Shown piece after piece: positions 1 through 64,000 of a stretch of 64,000 nucleotides of DNA. Under the pieces are notes generated by a model. It did not search any database, was not told where the DNA came from, and worked only from the letters and a program-made list of their open reading frames with translations. This stretch comes from an uncultured Chloroflexia bacterium. GTDB lineage: Bacteria > Chloroflexota > Limnocylindria > Limnocylindrales > CSP1-4. Every line of letters begins with the position of its first letter. Position 1 is the first letter of the stretch. The stretch spans positions 192,001 to 256,000 of the forward strand of contig CAVPPB010000002.1 in NCBI GenBank assembly GCA_963707215.1, read 5' to 3'. The position numbers were made by a program, and so were the translations under genes.

Positions 1-2
1 CC

Positions 3-632
3 GGATCGCTGCTCGACGAGGAGCGGTTCGCCGCCATCGTCGAGGTCGCCCGCGAGCACGGGGCCTGGATCCTCGCCGACGAGGTCTACCGTGGGCTCGA
101 CCAGGACGGGCCGGGGACCTCGCCATCGTTCGTCGACCGCTACGAGCGGACGATCGGCGTCGGCAGCATGTCGAAGGCCTTCTCGCTCGCCGGGCTTCGG
201 CTCGGCTGGGTCGTGGCCCCGCCGGAGATCCGGACCGCGATCGTCCGCCATCGCGACTACTCGGTCATCAGCGTCGGGATGGTCGACGATCTCCTGGCGG
301 CGATCGCGCTCGAGTCGAGCGAGGCGCTGCTGGCCCGGAACCGGACGATCGTCCGAGGGAACCTCGCCATCCTCGACGCGTGGGTCGGCGGCGAGCTGGC
401 CATCGACTATGTCCGGCCCGCCTCCGGGAGCACCGCGCTCCTCCGCTACGAGGTCGACCTGCCGTCCGACGACCTCTGCGTCCGCCTCCTGGAGGCCGAG
501 GGCGTCATGTTCACGCCGGGCGGCGCCATGGACGTCGAGGGCTACCTGCGCATCGGCTACGCGAACCACTCGGCGGTGCTGCAGGCCGGGCTCGAGCGGA
601 CCTCCGCCTTCCTGGCGACCCTCCGTTCCTGA
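3..632 (+). CDS. PLP-dependent aminotransferase class I/II (5' end outside window)
   Basis: Frame open from window start; ADEVY and SMSKAFSLAGLRLGW (PLP lysine) motifs, C-terminal YLRIGY. Confidence 0.85.
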   Translation, partial: GSLLDEERFAAIVEVAREHGAWILADEVYRGLDQDGPGTSPSFVDRYERTIGVGSMSKAFSLAGLRLGWVVAPPEIRTAIVRHRDYSVISVGMVDDLLAAIALESSEALLARNRTIVRGNLAILDAWVGGELAIDYVRPASGSTALLRYEVDLPSDDLCVRLLEAEGVMFTPGGAMDVEGYLRIGYANHSAVLQAGLERTSAFLATLRS

Positions 633-720
633 CGAGCTGACCGGCCGACCGGGCACCGGCCATAGGCCGCCGGGCGCTCTCCGTGTCCCGTCCCTCTTGA
701 CGGCGAAGGCCGTCGCTCGT

Positions 721-744
721 ACAGTTCACCAATCGGTTAACTGT
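721..744. promoter_or_regulatory. Palindromic operator upstream of ArsR gene
   Basis: ACAGTTCACC-aatc-GGTTAACTGT, 10-bp arms with 1 mismatch, AT-rich, just upstream of ATG 762. Confidence 0.6.
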
Positions 745-761
745 TGCGTGAGGGACGAGTC

Positions 762-1118
762 ATGGCCGAGGTCGCCGACGACCTTGATCCGCTGTTCGCG
801 GCCCTCGCCAACCGACATCGCCGCGAGATGGTCGACCTGCTGGCCCTCCAGCCGTGGTCCATCAGCCGCCTGGCGGCCATCCGCGGCCTATCGCTGCCAG
901 CCATCCACAAGCACGTCCGGGTGCTGGAGGAGGCTGGCCTGGTCCGCCGCCGGAAGCTGGGCCGGACGACGTTCCTGACGCTCGACCGGGCGTCCGTCCT
1001 CCAGCTCCAGGCATGGCTTGGCCGGTTCCACGCCTACTGGGGCACCGAGAAGGAGAGCCTCGAGAACTACGGAACGTTCCTCGACGGCGAAGCATCGGTC
1101 GAAAGGAAGGGATCGTGA
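762..1118 (+). CDS. ArsR/SmtB-family HTH regulator
   Basis: LDPLFAALANRHRR...SLPAIHKHVRVLEEAGLV...GR pattern. Confidence 0.85.
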   Translation: MAEVADDLDPLFAALANRHRREMVDLLALQPWSISRLAAIRGLSLPAIHKHVRVLEEAGLVRRRKLGRTTFLTLDRASVLQLQAWLGRFHAYWGTEKESLENYGTFLDGEASVERKGS

Positions 1119-1405
1119 AGAAGTACCTGCTCCTCTACCACGACAGCTGGGAGCCGACCCAGGAGACCATGGACGCCTGGGGGGTCTGGTTCGCCAGGGT
1201 GGGTGACCGGTTCGTGGACAGCGGCAACCCGCTCGGCAACGGCCTCGAGGTGACGCGCGACGGTTCCCGCGAGCTAGCGGGCGATGCCAGCGCCGCGACG
1301 GGCTACTCGCTCCTCTCGGCCGAGAGCCGCGAGGAGGCCGAGCGACTGCTCGAGGGCTGCCCGTTCGGCTCGAGCGTTCGGATCTACGAGGCGATGGCGA
1401 TGTAG
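1115..1405 (+). CDS. YciI/YCII-like protein
   Basis: GTG overlapping ArsR stop, AAGGAAGG RBS; KKYLLLY...W..WF...DSGNPL...TGYSLLSAESREEA. Confidence 0.7.
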   Translation: MKKYLLLYHDSWEPTQETMDAWGVWFARVGDRFVDSGNPLGNGLEVTRDGSRELAGDASAATGYSLLSAESREEAERLLEGCPFGSSVRIYEAMAM

Positions 1406-1539
1406 CAATCGGCCGGCGGTGGCTCCTGCGCGGGACGGCACGGTGTGCCGGCTTGACTTCCCGATGGCCCGTCGCGATGGTGGCGGTTCCGGAGGACGAC
1501 GATGAATCCGGCGACACCGATGCCTGGAGCGCAGCAGCT

Positions 1540-2007
1540 ATGACCGAGGATCAACCGTCGACCGCTTCGCCCCGCCTCCCGCCCCGCTGGTTCATCCGCG
1601 CCGCCTGGGCGGTGCACCGCGCCATCTACTCGATCACCGCCGGCCGCCGCGGTCTCCGCAGGGCGACCGACGACCAGTGGGGGATGATGCGGCTCAGGAC
1701 GGTCGGGCGCCGCAGCGGCAGGGAGCGCGTCGCGATCCTCGGCTACTTCGAGGACGGCCCGAACCTGGTGACCATGGCCATGAACGGCTGGGGGGAGCCC
1801 GAGCCCGCCTGGTGGCTCAACCTCCAGGCGCATCCCGACACGGTCGTCGAGCTGAAGGACGGGCCCCGGGCTGTCTACGGCCGAGCCGCGGACGGCGAGG
1901 AGCGGGACCGGCTGTGGGCCCGCTGGGCCCATTACGACAAGGATCTCGATGCCTTCGCTGCCCGGCGGCCGGGGCAGACCGCGGTCGTGGTCCTCGAGCC
2001 GCGGTAG
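1540..2007 (+). CDS. Deazaflavin (F420)-dependent nitroreductase family protein
   Basis: LRTVGRRSGRER, PAWWLNLQAHP, VVVLEP motifs of the Ddn family. Confidence 0.85.
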   Translation: MTEDQPSTASPRLPPRWFIRAAWAVHRAIYSITAGRRGLRRATDDQWGMMRLRTVGRRSGRERVAILGYFEDGPNLVTMAMNGWGEPEPAWWLNLQAHPDTVVELKDGPRAVYGRAADGEERDRLWARWAHYDKDLDAFAARRPGQTAVVVLEPR

Positions 2008-2250
2008 GGGGCTGGGCCGGGACCCGAGGCCATCCCTCGCGTGGTCGTCTCTCGCGTCGCCGGTGCTTGCTGTCACCACGTGGCTGCCCCCTCCCCCCTA
2101 GCCAGGACGACGCTCCTCGGGCATCATGCCCGGATCGCTGGGGTGGCGGGAGCGGCGGGGTGCTCCACGGCACGGCGTCCAATCGGAGCGGTCGCCCGAC
2201 TCGTGCCGGAAGCCAATGGCGAGACCGACCCCGGCGGAGGAGGAGTGCGG

Positions 2251-2592
2251 ATGATCCGCCATGTCGTTTCCAGGCTCACGGTCGCGGTCTCGGTGGCCGC
2301 CATCGTCGCGAGCCTGAGCGCTACCGCCGTCTTCGCCGGTGAGATCACCGGCAACGGCAAGAGCCTCAAGGTCGAGGACGGGGGCAAGTGGCACACGGGG
2401 CTGCACGCCCGGTCGTTCTGTGCCTTCTCCGGCCAGAACGACGAGTACCACGAGGTGAGCACCGAGTACCCGCGGGTCCAGAACTGGGGTGAGATCCCGA
2501 AGGAGTTCCGGGCCTTCCTCGCGTCGATCGGAGCCCATCCTGGCCAGGCCTGCAACCCGAACATCGGGCCGCCCCCGGAGCCAGAGGGGTAG
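2251..2592 (+). CDS. Small secreted protein, GEITGNGK type, copy 1
   Basis: GGAGG RBS, signal peptide ending AVFA, two Cys (SFCA, ACNP); close paralog at 8095. Confidence 0.8.
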   Translation: MIRHVVSRLTVAVSVAAIVASLSATAVFAGEITGNGKSLKVEDGGKWHTGLHARSFCAFSGQNDEYHEVSTEYPRVQNWGEIPKEFRAFLASIGAHPGQACNPNIGPPPEPEG

Positions 2593-2617
2593 CCGACCCG
2601 GATCCGACCAGCCGCCT

Positions 2618-2653
2618 GACGGCCTCCCGGTCCATCCGGGGGGCCGTCGGCTT
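2618..2653 (+). terminator. Hairpin terminator after copy 1
   Basis: GACGGCCTCCCGG-tccat-CCGGGGGGCCGTC; same hairpin follows copy 2. Confidence 0.6.
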
Positions 2654-2753
2654 GTCCGTGAGGCGCGGCTGCGTCATCTGCCGGGCCGATCGGGCCGATC
2701 GCCCCTTCCGCCAGCCGAGCCGCGGAGGCACCGTCTCGGCGGAGGTCGCAGCC

Positions 2754-4307
2754 GTGCCGGACACCACTGCCGCCGGGTCATCCACCATCGCGTCCGCGGG
2801 GACCGAGTCGCCCCTCGAGACCTGGGTCGAGGAACTCGCGGGTCGTCACCCTATGGTCGGGCTCGCGGTGGGCGTCGTCCGCGACGGACGCCTCGACGCC
2901 TTCCAGGGCTACGGCCTTGCCGACATCGCATCAGGTCGGCCCGTGACCGAGGACACGGTCTTCCGGATCGCCTCGATCACCAAGACCTTCACGGCGATCG
3001 CGGTGATGCAGCTCTGGGAGCAGGGGCTGGTCGACCTCGATGCGCCCGTCAGTGAGTACCTGCGGGCCTATCGGCTGGTCCCGGCGAACGTCGGCTGGCG
3101 GCCCGCGACCGTGCGCCATCTCCTGACCCACACCGCCGGCCTGCCCGAGGTGCGCGATCCGAGGGGGGCACTCCAGCCGGACTTCGGCGAGAGCGTGCCA
3201 GCCGGACGACTGCTGCCGTCCCTGGCGGACTTCTATGGCGGCCGCCTTCGAGTGAGCGCCGAGCCGGGCACCAGGTTCGTCTACGGCAACCACTCGCCGG
3301 CGACCCTCGGCCAGCTCGTCGAGGACGTCACCGAGCTGTCGCTGGGCCGCGTCTTCCGGGAGCGGATCTTCGAGCCGCTCGGGATGATGGAGACGACGCT
3401 CGTCCGTCCGGACCGGGTTGTGTCGCGCCTGGCGACCGGGTACACGATCGGTCGCCGCGGTCCCAGGGCCGTTCCCGAGCGCGACATGGTGACGACCGGG
3501 GCCGCCTCCATCTACTCGACCCCGCGCGACATGGCCCGGTACGTGGCGGCCCTGCTCGGGGGCGGTGCCAACGAGCACGGCTCCGTGCTGCGGTCGGCCA
3601 CGTTGTCGAGCATGTTCGAGCCGCACTACCAGCCCGATCCGAGGTTGCCCGGCTTCGGCCTCGGCTTCTTCCGGACCGACCTCGCCGGCCATCGCGTGGT
3701 CCGTCACCAGGGCGTCATCCCCGGCTTCGACTCCGAGATGGCCCTGGCGCCCGACGACGGCGTCGGGCTGGTGGCCTTCGCCAACGGCGCCCGCGACGCC
3801 GCGCTCTGGCTGCCCGCCGAGGTGGCCACGCTGATGCGGCGCCTGATGGATCTCCCCGGTGACGGGATCAGCTCCGGCATCGCGCCACGCCCCGACGTCT
3901 GGGGCGACCTGCGCGGCTGGTACCGGCTGGACGCTGGCATGAGCGACGTGCGACTGCGGGCCATGATGGGTGCCGGGGTCGAGATCTTCGCCGCGGACGG
4001 CGGGATCAGGCTCCGGTTCCTGACGCCGATCCCGGCGATGTACCGCGGCTTCGCGCTCCATCCCGACGACCCGATGGATCCGACCATCCACCGGATGGAC
4101 CTGTCCGCGTTCGGCCTTGGGACGACCCGGGTCGCGTTCAGCCGCGGACCCGGCGGAGCGAGGTCGGTCGCCCTCGAACTGATGCCGCTGATCCTGCGGC
4201 GGCAGCCGTCGTGGACGAACCCACGACGGTGGGCCGCGGGTTCGCTCGCCGCTCTCGGGCTCGGTGCCGCCGCGCTCATCCTCGGCCGGCGCCGCTCGGC
4301 CCGATGA
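2754..4307 (+). CDS. Serine hydrolase, beta-lactamase (AmpC/PBP)-like, with C-terminal membrane anchor
   Basis: FRIASITK (SxxK), LLTHTAG, YGN, HQG motifs; hydrophobic plus basic C-terminus; start inferred from GGAGG. Confidence 0.85.
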   Translation: MPDTTAAGSSTIASAGTESPLETWVEELAGRHPMVGLAVGVVRDGRLDAFQGYGLADIASGRPVTEDTVFRIASITKTFTAIAVMQLWEQGLVDLDAPVSEYLRAYRLVPANVGWRPATVRHLLTHTAGLPEVRDPRGALQPDFGESVPAGRLLPSLADFYGGRLRVSAEPGTRFVYGNHSPATLGQLVEDVTELSLGRVFRERIFEPLGMMETTLVRPDRVVSRLATGYTIGRRGPRAVPERDMVTTGAASIYSTPRDMARYVAALLGGGANEHGSVLRSATLSSMFEPHYQPDPRLPGFGLGFFRTDLAGHRVVRHQGVIPGFDSEMALAPDDGVGLVAFANGARDAALWLPAEVATLMRRLMDLPGDGISSGIAPRPDVWGDLRGWYRLDAGMSDVRLRAMMGAGVEIFAADGGIRLRFLTPIPAMYRGFALHPDDPMDPTIHRMDLSAFGLGTTRVAFSRGPGGARSVALELMPLILRRQPSWTNPRRWAAGSLAALGLGAAALILGRRRSAR

Positions 4308-4371
4308 TCGCCGACGTGACGGTCATCGTCCCCATTGTCCGCCTGCCCGGGTGTCGCTAGAGTCTGCGGCC

Positions 4372-5199
4372 ATGGGCAACATGACGCCCCAGGAGACGAT
4401 GCACGAGCTCCTGACGGGCCACAATCCGATGAGCACCAGGCTGCGGCGGATCTTCATGCGGGTGCCCAGCGGGCCCAACTGCAAGATGTGCGCGGCGCCG
4501 TTCGCCGGGCCCGGAGGGGCGGTCCTCCGCCACGTGGGCTTCGGTCGCTTCCCCGGCAACCCGTCGCTCTGTGGATGGTGCATCAAGGACCTTCAGAAGA
4601 TCGGGGTCCAGGGCGCGGAGATCCCGGTGAGCCTCCTGTTCGCCGACATCCGGGGGTCGACCTCGATCGGCGAGCACCTGTCGCCCACCGAGTTCCGGTC
4701 CTTCCTGGACCGCTTCTACCGGATCTCGTCGCAGGCCGTGCTCACCAATGACGGCGTGGTCGACAAGTTCGTCGGCGACGAGGTCATCGGGCTCTTCTTC
4801 GGCGGTGTCAGCGGCGATCGCCATCCGGCCGCGGCGGTCGCAGCCGGACGCGAGCTCCTCTCGCGAGCCGGCCGCCTGGACGCGACACCCAGCGGCCCGA
4901 TCCCCATCGGCGCCGCGGTGCACACCGGCCTGGCCTTCGTCGGCTCCACCGCGACCGACGACGTCGTCAACGACTTCACGGCGCTCGGGGACACCGTCAA
5001 CACGACGGCACGGCTCGCGGGCCAGGCGGCTGCCGGCGAGCTCCTCGTCTCGGTCGAGGCGGCCACGGCGGCCGGTACGGACACCGCTGGCCTGGAACGC
5101 CGCTCGGTCGAGGCCCGCGGCCGCAGCGAGCCGGTGGAGGTCGTGGCCCTGCGGATCGGTGTCGAGCCCGCCGGACCCTCCAGCGGGGGGCCCGCCTAG
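4372..5199 (+). CDS. Class III adenylate/guanylate cyclase with N-terminal CxxC...CxxC region
   Basis: LFADIRGST, DKFVGDEV, GDTVNTTARL; CKMC and CGWC. Confidence 0.9.
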   Translation: MGNMTPQETMHELLTGHNPMSTRLRRIFMRVPSGPNCKMCAAPFAGPGGAVLRHVGFGRFPGNPSLCGWCIKDLQKIGVQGAEIPVSLLFADIRGSTSIGEHLSPTEFRSFLDRFYRISSQAVLTNDGVVDKFVGDEVIGLFFGGVSGDRHPAAAVAAGRELLSRAGRLDATPSGPIPIGAAVHTGLAFVGSTATDDVVNDFTALGDTVNTTARLAGQAAAGELLVSVEAATAAGTDTAGLERRSVEARGRSEPVEVVALRIGVEPAGPSSGGPA

Positions 5200-5221
5200 G
5201 GACCCTCGCGGGACCGGTGCG

Positions 5222-5935
5222 TCAGTCGCCCCTGGGGTGCGCCTTCGCGATGTCGCCGATGATCGCGGCCAGCTCGTCGGGGCGCGACCACATCGGCCAG
5301 TGGCTCGTGGGCAGGTCGACCCAGGTCACGTCCCGCAGCTCGGCCAGGCCGGCGAGCCATGCCCAGTCGTGGTCCCGGGCGGCTGCCCGGATCTGCTCCG
5401 ACGGGAAACCGGTGCAGACGATCGTGCTGGGGATGTCGCAGCGGGCGTCGTCGGTCAGCTCCACGGTCTTGCGCAGGACGCCGCCCGGCACCGGGACCGC
5501 CCGTTCCCGGAACCGCTCCAGCTGCGCCTCGGTCAACCCGTCGAGGTTCTCCTCCGCCTCGATGTCGGCCCAGACCAGCGGCTTGTCGGCGTCCGTGAAG
5601 TCGGGGTCGAGCGCCCCCACACCGGGGGCGGTGTCGACGTAGGCCATGGCCGCGATCCGGTCCGGGACGCGGTCGCTGGCCGCGTACCCCGAGAAGCCGG
5701 CGGCGCTGTGGACCGCCAGGACGACGGGAGCATCGGCCGCCCGGACCGCCACGCAGATCGCCTCGACATGGTCGGCGAAGCCGATCGAGGATCGGTCGGC
5801 GTCGGCCGACTCGAGACCGGGCAGGGTGATCGCGGTCACGTCGTGGCCATCGGCACGCAGCGCGGCGGCGACCTCGTCCCAGGCCCATGCGCCGAGCCAG
5901 AAGCCGGGGACCAGGATGATCGGAGCGGGCATCAT
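5222..5935 (-). CDS. Alpha/beta hydrolase
   Basis: LVPGFWLGAWAW, VHSAAG nucleophile elbow, SHWPMWS; ATGA overlap with upstream cyclase. Confidence 0.85.
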   Translation of the reverse strand: MMPAPIILVPGFWLGAWAWDEVAAALRADGHDVTAITLPGLESADADRSSIGFADHVEAICVAVRAADAPVVLAVHSAAGFSGYAASDRVPDRIAAMAYVDTAPGVGALDPDFTDADKPLVWADIEAEENLDGLTEAQLERFRERAVPVPGGVLRKTVELTDDARCDIPSTIVCTGFPSEQIRAAARDHDWAWLAGLAELRDVTWVDLPTSHWPMWSRPDELAAIIGDIAKAHPRGD

Positions 5936-7677
5936 CGGGTCGCCGTAGCGGCGGGCTCGCCTCCATCGGTGGCAAGCACCCCTGCCGCGGCGAGGTCGTC
6001 CTTCCAGCGGCTGACCATCTCCGGCGAGCTGTACGGGTTGCGGTCGAGCCATGCCTCGACGTCGACCGTCGGGAAGCGCTCCCGGATCAGCTCCGCGGTC
6101 GCTCGGGCTCGCCGGTCCAGCCCCAGCTCGACCTGGGCCGCCGCCAGCACGAGGAGCGCCTCCAGGTTGTTCGGCTGGTGCTCCAGGACCATCTCTGCCA
6201 CGCCCGCCGCCTGCTCGACCCTCCCGCCCATGTAGAGGGAGCAGGCCTTGACCGTCGGGTACCAGGGCTTGTTGACGGCGGTGAGGCGCATCGCGACGTC
6301 CGTGAGGTCGACGGCCCGCTCCCACTGGCCGAGGTACCGCCGGACGCTGCCCTCGAGGCCGAAGGTGACGTCGCAGGTGGGCCGGACGATCTCGACCGAC
6401 TCGATCATCTGCAGGGCCTGCTCGCCATGACCCTGCGACATCAGGACGGCGGCCTCGACGGTCCGGGCCATGCCCGTCGGATCGCCGACCGCGAGCCCCG
6501 CCCGAGCCTGCTCCAGCGCCGTGGCCAGCGTCGCTTCCGGATCGCTGGCCCACCCGCTGTCGGCGCCCGACCAGTTGGCGAACGCCGAGAGGACGTGCCC
6601 GTACGGCTGATCCGGATGCGAGCGGGTCACCCGGCCGAAGTGCTCGACAGCTCGCGACCACCCTTCGCGCGTCCCCGTGGTCAGCTGGTACCAGCCGAGG
6701 TAGACCTGCTCGATCGCCTCCGGATCGTCCAGGTCCGCGTACAGGCCGGCCGGCTCGCCGACGACGAGCTCGACCTCGACCGCCCGGCCGACCTCGTCGG
6801 CGAACGCATCCGAGAGCGCGAGCAGGTCGGCCACCGGAGCCGTTTGCTTGTACGACTTGACGACGTTCATGGTCGACACGTCGAAAAGGTTCGCGTAGAT
6901 CCGCACGCTTTCGCCGATCAGGTGGACCCCGGTCTCGATCATGTAGCGGGCAGCGCCCGATGCCGCCCCGCGATCTTCGGCCTTCGCGTCGATGACGGTC
7001 AGTTGCGGGATCCGGGTCAACCGATGGATCAGGTCGGTCCGCAGGACCCCGGCCACGGTCCGCACGGCCTCGTCCGGGATCTCGGCATGGATCGGCAGGA
7101 CGGCCAGCGTTGGCGCCTCGAGTGCCAGTGGACGATGCGCCGAAGCGGCTGGGTCGTCGCTCGGCAGGTCGGTGAACTCGTGGACCTCCACCTCCTCCGG
7201 GATCCCCTTGAGCCGGTGCCGGCCCGTGGGCCTGAACCGAAGGGCGGGTTCGTCCAGGGCCTGGTAGACCCGCCCGGTGACGCTGATCCCGCCGGGCTGC
7301 GCGATCGCCTGGATGCGCGCGGCGATGTTCAGGGCATCTCCGAAGTACTCGCCGCCGGAGATGGAGATCGGGCCCTGGTCCAGACCCATCCGGAAGCGGA
7401 TCTTCCGTGAGTCGGCTCGTGTCGCGTTCCTGGCCTCGATCTCGGACGTGATGGCGATCGCCGTCCGCATCGCCTCCATGGCGCTGCCGAAGACCGCCAT
7501 GAAGTTGTCCCCGACGAAGTTGACGAGCGTCCCGTCGTTCTCCGACACCGTCCGCTCGACGAGCTCCCGGTACTCGTCCATCGTCGCCGTCATCGCCTCG
7601 AGGTCATCGGCGATGAGTCGGCTGTAGCCGACCACGTCGGCGTTGAGGGCCACCATCTCGGGACGCTGCTCGGTCAA
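5932..7677 (-). CDS. Class III cyclase domain + TolB-like + TPR protein
   Basis: ADVVGYSRL, FVGDNF, FGDALNIAARI, then LAVLP segment and helical repeats; TTG start after GGAAGGAG. Confidence 0.85.
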   Translation of the reverse strand: MTEQRPEMVALNADVVGYSRLIADDLEAMTATMDEYRELVERTVSENDGTLVNFVGDNFMAVFGSAMEAMRTAIAITSEIEARNATRADSRKIRFRMGLDQGPISISGGEYFGDALNIAARIQAIAQPGGISVTGRVYQALDEPALRFRPTGRHRLKGIPEEVEVHEFTDLPSDDPAASAHRPLALEAPTLAVLPIHAEIPDEAVRTVAGVLRTDLIHRLTRIPQLTVIDAKAEDRGAASGAARYMIETGVHLIGESVRIYANLFDVSTMNVVKSYKQTAPVADLLALSDAFADEVGRAVEVELVVGEPAGLYADLDDPEAIEQVYLGWYQLTTGTREGWSRAVEHFGRVTRSHPDQPYGHVLSAFANWSGADSGWASDPEATLATALEQARAGLAVGDPTGMARTVEAAVLMSQGHGEQALQMIESVEIVRPTCDVTFGLEGSVRRYLGQWERAVDLTDVAMRLTAVNKPWYPTVKACSLYMGGRVEQAAGVAEMVLEHQPNNLEALLVLAAAQVELGLDRRARATAELIRERFPTVDVEAWLDRNPYSSPEMVSRWKDDLAAAGVLATDGGEPAATATR

Positions 7678-8094
7678 GGTGCTGCTGCTCCTTCCCTCGG
7701 CTGGGTCATCCGGATCGGCAGCGGCTGCCGGTGATCGGCCGATCTTGCCGGTGATCCATGGGGGCGACCACGGGGTCGAACGTTGCCCGGATCCCCCGAA
7801 GCATCTCACGCCCTGCTACCAGGGCGCGAGCGCCCGGCCGTCGGGTGGGTCGAGGCGCCGTCACTTCTGGCTGATCGGGTGACCTCGCAGACAGGGTCCG
7901 TGGTCACCGCACGCACCAGGGTAGATGGATTTCTTAACGTGCTGGCGCTTTGCCGTCATCGAGCGCAGCATGCCCCGACGATCGAGGAGGCGGGAGCATC
8001 GGGAGAGCTCCCCGGCACGGCGTCCCAGCATCGGTCGCCTGCTCGTGCCGGATGCCAATGGCGAGACCGACCTCGGCGAAGGAGGTTCGTGCGG

Positions 8095-8445
8095 ATGATC
8101 CGCCACGTCATGACGAGGCTCGGCCTCGCGGTCACCCTGGCGGCCGTCGTGCTGAGCCTCAGCGTCCCCGCCGTGTTCGGCGGCGAGATCACTGGGAACG
8201 GCAAGGTCCTCAAGCTCGAGGACGGCGGCAAGTGGGACACCGGGCTTCATGCTCGGTCGTTCTGCGCCTACTCGGGCCAGGAGGACGACCAGTTCCTGGC
8301 CGGGGGCTCCAAGGGAGACCCGGGCCATGCCCAGTCCTGGGGCCAGATCCCCAAGGCCGACAGGAATTTCCTGGCCACGATCGGGGCCCATCCCGGCCAG
8401 GCATGCAACCCGAACAGCGGCCCACCCCCCGAGCCTGAGGGGTAG
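8095..8445 (+). CDS. Small secreted protein, GEITGNGK type, copy 2
   Basis: Paralog of 2251..2592 (GEITGNGK, GLHARSFCA, IGAHPGQACNPN, GPPPEPEG). Confidence 0.8.
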   Translation: MIRHVMTRLGLAVTLAAVVLSLSVPAVFGGEITGNGKVLKLEDGGKWDTGLHARSFCAYSGQEDDQFLAGGSKGDPGHAQSWGQIPKADRNFLATIGAHPGQACNPNSGPPPEPEG

Positions 8446-8467
8446 TCGACCTACCACTCGACGACCG

Positions 8468-8502
8468 ACGGCCTCCCGGTCCTTCCGGGGGGCCGTTTCT
8501 TG
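8468..8502 (+). terminator. Intrinsic terminator after copy 2
   Basis: ACGGCCTCCCGG-tcctt-CCGGGGGGCCGT followed by TTCTT. Confidence 0.7.
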
Positions 8503-8523
8503 TGGGCGTCCGGATCGCCGTCG

Positions 8524-9390
8524 CTAGGGGCTCCCGTCGACGACGAGCCGGAGGAGCTGTCGTTGCCCGGGCAACCCCTTGAGCTCGTGGACGCCGGCAT
8601 CCTGAAGTACCAGCTCCGAACCCTCCAGGAGCCCACCCGTCGTCGACGAGACGAGCACCTCGCCCGGGCCGGCCATCGCGAGCACCCGCGAGGCCGTGTG
8701 AACGGCGATCCCTCGGACGTCGTCGCCCACGAGCTCGATCTCCCCGGTGTGGAGGCCGACCCTGATCTCGAGACCGATCGCCCGGACGGCACGCGTCATC
8801 TCGGCGGCACACCGGGCGGCACGGGTCGGGCTGTCGAAGATCGCCAGGAACCCGTCACCGGTCGTCTTCACCTCGCGGCCGCGTTGGACGTTCAGCACCT
8901 CGCGAAGGCGCGCGTTGTGGGCGACCAGCAGGTCGTGCCATGCGGCATCGCCGAGTGCCTGGAGCCTGGCCGTCGAGTCGACGATGTCCGTGAACAGGAC
9001 CGTGGCGAAGGACCGCGCCCCGCTCTCGCCGAGCGCCGCGCTGAGAGCCCGGCCGCTCGCCCCCCACTCGAAGCAGACCCAGGGCTCGTCGCCGATCACC
9101 CACATGTCGTGGCCCGGCGGGATGTCGAAGACCGTCTCGGGTCCGATGTCGAGTTCCTGCCCGTCCTCCATCGCGACATGGACGACCCCCGACATCGTGT
9201 AGCCGAGATGGCGGATCTGGCAGGACGTGATCCCCATCATCGAGCCGATGTCGGTCGACCAGCGCCAGCCAGGCTCGAAGCGACAGCGGCTGACGGTCGT
9301 CTCGTCGAGGTTGACGGCCTCGAACCGCACCCTCGTCATCGCCCTGACGGCATCGGGAGCGGCGAAGGTCTTGGTCTGCAACCGGGGCAT
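8524..9390 (-). CDS. Cupin + class III cyclase fusion
   Basis: FEPGWRWS...CQIRHLG...IPPGHD cupin; LFTDIVDST, KTTGDG, GIAVHTASRV. Confidence 0.9.
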   Translation of the reverse strand: MPRLQTKTFAAPDAVRAMTRVRFEAVNLDETTVSRCRFEPGWRWSTDIGSMMGITSCQIRHLGYTMSGVVHVAMEDGQELDIGPETVFDIPPGHDMWVIGDEPWVCFEWGASGRALSAALGESGARSFATVLFTDIVDSTARLQALGDAAWHDLLVAHNARLREVLNVQRGREVKTTGDGFLAIFDSPTRAARCAAEMTRAVRAIGLEIRVGLHTGEIELVGDDVRGIAVHTASRVLAMAGPGEVLVSSTTGGLLEGSELVLQDAGVHELKGLPGQRQLLRLVVDGSP

Positions 9391-9517
9391 GAGTCGGCCT
9401 GCCTTGGGGATGACGGGATCGGGACCCCGACATCATGGACCCGGGAGCCGGTCGCCGCACGGCCGGCGCCGGCCCGGCGGTCCGGCCCGCCGCGTTCTCC
9501 TCAGGCAGGATGGGGCC

Positions 9518-10765
9518 ATGCGGATCCTGCTCTGGCACGGCTACCTGCTCGGCGGCACCGGCTCCAACGTCTACACGCGGCAGCTGGCCCGCGCCTGGAT
9601 GCAGGCGGGTCACGACGTCACGGTCTTCTGCCAGGATCCGCGGCCGGACGAGCATGACCTGGGTGGGGCGCGGGTCGTCCGCCCGGACGTCGGAGGTCTC
9701 CTGCCGGTGTTCGTCCTCGACCGCTACGAGGGCTACGAGGTCAAGCTCGTCCAGGACTGCTCCCGCGCGGAGCTCGATCGGTGGGTCGAGGCGAACGCCC
9801 GGGCCCTGGCCGCGCACCTGCCGGCAGACCTCGTCTTCTGCAACCACGTCCTGCTCGGGGGACCGGTGGGGCTGGCCAGCGGCGCCCCGTTCGCGGTGAA
9901 GGCGCACGGCTCGGAGCTCGAGTACACGATGCGGGGCCACCCGGCCCTGGCGGCGTGGGGACGGGACTGTCTCCAGCAAGCCGCCGCGACCTTCGTCGGT
10001 TCCGAGCACATCCGTCGGGTCCTCGACGAGGTGTGCGGCCACGTCGACCGCGTGCACGAGGTCCCGCCGGGGGTCGACATCGACGCCTGGAAGCCGGAAG
10101 CGCGGTCGGTGGCCCTCGAGGCCCTCCTGGCCGAGGCCCGGCGCGACCCGCCGAACCCTGGCAACGCCGAGGAGCGGCTGCCCGACGAGGGGAACGCCGA
10201 GCGGCTCGCCCGCTTCCTGGCCGACGAGCGGCCGACCGTCGTCTACTTCGGGAAGCTCATCCGCAACAAGGGCGTGCACGTCCTGCTGGAGGCGCTCGAG
10301 GGCGTCGATGCGCGGGCGGTCATCGTCGGCTTCGGGGAGGAGCGCGCGCGATTGGAGCGTCTCGCCGGCGACGACGTCCTCTTCACCGGCCCGCTCGAGC
10401 ACCGACACCTCGTCCACCTGCTCGCCCTTGCCGATGCCTGCGCCGTCCCGTCGATCTTCCCGGAGGCGTTCGGGATGGTGGCCGCCGAGGCGGCCTCGGC
10501 CGGATGCCCGCCGCTCGTCGCCCGCCACTCCGGGCTTGCCGAGATCGCCGCAGGGCTCGCGGAGACGTACCCGCCGGCGCTGCGCCACCTCGCCGGCTTC
10601 GACTCGGGCGACGTCGGCGACCTCCGGGCGAAGCTCCGGGAGCTCGTCGCGCTCGGCCCGTCGGATCGAGCGGCGATCCGCGCCGCGGCAAGGCAGGCCG
10701 CGGTCGACCGGTGGAGCTGGACGAGCGTCGCGCGTCGGCTGCTGGAGCCGCTCGCGCTGAGATAG
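9518..10765 (+). CDS. Glycosyltransferase family 4 (GT-B)
   Basis: HGYLLGGTGSNVY, FGKLIRNKG, PSIFPEAFGMVAAEA (ExFG...E). Confidence 0.9.
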   Translation: MRILLWHGYLLGGTGSNVYTRQLARAWMQAGHDVTVFCQDPRPDEHDLGGARVVRPDVGGLLPVFVLDRYEGYEVKLVQDCSRAELDRWVEANARALAAHLPADLVFCNHVLLGGPVGLASGAPFAVKAHGSELEYTMRGHPALAAWGRDCLQQAAATFVGSEHIRRVLDEVCGHVDRVHEVPPGVDIDAWKPEARSVALEALLAEARRDPPNPGNAEERLPDEGNAERLARFLADERPTVVYFGKLIRNKGVHVLLEALEGVDARAVIVGFGEERARLERLAGDDVLFTGPLEHRHLVHLLALADACAVPSIFPEAFGMVAAEAASAGCPPLVARHSGLAEIAAGLAETYPPALRHLAGFDSGDVGDLRAKLRELVALGPSDRAAIRAAARQAAVDRWSWTSVARRLLEPLALR

Positions 10766-10814
10766 CCTGGCCTGCCGTCCGCGGCATTCGGGTCGCCGGG
10801 CCGACCCTCCTCGC

Positions 10815-12203
10815 TCAGGTGGCCGGCGGGATGTTGTGGTTGATCCGGAAGAGGTTCTCGGGATCGTAGCGGCGCTTGAGGTCCATCAGGCGCTCGAGCT
10901 TCGCCGGTCCGTAGGCCTCGAGTGCCTTCCGCCGGGCATCGTCCTCGTCGTGCCCCAGGAAGTTGACGTACTGGCCGGCCATCGCATGGGGCCGCATGGC
11001 CTCGGAGAAGCCTTTCACCCAGGCGATCCGCGCCGGATCGTCCGCAGGCTCGGTCCAGAAGCCGTAGATGTTGAGCCAGAACTGCGCCGCCCGGTTCGGG
11101 AACGCCGTGGCGTCCTCGGGTACGCGACCGAAGGCGCCGCCCATGTGGTGCAGGTCGGCGGCCGTGCCGACCCAGGCCTGCGCCCCGCAGTGCTCGATCA
11201 GGGTGTCGATCATCGACTCGTCGAGCCGTTCGAACGATGCGTTCCGCCAGTAGGCGCGGACGCCCTTGGGCAGGGCCGCGTCGAAGGCCGACTGGAAGGT
11301 CAGCCAGCGGGTCGGGTCGAGGACCGCGACATCGGGCGGGCTGGCGGCTCGGAGTTGGTCGACCACGGCAACGCCCTCGGCCCGGTCGGCGCCCGCCCAG
11401 GCGAACCCCAGGAACATCAGGACCCGTTCGCCGAGCTCCCAGTCGACCGGGGGCACCATGAAGGTGATCAGCGTCGTGATGTCATCGGGCACGTCGGCCG
11501 TCCAGGCGACGTAGGCGCGCAACGCATCGGCCCAGTGCTCCCGTTCGTAGATGAGCGATCCGGCGAAGACCTCCGGGCCCAGCGGATACGCCCGGAAGGT
11601 GAACGAGGTGACGACGCCGAAGTTGCCGCCGCCACCACGCAGGCCCCAGAACAGGTCCGGGTGCTCGTCGTCGCTTGCGCGGACCAGCTCGCCATTCGCG
11701 AGGACGACATCGGCCGAGACGAGGTTGTCGAGGGTCAGGCCGTAGGTTCGGGTGAGCCATCCGATGCCACCGCCGAGGGTCAGGCCTGCGACGCCCGTCC
11801 CGGAGACGACCCCGATCGGGACCACGAGGCCGTAGGGCTCGGTCGCCCGGTCGATGTCGCCCAGGGTCGCGCCCGCGCCGACACGGACCTCCCGCGCCTC
11901 ACGGTCGACCTCGACCGACGTCATGCCACCGAGGTCGAGCACGATGCCGCCGTCCACCGTGCCGTCGCCGGCGACGTTGTGGCCGCCCCCGCGGATCGCC
12001 AGGGGCAGCCGGGTCTCCCGGGCGACGGCGATGGTCGGGGCGACGTCCTCGACGCCGGAGGCCCGGACGATGACGCCCGGTCGCTTGTCGATCATCCCGT
12101 TCCAGACGCGCCGGGCCTCTTCGTAGGCGGCATCGCCTGGCGCCAGGACCTGCCCCTGGACGGCCGCGCGCAGTCGCTCGACGGCCCCGGTGTCGCTCAT
12201 CAT
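10815..12203 (-). CDS. FAD-binding oxidoreductase (BBE/VAO family)
   Basis: RGGGH, GLTLGGG, RGGGGNFGVV, YVNF, KRRYDPENLF. Confidence 0.92.
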   Translation of the reverse strand: MMSDTGAVERLRAAVQGQVLAPGDAAYEEARRVWNGMIDKRPGVIVRASGVEDVAPTIAVARETRLPLAIRGGGHNVAGDGTVDGGIVLDLGGMTSVEVDREAREVRVGAGATLGDIDRATEPYGLVVPIGVVSGTGVAGLTLGGGIGWLTRTYGLTLDNLVSADVVLANGELVRASDDEHPDLFWGLRGGGGNFGVVTSFTFRAYPLGPEVFAGSLIYEREHWADALRAYVAWTADVPDDITTLITFMVPPVDWELGERVLMFLGFAWAGADRAEGVAVVDQLRAASPPDVAVLDPTRWLTFQSAFDAALPKGVRAYWRNASFERLDESMIDTLIEHCGAQAWVGTAADLHHMGGAFGRVPEDATAFPNRAAQFWLNIYGFWTEPADDPARIAWVKGFSEAMRPHAMAGQYVNFLGHDEDDARRKALEAYGPAKLERLMDLKRRYDPENLFRINHNIPPAT

Positions 12204-12337
12204 CTCGTCCCTCGTGTCACGGAGTGGTCCCGCTCGGGACGCGTCGGCCTCAGTGGGATGGTCGTGTCGACCCCTCGACAGTGTCGGCCGTGTCCTGCCA
12301 TGCTGGAAGAGGCGGAATCAACCGCAACGGGTCGAAT

Positions 12338-13396
12338 ATGACACCGAGCCCCAGACCGCGGATCGCCCTGCTCGCCGCGCCGGAGACCTCCGCGTCGGTC
12401 CTCTACGGGCTCTACGACGTCCTGCTCTCGGTCGGCCCGATGTGGCCGGACATGACGGCAGCCCAGACCGCGGATGCGCTGCTCGACGTCTCGATCGTGG
12501 CCGCGACGGCCGAACCGTTCCGCTGCTTCGGCAACATCCTGGTCGAACCGCACGCCGCGGTCGCCGACGTGGACGCGATGGATGCGGTCGTCGTCTGCGA
12601 CATGTACGCCCCGATCCACACGCCGCCGCGCGGACGCTATCCGGTCGAGATCGAATGGCTGCGCCGAGTCCATGCCGGCGGCGCGCTGCTGGCCTCGGTC
12701 TGCTCCGGTTCGCTGCTGCTCGCGGAAGCCGGTCTGCTCGACGGACGATCCTGCGCCGGGCACTGGGCGTACCGCGACCTGTTCCGATCCGCCTATCCGA
12801 GGGTCCGCTTCGGGCCGGGCGAGATCCTGGACCTCACGAGCGAGGATGCCGGCCTCATCACGGCCGGCGGCGTGACGTCGTGGCAGGACCTCGCGCTCCA
12901 CCTCATCGGCCGGTTGTGCGGTCCGGAGCACGCGGCGCGGACCGCCAAGGTCTACCTGCTCGGCGGCCACGAGGACGGGCAGCGGCCGTACTCGGCGATG
13001 ACGCGAACGGCTTCGACGAGCGATGCGGTCATCGCCGATTGCCTGGCCTGGATCGCGGACCACCACGAGTCGACCACGCCGGTGACGGCGATGGCCGAGC
13101 GATCCGGCCTCAACCGGCGGACGTTCGCCCGGCGGTTCCGGGCGGCGACCGGCCAGCGGCCGATCGACCATGTCCACGCCCTGCGGATCGAGCGCGCCCG
13201 GGAGCTCCTGGAGACCGGCGACAGCAGCGTGAACGAGGTCGGGTTCGCGGTGGGCTACGAAGATCCGACGTTCTTCCGGCGACTCTTCAAGCGGACGACC
13301 GGCCTGACGCCGGCGGCCTACCGCCGGAAGTACGCCCCGATCGTCGCGGGCGGTCGAGCCGCCGCGGATGGTCCGCTGGCGAGGGCTACCCCGTGA
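12338..13396 (+). CDS. GlxA-type AraC regulator (DJ-1/PfpI + HTH)
   Basis: SVCSG, LLAEAGLLDG, RTFARRF, VGYEDPTFFRRLFKR; divergent from the oxidoreductase. Confidence 0.9.
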   Translation: MTPSPRPRIALLAAPETSASVLYGLYDVLLSVGPMWPDMTAAQTADALLDVSIVAATAEPFRCFGNILVEPHAAVADVDAMDAVVVCDMYAPIHTPPRGRYPVEIEWLRRVHAGGALLASVCSGSLLLAEAGLLDGRSCAGHWAYRDLFRSAYPRVRFGPGEILDLTSEDAGLITAGGVTSWQDLALHLIGRLCGPEHAARTAKVYLLGGHEDGQRPYSAMTRTASTSDAVIADCLAWIADHHESTTPVTAMAERSGLNRRTFARRFRAATGQRPIDHVHALRIERARELLETGDSSVNEVGFAVGYEDPTFFRRLFKRTTGLTPAAYRRKYAPIVAGGRAAADGPLARATP

Positions 13397-14409
13397 GTGC
13401 CCGTCCGGTCCTCGATCGCTCGCGGATCCTTGCCTTCCGCCGGTTCGTCGGCGCGCTCGACGAGCGGCTGGCGTCCGGCCCGGCCTCGCTGCGTCGGGCG
13501 GCCTGGGCGGGTCTCCAGGACAGCGTGCCCCGGGCCGCTCTCCTCTCCATCCACGCCCGGGTCGCGGACACGGGCCCATCAGCCTGGGAGGACCCGTCGC
13601 TCGTCCAGCTCTGGGGACCCCGCTACAGCGTCTTCGTCGTGGCCGCGCGGGATCTGGCGGTCTTCTCGCTCGGGACGCTGCCGGACGACGAGGCGGGTCG
13701 ACGGAGGGCCGAGGACCTGGCGTCGCGCCTCGAGACCTTTCTCGGGGGCGCGAGGATGCCCTACGCCAAGGCGGGACGGGCCCTCGGTGAGCAGCCCAAC
13801 CGGCTCCGTTACGCCGGGGCGACCGGCCGGGTCCTGATCCGCTGGGACGGCGCCCGGCCGCCGACCGTGTGGACCGTCCCACCGCCCGACGCCGACCCGG
13901 GCGATGCACGCCTCGAGCTCGCTCGCCGGTACCTGCACGTGGTCGGTCCCGGCACGCCACAGGCCTTCGCGGTCTGGGCCGGGATCGCGCCGCGCCGTGG
14001 TCGCGAAGCCTTCGCCGACCTGGGTCGCACGATCATCCCCGTCCGGACGCCGCTCGGCGATGCCTGGATCCTCGCTCGCGACGAGCCGCAGCTCCGATCC
14101 GCCCCGGGGGCCCCGGCGCCCGTCCGGTTCCTGCCCAGCGGCGACCCGTACCTCATGGCCGGAGACCGAGAGCTGCTGGTGCCGGAATCGGCTCGCCGAC
14201 GCGAGCTCTGGCCGCCGAGCACGGTCTGGCCCGGCGGCCTCCTCGTCGATGGCGAGCTCGTCGCGACCTGGCGCCGAGCCGGGTCGAAGGTCGCGATCCG
14301 ACCGTGGCGTCGCCTCTCCACCGCGGAGCGAGCGGCGGTGGAGGCGGAGGCCGGCTCGTTGCCCATCCCGGGCCTCGAGGATCGGATCGCCGTGACCCTC
14401 GTCGACTGA
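13393..14409 (+). CDS. HTH_42 / AlkZ-like winged-helix DNA glycosylase family protein
   Basis: GLQD...LLSIHAR, RRYL..GP.T, FLPSGDPY, LVDGELVATW. Confidence 0.75.
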   Translation: MSARPVLDRSRILAFRRFVGALDERLASGPASLRRAAWAGLQDSVPRAALLSIHARVADTGPSAWEDPSLVQLWGPRYSVFVVAARDLAVFSLGTLPDDEAGRRRAEDLASRLETFLGGARMPYAKAGRALGEQPNRLRYAGATGRVLIRWDGARPPTVWTVPPPDADPGDARLELARRYLHVVGPGTPQAFAVWAGIAPRRGREAFADLGRTIIPVRTPLGDAWILARDEPQLRSAPGAPAPVRFLPSGDPYLMAGDRELLVPESARRRELWPPSTVWPGGLLVDGELVATWRRAGSKVAIRPWRRLSTAERAAVEAEAGSLPIPGLEDRIAVTLVD

Positions 14410-14479
14410 CCGATCAGGTGGTCGGAGCGGGGTCCGTGGCCGGCCCGGAACGGCGGGCGTGCCGCCCGTCGGCGCTGCG

Positions 14480-15019
14480 TCAGGCCCCGAGGGCGGGCAT
14501 CACCTGGAAGCCGGGCGCGCCGGGCTTCAGACTGCTGTTGCGGACCAGGGTGAGCTCGCCGCCGGTCGCCGTCGCGAGCCCCTTCCCGAAGTCGGTCATC
14601 AACTTGTCGTGGTTCCAGGTGAACGCCGGCCGGGCGAGCGGGGCGAGGAGGTTCATCCACCACTTCGGCGTCTCGACGAGCCAGAGGAACGAGACCTCGG
14701 TCCCGCCGGACGGGGCATCGGAGAGGAGGAACCGACCACGACCGACGATGTCTCCAGACGAGAGCACGTCGATCCGATCCGGGCGATCCACCTCCGCGAT
14801 CTCGGTCGAGTAGACCATGCGGTACCCGCCGGGCGTACCGACATGGCAGCCGTAGACGGCACCCACGCCATCCTCCGACGCGGCCTCGCGGATGACGTCG
14901 ATCCGCTTCATCCATCGCCACCACGTCGACCACCCGTCGACGGCATTGAGCGCGGCCCACACGGCGTCCCGATCGCTCGTCAGGGTGTACTCGCTCAGGA
15001 AGTGATACCGCGCTGCCAT
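14480..15019 (-). CDS. SRPBCC (START-like) protein
   Basis: VW.AL...W..WW, GRGRF, FTWNHDKLM. Confidence 0.75.
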   Translation of the reverse strand: MAARYHFLSEYTLTSDRDAVWAALNAVDGWSTWWRWMKRIDVIREAASEDGVGAVYGCHVGTPGGYRMVYSTEIAEVDRPDRIDVLSSGDIVGRGRFLLSDAPSGGTEVSFLWLVETPKWWMNLLAPLARPAFTWNHDKLMTDFGKGLATATGGELTLVRNSSLKPGAPGFQVMPALGA

Positions 15020-15122
15020 GTCGCCCTCTCAGCCATCCGCCCGAGGATGCCCCCCGGACGTGACGGCGGAGTGTGCGCCAGTTCGGGAATCGGCGCACGA
15101 AGGCGCGGCGCCCCCCCGGGGA

Positions 15123-15548
15123 TCAGGCGGGAGGACCCGCCGGCACTGCACCGATCTGCTGCATCATCGCCAGCGCATCCATCACGCCCCAGTGCTCGTG
15201 CAGCAGGCCGTCGTCGCCGAAGCCGAAGATGTCGATGAGCTGGGCGTCGACTCGCTTGCCGGACGCGGGCATGCCCTGGAACTCGCCCTGGTGCGTGCCC
15301 GTGTACCGCACGCGGGCGACGACCTTCTGGCCGTCCGCGACGATGTCTTCCACCTTCATGTGCATGTCCGGGAAGGCCGCCCGCTGCATCCGGAAGAAGG
15401 CGAGCACCCCATCCTTGTTCGGCGCGAGGCCGGGCGTCTCCTCGTGCTCGACGAAGTCGTCGGCCAGGAGCCAGCCGAACCCGTCGATATCCCCGGCGTT
15501 GATCAGGTCGTACAGGCGTCGCGCTGTCGCCGCGTGATCGGTGGACAT
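15123..15548 (-). CDS. SnoaL-like ester cyclase
   Basis: AFPD, TGTHQGEFQGMPASGK, EHWG. Confidence 0.9.
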   Translation of the reverse strand: MSTDHAATARRLYDLINAGDIDGFGWLLADDFVEHEETPGLAPNKDGVLAFFRMQRAAFPDMHMKVEDIVADGQKVVARVRYTGTHQGEFQGMPASGKRVDAQLIDIFGFGDDGLLHEHWGVMDALAMMQQIGAVPAGPPA

Positions 15549-15740
15549 CTCAGCAGCCCTTGCCCTTCCTGGGCGCAGATCGCGCCCACCCGAGCGGGCC
15601 CGGTCTCGCCACTGGCCCAGCGCGACGGTCGAGGCGACCGCGTGGGGACGCCGCGCTGGCGGGAGCTCGAGTGCCCCCGCGCCTGCCCTTCGGTCGCCGG
15701 AGTATGCGCCCGGCCCGGCATCCCGTCGCGCCCGGGATCG

Positions 15741-16807
15741 TCAGGAGGCTCCGATGATCTCCAGGAGCACCGGGTAGACCTCGGACGTGCGCTGGTCGAC
15801 GCGATCCGGCCCGATGAGGTCGTGGGGCAGGTCCAGGGAGGCGGCGAACCGGTACTCGCTCGTCGCTCCCGTCGCCAGGTCCAGCCAGCGGCTCGTGAGC
15901 TCGTCGGTCAGGTCGTTGTTCACCGTGTCGTCGCCGTCGTTGACGACGGTCACGACCCGTGCCGCCCGGTGCGGGTGGTCGGCCGCATCGGCGAGGACCA
16001 TCCGACCGAGGCGCATGTAGGCGGCCGCCGAGCGGGTGTTGTTGTCCAGCCCGGCGTACGGCGCGTACTCGCCGCCCGAGGCCACCGACTCCGGGATGCC
16101 CCAGGCGAACGGCGGCAGGATATCGGCCAGGTTGACGAGCGCCGAGGTCAGGGGGGCCGGGACCTGCAGGAGGCCGAAGAACGGCGCGATCGGGACCGCC
16201 AGGTCGACGTCATCGCGGAACTGGGCGGCGTAGGCCGCGACCGAGCCGCCGCCGGACAGGCCCAGCACGGTCACCTCGTCGCCGAGACCCGCGGCGATGT
16301 CCACGGCCTCGTTGGCGTAGGCGATGAGCTCCTCGGCGGAGAGGTGCTCCAGGGTGCTGTGCTCGCGGTCCGCCTCGCCGTGCTCGGGAGCGAGGGGGAT
16401 GTAGACGTTGAAGCCCTGGGCCGCCAGCTCCTCGCCGAGCTGCTCGAACATCTGGGGGCAGTTGGTGTAGCCGTGGAAGAGGACGATCGACCGTTCCGCG
16501 CGCCCGTCGGAAGCCAGGATCCGGCTCCGGCAGGGGGGAGGAGGTCCTGGCCGGCTTCACGCCGCTCGACCTCGGCGAACCGGGCGATGGCCTCGTCGTA
16601 CGAGGCGGTCGGGTCCGCCGCCGCCGTCTCCGTCGGCACGTCCATGGGCTTGAGGAGCAGGAAGGCGGCGAAGGCGAGGACGACGAGCACGACACCACCG
16701 ACGGCGGTCAACACGACGCGGAGGGCGCGGTGCCGCGGGCGCGGCGGCGCCGTCGGGTCGCCCGGGGATCGGCTGGCAGCTTCGGGGATCGTGTGCTGGT
16801 CGGTCAT
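15741..16807 (-). pseudogene. Membrane-anchored carboxylesterase split by a 1-nt frameshift
   Basis: N-terminal TM part (16807 frame) joins LFHGYTNCP...GLSGGG...PHD part (15741 frame) at G6 run 16533-16538; may be a sequencing error. Confidence 0.75.
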
Positions 16808-17102
16808 CCTGGATGTGGGCCCAGTGGCGCCAGGTCGAGGCGACGCGCTCGATCGACCGGGGCGCCATGCGCCGGAACCTTACCAACGATCGCTGACCGC
16901 CGCAGGGAACGACAGCTGAGCCCCTCGGGCGGATCGCGGTCGCAGGCCCCCACGTACGTCATCGGTCTCCAGCGGACCGCGACGAAGGTGCGACCGATCG
17001 AGTCGTCGGCCGTCGGACGTCGCGCGATGCGCCCGTCACCTACGGTCCGACCAGCAGGGCCGACCCCTCGGCCCAGGTGAGCCGAAACCGAGGTCGAGCA
17101 CG

Positions 17103-17438
17103 ATGCAGGCGTCCATCCAGCTGGGCATGTCGTCTACCCGGTCGCGTCCCCACTACATGGGCCTCGCCTTCTGGCGGGTCCCGCTGGCGCTCGCCATCGC
17201 GGCGGCCGCGATCGTCATCGGAGCGCCCGATGGGCCGGGCCCCGGCCCGACCGTCCCGCTCGCGGCGTCGGCCGACGACGTTGCCGGCTGGGCGATCGGC
17301 GACCTCCCGCTGCGGTACGAGGCCGGCAGCGAACCGGTCGACGCGGCCGGATCGCGGGCCGCCGTGCTGCGGGTTCGCGGGATCGAAGACCCGGTCGCGC
17401 GCGCCCAGGCCGAGCTCGCCGGCTGGTCGACCCGCTGA
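17103..17438 (+). CDS. Hypothetical small protein with hydrophobic segment
   Basis: ORF fills gap, GC3-rich, one hydrophobic stretch; no family recognised. Confidence 0.4.
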   Translation: MQASIQLGMSSTRSRPHYMGLAFWRVPLALAIAAAAIVIGAPDGPGPGPTVPLAASADDVAGWAIGDLPLRYEAGSEPVDAAGSRAAVLRVRGIEDPVARAQAELAGWSTR

Positions 17439-17509
17439 CGGCCGCGCCGGGCGGATCGGGCTCCTGGTCCGGCCCGGGCCGACTCGTCGGATGCGCGGGC
17501 CTCGCGGCC

Positions 17510-18376
17510 CTAGGCGTCCGCCCGGAGCACCGCGACGTCGACCTCGGCGGACCTGCCCCTGAGCTCGAGCCGGCGGTGCTCGAGCCCTCGATCCGGGACA
17601 TCGGCCCGCTCCAGAGCCGAGGTCGTGAGGAGGATCTCGCCCGGCCCGGCGGCCGACGCCAGGCGCGCGGCGACGTTGACCACGTCACCGAGCGCAGTGA
17701 ACTCGACGTGCTCGGCAGTCCCCACCGCTCCCACGTAGGCCACGCCCGTCGCGATGCCGGCACCGACCGGGAGCCAGGGCCCGCCAGGGTCGCCGTGGCC
17801 GGTCGCGGCGAGGAGGGCGCGAGCGGCAGCGACGGCGCGCCCAGCGTGGGCGTCCTGCGCCAGCGCCGGGATGAAGATCGCCACCACCTCGTCCCCGACG
17901 AACTTGTCGATGATGCCGTCGTGCTCGAACAGGATCCTGGTGGAGACCTTGTAGAAGCGGCTCATGAGGTGGCGGAACTCCGAGGCGGTCATCCCCTCGG
18001 CGAGGCTCGTGGACCCGCGGACATCGGCGAAGAGGAGCGAGCAGTCGATCTCCGCGCCGCCGTCGTGCTGCTCCATCGCGATGAAGCACTGCTTGCAGTA
18101 GTTCGGGTTGCGCTCCCAGGGGCTCCGGCCGAGCGGCCGCATGAAGGGAGCCACCGGCCCGGCGAACGGCGCGGCGCAGAGGTGGCAGCGGTGCGTGGCG
18201 GGCAGCCGTTGGAGCCAGCTTCGCCAGGTCCGGTACCGGGGGTCGGTTCCCTCGAGGACCCCCTTCCACATGGCGTCGAGGCGCAGATCGGCGGGTCCAG
18301 GCGCGACCGACCCGGGGTCGTCTTCTGAAGGCGATCCCGTCGGGGGATCCGTGGGACGCGGGTCTGGGGACGTCAT
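17510..18376 (-). CDS. Class III cyclase with N-terminal CxxC...CxxC region (paralog of 4372)
   Basis: CHLCAAPFAG...NPNYCKQC; LFADVRGST, DKFVGDEV, GDVVNVAARL. Confidence 0.9.
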   Translation of the reverse strand: MTSPDPRPTDPPTGSPSEDDPGSVAPGPADLRLDAMWKGVLEGTDPRYRTWRSWLQRLPATHRCHLCAAPFAGPVAPFMRPLGRSPWERNPNYCKQCFIAMEQHDGGAEIDCSLLFADVRGSTSLAEGMTASEFRHLMSRFYKVSTRILFEHDGIIDKFVGDEVVAIFIPALAQDAHAGRAVAAARALLAATGHGDPGGPWLPVGAGIATGVAYVGAVGTAEHVEFTALGDVVNVAARLASAAGPGEILLTTSALERADVPDRGLEHRRLELRGRSAEVDVAVLRADA

Positions 18377-18563
18377 CCTGGTGGAAGGATAGCCCCCAGC
18401 GATGGACGACAGGAGCATGGCATGCGCGCCAGGTCTCGGCTGCCCCGTGGTCGACCGATGCATCCGCGGACCTGCCAGTACGCTTGATCGGGCCGGCAGG
18501 CACCACGACGTGACGTGCCAGGTCGGCGACCATCAAGAGGATCGACGCGAGAAGAGGGCCGGG

Positions 18564-19037
18564 ATGAAGGACACGCCGAAGTCGGCCAAAGGCACCGCCA
18601 AGCCGTCCGAGGGGTTCACGGACGAGGAACGAGCGGCGATGCAGGAGCGCGCCCGGGAGCTGAAGGCGGAAGCGCGCCGCGGCCCGCGCCCCAAGGCGGC
18701 CAAGGCCGACGGTGAGGCCGACCTGCTCGCGAAGATCGCCGAGATGCCGCAGGCGGACCGGGCCTTGGCCGAGCGGCTCCATGCGCTCGTCATGGCCAGC
18801 GCACCGGCACTGTCACCGCGGACCTGGTACGGGATGCCCGCCTACGCCAAGGACGGCAAGGTGATCTGCTTCTTCCAGGCCGCCTCGAAGTTCAAGGTCC
18901 GCTACGCGACGTTCGGCTTCCAGCCCGATGCGAACCTCGATGACGGCACCATGTGGCCGACCTCCTGGGCGCTGACCGAGCTGACGGACGCCGACGAGGC
19001 CAGGATCGCCGAGCTGGTGAAGAGGGCAGTGCTCTGA
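18564..19037 (+). CDS. DUF1801/YdhG-like protein
   Basis: [37 protein letters not shown]. Confidence 0.85.
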
Positions 19038-19052
19038 GTCGGTCGTCGGGTG

Positions 19053-19736
19053 TCAGGCCTCGTCCGCGGGCGAGAGGTCCTTGTCCTCCATCTCCCACGC
19101 ATGGTCGAGCGTGTGGAAGCCCGAGTGGCGGATCAGGAACGGCAAGGTCCATGAGCGCATGCGCCGCTTGACCTCCCCGGCGTGGTAGGCGCGCATCGCC
19201 GCGACGTAGGCCTCCCGATGCGCGCGCAGTCCGTCCGGGCTGAGTGCCGCGCCCTCGCGCGTCCGCAACCCCACCTGCTTCGCGAAGTACTCGCTCTCGG
19301 TGCGGATGGTATGGCGGATGATCTGGTCGCGGTCGCGCCCTCCCCCGCGCGGCCCGCGGCGCATCCCGGCCGAGACCCGTGCCGCCACGGCGTCGAAGTA
19401 CGCCCAGGAGGCTCGCAACAGGACGATGCCGCGCTCGAGCTCCGCGTCGCTCATGGCCTCCCGCTCGGCCGCGCAGGGCGAGAAGGAGATGCCCCAGAAG
19501 TCGGTCGATCCCGTCCCGGTCCGGTCCTCCACGACGGCGAGCGGCCCGGCGGCGTCGAACTCCTCGTCCAGCCCGGCGAGGCTCGCGACCGGCTGGTAGC
19601 GCTCCCGATACGACTCGAGCGTCTCCAGGGCGAGCTCGGCCGTCTTCGCGCCCCGGCTCCACCCGGGCCAGTCGAGGCAGAAGGCGACCGACCGCTTCCC
19701 CTTGGGACCTCGCTCCACGACCGTGCGCACAGGCAT
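19053..19736 (-). CDS. Conserved hypothetical protein (DinB-like C-terminus possible)
   Basis: DWPGWSRG N-terminus; GPRGGGRD..I..H and H..DHAWE.ED His motifs. Confidence 0.7.
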   Translation of the reverse strand: MPVRTVVERGPKGKRSVAFCLDWPGWSRGAKTAELALETLESYRERYQPVASLAGLDEEFDAAGPLAVVEDRTGTGSTDFWGISFSPCAAEREAMSDAELERGIVLLRASWAYFDAVAARVSAGMRRGPRGGGRDRDQIIRHTIRTESEYFAKQVGLRTREGAALSPDGLRAHREAYVAAMRAYHAGEVKRRMRSWTLPFLIRHSGFHTLDHAWEMEDKDLSPADEA

Positions 19737-19912
19737 GCCTGACTATCGCATGCGCCGAGCGGATCCCGCGAGGTCGCCGGTCGTCGTGGCCGCGTTGCCG
19801 ATCATCCTGGTCCGGGTCCGCGTCGTGGTCCCGCGAACCGCTCCACCATCACCGGGACGCGATGGCCGCGTCGGCCCGCCACGCCCCAGGCCGAGAGCGC
19901 ACCAGCTCGAAG

Positions 19913-21163
19913 TCAGCCAGGGACGTTGACGTCCACCCAGACGAGGCGATGGTCCGAGCTCGGGAAGGGGAACACGCCGGTGAGGGCGGACAGCGGATCG
20001 GCCAGGACCGGCCAGAAGACCGCCGCCTCGACGATCCGCATGTTCCTGCGTGGCAGCACGTAGTCCGCTCGCAGGTTGCCGGGTGCGCCGTCGGCGAAGT
20101 CGGCGGTGTCGAAGCGCGGATCGCTCAGTTGCGACGTATTCGCGCCGCCCTGGAGCGCTGAGGCCTCGACGGCGCCCTCGCTCTCCGGCGTGATCGTCGC
20201 GTTGACGAGTGGGTGGTCGAGGAGCTGCTGGATCGAGCCCGGGATGCTGTCACCGTCGAGCGGATCGCTGTTCTGGTCACCGGCGATGACGAACAGGTCG
20301 CCCGGGGCGAGGCCACCCCAGCCACCCTCGTCGTCGTAGATGTAGGCGGAGGCCGGGCCGGGCGTCACGTAGTCGGCCCAGAACCGGATCTCGTCGCTGT
20401 TGCGGGTGCCGTTGCGATCCTCGGGCCCGTCGAAGACCGGCGGCGTCGGGTGGCTGACCAGGAAGTGGACCGCCCGATGGCCGACGTCGACGGGCACATC
20501 CCAATGGCTCTTGGACGAGAGCCGGAACACCGCGAGCTCATCCGACGAGTACCAGTCGGCCGAGGCCGGCGTTGCCGGGTCGTCGGGCAGCAGTGCGCCA
20601 GGCATGTCCTTCCAGAGGAAGTGCTGGAACGTCCGGATGGCGTCATGGTCGATCGGGAAGCGCGACAGGACGGCCATCCCGAACTGACCCGGGAAGAAGC
20701 CGAAGCCGAAGGCGTCGTCGGGGCCGCCGACGACCCCATTGTTGTTGAGGTCGAAGCCGGACGGGATGCCGGTGTTGGACTCGGCAACGAACGCGTACGG
20801 ATACTCGATGGGTGCTGCGCCGTTCTGCCCGACGGCCAGGTAGTTGTCGCGGAGCGCGTCGACAAGTGGCCCATCGGGGTGCTCGGCGGTGGGGGCGTAG
20901 TAGTCGAACTCGTTGATCAGCAGCACATCCGGTCGGACGCGCTGGATGATCTCGGCCACCGCTGCAGCCTGGGCGTTCCCGGGCGCGGAGAGATCGGCCA
21001 GGGCCTGGCCGGCGGAGCTCCGGTTCAGCGACGCGTTGAAGGTCGCGAACCGGATCGTCGCGTCGGATCTGCCGACGGCCGATGGTGCGGCCACCAGCCC
21101 GGCGAGCAAGGCGATCGCGGCGCCAGTGACGATGAGGACACGTAGGCGGTTCGGTGACGACAT
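19913..21163 (-). CDS. Secreted endonuclease/exonuclease/phosphatase family protein
   Basis: Signal peptide; ATFNASL, INEFD, GDQNSD, RADYV, SSDH motifs; GGAGG RBS. Confidence 0.9.
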   Translation of the reverse strand: MSSPNRLRVLIVTGAAIALLAGLVAAPSAVGRSDATIRFATFNASLNRSSAGQALADLSAPGNAQAAAVAEIIQRVRPDVLLINEFDYYAPTAEHPDGPLVDALRDNYLAVGQNGAAPIEYPYAFVAESNTGIPSGFDLNNNGVVGGPDDAFGFGFFPGQFGMAVLSRFPIDHDAIRTFQHFLWKDMPGALLPDDPATPASADWYSSDELAVFRLSSKSHWDVPVDVGHRAVHFLVSHPTPPVFDGPEDRNGTRNSDEIRFWADYVTPGPASAYIYDDEGGWGGLAPGDLFVIAGDQNSDPLDGDSIPGSIQQLLDHPLVNATITPESEGAVEASALQGGANTSQLSDPRFDTADFADGAPGNLRADYVLPRRNMRIVEAAVFWPVLADPLSALTGVFPFPSSDHRLVWVDVNVPG

Positions 21164-21294
21164 CGTGAGCCTCCCAAGGACGCGGCGGCCGCCCTCCGCG
21201 GCCGCGGCTTCGGCTATCCCCCCGTCGACGTTGTGCACAGGGTGGACCACTCGGGAGCAGTTGTCACCATCGGACCCACGGCCGCGTGCCCAGG

Positions 21295-21716
21295 TCAGTC
21301 CGCCTCGATGACCTCCCAGCCGGCCGCGGTCGCGGCGCGTCAGAGGCCTCGATCCGGCGCCACCGCGATCGCCCGTCGGGCGAGCTCGAGCAGGGGGATG
21401 TCGGCGGCGGTGTCGCCGAGGGCGGCGAGGACCTCGCCTCCCGCCGCGAAGGCTCGGACCGAGGCGGCCTTCTGCTCCCCGCTCTGGGTCGGCGCGGCGA
21501 GGGAGCCGGTGGCGATGCCGTCCCGGATCTCGAGCGGCATTCCGAGTGCGACGCCGGCCCCGACGAAGCGGGCGATCGCGTCACCGACCGGCTGAGGGCA
21601 CCGGCCGCGATGACGACCCGGACCGCCTCGTCGGATGCGCGGGCCTCGCGTGCGGCCACCTCGAGCGCGTCGACGGCCGGCTGGCGTCGGGCGGGCCAGA
21701 GATGCGCCTCGGCCAC
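21295..21716 (-). pseudogene. HAD-IB (SerB-like) phosphatase remnant
   Basis: GEQKA and LGDTAADIPLL...A.AVAP motifs; no N-terminal DxD, frameshift near 21595, in-frame TGA at 21340. Confidence 0.7.
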
Positions 21717-21776
21717 CCCGGCTGATCGTCCTCAGAGGCCACGACCCGGACTTCCCGCGCCTCCTCTCGAAGACGC

Positions 21777-23954
21777 TCACGGTGGACTGAGGAGCCGGTA
21801 CACGTTCGGGCCGGCGACCCACACGGCGCCGTCCGGGGCGACCGACACGTCGCTGGACCAGAGACCCGGCACCGATCGGTGCCATCGCCCTCCGTCGAAC
21901 GTCGCGACGCCGTCGCCGACCGCGATCAGACTGCCGTCGGGGAGCAGCGCGAGCTCGTGGAGGTAGCCTGGGTCGCCGCCACCACCATCGTTCACCCACC
22001 GCCCTTCGATCACCCGCCAGACGGTGGTCCGCGGTGCGTCATCGGCCTCGTGCCATTGCCGGACCGCCACCCACAGCACCCCGTCTCGGTCGACGGCGAT
22101 CGCTGCCGGATCGACGTTGGCGTCAGGCTGGTCCACGGGCGGCAGGGCGACGACCTCCCACGACCCACCGACGGATCGTGACAGGGCATTGCCCCAGCTT
22201 CGCTCGAGGAGCCAGATCGTCCCGTCGTCAGCGGCCGCGATCGTCGACCAGCACGGACCAGCGATCGGCGGTGCACGAAGGAGGCTCGCCTCCCATGCGC
22301 TCCCGGCCGGTCGAAGCGCCACCAGTCGGTTCGCCGAGCGCGGTCCCGCGTAATACGCGACCCCGTCCGGGCCGACGGTGATGGCACCGCCGCAGCCTGC
22401 GTCGGCGTCGATGGATGCGAGCGCCACCCTCGCTACCACGTCGCCAAGATCGATCCAGGCCCCATCGCGGCGGACCAGCGGGCCGGAGCTGGTGGCCAGC
22501 CAGATCGCTCCGTCCGGGGTGACCGCCGCCTGCCCGACGGTCGCTTCGACCGGCAACCGCTCCGCGTGCCAGGCAGCACCGTCGAAGCGGAAGACCCCGC
22601 CGGGCTCGGGGGCGCCGGCGGCCCAGGCGTCGGGCTCCGATACCGCCCAGACCTCATCGCGCGAGATCGCGGCGATCGTCGCCACATCGCCCTTCGGGCC
22701 CGATCCCGCCGGCGGCGATCCTGACGGCGTCGACACGGCGAGCCGCCGCCACCTCCCATCCACGAGCCGGTACAGCCCGGCCCCGGTCGACACGAGCACG
22801 GAGCCGGCTCGGGGCAGGACGATCGCCCCCGGCCAGCTGACCTCGTCGGCCGAGGGCAGTCCGTCGAGCTCGTCCCAGGTGGTCAGCGTGGACCCGTCGT
22901 ACGCGTGGATCCGAACGCCGCACGGATCCGGACCGCAGTCCTCGCGGACGAACCAGAGGCGGCCGTCGTCCCCGACAGCGCTGAGCGACTCGCTCCTCTC
23001 GAGGTCCGGGACCCCGTAGCCCATCCAGCGGCCCTCACTGAACCGCGCCAGGTGCGCCAGCCCTCGGACCCAGACGCTGCCGTCAGCGGAGGCGGAGAGC
23101 CATCTGCCCCAGCCATCCCAGAGGACCCGCACGTCCCGCAGGTCCTCCCTGCCGAAGCTCGTCCAGGCCGACCCGTCCCAGACGGAGACGCCCAGCCGGC
23201 GCTCATAGTCCTGTCGTCGCTCGAGGTCGGCGGTCCACACCCGGCCCTCGGCGTCGACGATGAGCTCGGCCACGCCCAGGCCCTGGCGGCCCGGAGGCTC
23301 GCTGGACCAGACCCCGTCGACCCAACGGATCAGGCCGTACCGATCGGTCACTGCCCATAGGCTGCCGTCGGCGGCCTCGACGACGGACCACGCCTGCCCC
23401 GGCGTCTGGATGACCGCCCGGAATACCTCGCCGTCGAACAGGCGGATCGCCTCCGGCCCCACCAGCCAGACCCCGCCACGTCGTGCCGCGACGAGGTAGT
23501 CCCAGGCGAAGGCCGGATCGTCGGCAAGGGTCCATTCGCGGGCCCGGCCGGTCCGCGGGTCGACGTTGACGACAGCGCCCGCGCGGGACGTCCAGATCGT
23601 GCCGTCGACGTCGGCGACGAGGTCCCCGGTCGCCGGGTCACCGGTGTCGGCCACGAGGATCCCGGTCGGGACGAGCTCCACCGTGGCGGCCGGGGCGGCC
23701 ATGGGTACGAGCGTGGGCTCGGGGGTGGGCGTGGGGGTCGGCCGGGCCGTGGGTCGCGGGGTCGCTTCCGCGACCGGACCGCTGGCGCCGGGGAGTCCTG
23801 GCGAAGCTCCGGGATCGCCACCCTCGTCGAGGCTGGCCAGGAGCCCGACGCCCACGACGAGCACGGACGCGGCGACCACCACGGCGACCTGGACCCGGGA
23901 ACGAACGCTCCGGATCGTTCCTCGGAAGGCGGCCTGCTCGTCCGACGGGTGCAC
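21777..23954 (-). CDS. Large secreted or membrane-anchored beta-propeller protein
   Basis: N-terminal TM, PT-rich linker, many (A/P)DG.(I/V)W blade repeats; start uncertain. Confidence 0.75.
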   Translation of the reverse strand: MHPSDEQAAFRGTIRSVRSRVQVAVVVAASVLVVGVGLLASLDEGGDPGASPGLPGASGPVAEATPRPTARPTPTPTPEPTLVPMAAPAATVELVPTGILVADTGDPATGDLVADVDGTIWTSRAGAVVNVDPRTGRAREWTLADDPAFAWDYLVAARRGGVWLVGPEAIRLFDGEVFRAVIQTPGQAWSVVEAADGSLWAVTDRYGLIRWVDGVWSSEPPGRQGLGVAELIVDAEGRVWTADLERRQDYERRLGVSVWDGSAWTSFGREDLRDVRVLWDGWGRWLSASADGSVWVRGLAHLARFSEGRWMGYGVPDLERSESLSAVGDDGRLWFVREDCGPDPCGVRIHAYDGSTLTTWDELDGLPSADEVSWPGAIVLPRAGSVLVSTGAGLYRLVDGRWRRLAVSTPSGSPPAGSGPKGDVATIAAISRDEVWAVSEPDAWAAGAPEPGGVFRFDGAAWHAERLPVEATVGQAAVTPDGAIWLATSSGPLVRRDGAWIDLGDVVARVALASIDADAGCGGAITVGPDGVAYYAGPRSANRLVALRPAGSAWEASLLRAPPIAGPCWSTIAAADDGTIWLLERSWGNALSRSVGGSWEVVALPPVDQPDANVDPAAIAVDRDGVLWVAVRQWHEADDAPRTTVWRVIEGRWVNDGGGGDPGYLHELALLPDGSLIAVGDGVATFDGGRWHRSVPGLWSSDVSVAPDGAVWVAGPNVYRLLSPP

Positions 23955-24220
23955 GTGTCGCCCGAACCTGTGATCGCGCCGTGGCCCCGTGCGGCAGCGA
24001 AGCCCGTCACCAGCGGCGCGGCGTCACCTCCTGCGCGTCCCCCGAATCTGCGACGAGCGCTCGCGGTCGGTGACGGCCATCGGACCTGAAATCCCCGTCG
24101 GCCGGACCCGAAGCGTCGGACAGGGAGACACCGGGATCGCCCGCTGGAGGGCACGGTTCACCGGCCGGGCGACGGGCCGTCGCCACGGTCTGGCCCCCTG
24201 AGACGCCGGCGCGCGATCCG

Positions 24221-25933
24221 TCAGTCGCCGCTCGACGTCCTCGCAGCGACCTCGGCCCGCAGATCCTTCCGCAGGATCTTGCCGACCATCGTCTTGGGAA
24301 GCGAGTCCCGGACCTCGATCGCGGTCGGGATCTTGAACCGGGCGAGGTTCGCCCGGCAGTGCGCGAGCAGGTCGTCGATCGTCGCCGTCGACCCCTCGGC
24401 CAGGACGACGAAGGCGTGCGGCACCTCGCCGTAGTGGGCGTCGGGCACACCGATGACGGCCGCATCGATGACCGCCGGGTGGCCCAGGAGGACCTCCTCG
24501 ACCTCGCGCGGGTAGACGTTCATCCCGCCGACGATCACGAGATCCTTGGCCCGATCGACGATCCTGAAGTAGCCATCGGCATCGCAGGTCGCCATGTCGC
24601 CCGTCCGAAGCCAGCCGTCGCGGAGGACAGCCGCCGTCTCGTCCATGTTCTGCCAGTAGCCGGCCATGACCTGCGGACCGGACACCTCGAGCTCGCCGAC
24701 CTCGCCCGGTGGTCGCTCGACGCCGGTCTCTGGGTCGATGACCCGGGCATCGGTCGACGGGAACGGCAGCCCGATCGTGCCAAGCTGGCGGTCGCCGTCG
24801 ATCGGGTTGCAGTGGGTCACCGGCGCCGCCTCGGTCAGGCCGTAGCCCTCCGAGACCCGGGCGCCGGTGATCTCCTCGAAGGCTCCCTGGATCTCTCCCG
24901 GCAGCGGCGCGGCGCCGCTGATGCAGGCCTCCAGGCTCGTCAGATCGTGCCGAGGGGCCTTGGGGTGGCGGGCGATCGTGTCGTACATGATCGGGGCGCC
25001 GGGGAAGAGCTGGGGGCGGTACCGATCGATCCCCTTGAGGATCGCATCCGGATCGAACCGGGGCACGAGGATGAGGGTCCCCCCCAGGAGGATCCCGTAG
25101 TCCATCGCGACGGTGAGCCCGTAGATGTGGAAGAAGGGCAGCGCGCAGAGGACGGTGGTGTGGTCACGCTCGCCGGCACGGGGGAACCACGCCGAGACCT
25201 GGGTGGCGTTGGCGACGAGGTTCCGGTGCGTGAGCATCGCCGCCTTCGGGATGCCGGTCGTGCCGCCCGTCGGCTGGAGGATCGCGAGGTCGTTGGGCGC
25301 GGCTCCTGACTCGACCCGCTCCCATGGCGTCTCCTCGAGGAGGCGGAACAGGTTCGGCGTCTCGGCGGTGTGCGGCTGGGGGTTCCAGCGACCCTCGCGA
25401 CGGGCCTTCAGCGGATACAGCCACTTGATCGGGATCGGGAGCGAGTCCTGGATGCCGGTCAGGACGAGCCGACCCGGCCGGCCGGCGTCGGCCGCGCCCT
25501 CGAGCGCGTGGAAGCGCGGGACCAGCAGGTCGAGCGCGACCGAGACCTTCGGCTCGGTCTGACCGAACAGGATCCCAAGCTCCCGCTCCACGTAGAGCGG
25601 ATTCATCGGCACGGCCAGGGCTCCGGCCCGGAGCGCCCCGAAGAACGCGATCACGAAGGCCGGCGAGGTGGGCAGGTGGAGACTGACCCGATCGCCCTTC
25701 TCCACCCCCATCCGGTGGAGGGCGAGGGCGAACCGGTCGACCGACCGATCGAGCTCCTCGTAGCTCGTCTTCGCCCCGAAGAAGATGAGCGCGTCCCGAT
25801 CGGGATGGCGCTCGGCGCTCCGGCGCAGGAGGCCGTCGATCGGCATCGCCGGGACCTCGACCTCGGCCGGGACGCCTGCGTCGTAGTGGGTGAGCCAGGG
25901 CCGCTCGGTCCTGGTCAGCTGTGCGGTCGCCAT
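24221..25933 (-). CDS. fadD: Long-chain fatty acid--CoA ligase
   Basis: TGGTTGIPK, EGYGLTE, GWLRTGD, PREVEE, LPKTMVGK. Confidence 0.9.
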   Translation of the reverse strand: MATAQLTRTERPWLTHYDAGVPAEVEVPAMPIDGLLRRSAERHPDRDALIFFGAKTSYEELDRSVDRFALALHRMGVEKGDRVSLHLPTSPAFVIAFFGALRAGALAVPMNPLYVERELGILFGQTEPKVSVALDLLVPRFHALEGAADAGRPGRLVLTGIQDSLPIPIKWLYPLKARREGRWNPQPHTAETPNLFRLLEETPWERVESGAAPNDLAILQPTGGTTGIPKAAMLTHRNLVANATQVSAWFPRAGERDHTTVLCALPFFHIYGLTVAMDYGILLGGTLILVPRFDPDAILKGIDRYRPQLFPGAPIMYDTIARHPKAPRHDLTSLEACISGAAPLPGEIQGAFEEITGARVSEGYGLTEAAPVTHCNPIDGDRQLGTIGLPFPSTDARVIDPETGVERPPGEVGELEVSGPQVMAGYWQNMDETAAVLRDGWLRTGDMATCDADGYFRIVDRAKDLVIVGGMNVYPREVEEVLLGHPAVIDAAVIGVPDAHYGEVPHAFVVLAEGSTATIDDLLAHCRANLARFKIPTAIEVRDSLPKTMVGKILRKDLRAEVAARTSSGD

Positions 25934-25945
25934 CTCGACCCCCTT

Positions 25946-27739
25946 TCAGACCGGGTATCCGCCCGCGGCGGTCACGGCGGCAGCCACCCGCCGCGATACC
26001 GCGATCCGGTCGCGCGGCTCGCCGCGCATCAGCCGGCGGATGCCGGCGACCAGGGTCCGGGCCTGGTCCCCCTCCGCGACCCGGGCCGCCAGGGTCCGGG
26101 CCCGCCCCTCGACCGCGGTCGCCCGTTCGGCGACGACGAGTCGGGCGAGGTCCTCGTGGACCGACGCGGACCCATCGGACGATCCGTCCCCCGAACCGGC
26201 CGTGACCTTGGCCGCCCGTTCGACGACGCTCTCCATCACGAACAGGTCGATCGCGAGGTCGGCCAGGCCGACGAGGACCTCCTGCTCCTCCTCGAGCCCC
26301 GTCCCGAACCGCTCCACGGCCGAGCCCGCCAGCAGCAGGGTCACCGTCCGGGTCGCGCTGACCGAGGCCCGTTCCTCGGCCAGGGCGCCCTCGAAGCTCG
26401 GCAGATCGCCGGCCGTCAGCGCGTCCCCGGCCCGGCGAGCCGGTCCCAGCAGGTCGAGCCGGCCGGTCATCGCGCGCTTCAGCAGGGTGCCCGGGACGAG
26501 GAGGCGGTTGATCTCGTTCGTGCCCTCCCAGATCCGGTGGATCCGGGCGTCGCGGTACGCCACCGCTGCCGGATACGCCTCGACGAAGCCGTAGCCGCCG
26601 TGGATCTGGACCAGCTCGTCGACGACGTGCCCCAGCTCCTCGCTGGCCAGGACCTTGGCGAGGCTGCACTCGACCGCGTACTCCTCCAGGGCCTTGCGCG
26701 TCGCCTCGTGCGAGTCGGCACCCTCGGCGGCCATCAAGCGGACCTGGAGGAGCCCGGCGATCCGGTAGACGACCGACTCGACCGCGTAGGTCCGGGCGGT
26801 CATCCCTGCAAGCTTGGCCCCGATGAGCGGGAAGTCGACGAGGTGGCGCCCGAAGGCCGACCGTTCGGCGGCGTAGGCGGCTGCCATCCCGACGGCGGGT
26901 CGCATGCCGCCCAGGCAGCCACCAGCGAGCTTGAACCGCCCGACGTTGAGGACGTTGAAGGCGACGCGATGGCCCTTGCCCTCTTCGCCGAGCAGGTTGT
27001 CCGCCGGGACGACCGCACCCTCGAGGGTGACCGGGCAGGTCGACGCGCCGTGGAGGCCGAGCTTGTCCTCCTCCGGGCCGATGCTGAGCCCGGGGGTGGT
27101 GCGCTCGACGAGGAAGGCGCTGAACCGCTCGCCGTCGACCTTCGCGTAGATGGTGAAGAGGTCGGCGAAGCCGGCGTTCGAGATGAACTGCTTGCTCCCG
27201 TCCAGGCGCCAGGAGCCGTCCTCGGCGCGCACGGCCCGGGCCCGGATCGCCATCGCGTCCGACCCGGCCGAGGGCTCCGTCAGGGCGTACGCTCCGACGG
27301 TCGTGCCGGCTGCAAGGCCTGGCAGATAGCGTTCCTTCTGGTCCTCCGTCCCGAAGAAGATGAGCGGCATCGTGCCGATGCCGGTGTGGGCGGAGAACGT
27401 GACGGCGAACGAGCCGGCCCCGGCCATCGCCTCGGTCGCCACGAGGGACGTGACGAGGTCGAGACCGGCGCCGCCGTAGGCCTCGGGGACGTCGATGCCC
27501 AGGTAGCCGTCCCGCCCGAGCACCTCGAGGAGCTCTCGATGGACCGCGTAGTCGCGGGCCTCGATCGCGTCCCGCCGGGGCCCGAGCTCACGCTCGAGGA
27601 AGGCGCCGATGGCGTCCCGGATCGCTCGCTGCTCGTCGCCGAGATCCTCGATCGTGAAGATCCCGCCTGGCCCGACGGGCCCGGTCAGGAACGCGCCGCC
27701 GGCGACGCTCTCGATCCGATCAGGTGCCTGGACGGTCAT
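25946..27739 (-). CDS. fadE: Acyl-CoA dehydrogenase (long FadE type)
   Basis: YALTEPSAGSD, GSKQFISN, QIHGGYG, RIWEGTNEI. Confidence 0.9.
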   Translation of the reverse strand: MTVQAPDRIESVAGGAFLTGPVGPGGIFTIEDLGDEQRAIRDAIGAFLERELGPRRDAIEARDYAVHRELLEVLGRDGYLGIDVPEAYGGAGLDLVTSLVATEAMAGAGSFAVTFSAHTGIGTMPLIFFGTEDQKERYLPGLAAGTTVGAYALTEPSAGSDAMAIRARAVRAEDGSWRLDGSKQFISNAGFADLFTIYAKVDGERFSAFLVERTTPGLSIGPEEDKLGLHGASTCPVTLEGAVVPADNLLGEEGKGHRVAFNVLNVGRFKLAGGCLGGMRPAVGMAAAYAAERSAFGRHLVDFPLIGAKLAGMTARTYAVESVVYRIAGLLQVRLMAAEGADSHEATRKALEEYAVECSLAKVLASEELGHVVDELVQIHGGYGFVEAYPAAVAYRDARIHRIWEGTNEINRLLVPGTLLKRAMTGRLDLLGPARRAGDALTAGDLPSFEGALAEERASVSATRTVTLLLAGSAVERFGTGLEEEQEVLVGLADLAIDLFVMESVVERAAKVTAGSGDGSSDGSASVHEDLARLVVAERATAVEGRARTLAARVAEGDQARTLVAGIRRLMRGEPRDRIAVSRRVAAAVTAAGGYPV

Positions 27740-28953
27740 GACTCCCCTCCATCGGCCCGGACCGGCTGGGTACCGCCGAGCCACTCGATCACCCCCGCCG
27801 CGCCCTGCCCGCCGCCGACGCACATCGTCACGAGGCCGTAGCGGGCCTCGCGCCGGGCGAGCTCGGACAGGACCTGGACGGTGAGCTTCGCCCCGGTCGC
27901 CCCGAGCGGGTGGCCGAGGGCGATCGCGCCACCGTTCGGGTTGGTCCGCTCCTCGTCGAGGCCGAGGGCCCGGGCGACGGCGACGGCCTGGGCGGCGAAC
28001 GCTTCGTTGAGCTCGATGACCGCGATGTCCTCGAGCGCGATCCCGGCACGGTCGAGTGCCTTCGGGACGGCATCGACCGGTCCGATGCCCATGATCTCGG
28101 GCGGGACCCCGACGGTCGCGAAGCTGACCAGGCGGCCGAGCGGCTCGAGCCCGAGCCTCTCGGCGCGGCTGCGCTCCATGACGACGAGTGCTGCGGCGCC
28201 GTCGCTCATCTGGCTCGAGTTGCCCGCGGTGACCGTCCCGCCCGTCGCGAAGGCTGGCTTGAGGGCAGCCATCCGCTCGGCATCCGTGTCGTGGCGGATC
28301 CCCTCGTCCGCCTCGAACACCACCTCCCGGACGGCCGGTCGGCCGTCGGCCCCGACCTCCGTGACCTTCGCGGTCACGGGGACGATCTCGTCCCGGAAGC
28401 GGCCCTCTCGCTGCGCGGCAGATGCCCGCTGGTGCGAACGGAGCGCCCAGGCGTCCTGGTCCTCGCGGCTCACGTCGTAGCGCTCCGCGACGCGCTCGGC
28501 CGTGATCCCCATCGACAGGTAGACCTCCGGCCGGCTGTCGGCGAGCGCGGGGCCGGGTGCGAAGTGGTGGCCGGTCATCGGGATGAAGCTCATCGACTCG
28601 AGGCCACCCGCGATGACGACGTCGTGGACGCCGGTCTGGATCGCGGCGCTGGCGAGGGCGAGCGCCTGGAGCCCCGACGCGCAGAAGCGGTTGATCGTCA
28701 TCGCGCTGACGTGGTCCGGGATGCCGGACCCGAGCGCGACCTGGCGGGCGATATTCAGGCCCTGGGCACCCTCGGGCATCGCGCAGCCCAGGACCACGTC
28801 GTCCACCTCGGCCGGGCCGAGGCCGGGAGCCCGAGCGAGCGCCTCGCGGATCGCCGTCGTCGCGAGCACCTCGGGCGGCGTCTCTCGGAGCATGCCCCGG
28901 GGTGCCTTCCCGACGGCGGTCCTGGCGCCCGAGACGATGACGGCTTCGCGCAT
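27736..28953 (-). CDS. fadA: Acetyl-CoA C-acyltransferase (thiolase)
   Basis: INRFCASG, NEAFA, GHPLGATG, MCVGGGQG. Confidence 0.93.
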   Translation of the reverse strand: MREAVIVSGARTAVGKAPRGMLRETPPEVLATTAIREALARAPGLGPAEVDDVVLGCAMPEGAQGLNIARQVALGSGIPDHVSAMTINRFCASGLQALALASAAIQTGVHDVVIAGGLESMSFIPMTGHHFAPGPALADSRPEVYLSMGITAERVAERYDVSREDQDAWALRSHQRASAAQREGRFRDEIVPVTAKVTEVGADGRPAVREVVFEADEGIRHDTDAERMAALKPAFATGGTVTAGNSSQMSDGAAALVVMERSRAERLGLEPLGRLVSFATVGVPPEIMGIGPVDAVPKALDRAGIALEDIAVIELNEAFAAQAVAVARALGLDEERTNPNGGAIALGHPLGATGAKLTVQVLSELARREARYGLVTMCVGGGQGAAGVIEWLGGTQPVRADGGES

Positions 28954-28966
28954 GAGGTCGGCGCTC

Positions 28967-31279
28967 CTAGTTCCGCAATGGCTTCCCGGTCTTGAGCATG
29001 TGGCGCATGCGGTCGCGGGTCAGCGGCTCGCCGAGCAGCCGCAGGAACGCCTCACGCTCGAGGTCGAGGAGATGGTCCTCGCTCACGAGGGTGCCCTCGG
29101 CGACATCCCCGCCCGACATCACCCCGGCCAGCTCCAGGACGATCCGACGATCGTGCGTGCTCATCCGGCCGGCACTGAGCTCGTTGAAGGTCAGGGCCTC
29201 CGCGGCGGCGATCCCGCGGCGCCCAAGGACTGGGACAGGGGCTCCGGCCGGAGGGCGGTAGCCACCGTCGGCGAGGGTCCGCGCGGTCCGGGCCGCGTCG
29301 AGCCATTGGCGGTCGGGGTCCGCGGTGATCCGGTCGGCCTCGGTGAGCAGCCACATCTCGCGCGCCTCGACGGCGCTCGTCGCCACGCGGGCCATCGCGA
29401 TCGAGAGGAACACGTGCTGGAAGGCGGGGAACACGTCCGTGCCGGCCCCCGGGGCGACGCTGAGCGCCGCCCGACGGGCCATGGTCGCCGAGCCTCCGCC
29501 GGCCGGGACCAGCCCGACCCCGACCTCGACGAGGCCGACGTACGTCTCGGCGAGAGCCTGGATCCGGGCTGCTCCGAGCATCAGCTCCGCCCCGCCGCCG
29601 AGCGTCCGGCCACGCGGCGCTACGACGGTCGGAACCGGCGCGTAGCGGAGGGCGGTCGTGACGGCCTGGAAACGACGGACCGCCCGATCGAGCTCGTCCC
29701 ACTCGCCGTCCTCCGCCTCGACGACAAGGAGGACGAGGTTGGCCCCGGCGCTGAAGTCGGGCGCGGCGGTGCCCACGACGAGCCCGTCGTACCGCTCGGC
29801 CGCCAGGTCAATAGCCCGGCGCAGGATGTCCATCGTGTCCAGGCCGATGATGTTCAGCTTGCCGTGGAGCTCGACGCCGAGGATGCCGTCGGGGAGCTCG
29901 ACGACCGAGGCCGCCGCGTTCGACGGCAGGCCCGCCACGGCTCCCGCCGATCGGGCTGCCGCCAGGTCGATGGGCGGCGGTGCAGCGGGCGGCGGTTCGT
30001 GCGAGTTCTGCCGGAAGCTCCAGGCTCGGCCGTCGTCGTAGTAGGGCGGCGGCGGGGCCGAGGTCGCATCGGCGAGCAGCGCCCGGCCGGCATCACCGAG
30101 CCCATCGATCGTCTCGAGCGGCCCGAGCTTCCAGCCGAAGCCCCAGCGCATCGCCGCGTCCACGCTCCACGCATCGTCCGCGAGCCCGGGCGCGACCGCC
30201 GCCGCGTAGCGGAGCTCGCCGGCCAGCAGGCGGCCCAGGAACTCGGCGGCCGTGTCCCCACCGGTCCCGGCTCCGGCGAGGAGGAGCCCCAGCCGTCGCG
30301 ATGGATCCGGCTCCGCCCGGGCAGCCTCGACGACCCGTGAGGCGACCCGACGGCGCGAGCGGTACTCGCCGGTGTCGAAGTCGAGCGCGAGGATCTCCCC
30401 GTCGGGCTCGCGACGGAAGAAGCCCACCCCGGCCTTCGCGCCGAGCGCCCCGTGCTCCACGAGCCCACGCATGACCGGCGGGACGTCGAACGCCTCGGGA
30501 TCGGGATCGTCGGCCAGGGCGGCGTGACAGTGGTCGGCCACCGCGAGCGCGACGTCGATCCCGACCAGGTCCAGGGTCCGGAAGGTGGCGCTCTTCGGCC
30601 GCCCGATCAGCTCGCCCGTCAGCTCGTCGACCTCGTCCGGTCCGAGGCCGAGCTCCAGCGCCAGGCGCAACGTCGCGAGCAGCCCGTGGACCCCCAGGCG
30701 GTTGGCGATGAAGGCCGGCGTGTCACGGGCGACGACCGTTCCCTTGCCCAGGAGGAGCGACGCGTACTCGGCAAGCTCGGCCATGTGCCCCCGATCGCTC
30801 TCGGCGTGCGGCACGAGCTCCAGCAGTCGGGCGTACCGGGGCGGGTTGAAGAAGTGGGTGCCGAAGAAGCGCGCCCTGAACGCCTCCGACCGTCCGTCGG
30901 TCAGCTCGGCGATCGACAGGCCGCTCGTGTTGGTCGTCACGAGTGGGCGGTCGCGCCCAGCGGGCAGGGCGGCGTCGACGCGGGCGAAGAGCTCGTGCTT
31001 CGGCCCGGCCTGCTCGATGATCGCCTCGATCACCCAGTCCGCGATCGCGATGGCCGGCTCGAGCTCGCCCAGGCCGCCGGTCCGGATCCGGACCAGGTCC
31101 GACCTGCTGTAGAGGGGGGACGGCTTGAGCCGGGTCGCGCGCTCGAGGCCCTTGGCCGCCACCTCGGCGTCGACGTCGAGGAGGGTCACCCGCGAGCCAG
31201 CACCGGCGATGAGGCAGGCGAGCTGGGCGCCCATCGTCCCGGCTCCCAGGACCGTGACAGCGGGGAAGCGAGGGATCAT
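28967..31279 (-). CDS. fadN: 3-hydroxyacyl-CoA dehydrogenase / enoyl-CoA hydratase
   Basis: GAGTMG, TNTSG, HFFNPPRY, FSAGAN, LGGGAE, C-terminal GKPLRN; fadN-fadA-fadE order. Confidence 0.9.
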   Translation of the reverse strand: MIPRFPAVTVLGAGTMGAQLACLIAGAGSRVTLLDVDAEVAAKGLERATRLKPSPLYSRSDLVRIRTGGLGELEPAIAIADWVIEAIIEQAGPKHELFARVDAALPAGRDRPLVTTNTSGLSIAELTDGRSEAFRARFFGTHFFNPPRYARLLELVPHAESDRGHMAELAEYASLLLGKGTVVARDTPAFIANRLGVHGLLATLRLALELGLGPDEVDELTGELIGRPKSATFRTLDLVGIDVALAVADHCHAALADDPDPEAFDVPPVMRGLVEHGALGAKAGVGFFRREPDGEILALDFDTGEYRSRRRVASRVVEAARAEPDPSRRLGLLLAGAGTGGDTAAEFLGRLLAGELRYAAAVAPGLADDAWSVDAAMRWGFGWKLGPLETIDGLGDAGRALLADATSAPPPPYYDDGRAWSFRQNSHEPPPAAPPPIDLAAARSAGAVAGLPSNAAASVVELPDGILGVELHGKLNIIGLDTMDILRRAIDLAAERYDGLVVGTAAPDFSAGANLVLLVVEAEDGEWDELDRAVRRFQAVTTALRYAPVPTVVAPRGRTLGGGAELMLGAARIQALAETYVGLVEVGVGLVPAGGGSATMARRAALSVAPGAGTDVFPAFQHVFLSIAMARVATSAVEAREMWLLTEADRITADPDRQWLDAARTARTLADGGYRPPAGAPVPVLGRRGIAAAEALTFNELSAGRMSTHDRRIVLELAGVMSGGDVAEGTLVSEDHLLDLEREAFLRLLGEPLTRDRMRHMLKTGKPLRN

Positions 31280-31457
31280 GGGGCCCACCCGGCGGCGGCC
31301 ACCATGAGATCGGCCTCGCTGGGACGGGCGGGGCCCGGCGTCAGGGTGGGTGGGGCCATCGGATGGCCGGTCACTCGCAACGCTCCCCGCCGTGCGGCGG
31401 GCCAGGCGACGACGGCCAGCCGCACGGACAGCCAGACGGTCGTCTGACCCGCGTCGG

Positions 31458-31486
31458 ACGCTACGACCCGGTCACGGCAGTGTCAA
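31458..31486 (-). promoter_or_regulatory. Sigma70-type promoter for the fad operon
   Basis: Minus strand TTGACA-17 nt-TAGCGT. Confidence 0.55.
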
Positions 31487-31591
31487 CGACAAACGACCCC
31501 CAACAGCCGGGCATGCCGGCCCGACCGGCGCGCCACCCCGCGAACGCGAGACCCCGCCGGCCGGTCGGACGCCGCGGGCCGCGGCACGCCG

Positions 31592-32611
31592 TCAGGGCTT
31601 GGGATTGGCCTCCAGGAATCCGTAGAGGGTGTCGGTCCAGTCGCTTGACGGGGTCGGGCTGTGGCCGCTGCCGTCGAGCGTCCAGAGCTGGACGGCAGCG
31701 CCGGTCGGACAGTCGTCGTAGCGCCTGACGGTGGTCTCGGCCCCGGCGACCCTCGCGTCGAGGTCGAGGCGCTGCGGCGCGTCCTCGGCGATCGTCCCGC
31801 AGCCGTCCTTCGCCGCCCACATGGCGACGGTCTCGGCCGCCCCCGGATAAGGGACCCCGGCCAGCTTCCCTCCATCGAAGGCGATCAGGAAGTCGGCCGT
31901 GCCGTGGAGCTGGGCGACGGAGACGGGCTCCGTGGGCCGGCAGCTGGCCGGGTCCGCCCAGACCGCGCCGGCAAGGCTGACGATCGCGGCGATCCTGTCC
32001 GAGAGGTCACACGCGAGGCGATGTGCCATGAAGCCGCCGTTCGAATGGCCGACGGCGAAGATCCGCTTCGGATCGATGGTGTAGCGGGCGCCGACATCGT
32101 CGATGACCGCCCTGAGATAGGCGACGTCGTCGACACCGGTCCGTCCGAAGTCGCAGCAGGCATCGGTTGCGTTCCAGAAGCGGAGGCCGTTCCCGCCGGG
32201 GACGCCGTTCGGCAGGGCCAGCAGGAATCCCCGCTCGTCCAGGATCGTGCCGAATCCGAACAGCTCGTCCGCCACGACACCATCCGTGCCGTAGCCGTGC
32301 AGCACGATGACCAGCGGCATCGGCGTCCCGGCGCGATAGCCGTTCGGCACCCGCAATGCGTAGGGGCGGGCCAGGATCAGCGGATCGCCGCTCGGTTCGG
32401 GCGTCGCCGTGCTCGGCTCGGGCGTCCCCGTGCTCGGTTCGGGCGTCGCCGTGCTCGGCTCGGGCGTCCCCGTGCTCGGCTCGGGCGTCCCCGTGCTCGG
32501 AGCATAGGTCGCGCTTCCCCCGTTACAGGCTGCGACCAGCCCGACGAGGGCGAGGACCGCGGGTCCGGTCCAACGGAGTGCTGAGAGCGGGGCGGAGCGC
32601 ATCTCGCCCAT
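31592..32611 (-). CDS. PHB-depolymerase/LpqC-like esterase lipoprotein
   Basis: Lipobox LVAAC; VLHG, WNATDACC, DDVAY, GHSNGG, LHGTAD, GSGH. Confidence 0.85.
   Translation of the reverse strand: MGEMRSAPLSALRWTGPAVLALVGLVAACNGGSATYAPSTGTPEPSTGTPEPSTATPEPSTGTPEPSTATPEPSGDPLILARPYALRVPNGYRAGTPMPLVIVLHGYGTDGVVADELFGFGTILDERGFLLALPNGVPGGNGLRFWNATDACCDFGRTGVDDVAYLRAVIDDVGARYTIDPKRIFAVGHSNGGFMAHRLACDLSDRIAAIVSLAGAVWADPASCRPTEPVSVAQLHGTADFLIAFDGGKLAGVPYPGAAETVAMWAAKDGCGTIAEDAPQRLDLDARVAGAETTVRRYDDCPTGAAVQLWTLDGSGHSPTPSSDWTDTLYGFLEANPKP
32390..32500. repeat. 21-nt tandem repeat x5 encoding PST(G/A)TPE linker
   Basis: GCTCGGYTCGGGCGTCSCCGT units. Confidence 0.9.
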
Positions 32612-32655
32612 ACAACCGCGCGACGCGCGAGAGTGCAACCCGATGCCTGCCGGAT

Positions 32656-32925
32656 GGGCAGGTTCGCGCTCATCGCCGCGACCGTCCTCGTGGTCCTGGT
32701 CCTGGTCCTGGTCCCGGCCGTCGGCCCCTTCTGCGAGCTGGCGCAGGCGCGGCCGCGCAACCTGGACTCGGAGCCCCGCTGGATCATCGCCATACCAGCG
32801 GCACTCGTCGTATCGTCGTCCAGCTGCTGGCAGCGATCTGGCGTCGGTCGTCGCTTCCCCTGCCTGTCGCGACCCCGGACATGGTGGCTCTCCGAAGCTC
32901 ACGTGGCGGGCATCCAGGGCGAGCC
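32656..32925 (+). pseudogene. Degenerate copy of the 3' end of the M28 peptidase gene (43033-43290)
   Basis: FALIAATVLV...LAQARPRNLDS...IPAALV aligns with FALVATTVLV...LAQPRPGNLDS...IPAALV; frameshifted. Confidence 0.8.
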
Positions 32926-33042
32926 CTGACGCCGGAGTGCCTCGACCGCGCCGGCAGCGAACATGCCACGCCGGCGCTTCGCTACGATCGCCTCCCCGCA
33001 TCGCCGGAGCCTGCCGGATCGGGGTCCAGGCGAAGGAGCGTC

Positions 33043-33330
33043 ATGGCGGTCAAGGTCATCGTCGAGCTGAAGGCCGAACCAGGGCGACGCGACGAGCTGC
33101 GATCGCTCATCGAGCAGCTCGCCACCCGCGATCGACCGAGCGGCTACCACGGGAGCACCTACTACGAGTCGCTCGACGACCCCGACCTGCTCATCGACAT
33201 CGCCGACTGGGAGTCGCCCGAAGCCCGGATGACGCACCTCGCGAAGGCCATGGCCGCCGGTTCGTACGGTCCGGTGCTCGAGTTGCTGGCGGGGCCCTTC
33301 CGGGCGACGGTCATCCGCCGGCTGCCCTGA
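33043..33330 (+). CDS. Antibiotic biosynthesis monooxygenase (ABM) family protein
   Basis: VELKAEPGRRDEL...DDPD...WESPEA; AAGGAG RBS. Confidence 0.8.
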   Translation: MAVKVIVELKAEPGRRDELRSLIEQLATRDRPSGYHGSTYYESLDDPDLLIDIADWESPEARMTHLAKAMAAGSYGPVLELLAGPFRATVIRRLP

Positions 33331-33402
33331 GCCCTGGATCCGCGTCTGGTACCGTCCGGCGACCCTCGGCACCCTCCGTCCGGGGCCAGTCGAGGTGTCC
33401 AC

Positions 33403-33990
33403 GTGGAACCGCTGCGTCCCGATCAGCAGCGCGCGGCTGCGCTGACGCTCGCCGAGGCGTTCGCGAACGACCCCCTGCTCGAGATCCTTGCCCCTGACCA
33501 GGCGCGGCGGGTGAAGCTCGGGCCGCCGATGATGGACATCCTCCTGGCATACGGCCTGCGCTACGGCCGCGTGTGGGCGAACGACGACGCGTCCGCCGTG
33601 GCGATCTGGCTCCATCCCGAGGGTGGGCCGATGACCATGCCCCGGATGCTCCGGGTCGGCATGTGGCGGGCGCCCTTCATCCTCGGGCTGCAGGGCATGG
33701 GCCGGATGTCGAGGGCGATGTCCGCCACCGAAGGCTTCCACAAGCAGGTGGAGGGGCCGCACTGGTATCTCATGACCATCGGGACCCGGATGGCCAGGCA
33801 GGGGCAGGGGCTCGGCTCGCAGCTCGTCGAGCTGGGGACGTCACAGGCGGATGATGCCGGTGTGCCCTGCTACCTCGAGACCGGGACGGACTCCAACATC
33901 GCCTTCTACCGGAAGCGCGGGTTCGAGATCATCGGCCAGGCGGACTGCTACGGGTACACGCTCACCGGCATGATCCGCCCGCCGCGATAG
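33403..33990 (+). CDS. GNAT acetyltransferase
   Basis: AFANDP, HWYL..IG, QGQGLG, YLET, NIAFYRKRGF. Confidence 0.9.
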   Translation: MEPLRPDQQRAAALTLAEAFANDPLLEILAPDQARRVKLGPPMMDILLAYGLRYGRVWANDDASAVAIWLHPEGGPMTMPRMLRVGMWRAPFILGLQGMGRMSRAMSATEGFHKQVEGPHWYLMTIGTRMARQGQGLGSQLVELGTSQADDAGVPCYLETGTDSNIAFYRKRGFEIIGQADCYGYTLTGMIRPPR

Positions 33991-33999
33991 CCGGCGAAC

Positions 34000-34015
34000 T
34001 GGCGCGCCCGCAGGG
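34000..34015 (-). repeat. att-like copy of tRNA-Arg 3' end (15/16)
   Basis: TGGCGCGCCCGCAGGG, intergenic. Confidence 0.7.
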
Positions 34016-34081
34016 GGGTGCTCCCCCACCCTGTTCGACGACCTGGCCTCAGTCAGTGGGTGCCCCTGCTAGCATCCACGG

Positions 34082-34999
34082 ATGCCTGGAGCGGCGCGGC
34101 CGCGGTCGTCCCTTCCCGCGACCTCCGCCGGCACGAGCACCCGCGCCTTCACCCCAGTCGACTGGGGGCTGCTGGTGATCGTCGCCCTCGGATGGGGCTC
34201 GTCGTTCTCCTTCATCGCGATCGGCCTCGGATCGTTCGCGCCAGGCGTGGTCACGATGGCGCGGATCGGGCTTGCCGCCGCGGTCCTGGCACTGTCCGCA
34301 CGGGCACGAGCGCCGGTCGCCCGCGACGACCTCGGTCGCATCGCTCTCCTGGGCGCCGCGTGGGTCGCCATCCCCTACACGCTCTATCCGATCGCCCAGC
34401 AGTGGATCGACTCGTCGGTCGCCGGGATGATCAACGGAGCCATGCCGATCTTCGCGGCGCTGTGGGCGACGCTGCTGCTGCGCCGTCCGCCAGGGTGGCG
34501 CCAGGTGCTCGGCATCGCCGTCGGGTTCGTCGGCATCGTCCTCGTCTTCGTGCCCGAGCTCCAGAGTGGCCCGTCCGCCGCTGGAGGGGCGCTGGTCGCG
34601 CTCCTGGCTGTCTCGTTCTTCGGTCTTGGCGTGAACCTGGCGGTTCCCTTGCAGCAGAAGTACGGAGCCCTGCCCGTGATCCTGCGGGCACAGGTCGCGG
34701 CCTTCGTCATGGTGCTGCCGCTCGGGCTGCTGGGCATCCCCGCGTCGACGTGGGCCTGGGACGCGGCGCTGGCCATGCTCCCGCTCGGCATCTTCGGCAC
34801 CGGCATCGCGTACGCGGCCATGGCCACGCTCGCCGGTCGCGTCGGCGGCTCGCGAGCCGCAGTCACGATCTACTTCGTCCCGCTCGTCGCCGTCGTCCTT
34901 GGCGTGGTCCTGCTCGGCGAGTCCGTCGCCCTGTCCGCCGTCGTCGGAGTCGCCCTGGTCCTGATCGGGGCCGTGAGCGCGTCCCGCCGAGAGCGCTAG
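34082..34999 (+). CDS. DMT/EamA transporter
   Basis: WGSSF, about ten hydrophobic helices, GTGIAY, LLGE. Confidence 0.9.
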   Translation: MPGAARPRSSLPATSAGTSTRAFTPVDWGLLVIVALGWGSSFSFIAIGLGSFAPGVVTMARIGLAAAVLALSARARAPVARDDLGRIALLGAAWVAIPYTLYPIAQQWIDSSVAGMINGAMPIFAALWATLLLRRPPGWRQVLGIAVGFVGIVLVFVPELQSGPSAAGGALVALLAVSFFGLGVNLAVPLQQKYGALPVILRAQVAAFVMVLPLGLLGIPASTWAWDAALAMLPLGIFGTGIAYAAMATLAGRVGGSRAAVTIYFVPLVAVVLGVVLLGESVALSAVVGVALVLIGAVSASRRER

Positions 35000-35152
35000 C
35001 CCTGTACCTCCGGTCCGCCCGGCCCGAGCCCAGGTCCGGTGCCTGCGCGACTCCGGATGCCGCTCGTGCTCCGAGCTGCGATTCGCCATGCCCGGTCCCC
35101 GGGCTTGCCATCCAGTGGACGCGCGGAGAGCGGCATCGGCGGAGCCGTCGGG

Positions 35153-35809
35153 TCAGGCCCGGTGCTCCACCGCGGGAGATCCGGGTCCGCGGAGTCCACC
35201 CACGAACGTGGCGACTGCCGTGTCCAGGAGCGACTCGGCGGTGTGGGTGTCGTCCTCGAATCGGATCTCGCGTTCCAGCACCAGGGTCACGATCCCGTGC
35301 AGCAGCGCCCAGCCGACGCGGGTCGTATCGACCGGGTCGCGTCCGGCAGGGATGGCACATGCCGCGACGCAGTCGCTGAAGAACGTGTAGGAGCCGCGAC
35401 CGGCAGCGACGGTCTCCGGGTACTCGGTGAAGGTCAGAGCGTGCTCGCCGAACAGCACGCGGTAGCGACCCCGGTTGCCAAGGCCGAACCGGACATACGC
35501 CCGCATGATGGCTTCGAGGCGTCCGAACGGCTCTGGCCCGACGGCCGCCGCCGCGGATCCCACTGCCGAGTGAAGTGCTCGGTATGCCTCCGCGGCAAGG
35601 TCAGCGAGCAGGGCCTCCTTGGTGGGGAAGTGGTGGTAGAGAGCGGCGTCTGACACGCCGAGCCGCCGCGCCACGGCGCGCAGGCTTGCCGAGTGCAGTC
35701 CGTCCTGGTCGATCAAGTCGCGCGTGCTGTCGAGGACGGCGGCACGGAGGTTCCCATGGTGGTACCGACCGGCCGGCTTGCCGCGATCAGGGTCGGGTGT
35801 CCGGTCCAT
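35153..35809 (-). CDS. TetR-family regulator (WHG-type C-terminus)
   Basis: YHHGNLR, SLRAVARRLGVS.AALYHHFPTKEALL, WALLHG. Confidence 0.9.
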   Translation of the reverse strand: MDRTPDPDRGKPAGRYHHGNLRAAVLDSTRDLIDQDGLHSASLRAVARRLGVSDAALYHHFPTKEALLADLAAEAYRALHSAVGSAAAAVGPEPFGRLEAIMRAYVRFGLGNRGRYRVLFGEHALTFTEYPETVAAGRGSYTFFSDCVAACAIPAGRDPVDTTRVGWALLHGIVTLVLEREIRFEDDTHTAESLLDTAVATFVGGLRGPGSPAVEHRA

Positions 35810-35837
35810 TGACGTCTATCTTAGCAGTGCTTAGACT
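35809..35837 (+). promoter_or_regulatory. Promoter with overlapping TetR-type operator
   Basis: TTGACG-17 nt-TAGACT; palindrome TCTTAGCA-G-TGCTTAGA at 35819-35835. Confidence 0.65.
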
Positions 35838-35889
35838 GGCCCGTACGCGCTCGGGCCGTCACGCGGCTCCGATTCCCAGGAGGGCTGCG

Positions 35890-36918
35890 ATGGCACGACA
35901 CGATCCAGGCCTGTACCGGCCGGCGGAAGACCGGCTCATCGGCCACTACGGTGTCGAGGTTCGCGAGCATCTCGTCCCGACTGGTGCTGACGGTCACACC
36001 GTGCGCGTCCTGGAGACCGGCTCGGGACCGGCCACGCTCTTCGTGCATGGCTCCCCGAATGCCGCGGCCACCTGGCTCGGGCTGGCGGCCCTGCTTCCGG
36101 ATCGGCGCTGCCTCATGCTCGAGCGACCCGGCGCCGGGCTCAGTCCGTCCATGCCCTGGACGGATCACCGGGCGCAGACCGTGCAGATCCAGTCGGCGGT
36201 CCTGGACCACCTCGAGGTGCGCGAGGTCGACACGGTGGGGTCCTCGTTCGGCGGCCTCTACGTGCTCAACCTCGCTCTCGCCCGTCCGGAGCGGGTGCGC
36301 CGCGTGTTGCTGATCGGTTCGCCTGGAGGGCTTGCATCGCTGCCCTATCCGGCCGTCATCCGCGGCCTGTCGCTCCCCATTCCCGCGTTCCTGCTCGCCA
36401 GGGCACTCAGGCCCGACTCGAGCGGCGCACGCGAGATGTTCGCCCAGATCGGGCACGATGAGTCCGTTCGCGCCGGAGCGATACCGCCGGTCGTCTTCGA
36501 CTGGTACTCCGCACTGCTCCGCCACACGGACACCCTGCCGAACCTCGCTCGCGAGGTGCGCGCCATCGCGACGCCGGTCGGCTATCGGGCTCGTGCGACC
36601 CTCGCCCCCCGGGACCTGGCTGGGCTCTCCCGGCCGGTCGACCTGGTGTGGGGAGGCCGCGACCCGTTCGCCACCCCGGCCCAGGCCGACGCAGCCGCGA
36701 CCGTCATGGGAGCACGGGTCGAGCATCATCCCGGGCTGGGGCACCTGCCCTGGATGGACGACCCAGCGCTGGTTGCCGACTCGATGCGGGCGCTCCTTGG
36801 GCCCGCGCCGCCGGCCTCACGTGTGACCCACGAGGCGCCGGCTGCACGCCCGGTGGCCCCCGGGCGCTCTGCCGTCGCGAACCGGCGCGTCCAGGTCGGG
36901 GGACGCCCCCGGCCATGA
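35890..36918 (+). CDS. Alpha/beta hydrolase
   Basis: FVHG, GSSFGG, WGGRDP, GHLPW. Confidence 0.88.
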   Translation: MARHDPGLYRPAEDRLIGHYGVEVREHLVPTGADGHTVRVLETGSGPATLFVHGSPNAAATWLGLAALLPDRRCLMLERPGAGLSPSMPWTDHRAQTVQIQSAVLDHLEVREVDTVGSSFGGLYVLNLALARPERVRRVLLIGSPGGLASLPYPAVIRGLSLPIPAFLLARALRPDSSGAREMFAQIGHDESVRAGAIPPVVFDWYSALLRHTDTLPNLAREVRAIATPVGYRARATLAPRDLAGLSRPVDLVWGGRDPFATPAQADAAATVMGARVEHHPGLGHLPWMDDPALVADSMRALLGPAPPASRVTHEAPAARPVAPGRSAVANRRVQVGGRPRP

Positions 36919-37577
36919 GCCTGCTCGGAGAGGCCTTGGCCACTGTCTGGCACAGGATGGGCGCCTGGCCCTATGACCGGATCTACCGTCGCGGGGCTCC
37001 ATGGGAGGGCGCGCCCCGCAAGGAGCTCGTCGAGCTGCTGGAGTCTGGTCGCCTGTCGCCAGTGGTGGCGGGCGGTCCCCGAGCGCTGGATGTGGGCTGC
37101 GGTTCGGGCGCAGACACGATCCTGCTGTCCGATCATGGCTTCGATGCTGTCGGGGTGGACTTCTCGACCGTCGCCCTGGAGAAGGCGAGGACGGCCGCGG
37201 GGGACCGCCCAGGCGTCTCGTTCGTGCAGGCCGATCTGTTCGCCCTCCCGGATCAGGTCACGGATCTGCAGTACGACCTGATCTTCGACGGCGGGACGCT
37301 CGATGACTTCCCGGCGGCCCGTCGCCAGGAGCTCGCCCGGATCCTCACCCGCCTGGCTCGACCAGGGGCCGTCCTGGTCCTGTGGTGCTTCTCCGCGGAT
37401 CCTGCCGAGCTCCCCCTGATGAGCCTCCGCGGACCCAGCAGGATGGGGGGTATCGGCGTCTCGCCGGCCGAGGTAGCAGCCAGCTTCGGGGCTGCCTGGG
37501 AGATCGAGCGGCTTGATGAGTCCCGGCCGGGAGGTAGGTCGGCCTTCTACTGGATGACGCGGCGATCTTCGGGGTGA
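36915..37577 (+). CDS. Class I SAM-dependent methyltransferase
   Basis: LDVGCGSG, GVDFS, YDLIFD; ATGA coupling. Confidence 0.9.
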   Translation: MSLLGEALATVWHRMGAWPYDRIYRRGAPWEGAPRKELVELLESGRLSPVVAGGPRALDVGCGSGADTILLSDHGFDAVGVDFSTVALEKARTAAGDRPGVSFVQADLFALPDQVTDLQYDLIFDGGTLDDFPAARRQELARILTRLARPGAVLVLWCFSADPAELPLMSLRGPSRMGGIGVSPAEVAASFGAAWEIERLDESRPGGRSAFYWMTRRSSG

Positions 37578-37701
37578 TGGGGCGGCCGGGCCTCGCTTCG
37601 GCCCGCGACCGATCAGCTCGCTGATCCGACGGCCACCCCCTGCGGGCCCGGAGATGGTGGCTCCCCGAGGCTGACGCGGTGGGCGGTCAAGGGCGAGCAC
37701 C

Positions 37702-37739
37702 TGGCGCGCCCGGAGGCGGTCGGGCGCGAAGGAACGACA
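37702..37739 (-). repeat. att-like site: tRNA 3' end (15/16) plus palindromic arm
   Basis: TGGCGCGCCCG-gaggcggt-CGGGCGCGAAGGAACGACA. Confidence 0.8.
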
Positions 37740-37956
37740 CGTGCTGGTCGACCGCGCGGGAAGTCGGGACGTTGTCCTCTAGCACGCGCCTTGCGAGAGC
37801 AGGACCGTGGGCCCCGACAGCCCATGGCCGGCCCGCCATCCGGGCGCGCGACCACGGGCTCCTGTGAGTGGAGGACGCGGCGGAGCAGATCGTATACGAC
37901 ACCGGATCGACGGTGGTCAGCCCCCGGCCACCGGGATGGAAGCACCTGGAGGGCGC

Positions 37957-40900
37957 ATGTCACCGATGAGGATCAAGCAAGTGATGGCGGCCATCGTCAT
38001 GGCCGCGCTGGTGGCGATGGCCGTACCCATCGGAGCGGCAGCCACGCCCGCCGACGACGTCGTCGAGGTCACGCTGCTGCACACCAACGACTTCCATGGA
38101 CGACTCGAGGCGGACAGCTCCGGTCGTGGAGGATCGGCGAACATCGCCGGGGTCGTCGAGAGCATCAGAGCCGACGTCGGCGAGGACAACGTCGCCCTGC
38201 TGGACGCCGGGGACGTGTACTTCGCGGCGCCCGCCATCTCTCAGCTCCTGATGGGCGAGAGCACCATCGACGTCTACAACCTGATGGGCTACGACGTCGC
38301 CACCTTCGGCAACCACGAGTTCGACAAGGGTCAGGAGGAGCTCGCGACACGCGTCGCCCAGTCGCAGTTCCCGTGGCTGGGTGCGAACGTCGTGCTCGAA
38401 GGCACGGACTGGGACCTGCCCGAGTGGGCGGAGCCGTATGCGCTGCTCGAGGTCGGCGGGATCACGCTTGGCGTCCTCGGACTCGCCGGTGAGGAGACCC
38501 CCGAGGTCACCCTGCTCGGCACCACCGAGGGCCTGATCTTCAAGGACCTGACCGAGACGATCCTGCACTACTACGACACCGTGATGGCCGAGGCCGACGC
38601 GATGGTCGTGCTCGTCCACATGGGCACCGCCGACAGCGGCCCGTACCAGGGGCTCGAGTCGGTGGCCCAGGAGCTGATCGATGCCGGGAAGCCGGTCGAC
38701 CTCATGATCGGCGGCCACCAGCACCAGGCCCTGTTCGCTCCCGTCTACGTCGGTGACACGGCGATCGTTGCGGCCGGCTACTACGGGCGCTGGCTGGGCC
38801 AGGTGGACGTGTCGATCGACCCGTCGACCAAGGATCTGACCGTCAGCTCCTACAAGCTCCACGCCATCACCGAGTGGACCGGGAAGACGGCCGCCCTGAA
38901 GAGCGCGGTCGAGGGCTACTACGCGAGCGGCGCCATCGCCGACGAGGGCATCTTCGACAGCCTGATGGCGAAGCTCGACACTGCCACGGCGTCGATCGAG
39001 CGCGGCCAGACGAAAGCGGCCGCCAACAAGCTCAGCGCGTTCGTCAATCAGCTCGAGGCGCTCAGCGGGAAGAAGGTCGATGCCTCGGCGGCGGAGGCTC
39101 TGATCGCCAGTGCCGAGATGCTCGCGTTCACGCTGCCCGATCCGGCGGTAGCCGACCTCGTGGACTACTGGGCCGAGGTCGTTGCCCCGATCGTCAACGA
39201 GCCGGTCGGGTACACCAACGTGAGCCTGGTCCGCGACTACAACGACGAGTCGGTCATGGGTGACATCGTCAGCGACTCCATGCTGTGGTCGGCCGACTCG
39301 TACGACGACGGCGAGCTCAACGGCTCGGTCGATGTCGCCTTCACCAACCCGGGAGGGCTGCGGGCCGACATCACGATCCCCGACGGGGCCGCCCTGCCGT
39401 ACACCGTGACCTGGGGCGACACCTTCGACGTGCTGCCGTTCGGGAACACGCTGTACCTGATGGACCTCACCGGAGCCCAGATCCAGGAGATCCTCGACCA
39501 GGCGGCCACGCTCTACAAGGGCATGCTGCAGACGTCGGGGGCCGAGTGGTACTGGTACAACGACTGCGGCTGCGCCACGCCGACGGCGTGGGGCGCCTAC
39601 GGGGTGGAGATCGGCGACGAGCCGCTCGTCCGTGACGAGGTCTACCGGGTGGTGACCAACAACTTCCTGGCCGGTGGCCAGGACGGCTGGGTCACCTTCG
39701 CCGACGGCACCAACCGCTGGGACACGTACTACGACATGCAGCAGGGATTCGTGGAGTACATCGAGATGCTCGACGTGATCGACGCCGAGGACATCCCGAT
39801 GGATCGGATCGCCCGCCTCGATGACGTGGTGACGATGCTCCACACCAACGACACCCACGGCACGTGGCCGGAGACCTACTACTACGGCGCGCCCGAGGGC
39901 TTCGCGTTCCTGGCCGACACGATCGCGAAGGAGCGGGCCCACAACCCGAACGCTCTCCTGCTCGATGCCGGTGACACGTTCCAGGGCAATGCCTTCGCCC
40001 AGTACTTCCGCAACGCCGATCCCAACCCGATCGCCGGTGGGATGAACCTGCTCGGCTACGACGCGATGACGATCGGCAACCACGAGTTCAACTTCGGTCC
40101 GGCGACGTTCGCCACCATGCTCGGCCAGCTCGACGCGCCGCTCCTGGGGACGATCAACCTCGACGACGACGGGTCCTACGGCTTCATCAACGAGAACGTC
40201 CAGGACTACATCAACCTCGAGGTCGACGGCCTGAAGGTGACGGTCTTCGGGCTCACCAACCCGCGGGTCTACCGCTACGAGTTGCCCACGAACATCCCCG
40301 GCCTGACGTTCTACTCGGGCCTGGACACCGGGTTCGCGGCGGTACCCGAGATCCTGACGGCGGAGAGCCCGGACCTGCTGGTCGGCCTCACCCACATGGG
40401 GTACTCGCCCTACGGCGACGAGATCGACAGCGACGTGCTCCTGGCCGAGGGCGTCGCCGGGATCGACGTGATCATCGGCGGGCACAGCCACACCTTCCTG
40501 GACCAGGCCGTGATGGTGACGTCCGCCACCAACCCGGACGGGACGCTCGTCGCCCAGTCCGGGCGCTACGCCCTGAACCTGGGGCAGGTCAACGTCGGGT
40601 TCATCGACGGTGAGGTCGTGCTCCGCGAGGGCTATCTGATCCCGGCCACCGAGGCCCAGGTCGACCCCGAGATGGAGGCATACCTGCAGCCCTTCGTGGG
40701 TGAGCTCGACGCCTACACCAGCACCGAGATCGGCCAGACCACGGCCCCGATCGACGCGCTCCAGGCGTATACGCAGGAGACGAACGGCGCCAACCTGCAG
40801 GCCGACGCCGCCGTCTACGAGCTCGAGACCAACGGTGTCACGGTCGACCTCCACCTGTCCGGTGCGATGTCGAACCGCAAGGTCGCGGACGGCGCGACGC

Positions 40901-41412
40901 CGGCGAGCCCGGTGACGCTCACCGTCAACGACATGTACACGTTGATGCCGTACGAGAACTCGCTGCTCGTCATGGAGATGAACGGACCCGAGATCAAGCA
41001 GGTGCTCGAGCGCGGGTACCGCAACTACTGGTGGTACACGTACGACCCCGGCACGTGGGGCGGCTACTCCCACTACACGACCTGCATGCTGACGACCAAC
41101 GCGGGCGTGCAGATCACGTACGACGACGGTGGCCCGCTCATGCCGCCCGACGGCGACGATGTGGTGTCGTTGACGATCGACGGCGTGCCGGTGGACTTCA
41201 CCGACGCGAGCACGTACTACAACGTCTCGACGGTGAACTACCTGGCGGCCGGCTCGTGCAACTTCAACGACGCCGGTGTCACGGTCTGGCCGCTCGACCA
41301 GATCGTGGCCGACACGCAGTTCTACGTGCGTGACGCGGTGATCGACTACGTCAGCGCCCAGGTCGGGCCCATCAGTCCGGCGATCGAGGGCCGGTTGGTC
41401 TTCGTCCCGTGA
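37957..41412 (+). CDS. Secreted tandem 5'-nucleotidase (two metallophosphoesterase + C-terminal modules)
   Basis: Signal peptide; two sets of HTNDxHG, DAGD, GNHEF, HMG, GGHxH; NPGGLR. Confidence 0.92.
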   Translation: MSPMRIKQVMAAIVMAALVAMAVPIGAAATPADDVVEVTLLHTNDFHGRLEADSSGRGGSANIAGVVESIRADVGEDNVALLDAGDVYFAAPAISQLLMGESTIDVYNLMGYDVATFGNHEFDKGQEELATRVAQSQFPWLGANVVLEGTDWDLPEWAEPYALLEVGGITLGVLGLAGEETPEVTLLGTTEGLIFKDLTETILHYYDTVMAEADAMVVLVHMGTADSGPYQGLESVAQELIDAGKPVDLMIGGHQHQALFAPVYVGDTAIVAAGYYGRWLGQVDVSIDPSTKDLTVSSYKLHAITEWTGKTAALKSAVEGYYASGAIADEGIFDSLMAKLDTATASIERGQTKAAANKLSAFVNQLEALSGKKVDASAAEALIASAEMLAFTLPDPAVADLVDYWAEVVAPIVNEPVGYTNVSLVRDYNDESVMGDIVSDSMLWSADSYDDGELNGSVDVAFTNPGGLRADITIPDGAALPYTVTWGDTFDVLPFGNTLYLMDLTGAQIQEILDQAATLYKGMLQTSGAEWYWYNDCGCATPTAWGAYGVEIGDEPLVRDEVYRVVTNNFLAGGQDGWVTFADGTNRWDTYYDMQQGFVEYIEMLDVIDAEDIPMDRIARLDDVVTMLHTNDTHGTWPETYYYGAPEGFAFLADTIAKERAHNPNALLLDAGDTFQGNAFAQYFRNADPNPIAGGMNLLGYDAMTIGNHEFNFGPATFATMLGQLDAPLLGTINLDDDGSYGFINENVQDYINLEVDGLKVTVFGLTNPRVYRYELPTNIPGLTFYSGLDTGFAAVPEILTAESPDLLVGLTHMGYSPYGDEIDSDVLLAEGVAGIDVIIGGHSHTFLDQAVMVTSATNPDGTLVAQSGRYALNLGQVNVGFIDGEVVLREGYLIPATEAQVDPEMEAYLQPFVGELDAYTSTEIGQTTAPIDALQAYTQETNGANLQADAAVYELETNGVTVDLHLSGAMSNRKVADGATPASPVTLTVNDMYTLMPYENSLLVMEMNGPEIKQVLERGYRNYWWYTYDPGTWGGYSHYTTCMLTTNAGVQITYDDGGPLMPPDGDDVVSLTIDGVPVDFTDASTYYNVSTVNYLAAGSCNFNDAGVTVWPLDQIVADTQFYVRDAVIDYVSAQVGPISPAIEGRLVFVP

Positions 41413-41441
41413 CGTGACGTCGATCTGACGTCCTGAGAGGA

Positions 41442-41477
41442 CGACGAGGCCGGGGGTTCCCGCCCCCGGCCTCGTCG
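41442..41477 (+). terminator. 15-bp hairpin after nucleotidase
   Basis: CGACGAGGCCGGGGG-ttcccg-CCCCCGGCCTCGTCG; no U tract. Confidence 0.6.
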
Positions 41478-41573
41478 CGTCGACCGTAGCCAGGCCCACG
41501 CCTGCCGGTCGGCTCTTGCTCACGGCGGCACGTCCGACCAGCGTTGGAGCCTCATTCGACGTGGAGGCGAGCG

Positions 41574-43268
41574 ATGCCGGAGGCTGGTGCGAGGCTTCGC
41601 CGTCCGTCAGGACGACGGTCGGCGATCGGGGGCTGGCTGGTCCTGGTCGTGGCCGGGGCCCTCGCCGCGATACCGCTCCTGCCGGCGGGCGTCCCGTCCG
41701 ACCCCGCGATCGTTGACTTCTCGGCCAGCCGGGCGCAGCGGCATGTCGAGCAGCTCGCCATCGAGCCGCGACCGATGGGCAGTGCCGCGATCGAGCAGGC
41801 CCGCGAGGTGATCGTCGATGAGCTGCGGCAGATGGGCCTGGACCCGGAGCTCCAGGCGATTGAGGCCCCGGACTACTATGGGATCGAGGGCGGTCCGGTC
41901 GAGGTCGTGAACGTTATGGCCCGGATCCCGGGCAGCTCGTCCACTGGAGCGGTGGCACTCGTTGGCCACTACGACACGTTCCCAACGTCGCCCGGCGCGA
42001 ACGACGATGCGTCCGCGGTGGCAGTGGTCCTCGAGTCGGCCCGGGCGATCCTTGCCGGGCCCCAGCCACGCAACGACGTGGTCCTGCTGTTCACCGACGG
42101 CGAGGAACCGGCGCCGAGATTCGGCTCATCGGCCTTCGTGGCGGAGCACCCCTGGGCCGGTGACGTGGACTTCATCATCAACCTCGAGGCACTCGGTGGC
42201 GATGGGCCCGCGGCACTCACCGCCTTCGCGGGGCCGGCCAGCCTGGCCGTCGACGGCTATGCCAGGTCCGTCCCGCAGCCGATGGCGTTCTCCTACCTCA
42301 CCGCGACGACCGAGCTGATCGGCGGGTCGAACACCGACTTCGCCACGTTCCGAGACGCCGGCGTGGCCGGGGTCGAGCTGGTCTACCTGCACGGGTCCTC
42401 GATCTACCACACGATGGCCGACACGCCGGGCCGGGTGAGCATGAGCAGCCTCCAGCATCAGGGCGAGAGCACCCTGGCGGTCGCGCGCCACATGGCCGAC
42501 CTGGACCTGGGTCGCCTGCCTCGGGCCGAGTCGACGGTCTTTCTCACGATCGGTCGGTACGTCGTTCGCTATCCCGCGGCACTCACCCTCGGGGCCCTCC
42601 TGCTGGCGGGCATCGCGCTTGCCCTCGGGACGATGACGGCTGCCAGATCCGGGCCACGGATCAGCTGGCGTCGTGCCTCGCGGGGTCTGGCCGCGGTCGC
42701 CATCACGGTGGTCGTGACGACGATCGGTGCGGTGGTCGCCTGGTCCCTGGTGGCCGGAGCGAGGAAGGACATGGGGCTCGCCGAGAGCTACCTGTACCTG
42801 GCAGCCCTGGTGCTGGTCGCCTGGGCGGTGCACGCGGGGGTCGAGCGCCTCGTGGGAGCTCGATCGGATCCGTCGTCCACTGCGGTTGGTGTCGTGGCTG
42901 CCTGGTGCCTGGTGGGCGCGCCGATCGTGCTCACCATGCCCGAGATCGGCTATCTGTTCGCCTGGCCGGCGCTCGTCGGCGGAGCGGTGATCCTGCTGCC
43001 GCGATCAGGCGACCGGAGCGGGTGGCTCGACGTGGCAGGGTTTGCGCTCGTCGCCACGACCGTCCTCGTCCTTCTGGTCCCGGCCATCGACACCTTCTAC
43101 CAGTTGGCGCAGCCGCGGCCGGGCAACCTGGACTCGCAGGTCCTCTGGATCGTCGCCATCCCAGCGGCGCTCGTCGCGCTCGTCGTCGAGCTGCTGGCGG
43201 CGTTCTGGCCTCGGTCGTCGCCTGCTCGGCCTCACGCGGTCGCGGACCCGGTGGCTCCCCGAAGTTGA
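41574..43268 (+). CDS. M28 family metallopeptidase with C-terminal TM helices
   Basis: GHYDT, GANDD, FTDGEE, NLEA, TDF, YHT. Confidence 0.9.
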   Translation: MPEAGARLRRPSGRRSAIGGWLVLVVAGALAAIPLLPAGVPSDPAIVDFSASRAQRHVEQLAIEPRPMGSAAIEQAREVIVDELRQMGLDPELQAIEAPDYYGIEGGPVEVVNVMARIPGSSSTGAVALVGHYDTFPTSPGANDDASAVAVVLESARAILAGPQPRNDVVLLFTDGEEPAPRFGSSAFVAEHPWAGDVDFIINLEALGGDGPAALTAFAGPASLAVDGYARSVPQPMAFSYLTATTELIGGSNTDFATFRDAGVAGVELVYLHGSSIYHTMADTPGRVSMSSLQHQGESTLAVARHMADLDLGRLPRAESTVFLTIGRYVVRYPAALTLGALLLAGIALALGTMTAARSGPRISWRRASRGLAAVAITVVVTTIGAVVAWSLVAGARKDMGLAESYLYLAALVLVAWAVHAGVERLVGARSDPSSTAVGVVAAWCLVGAPIVLTMPEIGYLFAWPALVGGAVILLPRSGDRSGWLDVAGFALVATTVLVLLVPAIDTFYQLAQPRPGNLDSQVLWIVAIPAALVALVVELLAAFWPRSSPARPHAVADPVAPRS

Positions 43269-43293
43269 CCCGGCGGGCAGCCGGGAGGGGGCC

Positions 43294-43327
43294 TCGGGCG
43301 CCCTGAGAGGCTCGCGCGGGTGCGAAC
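43294..43327 (-). repeat. Degenerate att-like site
   Basis: GGGCGCCCTGAGAGGCTCGCGCGGGTGCGAAC matches the 53284 site at 21/32 ungapped; same upstream context as 37702. Confidence 0.45.
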
Positions 43328-43335
43328 GGGAGCGC

Positions 43336-44676
43336 TCAGGTGGAGGCGAGCGCGAAGACTCGCCAGGAGTCCGGGACCCCCTTGAGCTGCTGCTCACCAC
43401 GATCCTCGAACTCCAGCCCCGAACCGGCCACGAGATCCTTGACCGTCCTCGACACCAGCACCTCTCCTGGCTCCGCCAGGGCGGCGATGCGGGCACCGAT
43501 CGAGACGGCGATGCCGACCACCTTGCCGTCGCTGATCTCGCACTCGCCGGTGTGGAGTCCGGCTCGCACGTCGAGCCCGATCTCGCCGAGCGGGTCGCGG
43601 ATGGCCGCCGCGGCCTGGACGGCCCGGGCCGGTCCGTCGAACGCCGCGAAGAACCCATCGCCGGCGGTATCGAGCTCGCGGCCGTGGAACCTGGCGAGCG
43701 CACGCCGGACGATCGAATGGTGGCGCTCGAGCAGGTCGCGCCAGGCGGCGTCGCCGAGCCGCGCGGCCAGCTCGGTCGAGCCGACGATGTCGGTGAACAG
43801 GATCGTCGCGAGGACCCGTTCGGGGGCGGTTCGACCCTGAAGGCGCGAGAGGAACCGGGCGGTGGCGGCTATCGTCGCCTCGGCGGCCCGGTCGTCGACC
43901 CAGGTGTAGACACCCTGGAAGGCAGGCAGCTCCTGGAGCTCGGCTCCGCGGATCCGCTTGGCCGCGTAGTGGGCGGGCCCGGGCAGTGTCGACCGCGGGA
44001 AGATCAGCGTCGGCACGCGGACCGCGGCGAGGACGTCGGTGACGTCGAGGTCCATCTCCGCCCGGAACGCGGTCAGGGCAGCACCGGGACTCAGGCTGCG
44101 GCGCATGTGCCAGACGAACCAGTCGCGGAAGGCGTCGTCCTCGGCGACCTCCGGGGCCCACTCGCGAGCCAGTCGCTCGAGATAGGCGCGCTCACCCCAG
44201 CCGGCCCGGATCTCGGCCAGGCGCCGACGCCACTCGTCCGGCGTCGGAGCCCATGGGTAGTCGGGCGCACGGGTGCCCTTGATCCGTGGATCGATCAGGA
44301 CGAGGCCCAGGCAGCGATCGGGATACGTTGCCGCGAAGAGCAGGCTGAGACCGGTGCTGGTGCTGCCGCTCCACAGGACGGCCTGTTCGGATCCCACGGC
44401 ATCCATGACGGCCCGGACGTCGTCCATCGCCGTGTCGAGCGACTGTACCTCGCGGACCCGGTCGGACAGGCCGGTGCCGCGCTTGTCCAGCATCAGCACC
44501 CGACCGGACTCGGCAAGACCCTCGACGTGGCGAGCGAGGAGCGGCTGCTCCCAGGTCGAGAGGAGATCGCCGGCGATCCCGCGCACGAAGACGATGTCCG
44601 TCGGTCCCTGGCCCACGACCTGGTAGGCGATCGCCACATCGCCGCTCCGCGCGTAGGAGACGTCGGGCGGTTTCAC
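43336..44676 (-). CDS. Alpha/beta hydrolase + class III cyclase fusion (LipJ/Rv1900c-like)
   Basis: YARSGDVAIAYQV, DKRGTGLSD; LFTDIVGST, DTAGDG, GIAVSIGARI. Confidence 0.9.
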   Translation of the reverse strand: MKPPDVSYARSGDVAIAYQVVGQGPTDIVFVRGIAGDLLSTWEQPLLARHVEGLAESGRVLMLDKRGTGLSDRVREVQSLDTAMDDVRAVMDAVGSEQAVLWSGSTSTGLSLLFAATYPDRCLGLVLIDPRIKGTRAPDYPWAPTPDEWRRRLAEIRAGWGERAYLERLAREWAPEVAEDDAFRDWFVWHMRRSLSPGAALTAFRAEMDLDVTDVLAAVRVPTLIFPRSTLPGPAHYAAKRIRGAELQELPAFQGVYTWVDDRAAEATIAATARFLSRLQGRTAPERVLATILFTDIVGSTELAARLGDAAWRDLLERHHSIVRRALARFHGRELDTAGDGFFAAFDGPARAVQAAAAIRDPLGEIGLDVRAGLHTGECEISDGKVVGIAVSIGARIAALAEPGEVLVSRTVKDLVAGSGLEFEDRGEQQLKGVPDSWRVFALAST

Positions 44677-44823
44677 CGGCCGAGTGTGGCCTATCGAAGC
44701 GGCCGATGCCACTCGCACTTCCGAAGACCAGGTGTGGACGGCTCGGATGAGCGGGACGCCACGCCGACGGCCCTCGGCCCGTGTCCTGCGCGGACAGCTC
44801 GGGCGGCGCCGGGCCGACCCGAC

Positions 44824-46116
44824 TCAGATCGATTCGGACCGCGTCGGAAGCCGGCCCGCGCCTGAACCCTGCGGAGTCGCATCTGCTGGGGCCATGCACT
44901 CCACGTCCTCGATGCGCCTGACCCGGCGGACGGGCGAGAAGACCACCCAGAGCGGCGCACCGGCGATCCCGATCGCCCCGACCGCCAGCGCGGCTCGAAG
45001 GCCGAATGCCTCGCCGACGATGCCCCCGAGGAGCGCGCCGATGGGCATGACGCCGTAGCCGAGCGTGCGGTAGCTGGCGTTCATCCGCGCCAGAAGGCGG
45101 TCCGGGGTGACGGTCTGCCGGATGGTCATGACGTGGATGACCGTGATCGCGATGAACGCACCGGCCAGGGCGAGGATGAGGGCGATGACGCCTACCGCGA
45201 TGGGGGAGGAGCCATCGATGAGCGGGAGCGCGAGGTAGACGCTGCAGGCGACGATCATCGCGCCGGTGATCGTGGTCCCAAGACCGAATTGTTTCGCGAG
45301 CCGTCCGGCGACCATGGAACCGACCAGCGAACCGACGGCACCGACGACGAAGATCGACCCGACGACCGCGGGCGCGACGCCCAGCTCCCGGGTGAGGTAC
45401 AGGAGGAAGGCCGCGTTGAGGGCGGCGGCGAACAGGTTGAACGTGGCGGCCTCGAGCGCGAAGGCGCGGAGGATGGGATGGCCGAACGTGGTTCGCAGGC
45501 CCTCCCCGATCTCCGCCCGGAGGTCGGGGCGGGCCGGGGCCGCCCGCACGGGCTCCGGCTGCCGGATCGCGGCCAGGCTGCCCGCTGACGCCAGGTAGCT
45601 CACGGCGTCAGCGGCGAGGGCGACCGGCGCGCCGACGAGCGACACCAGGGCACCCGCCAGCCCCGGACCGGCCACTTCGGCGGCCGACGCGCTCGAGAAG
45701 AGCTGTGCGTTCGCGGTCGCGAGCCGGTCTCGGCCGACCAGCGACGGGACGTAGGCGAGGAAGGCCACCTCGAACAGCACCGCACCGCAACCGGCGGCGA
45801 ATGCCACGAAGGCCAGGAGTGGCAGCGACAGCACGTCCAGGGCGGTCGCAAGCGGGATCGAGCCGATCAGTCCCGCGCGGGCCAGGTTCGCGGCCAGCAT
45901 CACGGGCCGGCGCCGGACCCGGTCGATCCAGGCCCCAGCGAACAGGGTCAGGAACAGGAACGGGGCGTACTCCACGGCGGCGAGCAGCCCCATCTCGAAT
46001 GGTGAGGCGTGAAGGACGAGGATCGCCGCCAGCGGCAGGGCCAGCAGCGTGACCTGCGATCCGAACAGCGAGACTGTCTCGCCGAACCAGAGATTCCGGA
46101 ACGCCGCGCTGTTCAT
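44824..46116 (-). CDS. MFS transporter
   Basis: FRNLW.GETVSLFG, GAWIDRVRRR motif A, about 12 TM segments. Confidence 0.9.
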   Translation of the reverse strand: MNSAAFRNLWFGETVSLFGSQVTLLALPLAAILVLHASPFEMGLLAAVEYAPFLFLTLFAGAWIDRVRRRPVMLAANLARAGLIGSIPLATALDVLSLPLLAFVAFAAGCGAVLFEVAFLAYVPSLVGRDRLATANAQLFSSASAAEVAGPGLAGALVSLVGAPVALAADAVSYLASAGSLAAIRQPEPVRAAPARPDLRAEIGEGLRTTFGHPILRAFALEAATFNLFAAALNAAFLLYLTRELGVAPAVVGSIFVVGAVGSLVGSMVAGRLAKQFGLGTTITGAMIVACSVYLALPLIDGSSPIAVGVIALILALAGAFIAITVIHVMTIRQTVTPDRLLARMNASYRTLGYGVMPIGALLGGIVGEAFGLRAALAVGAIGIAGAPLWVVFSPVRRVRRIEDVECMAPADATPQGSGAGRLPTRSESI

Positions 46117-46118
46117 GG

Positions 46119-46202
46119 CTCACCAGCGTAAGGACGTTGATGGTTAGCGTCTTGGCAGTCTAGGTCCAGAGTGCTAACCTGTCAAACAGAATGGCTGGTT
46201 AT
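46119..46202. promoter_or_regulatory. Two TAACC-N17-GGTTA-type palindromes between MFS and CGNR genes
   Basis: 46119-46147 and 46174-46202 share arms and 17-nt spacing. Confidence 0.6.
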
Positions 46203-46817
46203 TCACGGAGGCTTCTCAGTCCGGCCGATCCGCCGGTCACGGCGTCATCACGGACCGCGAGACGAGACCCAGCGCCGGGCGGGCTCGAGCTCGTGCGTGC
46301 GTTCATCAACTCGTCCGACATCGAGAAGGGCACCGATGAGCTCGCCACCACCGCGGGGGTCGAGGCGTGGCTCCGCTCCCGAGGCCTTCCCGACCACGAG
46401 AGCGGGGTGACCGAGGACGAGCGGCGGCGGCTGGAGTCCTTCCGCGAAGCGCTCCGGGATCTCATCACGTGCCGTGAGCGAGGGGAGCCAGCCCCCGAGG
46501 CGCTCGAGCTCCTCGACGAAGCCTCCCGGTTGAGCCCCTTGACGGTCGCCTTCGATGCCAACGGCAGCCCGATGTTGCGCCCGGCTCGGGCAGGCGTCAT
46601 CGGGCTCGTCGGGCTGATCATGAGTGAGATCTCGGCCGCGTCGGTCGCCGGCACGTGGCCCCGCCTCAAGGTCTGCCGGAGCGACGCCTGCCGATGGGCG
46701 TTCTACGACGCGTCACGGAACCGCTCCGGGATCTGGTGCTCGATGGCAGTCTGCGGGAACCGGTCGAAGAGTCGGGCCCTGCGGGTCCGCCGTCGGGACG
46801 GACGCACCGGGGGGTGA
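46191..46817 (+). CDS. ABATE/CGNR zinc-finger regulator
   Basis: RLKVC...CRWAFYD.SRN...WCSMAVCGNR; start uncertain. Confidence 0.9.
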   Translation: MAGYSRRLLSPADPPVTASSRTARRDPAPGGLELVRAFINSSDIEKGTDELATTAGVEAWLRSRGLPDHESGVTEDERRRLESFREALRDLITCRERGEPAPEALELLDEASRLSPLTVAFDANGSPMLRPARAGVIGLVGLIMSEISAASVAGTWPRLKVCRSDACRWAFYDASRNRSGIWCSMAVCGNRSKSRALRVRRRDGRTGG

Positions 46818-46901
46818 CTGGCGAGGCGGCTCCTGAGGGGGCCCGCCCGATCGAGTCCTAGGCGGGGCAGGTGCCGACGAGGGGCACCGTCGCCCGGCTC
46901 G

Positions 46902-47609
46902 CTACTCGAACGCTGTGTTCGTGGCGCTCAGGAGGGCGCTCTGCAGCGTGGCCGGCGAAGCGTGCGCGGCGAGCAGAGCCTCCAGGTCCGCGAGCGCCCG
47001 GGAGACATCGTGCTCGGCCGTTTCGTGATGGCCTTCGACCGTGACGATGATCTCGGTCGTGTCTGCTCGGGCCGAACTCCGGGCGCTCTGCCGCCAGCAC
47101 CAGCGTCGGGCGCTCACGACATCCGCTTGATCCGCGAAGATCACCTCGCCGGGCTCCGGCTGCTCGGTCTGGCTCGAGCCGAGGTCGGCCCAGCGTTCGT
47201 CGCCGCGGGCGAACCGGACGGTCGTGCCGCCTGCGACCCCGCGCTGATCGAACACCGCGACCGGAAGCGCGTAGCGGATGCTCACCAGGTTGGCGAGATC
47301 GACCAGCGTCCCGATGGACGGCAGTCCGCCCTGCTTGGTCAGGCGCCGCAGGAGTGCCTCGGCCGCCGAGCGGTACTGCGTCGGATCGACACCGAATCCC
47401 CGGAACACCTTGCGCCAGGCTGCCAGCGTGGGCATCTCGCTGAGAGGCGTATCGGCGATCCGCGCGCGGACCGCGAGCGTCTCCTCGTCGAAGGCTGCGG
47501 CGAGTCGAGCCGGCGTCGGGCCGTTGTGGACGCCGGTGGCGTGGATGGCGCCTCCCACGATCGCCGGGAAGCGCTCCACGACGTCCGGGTCATAGCGGAG
47601 GCGTGCCAC
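46902..47609 (-). CDS. B3/B4 (PheRS-beta-like) tRNA-editing domain protein
   Basis: AWR..F..FG.DPTQYRSAAEALLRR, LVDLAN.VS, WCWRQS. Confidence 0.88.
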   Translation of the reverse strand: MARLRYDPDVVERFPAIVGGAIHATGVHNGPTPARLAAAFDEETLAVRARIADTPLSEMPTLAAWRKVFRGFGVDPTQYRSAAEALLRRLTKQGGLPSIGTLVDLANLVSIRYALPVAVFDQRGVAGGTTVRFARGDERWADLGSSQTEQPEPGEVIFADQADVVSARRWCWRQSARSSARADTTEIIVTVEGHHETAEHDVSRALADLEALLAAHASPATLQSALLSATNTAFE

Positions 47610-47768
47610 GAGACGAGTCTCCCACAGGGGCGCCTCCGGGATGGGGCCTCACCGTCCTGTCGTTGCCCCCTGGTCAGAGGGTTCCACGCGAGTCTTCCTG
47701 CGCTCGACGTCTTCCTTCGCGACGCCCACGAGCACGGCTCACGGGCAAGCCGTTCCCGGCCGATGCTC

Positions 47769-47807
47769 TGGCGCGCCCGGAGGGGCGCCGGGCCCGCAGA
47801 GGCAACA
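47769..47807 (-). repeat. att-like site: tRNA 3' end (16/16) plus arm
   Basis: TGGCGCGCCCG-gaggggcgc-CGGGCCCGCAGAGGCAACA. Confidence 0.85.
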
Positions 47808-47992
47808 GGACCTGTGCCTCTGGTCGGGACGGGTCTTGGGGCGGAACCTGTTCGCATCGAGGCGGACGATCCGGGCTCACCGGCTCCGGGCCGGCCCTCG
47901 CGCACCGCCCGAGTTGCCCTCGGCGCGGCAGCGGGTCGCGGCCGACGCGGCTTGGCCAGCCTGGCAGTCCGTCCTCGATGGAGGAGGCTGCC

Positions 47993-48757
47993 GTGACGAC
48001 GACGGCGTTGGGGGCGAACACGGAGCGAGCAGATGGACCGGGGGTGTCGCCGGGGGGCGAGCCGGACGGCGCCGGGGGCGACGGCCCGGCTCGCGGGCTC
48101 GATGACCGCATCACAGTCGCACGACTCGATCCATCGAGCTATCGAGACGCCCTTGACGTTCTTGCCCTGAGCTGGACGGACGAGCCAGCGTTCAGCCACG
48201 TCCTGGGAGGCACTCCGCGTCGCCGGCTGCGGGTGCTCAGACCGTTCCTCTGGACCGGGTTCCGGAGCTATCCGGGCGCCATCGAGGTCCACGGGGCGAG
48301 ACTCGATGGCCGGCTGGTGGGCGTCGGCGTTCGGTACCCACCGGGGCGGTGGCCGGTCACCCGCCGTGAGGAGATACGCGGCTGGGTATGGGGGATCCTC
48401 GGGATGCTCCCCATGCTCGTCGCATTCCCGCAGGCACGTCGCCTCTTCGGCCCGCTGGGCGACCTCCAGGGTCGCCACCCGCGTGACACGCCCCACTGGT
48501 ACTTGTGGTTGATGGGGGTGCACCCGTCGTTCCGCCGCCGGGGTGTCGCGTCGGCGCTCGCGCGGTTCGTCACGGGCCAGGCCGACGCCGCTGGCGTCGG
48601 CTGCTACACGGAGACGCTCGGCGACGGGACGGAGGCCCTCTACCGAGGCTTCGGCTTCGAGGTCCGGGAGCGCTGGGAGATGATTCCCGGCGCGCCGATG
48701 GCCCGGACGATGTGGCGCGCGCCCCGGCGGCGCGAGCCCGTCTCGGACTCAGGCTGA
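47993..48757 (+). CDS. GNAT acetyltransferase
   Basis: HWYLWLMGVHP.FRRRGVA, YTET, LYRGFGF; GGAGG RBS before GTG. Confidence 0.88.
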   Translation: MTTTALGANTERADGPGVSPGGEPDGAGGDGPARGLDDRITVARLDPSSYRDALDVLALSWTDEPAFSHVLGGTPRRRLRVLRPFLWTGFRSYPGAIEVHGARLDGRLVGVGVRYPPGRWPVTRREEIRGWVWGILGMLPMLVAFPQARRLFGPLGDLQGRHPRDTPHWYLWLMGVHPSFRRRGVASALARFVTGQADAAGVGCYTETLGDGTEALYRGFGFEVRERWEMIPGAPMARTMWRAPRRREPVSDSG

Positions 48758-48855
48758 CGGCGTCGCACGCCGATCTCGTCGAGGCCGGAGCGGGGAAACA
48801 GCGAAACCTCGAACCCGCCGCTCCTCTCGCGGACCTGGTACGGACACGGGGCCAT

Positions 48856-48893
48856 TGGCGCGCCCGGAGGGCTGTGGACGCGCAGGACCAACA
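48856..48893 (-). repeat. att-like site: tRNA 3' end (16/16) plus arm
   Basis: TGGCGCGCCCG-gagggctg-TGGACGCGCAGGACCAACA. Confidence 0.85.
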
Positions 48894-48924
48894 AGCGCTG
48901 CTTGAGAACGCATGGCTCGGGCAG

Positions 48925-49115
48925 GCGTGACAATCCAGGCGCGCCACGTTCCCGTCGTAAAGCTCGCCGAGGAGCACCAAGCGCTCGGGGTCGGTCCCGT
49001 GGTCGGCAGCGTGTGCCACCGCGTACGACACGCGCGGCGAGGGCACCGTTCCGCTCGGCGACGAGCAGCCCTCGAGCACGAGCGCCGCGACGCACAGCGG
49101 CATGACCGGGTTCAT
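48925..49115 (-). pseudogene. Possible esterase lipoprotein remnant
   Basis: Lipobox-like LEGC, then AHAADHGTDPERLVLLGELYDGNVA resembling a decayed DP.R..L.GxSxGG. Confidence 0.4.
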
Positions 49116-49198
49116 CGGCGCCGACGCCGCCGTGGGGTCGGGTCATCCGGATGACGATCCCGGGACTTCCGGCCCTGCCGCATGCCACACGATATTCA

Positions 49199-49210
49199 GT
49201 AATACATTAC
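49199..49210. promoter_or_regulatory. MarR-type operator palindrome
   Basis: GTAAT-ac-ATTAC directly before ATG 49213. Confidence 0.55.
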
Positions 49211-49212
49211 GC

Positions 49213-49710
49213 ATGCAGCACGAGACAACGGACCCATCGCCCGATCCGCGCCCCGTCGCCTTCGGCACCGTCTTCATCGTCGCGCACCACCTCGACCTGC
49301 TCGGCGATGTCGCCCTGGCCCCGCTCGGGCTCACGACCAAGCAGTGGCTCCTGCTCGCCGTCATCGAGCGGGCCTTCGCGGGGCACCACCCGACGCTGAG
49401 CGAGGCGGCGGCCGCGTATGGGAGCTCCCGCCAGAATGTCAAGGCGATGGCGCGGGCCCTCGAGGCCGCGGGCTACCTGCGGCTCGTGCCCGACGCGGTC
49501 GACGGCAGGGCCACCCGGCTCGAGCCGACCGCCCGCCTCGAGGTGTTCGCGACACCGGAGTGGAAGGCCCGCGAGGCGGCGTTCTTCGAGTTCGCCTTCG
49601 GTGGCCTCCCCGCGGAGGACGTGGCCAGCCTCGCCGACCTCCTGCAGCGCTGGCTCGCCGCGGTGGCCGCCATGCCGAACGTTGCCACGCGAGTGAAGGG
49701 AGCGAAATGA
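49213..49710 (+). CDS. MarR-family regulator
   Basis: GLTTKQWLLL, SSRQNVK...LE..GY, D..DGRA. Confidence 0.88.
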   Translation: MQHETTDPSPDPRPVAFGTVFIVAHHLDLLGDVALAPLGLTTKQWLLLAVIERAFAGHHPTLSEAAAAYGSSRQNVKAMARALEAAGYLRLVPDAVDGRATRLEPTARLEVFATPEWKAREAAFFEFAFGGLPAEDVASLADLLQRWLAAVAAMPNVATRVKGAK

Positions 49711-50114
49711 TCGTCCGACTGCTGGCGGCCGCCCTGCTGGCGGCTCACGGCCTCATCCACCTGATTGGGTTCCTCGTGCCCTGGCAGATCGCCCAGGTGG
49801 AGGGCTTCGCGTACCGGACGACGGCACTCGGCGGGAGCGTGGAGCTCGGCACGATCGGAGCGCAGCTCGTCGGCCTCGCCTGGCTCGCGATCGCGGTCGG
49901 CTTCGTCGTCGCCGCGGTCGGTGTCTGGCGCCGGTCTGCGTGGGCGCTCGGGCTGACCGGCGCGCTCGCGATCGCGTCCCTCCTCGTCTGCGTCCTCGGA
50001 CTGCCCGAGACGGTGGCCGGGATCGTCGTGAACGTGGCGATCCTCGCGGCTGCGGCCTGGCTGGCGCTATTCCGGGGGCGCGTGACTGCCCCGGCGACCG
50101 GCGGAGGGCGGTGA
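49707..50114 (+). CDS. Membrane protein (about 4 TM)
   Basis: HGLIHLIGF motif; ATGA-coupled to MarR. Confidence 0.75.
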   Translation: MIVRLLAAALLAAHGLIHLIGFLVPWQIAQVEGFAYRTTALGGSVELGTIGAQLVGLAWLAIAVGFVVAAVGVWRRSAWALGLTGALAIASLLVCVLGLPETVAGIVVNVAILAAAAWLALFRGRVTAPATGGGR

Positions 50115-50908
50115 TGGCACGACCCGTCTCGAAGGCCCGATTCGGGGAGCTCGTCGAGGCCGAGTTCGCGGCCCAGCCGCTCACGCCGTCATCGACGCTC
50201 GCCGAGGAGGACCTGGCGCCCCTGCCCGCTCCCGTCCAGCGCTACGTCCGCGCCTCCGGTGCCGTCGGCCGGCCGCGGCCGCGCAACGTCCGGATCGAGT
50301 TCGATGCCGTCATGCGGCGCAAGCCGGGCGATCAGGGGATGGCCGCGACGTCCGTCCAGTACAACTTCTTCGATCGGCCGGCGCGGCTCTTCTTCATGAC
50401 GGCCCGGATGCACGCGCTGCCGGTGCAGGCCCTCCACGTCTACCGGCTCGAGGAGGCCACCTTCACTGTTCGCGTCGCCTCCCTGGTGAACATGGTCGAC
50501 CAGCATGGCCCGGAGATCAGCCGGGCCGAGACGGTGACCGTCCTCAACGACCTCTGCGTGTTCGCGCCGGGCGCGCTCGTCGACCCCCGGCTCAGCTGGC
50601 AGCCGATCGACGACCGGAGCGCCGCCGTGACGTTCACGAACGGCCCGCACCGTGTCTCGGCAACGCTCCTCTTCGGCGAACACGGCGAGCTGGTCGACTT
50701 CTGGTCGGACGATCGGCCCGACAGCAGCAGTGGCCGCTTCGTGCCGATGCGCTGGAGCACGCCCGTCGGCGATCATCGCGAGGTCGGCGGCCTCCGCCTG
50801 CCGACGCGGGGCAGCACCATCTACGCCCGTCCGGATGGCCCGTTCACCTACGGCGAGTTCACGCTGCGCTCGCTCGCCTGCGATGTCCCCGGACCGCACG
50901 GCGGGTAG
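50114..50908 (+). CDS. DUF6544-like protein
   Basis: DL.PLP.PVQRY, QYNF...P.R.F, ETVTVLND, WSTP. Confidence 0.75.
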   Translation: MARPVSKARFGELVEAEFAAQPLTPSSTLAEEDLAPLPAPVQRYVRASGAVGRPRPRNVRIEFDAVMRRKPGDQGMAATSVQYNFFDRPARLFFMTARMHALPVQALHVYRLEEATFTVRVASLVNMVDQHGPEISRAETVTVLNDLCVFAPGALVDPRLSWQPIDDRSAAVTFTNGPHRVSATLLFGEHGELVDFWSDDRPDSSSGRFVPMRWSTPVGDHREVGGLRLPTRGSTIYARPDGPFTYGEFTLRSLACDVPGPHGG

Positions 50909-50952
50909 CCACGCCGCGCATGCTCTCCCGGACACACCTCACGGGGGACCCA

Positions 50953-51399
50953 GTGGACATCCTCTCGGCCGCGATCATCATCTTCGCCGTCATCGAGACG
51001 CTCAACGTCGGCATCCTCTACTTCCGTCCCGGCACGCGCGTGGGCAACGGGATGGGCGTGTTCAACGCCTATCGGACGTCGGAAGCCGACCCGGAGACGC
51101 GCGAGCTCGTCCGCTACCTGGTCAACTGGGTGGCCGGCACCAAGCTCATCTTCGTGGGCCTGCTCGCCGTGATCGTCCTCACGGGCAGCCAGACGACGAA
51201 GGCGTTCGCGGTCATGGCCCTGATCCTCTCGATCCTCTCGTTCTTCTGGCGCCTGTTCCCGGGGATCGTTCGTCTCGACCGGGACGGTCAGATCACCCCG
51301 AGCGGGTACTCGAGGACGCTGGGGATCATGATCGCGTGCTTCGTCGGGGGATTGGCCGCAGCGTTGGTCGTGTCCCTCGCGTTCGGTTCCGGCGGCTGA
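50953..51399 (+). CDS. Hypothetical membrane protein
   Basis: Hydrophobic helices, YLVNWVAGTKLIF, strong GC3 bias. Confidence 0.7.
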   Translation: MDILSAAIIIFAVIETLNVGILYFRPGTRVGNGMGVFNAYRTSEADPETRELVRYLVNWVAGTKLIFVGLLAVIVLTGSQTTKAFAVMALILSILSFFWRLFPGIVRLDRDGQITPSGYSRTLGIMIACFVGGLAAALVVSLAFGSGG

Positions 51400-51477
51400 C
51401 GAGGCCGCTGCCTCACGCAACCCGACGCGGAGCGCGGCCCTTCGGCCCGAGCTCGCGACCTTCGCCCCTCGCCGGGA

Positions 51478-51666
51478 GCGCAGCTCCCGTCAACGGCGAC
51501 AGGCTGTGCCTCGAGCACACGATGTTCAGCCAGACGGTGTTCGGGGACGCCGGCCCCCTGGGCTTCACGCTCGTGGGCGAGTGGGATGCTGTCGGCGGCA
51601 CGGGGCGGTTCGCCCATGCGACGGGACACGGCACGCTGGACGGGGCTGGTGACATCCCCGACGGAC
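51478..51666 (+). pseudogene. Internal fragment of a beta-barrel secreted-type protein
   Basis: NGDRL...GEW..VGGTGRFAHATG.G motif without a proper start. Confidence 0.45.
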
Positions 51667-51859
51667 GGGGACGTTGGGCCTTCCTGACGGCCTCGCGGCG
51701 TTCAACTTCACGGGCGGGACGCGTACGATGCATCGGACCGCTCGATGAAGCCGCAGGACCGAGGGCTCATCCCCCGGTCGCGTTACGCATCGTCAGGGGC
51801 CTCAATCGCGCTGTCGCTCTCGACCAGCTGCCCGCGATGGCACGGCTCCTGACCGCGTC

Positions 51860-51892
51860 CAGGTGTCGCCGATGTCGCGACGCAGGTGTCGC
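51860..51892. mobile_element. IS481-type subterminal repeat remnant
   Basis: 30/33 identical to 55596-55628. Confidence 0.75.
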
Positions 51893-51927
51893 TCGAGCCC
51901 CACGGCGTCAGGCGCGCAGGAGCAATA
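51893..51927 (-). repeat. Degenerate att-like site (right arm retained)
   Basis: GGCGCGCAGGAGCAATA matches the arm consensus GGCGCGCAGGAACAACA. Confidence 0.5.
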
Positions 51928-52173
51928 CGGGCGACGGATCGGGCCCGCCGGGGCGCGGCACGAGATGAACCGCCCCGGGTTCGTCGCGGACCGGGATCGC
52001 TGAGTCGCGGGTGCGCGACCGGAGGCCGTTCGCCCGCCCCGACCCATCCACGCACTCCGCCAGGGCGAAGGTCAGACGAGAGCAGCCGGGCGCCCTCCGG
52101 GCGTCGTGGCCTGGCGAGCAGGGGCGATGTCCCGAAGCTCGGTCCAGCGGAACACGTGAAGGTGAGTGCCACG

Positions 52174-52740
52174 GTGGGTGAGACGATCAAGATCCTGATC
52201 CTCGCGGGCAGTCTCCGCCGGGGCTCGTACAACCGGGCGCTGGCGCGTGCTGCTGCGCAGCTCGCACCGAGCGGCGTGGCCACCGCGACGTTCGATGGGC
52301 TCGGCGCCCTCCCGTTCTACGACGGGGACGTCGAGGACGAAGGTCTGCCCGCGAGCGTCAGTGCGCTGCGGCGGGCGATCGTGGAAGCCGACGCGCTGCT
52401 CCTCGCGACCCCCGAGTACAACGGCGCCACGAGTGGGGTCCTCAAGAACGCCCTCGACTGGGCCTCCCGCGGGCCCGACAGGATCCTCGCCCGAAAGCCC
52501 GTCGCGGTCATGGGCGCGTCGACCGGGGCGAGTGGTGCGAGAGGTGGGATCGAGTCGGTCGTGCGGATCATGACCCGCGTGCGTTCGGAGGTGGTCGGTC
52601 ACCTCGTCGCCGTTCCGTTCGCGGCGCAGGCGTTCGACGACGACCTGGCCCTGCGGGACCCGGAGATTCGCACCGAGGTCGCCGAGCTGGTCGCCGAGCT
52701 CGCCGGTCGCGCTCGCAGCAGCACCGCTCTCGCCGCCTGA
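52174..52740 (+). CDS. NADPH-dependent FMN reductase
   Basis: GSLRRGSYN, TPEYN, LKNALDW, KPV. Confidence 0.92.
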   Translation: MGETIKILILAGSLRRGSYNRALARAAAQLAPSGVATATFDGLGALPFYDGDVEDEGLPASVSALRRAIVEADALLLATPEYNGATSGVLKNALDWASRGPDRILARKPVAVMGASTGASGARGGIESVVRIMTRVRSEVVGHLVAVPFAAQAFDDDLALRDPEIRTEVAELVAELAGRARSSTALAA

Positions 52741-52792
52741 CGGGCTGCCTCGCAGCAGGGCCGCGGAGCGTGAGCGGTGCTACCGTCGCCGC

Positions 52793-53239
52793 ATGAGTGG
52801 CACCGCGGCGCCCCACCGGTCGTCGCTTCCTCGGACCATCGCACGGGTGGCCCTGGGGTTGGTCCTGCTGGTCGCCGGCATCGCCCATCTCACCTTCGGC
52901 CGCGAGGAGTTCACCGCGCAGGTCCCGGACTGGCTGCCGGTGGCCGACGACCTCGTCGTCGTCGGGTCGGGTGTCGTCGAGCTCGCACTCGGCGCGTCCC
53001 TCATCGCCCTGCCGCGCCATCGGGTCGCCGTGGGCTGGCTGTCGGCAGCGTTCCTCGTCGCGATCTTCCCGGGGAACATCGCCCAGTACGTGAACCAGGT
53101 CGACGCCTTCGGGCTCACCAGCGACGGGGCGCGAGCGGCCCGCCTGGTCCTCCAGCCGCTTCTCGTCCTGTGGGCTCTCTGGTCGACGGATGCATGGCGC
53201 GACCGGGCAATGCTCTGGAGAGTGGTTGGCGGCCCGTGA
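52793..53239 (+). CDS. DoxX-like membrane protein
   Basis: AGIAH, QVP.WLP, SGVVE, IFPGNI, RL..QP. Confidence 0.85.
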   Translation: MSGTAAPHRSSLPRTIARVALGLVLLVAGIAHLTFGREEFTAQVPDWLPVADDLVVVGSGVVELALGASLIALPRHRVAVGWLSAAFLVAIFPGNIAQYVNQVDAFGLTSDGARAARLVLQPLLVLWALWSTDAWRDRAMLWRVVGGP

Positions 53240-53265
53240 TAGGCGGAGGTGCCGGCCGGCGGCTT

Positions 53266-53282
53266 TGTCGCGACGCATGACA
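53266..53282. mobile_element. IS481-type terminus
   Basis: TGTCGCGACGCATGACA, 16/17 identical to 55632-55648, also 1 nt before the tRNA-end copy. Confidence 0.8.
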
Positions 53283-53283
53283 A

Positions 53284-53321
53284 TGGCGCGCCCGGAGGGC
53301 ATCGGGCACGCAGGAACAACA
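53284..53321 (-). repeat. att-like site: tRNA 3' end (16/16) plus arm
   Basis: TGGCGCGCCCG-gagggcat-CGGGCACGCAGGAACAACA. Confidence 0.88.
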
Positions 53322-53516
53322 ACGGCCACGCTCCTGTTCAACGATGGCCCCTGCTCCTCCCGAGTGGCCCGCTCTGATAGGGATAGACCCCAGATCGCTT
53401 GTCCGTCAGCCGCTCGGTTGATATTCGGGTCTGGACGGCCAGTGGCGACGGGTGGTTCAAGCGGTGGAACGGGACCCGCCCCAGGACCGCGAGATCGACC
53501 AGCCGGCCCGACGTCG

Positions 53517-53708
53517 CTAGCTGTCGTCCGAGCCCTGCTCCGATTGCCAGAATCCGAGGCCAAGGACGACGAAGACGACGCACAGGACGATGAACGCCGC
53601 GTTGGCCGCGATGGCCCCAGTGTCGCCAACGAATCCAGCGACTCCCGCGATCAGAAAGCACAGTGCGGCGATCAAGTACATCACCGCTGCTCTACGCCGA
53701 GCCTTCAA
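53517..53708 (-). CDS. Small two-TM membrane protein
   Basis: AAAGGAGG RBS before TTG; two hydrophobic helices; locally lower GC. Confidence 0.55.
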   Translation of the reverse strand: MKARRRAAVMYLIAALCFLIAGVAGFVGDTGAIAANAAFIVLCVVFVVLGLGFWQSEQGSDDS

Positions 53709-53801
53709 GCCAATTCCTCCTTTCGCAGTAGTTGTGCAGGTTGGGCGGTCATCTCCAGAGCTCGCCCCCAGGGCCCCACGACCACATGACCTCTGAACAC
53801 G

Positions 53802-53852
53802 TGCCGATGGCCATCTGAAGGTCCCCGCCTGTGGCCAAGAGAAGTCCCCACC
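53802..53852. mobile_element. IS21-like end remnant
   Basis: TG start, then TGGCCA...GAAG(G)TCCCC repeated twice, resembling IS21 subterminal repeats. Confidence 0.45.
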
Positions 53853-53904
53853 GGGCGACGGCGTCGTGGACGGCGGCCCAGGCGACGATGCCGTGGGAAC
53901 TCGC

Positions 53905-54225
53905 TCAGTCGGGCAGGCCCGCAAGCGCTTCGTGCATCGCGGTCCGGTAGCGGCGGAACGCAGCTCGCCCTTCGTCGGTGAGCGAAACCATCGAGTGCGG
54001 CTTCTTTCCCCTATAGCCCTTCTCGATCGCCACGTAGCCCGCGGTCTCGAGCTTGGTCAGACTGGTAGACAGATTGCCCCACGTCAGTCCGGTCTGGTTG
54101 ATCAGCCAGGTGAAGTCGGCCGCATCCAGGACGGCCAGCTCGATCAGCAGGCGCAATCGTGCCGGCGAGTGGATCACGGGATCGATCTCCTCGAGCGGAT
54201 GAGCGCCCGGATCGCTACTGGTCAT
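53905..54225 (-). CDS. Winged-helix regulator (HTH_34/ArsR-like)
   Basis: DPVIHSPARL, LTWGNLS..L.KLE.AGY, LT.EGR.AF..Y. Confidence 0.88.
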   Translation of the reverse strand: MTSSDPGAHPLEEIDPVIHSPARLRLLIELAVLDAADFTWLINQTGLTWGNLSTSLTKLETAGYVAIEKGYRGKKPHSMVSLTDEGRAAFRRYRTAMHEALAGLPD

Positions 54226-54856
54226 GCAGTTCTCCGGCCGCCTCTGGGGCCGCCCGATGCGTTCTGGCCAGCAGGCGAGCGAATTGGGTCACGCCGATGC
54301 TCGCGACCACCACGGCCGCCACTCCGAAGGTCACCGGCCAGCCGTGGTGCGCGGCGTAGCCCTCACGGAACAGCCATTCCCCGATGACCACCGCCGCCGC
54401 GAACATGAGCCCATAGAGGTACAGCCGCGGCGTGTCCAGGTAGTAGGCCGCCGTCGAGAAGAGCACGAGCCAGATCAGCATGAACATGATCGTTGGCGCG
54501 TAGCCGGCCGACGGGCTCAGGAGGAAGGCGATCAACCCTCCCCCGAGGGCGATGACGTTGACCGCCAGCATGAGCAGCATGAACGTCCGAAGGCGTCGCT
54601 GCCGGTAGTCGCCGACGCGCACGATGCCAACTCGGGAGACCAGCAGCCGACTCCGGACCAGCTTGATCAGCAGGTACGCACCTCCCACCACAGGGACCAG
54701 GATCGCCGAGCTCCAGAAGTCGCCCAGCGACTCGCTCAGCAGCAGGATGAGGGCGAAACCCGCCAAGAAGCAGGCGAGCAACACGTCCCACAATCCGTCG
54801 TCGTAGGCGTTGCGGAACGCCCTGCGCTCCGCCTGTCCGAGATCGGTGAGTGTCAT
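54215..54856 (-). CDS. Membrane protein
   Basis: Y.DGLWD, several TM helices; GAGGAG RBS; overlaps regulator start. Confidence 0.8.
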   Translation of the reverse strand: MTLTDLGQAERRAFRNAYDDGLWDVLLACFLAGFALILLLSESLGDFWSSAILVPVVGGAYLLIKLVRSRLLVSRVGIVRVGDYRQRRLRTFMLLMLAVNVIALGGGLIAFLLSPSAGYAPTIMFMLIWLVLFSTAAYYLDTPRLYLYGLMFAAAVVIGEWLFREGYAAHHGWPVTFGVAAVVVASIGVTQFARLLARTHRAAPEAAGELHDQ

Positions 54857-54872
54857 GGTCGCACTCCTCAAG

Positions 54873-54921
54873 AGTACTTTGCAGGTCAAAGTACTTTAGC
54901 CTCCTACGCCTGGCATGTCAA
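54873..54921 (-). promoter_or_regulatory. Promoter with perfect 9-bp inverted-repeat operator
   Basis: Minus TTGACA-17 nt-TAAAGT; AGTACTTTG-caggt-CAAAGTACT at 54873-54895. Confidence 0.75.
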
Positions 54922-55648
54922 GCCGGCCACCGGGACGGCGGCGACGACGTGGTGGCCACGTTCAGCGCGGCAGGCGAGGAGCACGGGTGGCCCGCCGCCC
55001 CGCTCACCGACACCGGCGCGGTCTACACGTCGCGCTTCACCGGGGGCCGCAACGGCTTCGAGTACCTGCTCGCCTACCTCGGCATCCGCCAGAAGAACGG
55101 GACGCCGGGCCATCCCCAGACCCAGGGCAAGAACGAGCGCTTCCGCCAGACCCTCAAGCGCTGGCTCGAGAACCAGCCGGCGGCGCGGACCCTGGGCGAG
55201 CTCCAGACCCAGCTCGACGCCTTCTGCCTCGCCTACAACGAGCAGCGGCCGCACCGGGCGGTCGGCCGGATGACGCCCGGCGAGGCGTACCGGGCGACGC
55301 CCACGACGATGGTCGCCGGGAGCCGCGCCGGCCACTTCCGTCTCCGCTACGACGTGACCGACGGGAAGGGCGCGATCACCCTGCGCCGGGCCGGCCGCCT
55401 GCACCACCTCAACATCGGCGCGGCTCATGCCCGTCAGCGGGTCCTGGCCATCGTCGACGAGCACGAGGTCACGGTCGTCGCCCTCGACACCGGCGAGGTC
55501 CTGTCCAGCCACCTCATCGAGCCGGACCGCCGGTACTGGCGCAACCAACGAAGAGACCCCGGCCGATGGCCGAGGTCTCCAGCGACCGGGTGACGCATGT
55601 GTCGCCGATGTCGCGACTCATGTGTCGCACATGTCGCGACTCATGACA
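54922..55648 (+). mobile_element. 5'-truncated IS481-family element (transposase C-terminal part to 55593, right end)
   Basis: LTDTG, PGHPQTQGKNERF, YNEQRPH..GRMTP; two 23-nt subterminal repeats, terminal ACA. Confidence 0.85.
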
Positions 55649-55649
55649 C

Positions 55650-55726
55650 TGGCGCGCCCGGAGGGATTCGAACCCCCGACCCTCTGATCCGAAGTCAGAT
55701 GCTCTGATCCACTGAGCTACGGGCGC
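55650..55726 (-). tRNA. tRNA-Arg (anticodon TCG)
   Basis: 77-nt cloverleaf, GCGCCCG/CGGGCGC acceptor, TCTGA-CTTCGGA-TCAGA anticodon arm, GGTTCGAATCC, encoded CCA. Confidence 0.97.
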
Positions 55727-55830
55727 GCGGCCCGGAGATGATACCGCGCGACCCGCCGATCCCGGCAGCGACCGAGCCCGGAGCTGGCGCACCGCCCCGG
55801 GTATCGTCTCCGGATGCACGTGCGCTTGGC

Positions 55831-57219
55831 ATGACGGACCTCCGCCGGCTCTTCGATCGGCTCGTCCCGCAGGGCGCCCTGCTGCTGTCCGTGCTGAGCT
55901 TCGGCGGGTACGCGATGGGCCTGCTGCGTGACCGCACGTTCGCCCGGACGTACGGCGCGGGCATCGAGCTCGACGCCTACAACGCCGCCTTCGTCCTGCC
56001 GGAGTTGCTTCTCGACGTCCTCGTGGCGAGCGGGCTCACGGCCCCGTTCGTGCCGATCTTCCTCTCGCTCCGCCGCGAGGACGACGCCGCTGCCATCGAC
56101 TTCGGGCGGACGGTCCTGACCGGGGCGGTCCTGGTCATGGGCATCACGACCGCGATCCTCTTCGTCATCGCGCCGCTCACGGCCGACGTCATCGTCCCGG
56201 GGTTCGGCCCGGAGGACCGCGAGCTGTACGTCTCGCTCTTCAGGCTCATGTGCATCACGGCCGTGCTCTTCGCTGCCTCGATCGCCCTGGGCGAGCTGCT
56301 CGTCGCCGGCCGGCGCTTCTTCTGGTTCGGCGTCGCGCCACTCCTCTACAACGGCGGCATCGTCGCCGGCACCGTCCTGCTCGCCGACGCGATCGGCATC
56401 TACGCCGCCGCCGTCGGGGCGGTCCTGGGGGCCGCCCTCCATCTCGCGATCCGCCTCGTGGGCATCGCCCGGATGCGCTTCGTCATCCGACCCCGTCTGG
56501 CCGTCCGGACACCGGCCTTCCGCGAGTTCTTCCGGTTGATGATCCCCAAGATGCTCAGCCACCCGATCGAGCCGATCACCTTCCTCTTCTTCACCGCGGT
56601 CGCGACGACGATCGGGGCCGGCAGCGTCAGCTCGGTGAGCTTCGCCCGGAACTTCCAGAGCGCCCCCGTCAGCCTCATCGGGGTCGCCTTCTCGCTGGCC
56701 GTCTTCCCGACCCTCTCGGCGGCCTGGGCGGCCGGCGACCGGGCCCGGTTCCGCTCCGTCCTGGTCACCAACCTGGCGGTCATCGCGGTCCTGACCCTGG
56801 GGGCAGCCGTGGTCCTGGCCGTCTTCGGCGGCACGATCATCGAGGTGCTGCTGGGAGGCGGTGCCTTCGATGCCGAGGACGTCGAGACGACGGCACTCGT
56901 CCTGTCGGTCTTCGCCATCTCGGTGCCGCTCGAGGCCCTGACCTACCCGCTCTCACGCGGGCTCTACGCGACCCACAACACGCTGTTCCAGGTCGGGGCA
57001 TCGGTGGTCGGGCTGGCCGTGATCGTCGCCAGCTGCCTGGTGCTCGCCCCCCAGGTCGGGATCGTCGCCATCCCGCTCTCGTTCACCCTGGGCAGCGGGG
57101 CCAAGGCCGTCCTGCTCGCGGCCGCCCTGGCCTGGCGGTACCGGCGGGGTCAGCCCCCGATGAGCGGCAGGGGAGCGTCGCCGACCGGCACCGTGGGCAC
57201 CACGGCCAGGAACAAGTAG
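55831..57219 (+). CDS. murJ: Lipid II flippase MurJ/MviN
   Basis: GLLRDR..A..YGAG.ELDAYNAAF.LP, FVPIF, APLLYN, FPTLS. Confidence 0.85.
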   Translation: MTDLRRLFDRLVPQGALLLSVLSFGGYAMGLLRDRTFARTYGAGIELDAYNAAFVLPELLLDVLVASGLTAPFVPIFLSLRREDDAAAIDFGRTVLTGAVLVMGITTAILFVIAPLTADVIVPGFGPEDRELYVSLFRLMCITAVLFAASIALGELLVAGRRFFWFGVAPLLYNGGIVAGTVLLADAIGIYAAAVGAVLGAALHLAIRLVGIARMRFVIRPRLAVRTPAFREFFRLMIPKMLSHPIEPITFLFFTAVATTIGAGSVSSVSFARNFQSAPVSLIGVAFSLAVFPTLSAAWAAGDRARFRSVLVTNLAVIAVLTLGAAVVLAVFGGTIIEVLLGGGAFDAEDVETTALVLSVFAISVPLEALTYPLSRGLYATHNTLFQVGASVVGLAVIVASCLVLAPQVGIVAIPLSFTLGSGAKAVLLAAALAWRYRRGQPPMSGRGASPTGTVGTTARNK

Positions 57220-58136
57220 TCGCGGTCGGGGTACTTGCCTTCGGGCCGGATCCAGCGCTTGTAGTTGCGCTCCATCTCGGCCCGATCCTGGATCACCCCT
57301 GGCCCGTCCGAGCGACCCCAGATCGACGAGACCCGCGGGTACCACGGGTCGTAGATGTAGGCCGAGTGGACGTCGGCATCGGGGAAGACCAGCGGGTCGG
57401 CGTCGGCCTGGTAGCCGGTCATGACCCAGGTGTGAGCGCCGAACCAGGAGATCAGGACCACCGGCATGCCGGTCGTCTCGATGGCGACCGCGAAGTCCCG
57501 CATCGCGTCGGCCCGGTGGCGGTACCCTCTGACCTCGTAGCCGGGGGCGCCGTACGTCTCGAGGGCGAGGGCGATGGCCGTCGGGCCCCAGCCGCCGTCA
57601 AGGCTGTCCTGGCGACTCTCCCACTCACCGATGCGACCGGCGACCTGGCGCTGGAACCCCTCGGAGTTGTCCGCGAGGCCGAGCGCGGCCAGGACGATCT
57701 GCGTGCCCGCCACGGCGCACCAGTCCTTCGTGGCCTGGGAGGCGAACACCCGGCCGGGGTCGAGGTCCAGGCGGACGTCGACCGGCCCGCGGACCGGCGA
57801 TGGCGATGGAGAGGGCGATGGGGACGGGCTGGGCGGCGGGTTCGGCAAAGCGGATGCGCCCGGCTCGGCGGTCGGGCTCGGCGAGGGCGACGGCGCCGGC
57901 GACGGGGAGGCGCTGGCCCGCGGATCGACGACGACGACGGCCGGGATCTGCCGGTCCGGCGGCGGGTCGAGGAAGAGGCCGACCCGGGCCACGGCGCGCC
58001 CGAACGCGTAGCCGGCCCCCAGCGTGTCGGTCGCGACCGCCCCGACCGTCAGCAGGCCGCCGACGACGAGCACGGCCAGTGCGATGGCCGCGAGTCGGGG
58101 GCTGGGTCGGGGGCTGGGACGGGGGGACATCGACAT
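57150..58136 (-). CDS. Secreted protein with C39/papain-like peptidase motifs
   Basis: TM, PS-rich linker, SQ....WC, GAHTWV, IYDPW. Confidence 0.65.
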   Translation of the reverse strand: MSMSPRPSPRPSPRLAAIALAVLVVGGLLTVGAVATDTLGAGYAFGRAVARVGLFLDPPPDRQIPAVVVVDPRASASPSPAPSPSPSPTAEPGASALPNPPPSPSPSPSPSPSPVRGPVDVRLDLDPGRVFASQATKDWCAVAGTQIVLAALGLADNSEGFQRQVAGRIGEWESRQDSLDGGWGPTAIALALETYGAPGYEVRGYRHRADAMRDFAVAIETTGMPVVLISWFGAHTWVMTGYQADADPLVFPDADVHSAYIYDPWYPRVSSIWGRSDGPGVIQDRAEMERNYKRWIRPEGKYPDRDYLFLAVVPTVPVGDAPLPLIGG

Positions 58137-58261
58137 GGGATCCACGGCTGCCGGACGGCTGGCGTCCTGGCGGCGTGACGCCATCCTGCCACAGGTGGGC
58201 GATCGCGCCAGACGGTCGTCGGGCTCCGCGATCGCGGAGCGGTCGGCTACGGTCTTCGGTG

Positions 58262-59452
58262 ATGCTGCACCTGTCGACCGCGGAGCGCCGCACCCGGCTG
58301 GTCGTGCGCCACCGCCTCGCGCCGACCGCACGTGCCGCGACGCTGGGCGAAGCCGCCGACTCGGTCGTCGGGCTCCACGCCAGCGATCCGGTGTCGGTCT
58401 TCCTGGCGGCCCGGGCACGGATGACCGAGCCTGATCCGGTCGTGATAGAGCGTGCGCTCTACGACGAGCGCACGGTCGTCCGGATGCACGGTGTCCGGAG
58501 GACGCTCTTCGTCGTGCCGGTCGGGACGGCGCCTGAGATGCACGCCGCGGCCGCCACGGCGATCGCGGCGGCGGAGCGTCGTCGCCTCGCCGGATGGCTC
58601 ACCGGGGCGGGGATCGCCCAGGATCCCGATCGCTGGCTCGATCGGGTCATGGCGGAGACGCTCGCGGCGCTGGCGGCCCGGGGCGAGGCGTCGACCGCCC
58701 AGCTGACCGGCGACGTGTCGGGGCTCCGCGAGCGCCTCCCGTTCGGCGAGGGCAAGCCATACGCCGGCGTCATCGGGGTCGGGAGCCGGGTCCTGTACCT
58801 CCTCGCGCTCGAAGGGCGGATCGTCCGTGGCCGACCGCTCGGGACCTGGGTCAGCAGCCAGTACCGCTGGCTCCCGCTCGAGGCGGTGATCCCTGGCGGC
58901 TACCCGGAGATGCCGATGGCCGTTGCCCGTGCGGCGATCGTCCGGCGCTGGTTGCGTGCCTTCGGGCCGGGGACGCTGCGTGACCTGCGGTGGTGGACCG
59001 GCTGGGCCGCGAGCGAGATCCGTCGGTCGCTCGCCGCGCTCGAGGCGGTCGAGGTCGCGCTGGACGAGGGGATCGGCTGGGTGCTCCCGGACGACCTCGC
59101 GGCGACCGCACCGCTCGCGCCGGTGGCTGCGCTCCTGCCGAGCCTCGACCCCACGGTCATGGGCTGGGCGGATCGCGGCTTCTACCTGGGCGACCATGGG
59201 CGGTCGCTCTTCGATCGGGCCGGCAACGCCGGTCCCACGATCTGGTGGGACGGTCGGGTCGTCGGCGGCTGGGCCCAGCGACGCTCCGGCCGGATCGCCG
59301 TCGCCCTCCTGGAGGACGTTGGAGCCGAGGGCGAGGCGGCCGTCGATGCGGAGGCGGAGCGTCTTGCCGGCTGGCTCGGGCCGGTCCGGATCGCCCCGAG
59401 GTACCGGGTCCCGCTGGATCGCGAGCTGGCCGGCCGCCCGTCAGTCGAGTGA
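58262..59452 (+). CDS. HTH_42 / AlkZ-like DNA glycosylase family protein
   Basis: GLHASDP, RRTLF, RWLRAFGPGT..D..WWTG, LLPSLDP, DGRVVGGW. Confidence 0.85.
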   Translation: MLHLSTAERRTRLVVRHRLAPTARAATLGEAADSVVGLHASDPVSVFLAARARMTEPDPVVIERALYDERTVVRMHGVRRTLFVVPVGTAPEMHAAAATAIAAAERRRLAGWLTGAGIAQDPDRWLDRVMAETLAALAARGEASTAQLTGDVSGLRERLPFGEGKPYAGVIGVGSRVLYLLALEGRIVRGRPLGTWVSSQYRWLPLEAVIPGGYPEMPMAVARAAIVRRWLRAFGPGTLRDLRWWTGWAASEIRRSLAALEAVEVALDEGIGWVLPDDLAATAPLAPVAALLPSLDPTVMGWADRGFYLGDHGRSLFDRAGNAGPTIWWDGRVVGGWAQRRSGRIAVALLEDVGAEGEAAVDAEAERLAGWLGPVRIAPRYRVPLDRELAGRPSVE

Positions 59453-61576
59453 GGCCGGCACCTGGGACGGCGCGAGGACCTCGACCCGGACCGCCGTCGG
59501 CTCCGGTGCTCCGAGGATCGTCAGCGACCCGTAGAGGGGGCTCACGACGTCCAGCACCAACAGGTAGGCGCCAGGCTCGCTCGGGGCGGTGACCGCCAGC
59601 TCGGCGTTCGTCGTCTCGCCCGGCGAGGCGCTGATGTCGACGACGACGTCGGGCATCGGGCCGCTCCCGAGAGTCTCGGTGTCGACCTCGAGCGAGACCC
59701 AGTGGCCGACGAGCCGGGCACCCCAGGTGCCCTCGCTCAGGCGCTCGACGACGGCACCGGGGTCGCCGTCGGGCAGTGGGGCGTACCAGGGGATCTCCCC
59801 CGAGTTGAGGACGGCCACCGGGATGCTGGCGGTCGACCCCGGGACGAGCTCGAGGCGGTCGGGCGCTCCGATCGTCGCCGAGAGGGCCGGGGTGACCCGG
59901 ACGACGAGGCCCGGGATGGCCTCCTGGGTCGCCGCGTCGAAAGCGACGCCGTCGGGATCGTGGAGGGTCACGACGAGGCGGTACAGCCCCGGGTGCTCGG
60001 GAGCGCTGACGGTGGCGGCGAGACCGCTGGCGGTCACACTCGTCGCGGACACCCGGACGACGGCCCCCGGGACCTCCGCGGCGACCAGCGAGACGTCGGG
60101 CGCCTCGGACTCGGCACTCGGCTCCGGGCTCGGTGATGGCTGTGTCGACGCCTCGGGCGCCGGGCTCGGGCTCGGGGAGGGCTCGGCCGACGCCTCGACC
60201 GTCGGGCTCGGGGCCGCGCTGGCGCCGGGCTCGATCGACGGTGACGGCGCGGGGTTCGCCTCGGGCACGGCCCCCGGCGGCAGCTCCTGGTCGGGCTCGC
60301 CGGCGAGCTCGTCCCAGCGGATCCCGAGGCCCAGGCCAGACGATCCGGCCCCCGGATCGGCGAAGTCGAGCGCGAGCGTCACCTCGGACGCCACGGTCGG
60401 GATACCGTCGAGGGTCAGCCCGGTCACGGCCGGTCCGGCCGGGGCACCCGGATCGAGCGCTGGCCCGGCCTGGACGAGGCCGGCCCCGCGACGGACCTCC
60501 TCGGCTCGCAGGGTGGCCTTGGTGACGAGCGATCGCATGAAGCCCGACCTCGGCTCGGTGGGGTCCATCAGAGCCGTGTAGCCCGGGGTCCGGGTGCTCG
60601 GGAAGGCGAGGACGTGCCCGTGCTTCGTGGGGGCGCTCCGCCAGATCGCCTCGATCGTCCCCGAGCCGGTCATCAGGCGGCGGACGTACCAGGCCGGGTC
60701 CGCGTACGCGTCGGCGACGACGGCCGAGGCCCCCGCGGCGAGGAACCCGGCGGCGAAGTTGTCGACCCGGGCCTGGCCGGTCGCCAGGGTGCCCTCGGGG
60801 AGCCCGGGCTCGCTGTTGCCCGAGGCGTAGCAGAGGCGGTGGAGGAGGACGACCGCGTCGGGTGCCAGGTCGACGTCACGTGCGATGCGGGCCTCGCCGA
60901 AGTACTGGTGGGCGGCGTCGTCGACGCCGGCCACCGGGTTGAGCCCGAAGCCGTTCTGGACCTCGGGCCGCAGGACCGTCGTGTACTGGCTCGGGAAGCC
61001 ATTGCCGTGGCCGAGGTAGACGACGACCGAGGCGCCCTGGAGGGCCGCCCGGACGGCCGGCCAGGTGGCGTTCGGGGAGTACAGCGTGGTGACGTCGCCG
61101 GTGTGCCGACGGGCCTCCACCGCGGCCCGCTCGCCGGCGGCGATGAACTTGGCGGTGAGCGAGCCGACCGGCCCCACGATGACGACCACCTTGGGCTCGG
61201 CGGCCCGCGCTCCCGGGGCGGTCAGCGGAGCGGCACCGAGCACCAGCCCGTAGCCCAGGGCGATCGCAAGGAGCGCCTTGAGCTCGAGGCGCAGGATCCT
61301 CCAGGCGATCCCACTGGCCCGCTCGGCGGTCACGTCGTCAGGCTCCGTGGGCGTGCGTCCACGTTGCGGCTCCGCTGCGGTGGTAGCTCCACGGCCATGG
61401 TGGACCCGGAGCAGAGCAGGGACACCCCCCCATCTGGTGGGCTCCGGCGCGGGCGTGGCAAGGACGCGGTCATGACGCGGGTCGCTCCGTCCCGGGGTGG
61501 CGGCCGATCCGGCGGCGACGCGTGCCCACGAGATCGCCGGCAAGGCGATGGTGTGGCGATGACCGACGAAGCGCAT
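59441..61576 (-). CDS. Large exported protein with caspase/gingipain-like motif region and Ig-like C-terminus
   Basis: Hydrophobic segment, VVYLGHGNG...LHRLCYASG, PS-rich linker; true start uncertain. Confidence 0.65.
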   Translation of the reverse strand: MRFVGHRHTIALPAISWARVAAGSAATPGRSDPRHDRVLATPAPEPTRWGGVPALLRVHHGRGATTAAEPQRGRTPTEPDDVTAERASGIAWRILRLELKALLAIALGYGLVLGAAPLTAPGARAAEPKVVVIVGPVGSLTAKFIAAGERAAVEARRHTGDVTTLYSPNATWPAVRAALQGASVVVYLGHGNGFPSQYTTVLRPEVQNGFGLNPVAGVDDAAHQYFGEARIARDVDLAPDAVVLLHRLCYASGNSEPGLPEGTLATGQARVDNFAAGFLAAGASAVVADAYADPAWYVRRLMTGSGTIEAIWRSAPTKHGHVLAFPSTRTPGYTALMDPTEPRSGFMRSLVTKATLRAEEVRRGAGLVQAGPALDPGAPAGPAVTGLTLDGIPTVASEVTLALDFADPGAGSSGLGLGIRWDELAGEPDQELPPGAVPEANPAPSPSIEPGASAAPSPTVEASAEPSPSPSPAPEASTQPSPSPEPSAESEAPDVSLVAAEVPGAVVRVSATSVTASGLAATVSAPEHPGLYRLVVTLHDPDGVAFDAATQEAIPGLVVRVTPALSATIGAPDRLELVPGSTASIPVAVLNSGEIPWYAPLPDGDPGAVVERLSEGTWGARLVGHWVSLEVDTETLGSGPMPDVVVDISASPGETTNAELAVTAPSEPGAYLLVLDVVSPLYGSLTILGAPEPTAVRVEVLAPSQVPASLD

Positions 61577-61995
61577 GGTCCCGATGGTCCCTGACGACAG
61601 TGCCCTGTGGCTTATCTGCGCGTGAACGCATGGCCTCGGCCATCCGGCCACCGTGGACGCATCGGCACTGCCGCACGGCCCGACGAGCCATCGTCGCGCG
61701 GCGCATGGCCGCCCGTCCACGGTCGTTGGTCACGAAACGTCCGTCGGCTGCTGCGCGACGGCACCGGCCCGCCTGATCCAGCTCGAGGCCGCAGCGACCC
61801 GTTTCCTGCCATCCTCCGCGCCCAGGCGCACTACGGTCGATCGGGCTGCCGGTGGGGGTCCGGACGGCTGGTCGAGATGGTCGCCCATGCTCGAGCGAAG
61901 GCGCGGGCGCCGATCGGGGACCGCCTGGTCGACGTGACCGGACGTACTGCGGCTCGTGGCGGAATGTGGCAGGGACGACGCGTACCGACCGCCGG

Positions 61996-62973
61996 TCAGC
62001 GCATCGTGAGGGCCATCACCGCCTTCTGGACGTGGAGCCGGTTCTCGGCCTCGTCGTAGACCACCGAGTGCGGCCCGTCGATGACCCCGTCGGTCACCTC
62101 GATGTTCCGGTCGGCCGGCAGCGGGTGCATGTAGATGGCGTGGCCGGCCGCCATCGCCATCCGCCGCTCGTCGGTGATCCAGTCGGTGTAGCGACCGGCG
62201 ATCTCGGCGCCCTCGGCTTCGTCCCCGGCCCGCAACAGGGCGCCCCAGCTCTTGGCGTAGACGACCTCGGCATGGCGGAAGCCACTCTCGAAGTCGTCGA
62301 GCAGCTCGATGCTGCCGCCGGCGTGGCGGGCGTTCTCACGGGCCTCGTCCACCACATCGGGCATGAGCTCGAACTCGGGCGGGTGGACCAGGCGAACGTC
62401 CATCCCGAAGCGGGTCGCGGCGAGCAGCAGGTCCTGGGGCACGCTGATCGGCTTCTGGTAGCTCTTGGCGTAGGCCCAGCTGATGGTGATCCGGCGGCCC
62501 CGCAGCGGGCCCAGCTTCTCCCGCATCGTCATCAGGTCGGCCAGGATCTGGAACGGGTGGTAGATGTCGCACTGCATGTTGAGGACCGGCACCCGGCTGG
62601 CCTCAGCGACCTCCCGGATATAGCGGTTGCCGATGCCCCAGTCCACGTTCCGGATGGCGATCCCGTCGTTGTAGCGGCCCAGGATCTCGCCGATCTCCTT
62701 GGCCGTGTCGCCGTGCGCGATCTGGGTGCTCTTGCTCTCGATGAACTGGGCGTGGCCGCCCAGCTGGGCCATCCCGGCTTCGAACGAGGCCCGGGTCCGG
62801 GTGCTGGAGTAGAAGAAGAGCATCGCCAGGACCCGGTCCCGCAGGTACGGGTGCGGCTCGCCGAGGGCTCGCTTGCGCTTGAGGTCGAAGGCGACGTCGA
62901 GGGCGGTCTCGATCTCCTCGGTCGTCCAATCCGAGAGGGTGATGAGGTCGCGCCCCCGCAGGTCGGTCTGCAT
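61996..62973 (-). CDS. Carbamoyltransferase, OTC superfamily (YgeW/knotted-type motifs)
   Basis: SSTRT, HPFQ, WAYAKSYQKPISVPQ, YAKSW, HPLPADR, AENR. Confidence 0.88.
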   Translation of the reverse strand: MQTDLRGRDLITLSDWTTEEIETALDVAFDLKRKRALGEPHPYLRDRVLAMLFFYSSTRTRASFEAGMAQLGGHAQFIESKSTQIAHGDTAKEIGEILGRYNDGIAIRNVDWGIGNRYIREVAEASRVPVLNMQCDIYHPFQILADLMTMREKLGPLRGRRITISWAYAKSYQKPISVPQDLLLAATRFGMDVRLVHPPEFELMPDVVDEARENARHAGGSIELLDDFESGFRHAEVVYAKSWGALLRAGDEAEGAEIAGRYTDWITDERRMAMAAGHAIYMHPLPADRNIEVTDGVIDGPHSVVYDEAENRLHVQKAVMALTMR

Positions 62974-62983
62974 CTGCGACCTC

Positions 62984-63937
62984 CTACTCGGCGGCGCCGA
63001 GGATGAGGGCCAGGAGCCCCATCTTGAGCGCCACGCCGTTGAAGGCCTCCGCCCAGTAGCGCTGGTGGCGGGTCGCATCGACGTCATCCGGGAGCTCGTC
63101 CATCCGGGGCAGCGAGTGGAGGATCATCGACGACCGCTTCGCCTTGTCGCGGAGCAGCTCGCGGGTGACGACGTACTCCGGCGGGGTGAGCCCCACCTGG
63201 TCGCCGCGCTCGACGCGCGACGAGGTGTAGTCGGCCTGGACGACCGGCTCCATGTAGATGACGTCGGCCTCGCCGATGACGTCGCGGACGTCGCCCGCCT
63301 CCTCGTAGTCCACGTTGAGGGCGTCGATCTCGGCCTTGAACTCGGGCAGGAGGCTCATCTCCGGCGGTCCGACCACGTAGGCCTTGGCGTCGAACTGCGA
63401 CAGCGCGTAGAGGATCGAGTGCATCGTCCGCATCCGCATGTCGCCGACCAGCAGGTAGGTGAGCCCGTCGAGGGTGCCCTTCTCGTGGAGGACCGTGTAC
63501 AGGTCGGTCAGGACCTGGGTCGGATGCTCGCCCCAGCCGTCGCCGCAGTTGAGGATCGGCACGGACGACCACTTCGCCGCCTCGGCCGGTGCGCCCTGCT
63601 GGAAGTGGCGGATGGCGATGACGTCCGCGTAGTACTCCAGCATGTGGAAGGTGTCCTTGATCGACTCCTGGTAGAAGTCGCCCGCCCGGGTCATCTTGGC
63701 GTCCGAGAACCCCAGGACGGCGCCGCCGAGCCGGTGCATCGCGGCCTCGTGGGAGAGCCGCGTCCGGGTCGACGGCTGGTAGAAGGCCGTCAGCAGGGTC
63801 TTGTGCTTGAGCAGGTCCGCGTTCCGACGGTCGCGAGCGTACGGCCGAAGGTCGTCGGCGACCTGGAAGACCCGGAAGAACTCGTCCCGGCTGAAGTCCT
63901 TGAGCGACAGGATGTCGCGGCCGGTGAAGCTTCTCAT
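62984..63937 (-). CDS. Aspartate carbamoyltransferase-like protein (non-canonical)
   Basis: YQPSTRT, IRH, EHPTQ, HSLPR; lacks RxQxER. Confidence 0.85.
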   Translation of the reverse strand: MRSFTGRDILSLKDFSRDEFFRVFQVADDLRPYARDRRNADLLKHKTLLTAFYQPSTRTRLSHEAAMHRLGGAVLGFSDAKMTRAGDFYQESIKDTFHMLEYYADVIAIRHFQQGAPAEAAKWSSVPILNCGDGWGEHPTQVLTDLYTVLHEKGTLDGLTYLLVGDMRMRTMHSILYALSQFDAKAYVVGPPEMSLLPEFKAEIDALNVDYEEAGDVRDVIGEADVIYMEPVVQADYTSSRVERGDQVGLTPPEYVVTRELLRDKAKRSSMILHSLPRMDELPDDVDATRHQRYWAEAFNGVALKMGLLALILGAAE

Positions 63938-64000
63938 GCCCTCGTCCTCTCCTTCGAGCAGGTGGTCACTGGTGCGTGGTTGGCATGGGTGGTGACGGCC

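Follow-up and report, generated by a model that had tools for sequence, protein, structure and literature searches.

A tRNA-Arg(TCG)-anchored island of small gene modules in a Chloroflexota genome, probably assembled by LSR-type integration

The stretch of Chloroflexota DNA analyzed here (the window, 64,000 nucleotides) contains a tRNA-Arg(TCG) gene on the minus strand (55650..55726; ARAGORN; Rfam tRNA, 71.6 bits), beside which lie about 24 kb of small accessory-gene modules with copies of a 16-mer between them. The 16-mer is the 3' end of this tRNA, CCA included (55650-55665, tRNA positions 61-76: the 3' strand of the T-stem, the 3' strand of the acceptor stem, N73 and CCA), and reads TGGCGCGCCCGGAGGG on the plus strand; the tRNA is taken as the anchor, an attB-type site. 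The host is an uncultured soil or sediment bacterium, and its assembly amounts to 3.26 Mb in 5 contigs at 85% completeness.

The genes of the modules were assigned with Pfam unless stated otherwise. The cassette nearest the tRNA (53300..54926, mixed strand; 0.655-0.67 in the GC profile) carries an HTH_34 regulator (53905-54225), a 224-aa membrane protein (54215-54889) and a small unconfirmed ORF, each on the minus strand. Contigs ~98-100% identical to this cassette occur in four sediment metagenome runs from four studies; it is the only part of 46500-56400 that is near-identical in those runs, with breaks at 53266-53315 and 54931, on low-depth contigs whose listed joints all have short sides (20-39 nt) and are none of them reliable. 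The next module or modules (48898..53265) have all genes on the plus strand, namely MarR (49102-49710), DUF6544 (49940-50908), a 159-aa ORF (50920-51399), an FMN reductase (within 51886-52740; in part 81% identical in DNA to locus L012 of genome G018) and a DoxX-like protein (52793-53239). They are followed by a 1.07-kb GNAT acetyltransferase cassette (47785..48855, plus; ORF about 47996-48757) and by a four-gene module (43310..47768) with a hydrolase-cyclase fusion (43336-44718, minus), an MFS transporter (44824-46116, minus), a CGNR zinc-finger regulator (46191-46817, plus) and a B3_4-domain protein (46902-47609, minus). Farther out, 37744..43233 (plus) encodes a 1201-aa 5'-nucleotidase/metallophosphoesterase (37807-41412; 0.66-0.68 in the GC profile) and an M28 peptidase (41544-43268), and 34016..37641 an EamA transporter (34082-34999, plus), TetR (35153-35809, minus) and an alpha/beta hydrolase (within 35575-36918, plus). 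The module at 32943..33999 (plus) holds an unnamed 96-aa ORF (33040-33330) with no NCBIfam match, the region of which (33034-33336) shares 91% DNA identity with locus L023 of G102. The other gene of this module, at 33403-33990, is a second GNAT, related to one in genome G094. The outermost part of the variable region (31530..32866, minus) codes for an alpha/beta-hydrolase lipoprotein (31592 to about 32640), and synteny with the same-genus genome G001, a fragmented assembly whose tRNA-Arg(TCG) is unassembled, stops at about 31525.

Directly beside the tRNA lies a truncated IS481-family IS (54927..55649, plus) that the account in the earlier note had missed. This 723-bp fragment spans IS positions 606-1332, or 55% of the element counted from its 3' end (blastn to the full IS), and contains the C-terminal ORF of the transposase (54850-55593; Pfam rve_3, 4e-19). 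Against the NCBIfam IS481 model (cut-off 224 bits), the fragment scored 97 bits and a full copy in a relative (L016) 248 bits. The right end of the IS carries repeated GTCGCGACTCATG motifs and stops 1 nt from the tRNA CCA. No second copy was found in the genome.

A scan of the window located exact copies of the 16-mer at 53284, 48856, 47769 and the tRNA itself (55650) and single-mismatch copies at 37702 and 34000, all on the plus strand. The single two-mismatch match (37836, minus strand) is probably due to chance; with it, there are seven matches at ⩽2 mismatches against 0.87 expected and a maximum of three in 100 shuffles. The positions and common orientation given in the earlier note were thus reproduced, its spacings (2366, 4428, 1087, 10067 and 3702 nt) are right, and the copies fall, as it stated, between called genes. 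All four exact matches in the assembly, and all six at ⩽1 mismatch, tRNA included, lie within one 22-kb stretch on the tRNA side rather than genome-wide; at ⩽2 mismatches there are 30 matches across the assembly. A profile built from 12 sites returned the window sites as sole matches at E < 1e-6, and no further sites with these arms were found in the genome outside the island.

All junctions read on the plus strand. The one nearest the tRNA (53266..53325) begins with 18 nt left over from the IS right end (53266-53283), continues with the exact 16-mer (53284-53299) and closes with the right arm CAT-CGGGCACGC-AG-GAACAACAA. The exact 16-mer is followed by CTG-TGGACGCGC-AG-GACCAACAA at 48856..48897 and by an arm with a 1-nt insertion, GCGC-CGGGCCCGC-AG-AGGCAACAG, at 47769..47812. 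At 37642..37743, a left motif precedes a 15/16 copy (37702-37717) and the arm GGT-CGGGCGCGA-AG-GAACGACAC. The 15/16 copy at 34000..34015 lies 10 nt past the GNAT stop codon and lacks a right arm, its right flank equalling shuffled sequence in tRNA likeness (z = 0). Three degenerate copies proposed earlier fared unequally: the one at 43294 is a 12/16 copy, at 51893 the 16-mer is lost, and that at 32927 is very poor, yet belongs to a related junction. The first lies in a degenerate junction (43234..43332) behind a left motif of ~60 nt, formed there by the 3' terminus of the M28 gene (stop codon at 43268). This motif is shared by 43294, 32927 and 37702, its only three places in the genome, and these are therefore related junctions; at 32867..32942 it precedes an almost erased 16-mer, and this is the oldest junction still recognizable. 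The position at 51893 is a decayed junction (51858..51929), since nucleotides 51858-51892 derive from the inner part of the IS right end and the right-arm-like GCGCGCAGGAGCAATAC comes next. Site quality falls with distance from the tRNA, and the modules lie on its 3' side, as had been claimed, with the sites decaying outward.

The repeats had been described as tRNA 3' ends, which is too narrow. Four of the five non-tRNA copies continue into a conserved right arm mirroring the tRNA end, with the pattern nnn, inverted GCGCGCCCG (7-8 of 9 positions), AG and a GAACAACA-like stretch, and these right-armed copies are half of a palindromic att site of ~46-48 bp. The symmetry axis is the last GG of the 16-mer and identity to the tRNA stops exactly there, which would suit crossover over 2 bp by a serine recombinase. 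At tRNA-Pro(CGG) and tRNA-Arg(CCG) of the same genome there are likewise exactly 16 identical nt and 3 variable nt, then the inverted end of the respective tRNA. It is scarcely credible that such repeats serve as functional RNA or in regulation (as acceptor-stem-like hairpins, terminators or promoters) and multiplied by duplication without recombination. A site can indeed fold as a GC-rich hairpin mimicking the acceptor stem plus CCA, and GGAAC in the right arm resembles the -35 box of ECF-type promoters, ECF sigma cassettes being frequent in the arrays of one related genus. However, the sites match no Rfam family, their spacing to -10-like motifs is inconsistent by eye, decay of the right arm brings no compensating changes, and the sites are strictly tied to the cognate tRNA and follow the individual sequence of each tRNA, which argues for recombination of DNA.

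We consider it fairly likely that tRNA-Arg(TCG) anchors an additive genomic island, spanning 31.5 to 55.7 kb of the window and built by integration of the large serine recombinase (LSR) type. Modules would have joined serially at the tRNA 3' end through LSR-type site-specific recombination, each incoming element bringing an imperfectly palindromic att site of about 46-48 bp. The left half of this site would contain tRNA positions 61-76 without any change, which would keep the tRNA intact after integration, and the right half would be an inverted, diverged copy, after which 'class 1' cassettes would have GAACAACAC. Crossover at the central GG, the final two bases of the 16-mer, would account for the sudden loss of tRNA identity beyond the 16th nucleotide and for the 3 variable nt that come next. 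Every integration would shift the old tRNA end outward as the 16-mer plus the right arm of the newcomer, and this would leave repeats in a common orientation, exact close to the tRNA but decayed farther out.

In related genomes, a left outer arm, (T/G)TGTTGTTC, completes the palindrome, with 14-17 of 24 positions mirrored in three sites (random mean, 7.1); the window junctions as they stand have 9-12 of 24 mirrored, none has the left outer arm, and the whole genome has 0 matches to the left-arm 24-mer. That 24-mer is present in 26 of 301 family genomes (reversed control, 0) and directly abuts a true tRNA in 9 of the 30 loci read, as the integration model predicts. A tyrosine recombinase, such as one of the host's two Xer-like enzymes, acting on a core of the inner 9-11-bp arms and an 8-bp spacer, is an improbable agent, although that core is of Xer/Cre-like size and the two Xer-like proteins are the only intact site-specific recombinases found in this genome; this is also true of G274 and G094 if weak serine hits are disregarded. 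The Xer-site-flanked modules of Acinetobacter plasmids offer a parallel for this rival, and two publications (bioRxiv 10.1101/2022.12.17.520857; PMC10132070) describe cassettes bordered by Xer sites, together with ISs homing to such sites. At each cassette here, 3 of the 8 spacer bases differ from the tRNA. Tyrosine recombinases require homology in the spacer, and the end of identity right on the symmetry axis is as for a 2-bp serine-type crossover. In addition, the arms reach 23-24 nt, the genome has no other sites bearing them, and LSR genes of relatives terminate in these very sites.

A second layer in the history of the island, shown by flanking duplications in relatives, is IS481-family insertion at the site centre, which left the truncated copy by the tRNA and the stubs in the window, 18 nt at 53266 and the inner right-end piece at 51858. 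The IS inserts exactly at the site centre in one orientation and duplicates 15-16 bp: full or internally deleted copies in three related genomes (G009, G217 and G190) have flanking duplications of 16 or 15 bp. In the window, the element shaped the two junctions nearest the tRNA. Repeated insertions of this kind, with no other recombination, would make all the copies mere target-site duplications. The IS duplicates exactly these 15-16 nt, its stubs adjoin the tRNA and the two nearest junctions, and tandem 16-mer footprints of 15-17 nt occur in several genomes, and yet we judge this explanation very improbable. In a catalogue of 68 sites, the IS left end expected after the left-hand duplicate was found at only 3, all in two-ended IS copies, whereas a class-1 arm came next at 25 and a class-2 arm at 9. 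Furthermore, tRNA-Pro(CGG) and tRNA-Arg(CCG) have the equal design with no IS near, and shared cassettes occur without any IS. Target duplication by the IS as sole cause is largely refuted by these arm counts, the other tRNAs and the IS-free cassettes.

As to the enzyme behind the integration that we favour, PF00589 had no match on the island's contig and PF00239 none in the assembly, and tblastn with LSRs found no gene or remnant in the window and no intact LSR in the 85%-complete assembly. The earlier observation that no recombinase is visible therefore holds for the window, no enzyme can be tied to its junctions, and the recombinase that added the modules is apparently no longer carried by the genome. 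LSR homologues are present in 47 of 151 family genomes; of 30 loci, 17 have the LSR ORF entering a tRNA 3' end in antisense (Pro-CGG 8, Arg-CCG 8, Val-CAC 1). LSR ORFs of relatives terminate inside the 16-mer with tails ...VARPEGFEPPT(L/V), so that the recombinases ending near ARPEG that the earlier note suggested looking for do exist. The Arg(TCG)-type LSR was found in 6 of 301 genomes, adjoining tRNA-Arg(TCG) or its 16-mer in 4 and tRNA-Arg(CCT) in 2. Its elements measure 7-15 kb and show GGTTGG and CCAACC in mirror symmetry at positions 18-23 either side of the same GG; their far junction bears a 'class 2' right arm in all three checkable cases. The window cassettes are of the class 1 kind, and at none of 28 loci did a class-1 left arm have an LSR within 1.5 kb. 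The putative link to LSRs rests on class-2 elements and site geometry, and it is an LSR, rather than another enzyme, that would have made the window junctions.

Related Chloroflexota genomes contain the same arrays, with the same cassettes between such sites in different genera. The GNAT cassette (47785..48855) has 82% DNA identity to counterparts in G094 and G274, the latter with two copies in one array; in these three genomes of two genera it measures ~1.05 kb from site to site every time, and its homology begins at the 16-mer and stops about 10 nt past the stop codon. A MerR and BBE-oxidase module recurs in four genomes, and hydrolase and DUF2867 cassettes in two each. The suggestion that homology breakpoints between genomes should cluster at the sites was borne out, with 25 of 275 HSP ends within 30 nt of non-tRNA sites against 2.6 expected (top of 1000 random draws, 8). 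Homology at cassette 3' ends halts 44-85 nt before the next site; these ends are not conserved up to it, which counts against our main reading.

The earlier note envisaged small modules added by a recombinase acting in trans or by elements that then lost it, and each route has some support. Action in trans would fit, as the Arg(TCG)-type LSR is rare (6/301) while arrays are common, and loss fits because a gutted LSR gene lies beside tRNA-Arg(CCG) in this genome (69% identity over 118 aa to intact LSRs, E = 8e-48). That gene would also suit the modules being only remnants of full-size LSR (or other) islands minus the integrase-proximal part, with no movement as units or in trans. Such a history is unlikely, if less so than the other alternatives. 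In its favour, IS copies are likewise cut down to stubs on the tRNA-proximal side (18-740 nt), an M28-type gene-end remnant forms the left flank at three junctions, several window modules are multi-gene with their own regulators, and LSR-bearing elements of 6-15 kb are known from relatives. Against it stand the constant length of the GNAT cassette, twice within one G274 array, and the class-1 cassettes of relatives, which end in a matching palindrome-completing left arm with an adjoining LSR remnant at 0 of 28 loci. Genome G023 has four consecutive ~1-kb modules (Pfam-scanned ORFs: a methyltransferase, a hydrolase and two unknowns) and G094 a 60-bp 'empty' unit between two sites. On our reading, the 1-5-kb cassettes without an LSR would travel as units, mobilized by an LSR supplied in trans, and would not all be remnants of larger elements.

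The likeness to an integron proposed earlier is one of analogy only: the island has no IntI, attI or attC, its genes lie in both orientations, and many modules are multi-gene with their own regulators. To our knowledge, LSRs recombine attP with attB and never hybrid sites, whereas in the arrays of relatives insertion occurs beside a P-type left arm, which implies either a laxer enzyme or a different mechanism. Among these arrays, ECF sigma cassettes are a frequent component in a single genus.

The array, a stack of small modules spanning about 24 kb in all, is anchored at tRNA-Arg(TCG) (minus strand, 55650..55726), the single tRNA gene that ARAGORN detected in the window; the plus-strand sequence of its 3' end, CCA included, is TGGCGCGCCCGGAGGG. 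The last 16 nt of this gene (the 16-mer) recur exactly at 47769, 48856 and 53284 besides the tRNA itself, and with one mismatch at 34000 and 37702. All six copies are on the plus strand, towards the 3' side of the tRNA, and with up to two mismatches seven matches were observed in the window against 0.87 expected. The earlier note, written from the sequence alone, had described these copies as intergenic, confined to one side of the tRNA and spaced by 2366, 4428, 1087, 10067 and 3702 nt. Its spacings were right, every copy lay between genes called by third-position GC and Pfam, and a scan of the whole 3.26-Mb assembly at no more than one mismatch returned six matches, all of them array copies. 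An intact tRNA at one end and five displaced 16-nt copies in the same orientation on its 3' side constitute the arrangement of an Islander-type island; the integrase that belongs to such islands is absent from the window. The additional sites listed as degenerate proved uneven. At 51893 the 16-mer is lost, with an insertion sequence (IS) end fragment and a right-arm-like stretch remaining; the copy at 43294 agrees at 12 of 16 positions; and both 43294 and 32927 are linked to 37702 by a left-flank motif of about 60 nt, found genome-wide only at window 37642-37701, 43234-43293 and 32867-32926, directly left of the junction each time (37702, 43294 and 32927). At 43294 this motif forms the end of an M28-peptidase-type gene, whose stop codon is at 43268, and at the other two junctions it is an orphan remnant. 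A whole-window Rfam scan (E up to 1) matched the tRNA itself and none of the repeats. Two other origins were considered and rejected: a decayed tRNA 3' half at junction 34000, where the right flank scored no better than shuffles (z = 0), and the 16-mer as a primer-binding-site-like tRNA copy made by a reverse transcriptase, no RVT_1 match being found in G000, the genome carrying the window.

Alignment of the flanks revealed that the 16-mer at 53284, 48856, 47769 and 37702 is followed by a shared right arm, an inverted and diverged copy of the tRNA end, consisting of three variable bases (four at 47769), an inverted GCGCGCCCG matching at 7-8 of 9 positions, AG and a GAACAACA-like stretch; the 34000 copy has no right arm. 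A profile built from 12 sites of four genomes retrieved only these four window sites in G000 at E < 1e-6, and no other sites with the same arms were found elsewhere in that genome. The 16-mer corresponds to tRNA positions 61-76 and the axis of the palindrome falls between its last two G's, so that identity to the tRNA stops exactly at the end of the central GG. Four more tRNAs of G000 are accompanied, less than 13 kb away on the 3' side, by same-strand repeats of their terminal 16 nt: tRNA-Pro(CGG) (contig C3, 1279714; copies at 1275057 and 1268222) and tRNA-Arg(CCG) (C3, 1647212-1647287; copy at 1651525), both of palindromic design, tRNA-Gly(CCC) (contig C1, 717584; copy at 722409), where about 45 nt of tRNA plus flank are repeated, and tRNA-Leu(TAG) (C3, 320754; copy at 308206). 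The tRNA-Pro(CGG) and tRNA-Arg(CCG) copies comprise exactly 16 identical nt, 3 variable ones and the inverted end of their own tRNA, and the identity ends at GG at three tRNAs of G000.

In relatives, the palindrome is completed to 48 bp by a left outer arm, (T/G)TGTTGTTC. With this arm, 14-17 of 24 positions are mirrored in three sites compared with a random mean of 7.1, and the outer motifs mirror at positions 16-24. The left-arm 24-mer is present in 26 of 301 family genomes and its reversed control in none (this and the family tallies below for the 16-mer, the recombinase homologues and the tRNA-Arg(TCG) recombinase clade may include the unpublished genomes G097, G154 and G216, from which none of the loci described here comes). 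It precedes the true tRNA in 9 of 30 loci and right arms of class 1, the type of the window's cassettes, in about a dozen, which is the pattern to be expected if cassettes insert at the tRNA one after another. The junctions of the window have kept no left outer arm.

Elements of large serine recombinases (LSRs), such as phage and ICE integrases and SCCmec-type elements, have an imperfectly palindromic attP of roughly 50 bp with a non-palindromic central dinucleotide; the recombinase gene adjoins the att site, and the two partners have to be identical at the crossover alone. With a serine recombinase and a 2-bp crossover, the part of the tRNA 3' of the crossover comes from the element and must be exact, while the sequence beyond it may vary freely; a tyrosine recombinase would find an obstacle in the three heterologous spacer bases. 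As far as sequence can tell, the geometry of the sites, an imperfect palindrome around a central dinucleotide, fits an LSR attP, the stop of identity at GG is what a serine recombinase with a 2-bp crossover would be expected to give, and the crossover is predicted at tRNA positions C61-C62. The arms look nothing like the AT-rich dif site, and searching G000 with a dif consensus retrieved no such site. By eye, the right arm has no similarity to the left end of the IS, and an ECF-type promoter was set aside on account of inconsistent spacing to -10-like motifs.

The array had been described as lacking a visible serine or tyrosine recombinase, and none was found in the window. An LSR with resolvase, recombinase and zinc-ribbon domains is absent from the window, no intact one was found in G000, and PF00239 retrieved nothing from that assembly (85% complete). 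PF00589 retrieved two Xer-like genes and one broken integrase, all on C3. The latter, a frameshifted tyrosine integrase (C3: 400514-401049), adjoins tRNA-Lys(CTT) (401182-401256), which suggests an ordinary decayed island elsewhere in G000. Tyrosine-recombinase-like ORFs were not detected by phmmer in any of about 56 array loci, nor were tyrosine recombinases found near the arrays of five relatives (G217, G274, G094, G190 and G023). G000 does hold a gutted LSR gene by tRNA-Arg(CCG), with 69% identity over 118 aa to intact ones (E = 8e-48). It lies on the minus strand at about 454-1020 of locus L111 (C3: 1646800-1652300) and retains 29 aa from the N-terminal part and ~120 aa at the C terminus, the middle having been deleted.

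LSR homologues are present in 47 of 151 family genomes, G000 not among them; the one in locus L002 of G009, for example, carries PF00239, PF07508 and PF13408. In 17 of 30 loci the LSR ORF runs antisense into a tRNA 3' end (Pro-CGG in eight, Arg-CCG in eight and Val-CAC in one); three others have a tRNA slightly beyond the truncated match, and ten have no tRNA in the locus. The clade associated with tRNA-Arg(TCG) is rare: at E up to 1e-60 it was retrieved from 6 of 301 genomes. Its LSR abuts the tRNA in G187 (L102, apparently intact), G007 and G253 (broken in G253) and an internal 16-mer in G009, and close relatives abut tRNA-Arg(CCT) in G141 and G195. The suggestion to look for recombinases ending near ARPEG was borne out in these relatives, whose LSR ORFs end in ...VARPEGFEPPT(L/V). 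The ORF runs through the att site, so the tail of the LSR changes on integration. The far junction of these 7-15-kb LSR elements bears a right arm of class 2, the LSR-element type, in all three cases that could be checked; in G007 the contig ends first. In these elements GGTTGG on the left and CCAACC on the right are placed mirror-symmetrically, 18-23 nt from the central GG. No LSR was found within 1.5 kb of a class-1 left arm in 28 loci.

An IS481-family fragment beside the tRNA had been missed in the earlier account of the array. The ORF at 54850-55593 encodes the C-terminal part of an IS481-family transposase, and 54927-55649 corresponds to positions 606-1332 of the 1.33-kb element, which a relative carries in full. 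Only the right end of the IS survives in the window, stopping 1 nt from the CCA of the tRNA. The complete copy (L016 of G217) scored 248.3 bits on NF033577, above the family cut-off of 224; the window fragment scored 97 bits, and the ISNCY model gave 86.5 bits for the IS. In relatives the IS has terminal inverted repeats and a target duplication, being flanked by the direct repeat x + TGGCGCGCCCGGAGG, from which it follows that it inserts in a single orientation, separating the last two G's of the 16-mer, and duplicates the end of the tRNA. Around 1.33-kb copies the duplication measures 16 bp (G217) or 15 bp (G190); G009 has a 307-bp deletion derivative whose inverted ends span 31-36 nt and whose flanking direct repeat agrees at 16/16 positions. 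Traces of the IS are also found deeper in the window, with an 18-nt right-end stub directly against the 16-mer at 53284 and a piece from within that end at 51858. In a catalogue of 68 sites from 14 genomes, the IS right end adjoins 13 sites on their left, and the IS left end adjoins only three on their right, all three in two-ended copies. Decayed copies across all array loci always keep the tRNA-proximal (right) end, as stubs of 18-740 nt, and never the left end alone; the LSR remnant is likewise kept tRNA-proximally. Tandem duplications of the 16-mer, 15-17 nt apart, occur in G274, G094, G102 and G009 (L013 9567/9584, L018 3269/3252, L023 18024/18039 and L001 11240/11255) and, by position, also in G118 and G229, in some cases separated by T or TG; they resemble footprints of a lost IS.

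The genes between the sites encode two GNATs, EamA, TetR, hydrolases, a 1201-aa 5'-nucleotidase, an M28 peptidase, a cyclase fusion, MFS, CGNR, B3_4, MarR, DUF6544, FMN reductase, DoxX and HTH_34 proteins, all of them ordinary accessory genes, and MurJ lies on the other side of the tRNA. Modules hold one to five genes on both strands, regulators included, many units being one- or two-gene cassettes of about 1 kb, and the sites lie upstream of plus-strand genes. GC content falls to 0.655-0.68 at 38001-41000 and 53001-55000 compared with about 0.71-0.72 elsewhere; these dips correspond to the 5'-nucleotidase gene and the cassette nearest the tRNA, the latter being the lowest.

We then compared the array with those of relatives. 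Of 41 genomes searched, G000 among them, 14 contain the exact 16-mer, frequently in clusters on a single strand, and all 14 belong to the family: 13 of 24 family genomes besides G000 have it, against none of 16 from the sister family. At one mismatch or fewer, 287 of 301 family genomes have a match, the tRNA itself counting as one. Arrays include seven copies within 27 kb in G217, six copies (one with a mismatch) within 12 kb in G274 and four modules of ~1 kb in G023, and a pattern spanning the 16-mer and arm retrieved 32 stretches from the species collection, all labelled as Chloroflexota or 'Chloroflexia' MAGs. The GNAT cassette of the window (47762-48771) is 82% identical to site-bounded units of matching size in G094 and, twice, in G274, the homology extending from the 16-mer to about 10 nt past the stop codon, 44-85 nt short of the next site. 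A module of MerR and BBE-oxidase genes is shared by four genomes, and hydrolase and DUF2867 cassettes by two each. Breakpoints cluster at the sites: 25 of 275 ends of inter-genome HSPs fall within 30 nt of a non-tRNA site against 2.6 expected, with a maximum of 8 in 1000 random draws, the ends not being independent. G001, of the same genus, shares the left flank up to window ~31525 at 86% identity; the G001 loci examined are at tRNAs Arg-GCG, Ser-GCT and Arg-CCG, its tRNA-Arg(TCG) being unassembled. A different element type is found at the same tRNA in G009, where two modules (L001 12176-13992 and L002 18403-19976), 96% identical to each other, start with a copy of ~45 nt of the tRNA 3' half followed by a HipA-like kinase gene.

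Each of 20 public runs held at most 0.15 of the sampled words, and none of them therefore holds the organism. In contigs from four sediment runs of four studies, the only part of 46500-56400 found at about 98-100% identity was 53266/53293-54931, the parts left uncovered being no evidence of absence. This segment is the tRNA-nearest cassette, bounded by its site on one side and by the IS fragment on the other, and both its presence in these metagenomes and its lowest GC fit a latest arrival. No excision product was counted in the contigs of the four runs, where all joints listed had short sides (20-39 nt) or unknown letters between them.

On balance, we favour serial integration of the LSR type, combined with homing of the IS481-family element, as the origin of the array. 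We hold this no more firmly because class-1 left arms have no LSR nearby in the loci examined, the window's junctions lack the left outer arm, insertion next to a P-type arm departs from textbook LSR behaviour, and the 3' ends of the cassettes vary. Within LSR-type integration, we give about equal weight to small cassettes mobilized in trans and to modules that are stumps of larger elements. If cassettes of 1 kb without an LSR are truly mobilized in trans, they would represent a serine-recombinase analogue of integron or Xer-cassette shuffling in a large uncultured soil and sediment lineage; if the modules are stumps of decayed islands, the array would be an ordinary, unusually tidy case of tandem accretion. 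A broader scheme, a cassette platform without a resident integrase in which three parties act together, we consider unlikely. Here, mini-cassettes would carry nothing but the ~48-bp palindromic att site, a rare, wandering LSR would insert them at tRNA 3' ends, and an IS481-family 'att-site hunter' would cut exactly at the LSR crossover dinucleotide. By duplicating the 15-16-nt tRNA end, the IS would turn a spent hybrid junction into a fresh attB-like site by the intact tRNA, allowing the stack to keep growing. If true, the platform would stand as the serine-recombinase equivalent of the integron or the Xer-cassette system, one that seems to act on several tRNAs simultaneously and to be widespread within an uncultured Chloroflexota family.

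Elements are known to accrete in tandem at tRNA genes and to leave partial-tRNA repeats, the tycheposons of Prochlorococcus included (PMC4383910; 10.1101/2020.12.28.424599), and additive tRNA-linked islands of small cassettes have been described repeatedly, without site architectures in the portions of these accounts considered here (PMC7771536; 10.1101/2020.12.28.424599; PMC4383910). As those portions describe Islander-type islands and tycheposons, the tRNA gene is rebuilt on integration at its 3' end while a partial copy of it marks the far end, older elements are displaced outwards by newer ones, and remnants accumulate together with additional partial tRNAs (PMC4383910; 10.1101/2020.12.28.424599), much as we propose here. 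The identity block is 16 nt in our array compared with about 40 nt in the tycheposon preprint, in the part consulted, which also reports that, among 937 elements, the 27 without a tyrosine recombinase carry an LSR (10.1101/2020.12.28.424599). The present site further differs in being a palindrome centred on the end of the identity block, and the window array contains neither an integrase nor an integrase fragment, whereas islands at the same tRNA in relatives carry an LSR. Tycheposons integrate at tRNAs by means of a site-specific integrase and often bear replication genes. Small cassettes with a tRNA-fragment repeat are likewise added at the tRNAs of 'Candidatus Actinomarinales', where genera exchange them at about 75% identity and ISs are inserted in the boundary tRNA; the portion of that account considered names no site architecture or enzyme, and concerns Actinobacteria rather than Chloroflexota (PMC7771536). 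Compared with LSR elements in general, the target here is the last 16 nt of tRNA genes and the LSR ORF runs through its att site; tandem insertion beside a P-type arm and LSR-less mini-cassettes also depart from textbook LSR behaviour.

Acinetobacter offers a parallel in the sections of the reports used here, with recombinase-less cassettes bounded by Xer sites and ISs homing to them (10.1101/2022.12.17.520857; PMC10132070). Like these pdif/xrs modules, ours hold one or a few genes between recombination sites and have no recombinase of their own; our sites differ in being tRNA-derived, in direct orientation and unlike Xer sites. As described in the same sections, the IS1202 family consists of DDE ISs that insert one-way at a fixed place by the site, one subgroup duplicating 15-17 bp; the present IS belongs to the IS481 family by NCBIfam and inserts at the site centre, not 5 bp beside it. 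The 'integron-like' label of the earlier note holds by analogy only. Ordered small cassettes split by imperfect palindromes, and growth at one fixed end with the newest nearest the anchor, are common to both systems, whereas the sites here derive from tRNA ends, are not attC-like and do not lie 3' of single promoterless one-way ORFs, the modules are partly multi-gene and in both orientations, and there is no adjacent intI tyrosine integrase, attI, attC or common promoter logic.

Several of these themes come together here in a new lineage and at a defined site: a 16-nt identity block, a tRNA-derived ~48-bp palindrome, an LSR ending in its own att site, LSR-less cassettes of ~1 kb and an IS481-family element cutting at the site centre. 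Within the terms used, a search of the open-access literature found no paper on this site or combination, no IS481 element homing to a tRNA end and no such arrays in Chloroflexota; the supplements to PMC7771536 (Fig. S4) and 10.1101/2020.12.28.424599 may contain comparable integrase-less cassettes. The sequence yields a testable mechanism, comprising a ~48-bp site, a predicted crossover, a candidate enzyme family whose gene ends inside the att site, and an IS homing to the site centre, and the system offers compact natural att sites and recombinases for site-specific integration at tRNA genes.

Some minor features were also observed. A third type of right arm (…CGACAC…CGCAGCGC.CTGGA.CG) follows Arg-type 16-mers at L011 16804 and 17765, in L120 and in L126, and lies close to tRNA-Gly(CCC) in G014. 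Class-2 arms are directly followed by a conserved 15-codon mini-ORF (L017 6983, L019 156 and 3149, L002 9677, L015 13699 and L020 13459), with the consensus V/M-IEGV-x-EL-V/I-E-A/G-LRA-A/T in most copies, the one in G217 reading VVEGVERLVSALRAA. Outside the array, the window contains two matches to the c-di-GMP-II-GAG riboswitch model (2150-2239 and 7994-8081), with scores of 35.4 and 35.6 bits, just under the Rfam gathering score of 40, and a stretch of G019 (L006 17039-17405) resembles both regions. Finally, on the minus strand of L018 in G094 (4362-4302), two complete sites lie 60 nt apart as an 'empty' cassette, with a right arm, 11 nt and a left arm between them.

What the first reader, a model, noticed from the sequence alone, without database searches (positions are those of the whole stretch)
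37702..53321. att-like sites are palindromes whose tRNA identity stops at the central dinucleotide and that mimic the acceptor microhelix
The consensus is TGGCGCGCCCG-gagGGnnn-CGGGCGCGCAGGAACAACA. Identity to the tRNA ends just after the central GG, as expected for a serine-recombinase hybrid site with a 2-bp crossover. The right arms are related but not identical, implying independent donors. On the tRNA strand, 37702 reads GCGCCCG-8nt-CGGGCGC-G-CCA, the exact acceptor stem. Substitutions at 53284 and 48856 give U-G wobbles on that strand, so a folded ssDNA/RNA role is an alternative. On +, the sites read (M/L)ARPEG-xG(H/R)AG(T/P)T, compatible with attP lying in a recombinase C-terminus.
Basis: partly seen in the sequence, partly recalled or inferred. 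Interest (0 to 1): 0.78.

Follow-up and report, generated by a model that had tools for sequence, protein, structure and literature searches.

The report
Serine-recombinase cassette seams beside tRNA-Arg
Repeated copies of the last 15-16 bases of an arginine tRNA gene mark the seams of a roughly 22-kb patchwork of imported gene cassettes, most likely stitched in by large serine recombinases that relatives still carry and this genome lacks.

Summary
Decayed copies lie at 34000 and about 51890. Each non-tRNA copy is followed by a conserved arm, NNN-CGGGCGCGC-AGGAACAACA.

Across 141 non-tRNA sites from relatives, dyad symmetry peaks between G15 and G16, where tRNA identity ends.

The window's array holds only cargo genes and an IS481-type transposase fragment. 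The assembly (85% complete) has no serine recombinase.

In related genomes, whose named records are Chloroflexota / Ca. Limnocylindrales MAGs, 124 of 201 carry the core and at least 22 have three or more same-strand copies. In three of 18 arrays examined, an intact large serine recombinase gene reads through the core into the tRNA. A conserved 29-codon tail sits at the far end of the element, so attP lies inside the recombinase gene. Homologues abut tRNA-Glu and tRNA-Arg(CCT) in the same way.

Verdict: these are fossil serine-recombinase junction sites of a tandem cassette island. The acceptor-helix look follows from the dyad; a folded-strand role is unlikely but not excluded. This is a new variant of a known kind.

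The parts
34000..34015 (+). Decayed distal copy of the tRNA 3' core (1 mismatch, G12>C). No recognisable right arm follows.
   Evidence: Only 4 other hits with up to 1 mismatch exist in both strands of the 3.26-Mb assembly, so a same-strand hit 3.7 kb from the array is unlikely to be chance.
37702..37739 (+). Junction site 1: 15-nt core plus a class-1 P'-type arm (CGGGCGCG..GGAACGACA). Position 16 is C, not G.
47769..47807 (+). It is the left edge of a 1.09-kb GNAT cassette that G078 also carries, likewise starting at a core.
48856..48893 (+). Junction site 3: 16-nt core plus a class-1 arm (TGGACGCGCAGGACCAACA).
51890..51927 (+). Decayed junction site. The right arm CAGGCGCGCAGGAGCAATA is recognisable (3 mismatches to consensus). 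The core has eroded.
53284..53321 (+). Junction site 4: 16-nt core plus the best class-1 arm (CGGGCACGCAGGAACAACA). Its left neighbour (53265-53282) is an IS481-type terminal repeat remnant.
55650..55726 (-). tRNA-Arg(TCG), the only copy in the assembly. Its 3' 16 nt (55650-55665) are the core and the attB-side junction.
   Evidence: (Rfam tRNA, 71.6 bits).
54850..55649 (+). IS481-family transposase fragment (247-aa ORF, rve_3) with right-end terminal-repeat copies at 55608-55625 and 55631-55648, abutting the core.
   Evidence: 78% identical over 227 aa to the intact 400-aa transposase of a 1.3-kb IS in G174 that is flanked by the 15-nt core on both sides.
34016..54849 (.). Cargo of the island. 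It comprises an EamA transporter, TetR, a 1201-aa 5'-nucleotidase/metallophosphoesterase, an M28 peptidase, a hydrolase-cyclase, MFS, a CGNR regulator, a B3_4 protein, GNAT, MarR, DUF6544, an FMN reductase, DoxX and HTH_34. There is no tyrosine or serine recombinase.

Best explanation
The repeats are junction (att) sites left by repeated site-specific integration of elements into the 3' end of the single tRNA-Arg(TCG) gene. The enzymes were large serine recombinases (LSRs).

Each site has two halves. The left half is the tRNA's last 15-16 nt. It is constant because every incoming element must rebuild the tRNA. The right half is the P' half-site of whichever element lies to its right.

The two halves form an imperfect dyad of about 46 bp centred between G15 and G16. 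An inner motif GCGCGCCCG/CGGGCGCGC and an outer motif GTTG/CAAC lie 18.5-21.5 bp from the centre. The most likely crossover dinucleotide is therefore G15-G16.

In autonomous relatives the LSR gene sits at the tRNA-proximal end and reads through the core. As a result attP lies 29 codons before the recombinase's stop, and integration swaps its C-terminal tail.

In this window all recombinase genes are gone. An IS481-family element that duplicates the same 15 nt has also inserted and decayed, and older sites have eroded. What remains is a fossil island of about 22 kb, made of at least six cargo cassettes.

Shown: the copies, their orientation, the dyad centre, arm conservation across genomes, the LSR linkage in relatives, the coding tail, and cassettes shared between genera.

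Inferred: the exact crossover, that the window's arm class (class 1) is served by these LSRs, and the order of events.
For: Site structure.
- Five exact same-strand copies, found only at this locus in the assembly.
- The dyad centre is at 15.5 in every group tested: 0.49 complementary against 0.24-0.38 at other centres for 141 non-tRNA sites, and 0.645 for the 21 sites with a GTTG left arm.
- GTTG occurs at -6..-3 in 25 of 182 sites, against a background of 0.26%.

Distribution.
- 124 of 201 genomes of the family carry the core. The reversed-pattern control gives at most 1 per strand per genome.
- At least 22 genomes have three or more copies on one strand, up to 9 (my count from the table).

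Recombinase linkage.
- In G154, a 526-aa ORF with Resolvase (E 2e-20), Recombinase and Zn-ribbon domains ends ...LARPEGFEPPTV*, inside the tRNA.
- G171 and G008 carry a second clade, 26-30% identical to the first, placed the same way.
- Remnants occur in G006 (about 310 aa), G166 and L100 (44-48 aa).
- Of 29 loci with homologues of the G154 LSR, 20 have a convergent tRNA within -34..+27 nt of the LSR alignment end. A further one lies at 221 nt. The tRNAs are Glu-TTC, Arg-CCT and Arg-TCG.

Coding tail.
- Arms of LSR-bearing elements encode xARPEG..PTIVIEGVEELVEALRAA*. Thirteen of 14 stop after 29 codons. Summed entropy at codon positions 1, 2 and 3 is 10.4, 9.1 and 21.0 bits.
- Hybrid arms (L096, L139, L140) link class 1 to this tail.

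Cassettes as units.
- The window's GNAT cassette has an 81-82% identical copy in another genus, also starting at a core.
- The window's cyclase gene is a single-gene cassette in G166.
- A 1.48-kb cassette has three different downstream neighbours in four loci.

No tyrosine recombinase lies near the arrays in the 6 genomes checked.
Against: - There is no serine recombinase in the window or anywhere in its assembly, although the assembly is only 84.8% complete.
- 12 of the 22 array-bearing genomes gave no match to the LSR query (a single query and incomplete genomes).
- No intact LSR was found attached to a class-1 arm, the window's class. That includes the 49 named loci, each of at most 8 kb.
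- Most left arms lack GTTG: 123 of 182 are 'other'. Simple serial integration of fully palindromic attP sites does not predict this.
- Site 37702 has GC, not GG, at the proposed crossover.
- Some core copies may be IS481 target duplications rather than recombinase products.
- No recombination was observed directly.
Confidence: 0.8

Rival explanations
1. This is an active, integron-like system. Short recombinase-less cassettes carry only the palindromic site and are captured and excised in trans by LSRs encoded elsewhere. The left half of attP equals the left half of attB, so attL resembles attP and attR resembles attB, and integration can repeat and reverse.
For: - Class-1 cassettes outnumber LSRs: 82 class-1 arms against 3 intact LSRs.
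- Many cassettes are too small to hold an LSR. Of 92 unique cassettes, 31 are under 1.65 kb, and G078 holds a 60-bp 'empty' unit.
- The same cassettes appear with different neighbours.
- 30 of 43 tRNA-proximal sites have a non-palindromic, purine-rich left arm, like those of the inner sites.
Against: - No circular cassette form or excision junction was seen.
- Half of the array genomes show no LSR.
- Decayed sites (34000, about 51890) and deleted IS and LSR remnants argue for fossilisation in this window.
- Gene orientation within the cassettes is mixed.
Confidence: 0.25
2. The repeats are classical tyrosine-integrase att sites of tRNA-targeting islands.
For: - tRNA 3'-end direct repeats are the usual signature of tyrosine-integrase islands (Islander paper PMC4383910, passages read).
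- Some arrays in relatives also hold 47-48-nt tRNA 3' halves, which fit anticodon-loop crossovers.
Against: - No PF00589 gene lies in or near the arrays in G000, G097, G154, G043, G116 or G169.
- Identity ends at the dyad centre.
- The 8-nt spacer differs between sites at nt 17-19, so it cannot serve as a 6-8-bp overlap.
- LSR genes read through the site.
Confidence: 0.04
3. The palindromes work as folded single strands: a tRNA-acceptor-like CCA-ended minihelix RNA, or a hairpin in single-stranded DNA. They would not then be, or not only be, double-stranded recombinase sites.
For: - The tRNA-sense strand folds into the exact acceptor stem.
- Among 80 distinct class-1 30-mers, G>A changes (60) outnumber C>T changes (26, of which 20 are at the loop-closing position).
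- The tRNA-sense strand folds better in 46 imperfect sites and worse in 21.
Against: - The left arm is invariant, so covariation cannot be tested.
- 42 of the 60 G>A changes are at positions 22 and 23, where A is the tRNA's own base (CGAAC). They make the arm more attB-like.
- C20>T, a mismatch on the tRNA-sense strand, occurs in 20 of 80.
- The symmetry extends to GTTG/CAAC, outside any acceptor mimic.
- Rfam matches only the true tRNA.
- With perfect arms the plus strand folds better.
Confidence: 0.07
4. All repeats are target-site duplications made by the IS481-family element that sits at this core.
For: - A 1.3-kb IS with rve, rve_3 and LZ_Tnp_IS481 domains is flanked by the 15-nt core on both sides in G174, and similarly in L124.
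- Terminal-repeat remnants abut the cores at 53284 and 55650.
- Tandem and triple cores without cargo look like footprints.
Against: - Only 5 of 182 right sides and 26 of 182 left sides are IS ends.
- Class 1, 2 and 4 arms are not IS ends, and they are symmetric about nt 15.5.
- 1-10 kb of cargo lies between the copies.
Confidence: 0.05

Closest known systems
att sites of large serine integrases (phiC31, Bxb1, A118/LI type; general properties recalled, not tested here)
   Same: An imperfect dyad of about 40-50 bp around a central dinucleotide. Hybrid junctions after integration. A recombinase with Resolvase, Recombinase and Zn-ribbon domains.
   Different: The target is the 3' end of a tRNA gene. 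The left half-site must copy the tRNA. attP lies inside the recombinase's own 3' coding region, so integration swaps a 23-residue tail. Junctions accumulate in arrays.
Serine-recombinase elements integrated in tRNA genes: Mycobacterium AICEs in tRNA-Leu and phage phiRSM in tRNA-Ser (Ghinet et al. 2011, PMC3218068, passages read)
   Same: A serine recombinase integrating at a tRNA gene. That paper calls this rare.
   Different: A different phylum: the named relatives are Chloroflexota / Ca. Limnocylindrales MAGs. No conjugation or replication module was identified here. Arrays reach 9 copies. One family covers several tRNAs (Glu-TTC, Arg-CCT, Arg-TCG).
tDNA genomic islands and tandem arrays (Islander, PMC4383910, passages read) and tycheposon islands of Prochlorococcus (bioRxiv 10.1101/2020.12.28.424599, passages read)
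   Same: A tRNA gene plus displaced 3' fragments in direct orientation. Successive integrations push older elements outward. Degenerate elements and cargo are left behind.
   Different: Those systems are overwhelmingly tyrosine-integrase based. Islander states that serine integrases are not known to target tDNA, and it found tandems of three or more in only 4 of 3919 islands. In the tycheposon set, 910 of 937 elements have tyrosine recombinases. Here the linked enzyme is an LSR, and the displaced fragment is only 15-16 nt.
Integron cassette arrays (attC sites; recalled)
   Same: Arrays of 1-3-gene units separated by imperfect palindromes. Many units have no recombinase of their own.
   Different: No IntI tyrosine recombinase, no attI and no common promoter. 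One half of every site is constant. Gene orientation is mixed.
IS481-family insertion sequences (family properties recalled from ISfinder)
   Same: The fragment at 54850-55593 has rve_3. Its intact relative has rve, rve_3 and LZ_Tnp_IS481 domains, TGT...ACA ends and a length of about 1.3 kb.
   Different: It sits repeatedly at exactly this core in several genomes, flanked by a 15-nt repeat.

Membership tests
Large serine recombinase attachment/junction site | A large serine recombinase gene (Resolvase + Recombinase + Zn ribbon) linked to the site | tested here: inconclusive
   Not met in the window or its assembly. Met at the same core in G154, G171 and G008.
Large serine recombinase attachment/junction site | Imperfect dyad symmetry of about 40-50 bp around a central dinucleotide | tested here: met
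   The centre is at 15.5, with a clear peak in all groups. The inner 9-bp arm and the outer GTTG/CAAC motif are described.
Large serine recombinase attachment/junction site | The same central dinucleotide in all partner sites | tested here: met
   G15 is fixed by the search pattern. G16 is present in 47 of 48 in-register sites. In the window, 4 of 5 exact copies have GG and 37702 has GC.
Large serine recombinase attachment/junction site | Recombination demonstrated, with a 2-bp staggered cut | not testable with these tools
   Needs an in vitro or in vivo assay.
tDNA genomic island (Islander definition) | A tRNA gene plus a cognate 3' fragment in direct orientation, flanking foreign DNA | tested here: met
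tDNA genomic island (Islander definition) | An integrase gene (tyrosine family) inside each island | tested here: not met
   No PF00589 on the window's contig. No recombinase among the 20 ORFs scanned.
Integron | An IntI tyrosine recombinase with adjacent attI and promoter | tested here: not met
   PF00589 matches occur only on another contig. The flanking ORFs are not recombinases.
IS481 family (for the fragment at 54850-55649) | A DDE transposase with rve/rve_3 and an IS481 leucine zipper, plus terminal inverted repeats | tested here: met
   The window ORF has rve_3 at E 4e-19. Its intact 400-aa relative has rve, rve_3, HTH and LZ_Tnp_IS481 domains. Only right-end repeat copies are present in the window, so the window copy is truncated.
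tRNA-like / known structured RNA | A match to a curated RNA family at the sites | tested here: not met
   An Rfam E-value scan of 33000-57000 finds only the true tRNA, plus one sub-threshold match on the same place.

The most novel reading that the evidence does not exclude
A lineage-wide gene-cassette system run by large serine recombinases. The recombinases target tRNA 3' ends and carry attP inside their own C-terminal coding region. Integration therefore swaps the enzyme's tail, which could act as a built-in directionality switch. Abundant 0.3-3-kb recombinase-less cassettes bearing only the ~46-bp palindrome are captured and reshuffled in trans. Because attP and attB share their left half, each integration regenerates a usable attB.
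Probability: 0.25. Interest if true: 0.8.

Novelty: new variant of a known kind. Interest (0 to 1): 0.55.

Why it matters
Integration at tRNA genes is treated as the province of tyrosine integrases. One database paper says serine integrases are not known to target tDNA, and another calls such cases rare.

Here a whole family of large serine recombinases in uncultured Chloroflexota appears to specialise on tRNA 3' ends (Arg-TCG, Arg-CCT, Glu-TTC). It builds arrays of up to nine junctions. This offers three things:
- natural attP/attB pairs with a defined dyad for integrase engineering;
- a natural case of a recombinase whose C-terminus changes on integration;
- an explanation for how flexible gene islands grow in these soil and sediment bacteria.

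For the window itself the practical result is an annotation. Positions 33-55.6 kb are a decayed mobile island, and the palindromes are its seams.

Tried and rejected
Searches for a free or autonomous form of the window's arm class found nothing.
- Viral contigs: 0 matches to the core plus class-1 arm pattern.
- PLSDB plasmids: no match to the 61-nt site at 53270-53330.
- The 49 named genome loci (each at most 8 kb): only 44-48-aa LSR remnants.

Tyrosine recombinases. PF00589 matches in six genomes all lie away from the arrays.

Left boundary of the island. The hydrolase at 31592-33001 is the gene next to the first core in G085 (L109/L032, 70.6% identity). No site was recognisable between 33001 and 34000 in the window, so the left edge is not fixed.

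Covariation of the arms cannot be tested, because the left arm is invariant.

The strand-bias test gave a mild excess of G>A. I do not read it as evidence for a fold, because 42 of the 60 changes recreate the tRNA's own bases.

Sequencing runs.
- No RNA holder was listed.
- The best DNA holders share at most 0.16 of the sampled words.
- Laying contigs of four sediment runs gave pieces with 0-12 differing letters (at most about 1.2%) over 53293-54931. It also gave loose ends exactly at 53284 (4 contigs in X1) and at 55648-55661 (all four runs).
- This fits different left neighbours of the core in those samples. These are short contigs from mixed communities, so I treat it as a hint only.
- The joints listed have short sides (20-32 nt), and I disregard them.

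Not done, and limits.
- Supplementary tables of the papers cited were not opened.
- Structure prediction, complex prediction and the large protein searches were not used, because Pfam and tblastn answered the question.

Full report
**What is there**

The window holds one tRNA gene, tRNA-Arg(TCG), at 55650-55726 on the minus strand (Rfam tRNA, 71.6 bits). It is the only tRNA-Arg(TCG) in the assembly. Read on the plus strand, its 3' end is TGGCGCGCCCGGAGGG. That is CCA, the discriminator, the 7-nt acceptor 3' strand and the 5-nt T-stem 3' strand.

The first 15 nt recur exactly at 37702, 47769, 48856 and 53284, all on the plus strand. A 1-mismatch copy lies at 34000. With up to 2 mismatches there are 7 matches, against 2.3 expected, and 0 of 100 shuffles reach 7.

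In the whole 3.26-Mb assembly, such copies with up to 1 mismatch cluster only here. Six of the 10 hits form the array, and the other four are scattered 1-mismatch hits.

A further decayed site, with a recognisable right arm and an eroded core, lies at about 51890-51927.

**The right arms and the symmetry**

After the core, the window sites continue with 3-4 variable bases, then CGGGCGCG-like, then (C)AGGAACAACA-like.

I collected 182 unique core sites from arrays in related genomes. Their right sides were:

| Right side | Sites |
|---|---|
| tRNA body | 43 |
| Same arm as the window ('class 1') | 82 |
| Arm encoding a conserved peptide tail ('class 2') | 18 |
| Second tail type ('class 4') | 9 |
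| IS end | 5 |
| Tandem core | 6 |
| Other | 19 |

Complementarity between positions mirrored about a trial centre peaks sharply at 15.5, between G15 and G16.
- All 141 non-tRNA sites: 0.49, against 0.24-0.38 at other centres.
- The 21 sites whose left arm carries GTTG: 0.645.
- The 41 tRNA sites: 0.43.

All arm classes share C34-A35-A36-C37. Its mirror, GTTG at -6..-3, occurs in 25 of 182 left arms, against a background of 0.26%.

The resemblance to the acceptor helix follows automatically. A dyad whose fixed half is the acceptor 3' strand must carry the acceptor 5' strand in the other half.

**Which enzyme**

Nothing in the window's array is a site-specific recombinase. Twenty ORFs chosen by GC3 gave transporters, regulators, hydrolases, a GNAT, DUF6544, an FMN reductase, DoxX and one rve_3 fragment. 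The assembly (84.8% complete) has no Resolvase-domain gene. Its tyrosine recombinases lie on another contig.

The relatives give the answer.
- In G154, a 526-aa ORF with Resolvase, Recombinase and Zn-ribbon domains runs through the core and ends 12 codons later, inside the tRNA...CAGLARPEGFEPPTV*.
- In G171 and G008, a second clade, 26-30% identical to the first and with the same three domains, does the same.
- The far ends of these 15.2-kb and 8.8-kb elements carry class-2 arms.
- Class-2 arms read in the same frame as xARPEG(F/S)E..PTIVIEGVEELVEALRAA*. Thirteen of 14 stop after exactly 29 codons. Variation is concentrated at third codon positions: 21.0 bits, against 10.4 and 9.1.

Hence attP lies inside the recombinase gene, and integration exchanges the last 23 residues. 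Remnants of such genes (44-310 aa) abut cores in G006, G166 and L100.

The G154-type enzyme has homologues in 79 of 201 genomes. Of the 29 fetched homologue loci, 20 have a convergent tRNA within -34..+27 nt of the LSR alignment end, and one more lies at 221 nt. The tRNAs are Glu-TTC, Arg-CCT and Arg-TCG. This is therefore a family of recombinases that target tRNA 3' ends.

Hybrid arms in L096, L139 and L140 join the class-1 inner palindrome to the class-2 tail sequence. Class 1 therefore looks like a non-coding descendant of such a tail. In the window's class the frame is not conserved and stops are scattered.

**How common, and in whom**

124 of 201 sampled genomes of the family carry the core, while the reversed control gives at most 1 per strand per genome. 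At least 22 genomes, counted from that table with the unpublished G081 left out, have three or more copies on one strand, and the maximum is 9.

An exact-pattern scan of one genome per species across bacteria and archaea returned 49 loci. All are titled Chloroflexota, uncultured Chloroflexia or Candidatus Limnocylindrales MAGs.

Intact recombinases are rare. They occur in 3 of 18 arrays examined. Twelve of the 22 array genomes show no match to the LSR query, and G043, G097 and G169 have no Resolvase domain at all.

**Cassettes behave as units**

- The window's 1.09-kb GNAT cassette (47769-48856) is 81-82% identical to one in G078 that also begins at a core.
- The hydrolase-cyclase gene at 43336-44718 is 79% identical to a single-gene cassette next to the tRNA in G166. 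This implies that the window's 10-kb unit is a fusion of several cassettes.
- The DoxX gene is 90% identical to one at the end of a cassette in G154.
- A 1.48-kb cassette occurs in four loci, followed by another cassette, by an IS, or directly by the tRNA.

In total I defined 92 unique cassettes of 0.3-10.4 kb.

**A second actor**

A 1.3-kb IS481-family element (rve, rve_3, LZ_Tnp_IS481) sits in several genomes between two copies of the 15-nt core. Tandem or triple cores without cargo also occur.

In the window its right-end repeat abuts the cores at 53284 and 55650, and a truncated transposase lies at 54850-55593. No left end is present. Some core copies may therefore be its target duplications.

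**What does not fit neatly**

Most left arms (123 of 182) are neither GTTG nor IS ends. They are purine-rich at -6..-3, and the same is true at most tRNA-proximal sites. Simple serial integration of fully palindromic attP sites does not predict this. It may mean that the left half of attP mimics attB, which would let integration repeat. I list that as the novel reading.

Site 37702 has GC at the proposed crossover. That fits a dead site.

**The folded-strand alternative**

Both strands of each site fold into hairpins of -14.6 to -19.1 kcal/mol, with z-scores from -0.7 to -4.1.

In 80 distinct class-1 30-mers, G>A changes (60) exceed C>T changes (26), and the tRNA-sense strand folds better in 46 imperfect sites against 21. 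However:
- 42 of the G>A changes are at positions 22 and 23, where A is the tRNA's own base;
- C20>T, a mismatch on that strand, is as frequent (20 of 80);
- the left arm never varies, so there is no covariation to test.

I give this reading about 0.07.

**Literature**

- Ghinet et al. 2011 (PMC3218068, passages read) call serine-recombinase integration into tRNA genes rare. They cite Mycobacterium AICEs in tRNA-Leu and phage phiRSM.
[quoted passage not shown] It reports tandems of three or more in 4 of 3919 islands.
- The tycheposon preprint (passages read) describes tRNA-side islands built by successive integrations, 910 of 937 with tyrosine recombinases.
- Searches for Limnocylindr* with recombinase, and for Microbacteriaceae with genomic island, tRNA and serine recombinase, found nothing. 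I did not see any supplements.

**Verdict**

The finding is real, and the serine-recombinase reading is supported. In this window the sites are fossil seams of a decayed cassette island. The system behind them is a new variant of a known kind.

Noticed in passing
window 51890-51927: A decayed junction site in front of the FMN-reductase/DoxX pair. It splits the 48856-53284 unit into at least two cassettes.
   Followed up: partly
window 43270-43310: A stretch CCGGGAGGGGGCCTCGGGCGCCCTGAGAGG beside the cyclase gene looks by eye like another eroded site. The same gene is a site-bounded single cassette in G166 (L087 8975-10598).
   Followed up: partly
window 33043-33330: A small 95-aa ORF (MAVKVIVELKAEPG...). 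It is 91% identical at the DNA level to one left of the first site in G086 (L051 3903-4206). In G078 it is present as a 3' fragment directly behind a core (L044 3204-3099).
   Followed up: partly
window 55560-55649: Two to three tandem copies of the IS481-type end motif (ATGTCGCGACTCATG...) lie directly left of the tRNA core.
   Followed up: partly
window 37807-41412: A 1201-aa ORF combining PGA_cap, FIMAH, 5'-nucleotidase C-terminal and metallophosphoesterase domains. It lies in the lowest-GC stretch of the island (0.65-0.68).
   Followed up: no
L044 4362-4302 (G078:C2): Two cores only 60 nt apart. Between them lie just a class-1 right arm and a GTTGCTC left arm, making an 'empty cassette'.
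   Followed up: no
L124 4782-4752; L051 9024-9039; L084 3240-3255; L052 5008-4991: Double and triple head-to-tail copies of the 15-17-nt core with no cargo. They may be IS481 excision footprints.
   Followed up: no
L049 5837, L084 4176 and 9412, L086 8133: Inside some arrays the core continues as a 47-48-nt tRNA 3' half that breaks off in the anticodon loop. This is the signature of a different integrase class, probably tyrosine, using the same tRNA.
   Followed up: no
L083 12778-13083 (G171): An HTH_17 (excisionase-like) gene and an unknown 253-aa ORF lie directly upstream of the serine recombinase. The element also carries an N6-adenine methylase of the Eco57I/MmeI type.
   Followed up: no
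own assembly: C1 717584-722409; C3 1268222-1279790; C3 1647212-1651525: tRNA-Gly(CCC), tRNA-Pro(CGG) and tRNA-Arg(CCG) each have one extra exact copy of their 3' 16 nt, 4-12 kb downstream. These are probably further small islands.
   Followed up: no

Follow-up and report, generated by a model that had tools for sequence, protein, structure and literature searches.

A Chloroflexota IS481-family insertion sequence that probably integrates site-specifically at the 3' ends of tRNA genes, alternating with cargo modules at a tRNA-Arg(TCG) locus

Why should the end of an insertion sequence (IS) lie one nucleotide from the CCA end of a tRNA gene, and why should this junction recur within a single array? 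The question is raised by the window, by which we mean the whole 64,000-nucleotide stretch of uncultured Chloroflexia DNA analysed here. tRNA gene ends are safe harbours for mobile DNA, typically for islands and phages that use tyrosine integrases, plus archaeal casposons. Next to the tRNA gene in question we find the following:

55650..55726, minus strand: tRNA-Arg(TCG), called by ARAGORN; the sole tRNA-Arg(TCG) called in the genome
55650-55665, plus strand: the repeated 'core', the last 16 nt of tRNA-Arg(TCG)
55649..55649: single-nucleotide spacer (C) from the IS right end to the CCA
55596..55648, plus strand: right inverted-repeat region of an element terminating ...ACA
54931..55648, plus strand: IS remnant 1, IS positions 595-1315 of a 1315-bp element (721 nt)

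ARAGORN places the CCA end as TGG at 55650-55652, and the tRNA gene is the sole Rfam match in 33000-56500; its core holds the CCA, the discriminator, the acceptor 3' strand and the T-stem 3' strand. The IS right-end 17-mer TGTCGCGACTCATGACA occupies 55632-55648, and a single C at 55649 separates it from the tRNA end: the initial annotation's IS481-type end, docked 1 nt from the CCA at 55632-55665, is thereby confirmed. A presumed transposase-binding motif occurs twice in the right inverted-repeat region, at 55609-55625 and 55632-55648. Allowing at most three mismatches, the 17-mer has four matches in the window (0.23 expected; four or more in 0 of 100 shuffles), among which that at 55609 is the inner repeat of the IS itself and that at 32865 is probably due to chance.

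Remnant 1 is 92% identical to an IS481-family copy at another locus (L001). It encodes transposase residues 168-394, with a stop at 55593, and has lost the HTH domains as well as the beginning of the catalytic core; the fragment at 54850-55593 carries rve_3 and equals residues 168-394 of a 395-amino-acid relative at 88% identity. The label 'IS481-type' holds, since this relative passes the NCBIfam IS481 equivalog model NF033577 (L001, 248.7 bits; cut-off, 224), as does L021 (235.3 bits); the truncated window fragment scores 97 bits on that model, and IS481 is still its best family. On ISNCY_2, which we take to represent IS1202-type transposases, the transposase scores 77 bits and does not reach the cut-off of 250. 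Full copies measure ~1315 bp, end in TGT...ACA and encode a transposase of 395 aa, and single open reading frames of 395-396 aa, free of frameshifts, are present in L001, L006, L015 and L021; their Pfam matches (HTH_23/28/29/32, rve and rve_3) describe an N-terminal HTH followed by an rve core. The terminal inverted repeats, 5'-TGT and ACA-3', are found in 12 of 12 reference copies, and each IS end has two copies of the binding motif, whose spacing differs between left and right ends. More than 7,700 relatives are found at E <= 1e-20, all under generic names only, and the lineage is plentiful in metagenomes from soil and sediment. The IS family occurs in soil Chloroflexota. We found no intact IS copy in the present genome, which is 84.8% complete.

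Tabulating the flanks of homologous copies, as the initial annotation had proposed, yielded full copies with left ends and target duplications. Our genome sample comprised 47 of 80 related loci, which with the window give 48 IS right ends, and tRNA 3'-end sequence follows 0-1 nt after the right end in all 48. A tRNA called by ARAGORN on the opposite strand lies within 0-3 nt in 27 of these; seven abut an uncalled tRNA end plus T-loop, six a 15-17-nt tRNA-end copy and then the left end of a second IS, five a tRNA-end copy and then a palindromic arm, and three are degenerate or coincide with a contig end. A metagenome scan, anchored on an 18-nt right-end pattern and taking in all 113 loci, found tRNA-end sequence after 90 of 113 right ends. 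Here 45 ends abut a called tRNA (spacing of 1 nt in 35, 0 nt in 6, 2 nt in 3 and 3 nt in 1), 14 abut tRNA-like 3' parts, 28 have next to them a tRNA-end copy with other DNA, and at 3 a tandem IS follows; the flank is too short for judgement at 13, and among 10 classed as 'other' about 6 have nothing tRNA-like after the IS end. Together the two samples, drawn from assemblies of which many are metagenome bins and anchored on the right end or the transposase C-terminal part (copies without those parts are invisible to them), show 15 tRNA species hit, always in the identical orientation. Over 82 scored ends the spacing is 1 nt in 68, 0 nt in 13 and 2 nt in 1, and among 44 distinct 40-nt targets the acceptor stem varies while the CCA and T-loop box, both required by the filter, are constant. 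As a control, 34 loci of distant IS481 relatives include only one tRNA, and it is not adjacent.

Judged from these sequence comparisons, the IS481-family element integrates site-specifically at the 3' ends of tRNA genes. The proposal of a lineage directed to the tRNA end, its spacing and orientation fixed, is borne out; random insertion, the outcome named as speaking against it, is not what the homologous copies display. We found no description of an IS481-type element targeting tRNA ends in the literature searched. A conserved tRNA flank, such as a processing or terminator signal, might equally hold a motif at a fixed distance from the CCA in many genomes, but we consider the chance that the motif is such a flank, and not a mobile-element end, to be negligible: it is contiguous with a transposase gene and has an inverted copy ~1.3 kb away together with a flanking duplication, of all tRNAs called in this genome it accompanies a single one, and the tRNA-Arg(TCG) genes of three relatives, which served as controls, have no IS end.

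Another feature of the full copies concerns what flanks them. A perfect flanking repeat of 15-17 nt surrounds 12 of the 28 copies that have both ends, and in a further 3 of 28 the repeat differs solely at its first nucleotide; it always matches the tRNA that was hit. The duplication extends from the T-stem 3' strand through the acceptor 3' strand and discriminator to the CCA, and the tRNA gene is therefore kept entire. In 10 of the 28 full copies the flanks come from different or hybrid tRNA ends, and these mixed flanks need a second process. At L032 an entire Asn tRNA body has an Arg tail, and at L002 exactly 15 nt of a Gly fragment are swapped for the Arg type. Tandem IS copies 15-17 nt apart occur six times in genome loci and three times in metagenomes.

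Returning to the window, two further remnants accompany copies of the core:

53266..53282, plus strand: IS remnant 2, the right end's final 17 nt, 16/17 identical to 55632-55648
53284..53299, plus strand: core copy, all 16 nt matching the tRNA 3' end
51860..51892, plus strand: IS remnant 3, covering the right end's inner repeat (IS positions 1263-1295)
51893..51930, plus strand: degenerate core, then degenerate palindromic arm GTCAGGCGCGCAGGAGCAATACGG

Remnant 2 is followed by a spacer A at 53283, and the recurrence of the docked end at 53266-53299 (32/34 identical) is confirmed by a repeat search, which aligns 53266-53304 with 55632-55670 (39 nt, 90% identity). The third remnant proves to be a subterminal piece of the IS (30/33 nt identical to 55596-55628), from which the last 20 nt of the element are missing, and it does abut a degenerate att arm, the degenerate core and arm following directly. 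Left ends are missing in all three window copies, and their own target duplications are thus not visible. Could a single IS insertion account for all of this, with 53266-53299 (and perhaps 51860 too) arising by local duplication, either because module A arrived with an IS remnant at its end or through unequal recombination between cores? Just 2 positions distinguish the two 34-nt stretches, and module A runs unbroken into remnant 1, so the remnant may have travelled along. We nevertheless rate this explanation as very improbable: each remnant represents another portion of the IS end (721 nt in remnant 1, the final 17 nt in remnant 2, positions 1263-1295 in remnant 3), and they are not one block copied; the cores are 16/16 identical, yet the IS part and the spacer differ; and the lineage docks at tRNA ends wherever examined, tandem or stacked insertions at one tRNA being so common that repeated insertion is the expected outcome. 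Moreover, a remnant that arrived with a module would still record a separate tRNA-end insertion elsewhere.

The DNA between the remnants is cargo, arranged as follows:

53300..54930: module A cargo, an HTH_34 regulator and a 224-aa protein, of lower G+C (64-65%)
53300..53325, plus strand: palindromic arm of module A, CGGGCACGC, then AGGAACAACAA
53905-54225, minus strand: HTH_34 regulator of module A
54215-54889, minus strand: 224-aa protein of module A, without family assignment
51931..53265, plus strand: module B cargo, FMN reductase and a DoxX/MauE-like membrane protein
48856..51859, plus strand: core copy, arm and module C cargo (MarR, DUF6544, one unassigned)
48856-48871, plus strand: core copy that opens the module C stretch
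34000..48855, plus strand: older part of the array, with cores at 34000 (1 mismatch), 37702 (1 mismatch) and 47769

In the older part the cores bound three further modules that have no IS traces. The arm is conserved at 37718, 47785, 48872 and about 51906, and its first part, CGGGCACGC, repeats the acceptor 3' strand in inverted orientation. Pfam searches of 24 open reading frames found no Phage_integrase domain, and no integrase, in 31592-57219; PF00589 has matches at only three places in the genome, all on another contig, and neither the array nor the related-locus modules nor the genome yielded a recombinase for the modules. The same kind of module with a palindromic arm lies at tRNA-Arg(CCG) and tRNA-Pro(CGG) of this genome, where the arm co-varies with the tRNA type and the core-plus-arm junctions have no IS homology.

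These observations bear on a larger role suggested for the IS, in which its transposase, or pairs of IS copies, would be the motor of the whole array and the 16-nt cores would be target duplications, by way of composite or one-ended transposition or of circles from recombination between tandem IS copies. Such a motor would suit the lack of an integrase in the array and in related-locus modules, a core length near the 15-17-nt IS duplication, the IS right-end remnant that forms the right side of 3 of the 6 window modules, and the frequency of tandem IS copies. It would also suit the composite at L018, which consists of a truncated IS that keeps positions 1-233, cargo of ~3 kb, an Arg-type core and one full IS, all enclosed by a perfect 15-nt tRNA-Pro duplication, and which tells us that IS copies can carry cargo along. 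The module left ends, however, are unlike the IS left end and mostly without a TGT start; three of the six modules in the window lack any IS trace; the direct repeat at tRNA-Arg(CCG) is 22 nt long and extends 6 nt past the CCA, exceeding all IS duplications seen; and an arm that is an inverted copy of the tRNA acceptor strand fits a recombinase site of two half-sites. Because the core-plus-arm junctions at two other tRNAs are free of IS homology, the cargo modules appear to be independent of the IS. A transposase that itself helps to build or trim the array, as the initial annotation also entertained, is not needed, and we regard it as unlikely.

We therefore return to site-specific insertion of an IS481-family element at tRNA 3' ends, alternating with module integration in the window, to which we assign a probability of roughly 0.75: the three decayed copies do alternate with integrase-less modules, as had been suggested, and the homologous copies agree. 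The sequences themselves show the specificity for the target, the orientation, the spacing, the duplication and the family; what we infer is the mode of recognition, the order of events and the recombination route of the modules. The DDE transposase would make cuts staggered by 15-17 bp, one of them 0-1 nt past the CCA and the other at the border of the T-loop and the T-stem 3' strand. The IS enters with its right end towards the tRNA, so that the transposase gene converges on the tRNA, and gap repair would duplicate the last 15-16 nt of the tRNA, leaving the gene intact and a copy of its tail at the element's far end. Because the targets have only the CCA and the T-loop box in common, the enzyme presumably reads these universal features as DNA. 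At tRNA-Arg(TCG) such insertion would have occurred at least three times in the window, and between insertions cargo modules would have integrated at the same tRNA end by a separate, putatively site-specific recombination that uses the palindromic att-like arm. With each module integration the IS already in place, and one core copy with it, would have been displaced outwards, the core at 53284-53299 being left behind by later DNA entering at the tRNA, and the displaced IS copies would have decayed from the left side to the 721, 17 and 33 nt that remain.

The order of IS first and module later is taken solely from the greater decay of displaced copies: both IS ends are kept in 20/26 tRNA-adjacent copies versus 0/5 arm-adjacent ones (p 0.003), and the last 400 nt are intact at 12/21 tRNA-adjacent ends versus 4/24 others (p 0.006). 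The last 400 nt are also intact at 2/6 arm-adjacent metagenome ends, and direct IS insertion next to a core-plus-arm junction is possible.

A wider reading is more speculative, and we think it doubtful as a whole: the transposase would read class-wide tRNA features, the flanking 15-17 nt would travel with the IS, and stacked copies would shuttle modules. Recognition of CCA plus T-loop would offer dozens of safe landing sites per genome. One way for the 15-17 nt to be carried would be within an IRR-spacer-IRL junction, circular or tandem, whose spacer they would form; they would then be written into the next target, giving tRNA genes with a foreign 3' end (L032, L002), and stacked IS copies might move integrase-less cargo modules between tRNA genes, as in L018.

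The significance would be that a plain DDE insertion sequence reaches the same safe-harbour outcome by other means: its widely staggered cut duplicates the tRNA tail and nothing else, which lets the gene survive. The element may offer a natural case for studying how an integrase-like enzyme can set a stagger of 15-17 bp and pick out a class of genes, and possibly a compact tool for tRNA-gene insertion. At the tRNA loci of Limnocylindria-like Chloroflexota it may also account in part for rapid turnover, for tandem arrays and for chimeric tRNA genes, which occur there now and then, and it would extend the link of IS481/IS1202-type elements with the recombination sites of small cargo modules, so far Xer sites.

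How does this element compare with known systems? The classic IS481 target is a short palindromic hexamer. Duplications of IS481 elements range over 2-15 bp, mostly 6 bp with 'not a few' of about 15 bp, in the accessible part of PMC10045372, where tRNA is not mentioned; the 15-17 bp of the present IS lie at or just above the upper end of that range. It resembles the members with ~15-bp duplications in its single-ORF DDE (rve) transposase, TGT...ACA ends and length of ~1.3 kb, and is unlike known IS481 members in duplicating 15-17 bp and in an insertion confined to the tRNA 3' end in one orientation. Within the IS1202 family, ISTde1 (1327 bp, 394-aa transposase, 16-17-bp duplications, TGT ends) occurs also in Chloroflexi, the ISAba32/ISAjo2 subgroup targets XerC/D sites, and only the 5-6-bp subgroup is reported as site-specific, at the Xer site, in the accessible parts of two accounts, which do not mention tRNA there (10.1101/2022.12.17.520857; PMC10132070). 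Our element is close to ISTde1 in size, transposase length and TGT ends and shares with the ISTde1 subgroup the length of its direct repeats, and with ISAba32/ISAjo2, as far as those parts describe them, docking beside the recombination site of integrase-less modules; like that site-specific class, it keeps the same target feature, a fixed distance and a fixed orientation over independent insertions. It differs from the IS1202 family in passing the IS481 model and falling short of ISNCY_2, and from the ISAba32 group in that its target is a tRNA gene end and not an Xer site.

Family 2 casposons also enter a tRNA gene at its 3' end, in Aciduliprofundum boonei that of tRNA-Pro; they duplicate 14-15 bp of the target and recognise motifs inside and beside the duplicated segment, according to the available portion of PMC6614799. 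The location and the length of the duplication are similar to ours; casposons, unlike the present IS, use Cas1 in place of a DDE/rve enzyme and are large, self-replicating and archaeal, with one tRNA target per element.

Tyrosine-integrase islands land at tRNA 3' ends, regenerate the tRNA end, leave a displaced copy at the far junction and form tandem arrays through repeated entry; their repeat (attP) is borne by the element and must match one tRNA. The present IS shares the safe landing site, the regenerated tRNA end, the displaced copy and the tandem arrays, but it has no integrase, and its repeat is a copy of whichever tRNA end it enters, as the 15 tRNA species hit by this one lineage show. 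The cargo modules may instead have an att core matched to one cognate tRNA, with an arm that co-varies with that tRNA. Finally, Ty3 and the Dictyostelium TRE elements have integrases of the DDE/rve superfamily and insert at tRNA genes, reading the Pol III machinery and landing upstream of the gene, and the retroviral primer-binding site uses the 18-nt tRNA tail. The duplicated 15-17 nt nearly coincide with that tail, perhaps by coincidence; what the IS would have in common with Ty3 and TRE is a DDE/rve enzyme that directs insertion to tRNA genes.

The tRNA-Arg(TCG) gene of the window is bordered by the right end of an IS481-family insertion sequence (the IS), and pieces of the same element recur beside copies of the last 16 nt of the tRNA (the tail).

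Features of the window around tRNA-Arg(TCG)
55650-55726, minus strand: tRNA-Arg(TCG)
55650-55665: its 16-nt tail, TGG-C-GCGCCCG-GAGGG in the plus-strand reading (CCA, discriminator, acceptor 3' strand, T-stem 3' strand)
54931-55648: IS remnant touching the tRNA
53266-53282 and 51860-51892: displaced IS remnants
47769, 48856 and 53284: exact copies of the tail
near 51893: degenerate copy of the tail
34000 and 37702: copies of the tail with one mismatch each

The tRNA-touching remnant terminates with TGTCGCGACTCATGACA at 55648, 1 nt short of the tail; at 53266-53299 this 17-mer is found again with 1 change, and is followed by a spacer A and an exact copy of the 16-nt tail. The sequence match and the tail copy confirm what the initial annotation had described, namely an IS end that lies 1 nt from the CCA end of the tRNA and is repeated farther along. 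The third remnant that it had proposed is also real: 51860-51892 (33 nt) matches 55596-55628 at 30/33 nt, with the degenerate tail copy near 51893. The recurrence of the 17-mer is not explained by chance: with up to 3 mismatches it is found 4 times in the window (G+C high, about 70%) against 0.23 expected, and 0/100 shuffles reach 4. At the tRNA-touching remnant 721 nt of the IS are kept, versus 17 and 33 nt at the two displaced remnants; the longest piece corresponds to positions 595-1315 of the 1315-bp element of its relatives (92% identity), and its frame to residues 168-394 of a 395-aa transposase (88% identity). The nearest relatives of the IS reside in Chloroflexota/Limnocylindria metagenome bins. 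No further IS copy and no intact rve gene were found in the window's own genome (3.26 Mb in 5 contigs, completeness 84.8%).

The full-length transposase (395 aa) combines HTH domains with rve and rve_3. It passes the NCBIfam IS481 equivalog model (248.7 bits; cut-off 224), which upholds the earlier ‘IS481-type’ label, and it obtains only 77 bits with the ISNCY_2 model (cut-off 250). Full copies of the IS are 1310-1332 bp long, start with TGT and finish with ACA; the motif TGAGTC..GACAT.GG.GACA is present twice at either end, with a distance of 23 nt between its copies on the right and 42 nt on the left. This unequal spacing indicates that the ends are not equivalent, which fits oriented insertion. 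Its profile match, its ends and its organisation all assign the element to the IS481 family; the transposase is common in metagenomes, under generic names only. At one close relative (L034:4294-6629), an IS30-like IS (HTH_38 + rve) is nested within a copy of the tRNA-targeting IS. We rejected the idea that this is an IS with a passenger gene: the 2.3-kb insert is itself another IS, and a tRNA-Glu duplication of 16-17 nt is still present around the outer copy.

A collection of relatives, made with the last 208 residues of the window's transposase fragment, comprised 80 loci, of which 47 (L001-L047) are close and, together with the window, provide 48 right ends; W32881 and L040:3137, chance matches that lack IS homology, were left out. 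In 27/48, a called tRNA lies on the opposite strand within 0-3 nt: Arg(TCG) 7, Arg(TCT) 5, Arg(CCG) 4, Glu 3, Ala(CGC) 2, Pro(TGG) 2, and Asn, Ser(GGA), Ser(TGA) and Gln 1 each. A further 7 ends are followed by a tRNA tail and T-loop without an ARAGORN call; in 6, a tail copy of 15-17 nt separates the right end from the left end of a second IS, and in 5 a tail copy leads into a palindromic, att-like sequence that we call the arm; one contig finishes after 17 nt of tail, and 2 ends are degenerate. To avoid the bias of a gene-anchored sample, we also scanned metagenome contigs with an 18-nt right-end pattern, which yielded at least 113 loci. Among the 113 ends listed, 45 adjoin a called tRNA (spacing 1 nt in 35, 0 in 6, 2 in 3 and 3 in 1), 14 tRNA-like 3' parts, 28 a tail copy and then other DNA, and 3 a tandem IS; 10 were classed as ‘other’, about 4 of them still tRNA-related, and 13 have a flank too short to judge, 8 of which start with TGG. 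The metagenome matches listed add Val(TAC), Arg(CCT), Ala(GGC), Ala(TGC) and Tyr, for at least 15 tRNA species over both sets. The sole case of reversed polarity among these 113 ends is L084:106-190, in which the IS right end is followed by an Arg tail in the opposite (sense) orientation and AAACCACAAC. As a control, 34 loci of distant IS481 relatives (33-49% identity) contain one tRNA in all, and it is not adjacent. The initial annotation had recommended tabulating the flanks of homologous copies; at most ends of both samples these are tRNA tails, and its proposal of an IS481 lineage that targets the tRNA end with fixed spacing and orientation is supported by the genome loci and by the metagenome matches listed. 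As to the window's own surroundings, its flanks and cargo have no counterpart among the 47 close loci, tRNA-Arg(TCG) of three relatives has no IS and unrelated flanks, and murJ of 8 relatives is not next to a tRNA.

Intact copies, left ends and duplications, which the initial annotation had suggested looking for, are all present in relatives: 28 IS copies have both ends. Perfect repeats of 15-17 nt flank 12 of them (for example, 17 nt of tRNA-Asn in L003, 17 nt of Arg(TCT) in L004, 16 nt of Ala in L011 and 16 nt of Pro in L041); the first nucleotide alone differs in 3, there is one mismatch or indel in 3, and in the other 10 the flanks are different or hybrid tRNA tails. Since the flanking repeat matches whichever tRNA was hit, it is copied from the target and is not element-borne in the manner of an att core. 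Its inner border is the junction of the T-loop and the T-stem 3' strand, and its outer border lies 0-1 nt past CCA. A comparison of 44 distinct targets shows variable acceptor positions (0.1-1.2 bits of information) beside constant CCA and GGATTCGAACC, although the target filter itself required both. We infer that the transposase reads universal tRNA features (CCA and the T-loop box) in double-stranded DNA. Guidance by an RNA was considered and rejected: no complement of the T-loop box is present in the non-coding ends of 12 reference IS copies, GTTCGAG being found solely inside the transposase gene of some of them, and target acceptor stems vary, with no sign of base-pair guidance.

At four loci, the last 15-17 nt of the tRNA beside the IS end are foreign.

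Loci with a foreign tRNA tail beside the IS end
L032:4702-4790: complete tRNA-Asn body with a 17-nt Arg(TCG) tail; left-hand copy hybrid
L002:4686-4735: 45-nt tRNA-Gly fragment in which Arg(CCG) type replaces exactly the first 15 nt
L010:1398-1460: Gln body with a foreign tail (Arg or Ala-like)
L031:4699-4760: Asn body with a foreign tail (Arg or Ala-like); one T-loop base also of donor type

The tRNA-Asn of L032 is no longer called by ARAGORN, and an intact tRNA-Gly lies 2 kb from the L002 fragment. Two origins are possible for such chimeric ends: an IRR-spacer-IRL junction could carry over donor flank, or IS copies could recombine with each other, the exchange finishing in the shared T-loop. 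A composite structure was observed at L018:90-4695, where a perfect 15-nt tRNA-Pro repeat flanks the following series: an IS truncated to positions 1-233, about 3 kb of DNA containing two unknown ORFs, a copy of an Arg-type tail, and a full IS. This structure implies that IS copies can relocate cargo between tRNAs, by either composite transposition or recombination between IS copies.

Downstream of tRNA-Arg(TCG), the window holds a 21.6-kb array (34000-55665) of six integrase-less cargo modules, with one to six ordinary cargo genes between tail copies (GNAT, EamA, TetR, hydrolases, 5'-nucleotidase, M28 peptidase, MFS, MarR, DUF6544, FMN reductase, DoxX and an HTH_34 regulator). After each tail copy comes a conserved arm. 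Its first 3-5 nt vary; they precede CGGGCGCGC, which repeats the acceptor strand in inverted orientation, and AGGAACAACA comes next. The best fit to the arm is the acceptor 3' strand in inverted form together with a short flank motif (Arg(TCG), GAACAACA; Arg(CCG), TTGCAACC); a degenerate T-arm, and the tRNA 5' acceptor strand with upstream flank, are poorer fits. The arm was also rejected as a variant of the IS left end: in alignments made with MAFFT and by eye, at most TGT and a few bases are shared in some copies. Core-plus-arm hairpins (the core being the tail copy) are predicted in 3/4 window junctions, at energies not above shuffles (z -1.7 to +0.85), and a generic palindrome search after TGG was swamped by the high G+C (4017 matches).

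This architecture is also present in L008, L022, L040, L043 and many metagenome loci. In the window's own genome, a module at tRNA-Arg(CCG) (L081, C3:1647212-1651550) has a 22-nt direct repeat (TTGCAA + tail) that extends 6 nt past CCA; at tRNA-Pro(CGG) (L082, C3:1268222-1279790), the arm of the module is the Pro tail in inverted copy, and inside this Pro island there is an Arg(CCG)-type junction (C3:1276958). No IS homology was found at these three sites. A complete module in L022 shows inverted ends (GAACAAGACG ... CGTGTTGTTC) that directly adjoin tail-like sequences. This layout fits a recombination site in which an 8-10-nt spacer lies between two inverted half-sites, one good half-site coming from the tRNA; the modules may thus be read as a separate, non-autonomous integrating system. 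The cargo genes of the window array include no integrase, and a module recombinase was not found in the array, in related-locus modules or in the genome, whose three tyrosine recombinase loci all lie away from the array. Xer-like recombinases of this genome are located at C3:167976 and C3:219909. Arg(CCG)-type arms (L081, L082, L008, L040, L104, L131, L164, L165, L169 and L187) contain a 34-codon frame through core and arm: its start codon (ATG, GTG or TTG) is formed by the spacer nucleotide and the first two bases of the tail, TG, and it finishes …ATYEIPIEGRDEWLAAARRLA-stop, the stop overlapping the start of a small LuxR/GerE-type HTH gene, with conservative amino-acid changes between copies.

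Several other features were observed in this genome and its relatives. A 4.8-kb island at tRNA-Gly(CCC) (L083, C1:717584-722470; M28 peptidase, beta-lactamase-fold protein, DinB) lies between copies of a repeat, about 45 nt long, that extends to the anticodon loop, the flanks also being similar; it is of a different, classical att type. The sole integrase-like gene seen adjoining a tRNA in the genome is a tyrosine recombinase gene (C3:400514-401049; matched in two pieces, possibly frameshifted) beside tRNA-Lys(CTT) (401182-401256). In a relative's genome (G009, contigs C5 and C6), several 41-47-nt copies of the tRNA-Arg(TCG) 3' part (98% identity) suggest that this tRNA has a further array there, one formed with a longer att repeat. 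Within the window, a minus-strand ORF with alpha/beta hydrolase matches (31592-33001) contains six to seven tandem 21-nt repeats at 32369-32521, GCTCGG[CT]TCGGGCGTC[GC]CCGT, which probably encode a repetitive linker.

IS copies without contact to an intact tRNA are more decayed. At genome loci, both IS ends are present in 20/26 tRNA-adjacent copies versus 0/5 arm-adjacent ones (p 0.003); in metagenomes, where just 45 of the 113 listed ends have a flank long enough to be counted, 12/21 tRNA-adjacent ends versus 4/24 others keep their last 400 nt intact (p 0.006). This greater decay of displaced copies supports the alternation of IS insertion with module integration that the initial annotation had put forward: an IS would land at the tRNA end, a module or another IS would later enter the same end and push the first IS outwards with one tail copy, and the displaced IS would subsequently erode.

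The length of the duplication places the IS at the border between IS481, some members of which duplicate about 15 bp (PMC10045372), and the ISTde1 subgroup of IS1202, with 16-17 bp (10.1101/2022.12.17.520857, PMC10132070); the word tRNA is absent from these three texts. The literature searched contains no case of tRNA-end targeting by an IS481-type element, an unnamed ISfinder or supplement record being possible, and the novelty of the IS appears to be its target, tRNA 3' ends. The closest functional parallels are the ISAba32/ISAjo2 group, which docks at a distance of 5 bp from Xer sites, the borders of ‘dif modules’ (10.1101/2022.12.17.520857, PMC10132070); family 2 casposons, with Cas1-driven entry at tRNA 3' ends and 14-15-bp duplications (PMC6614799); and integrase-borne islands.
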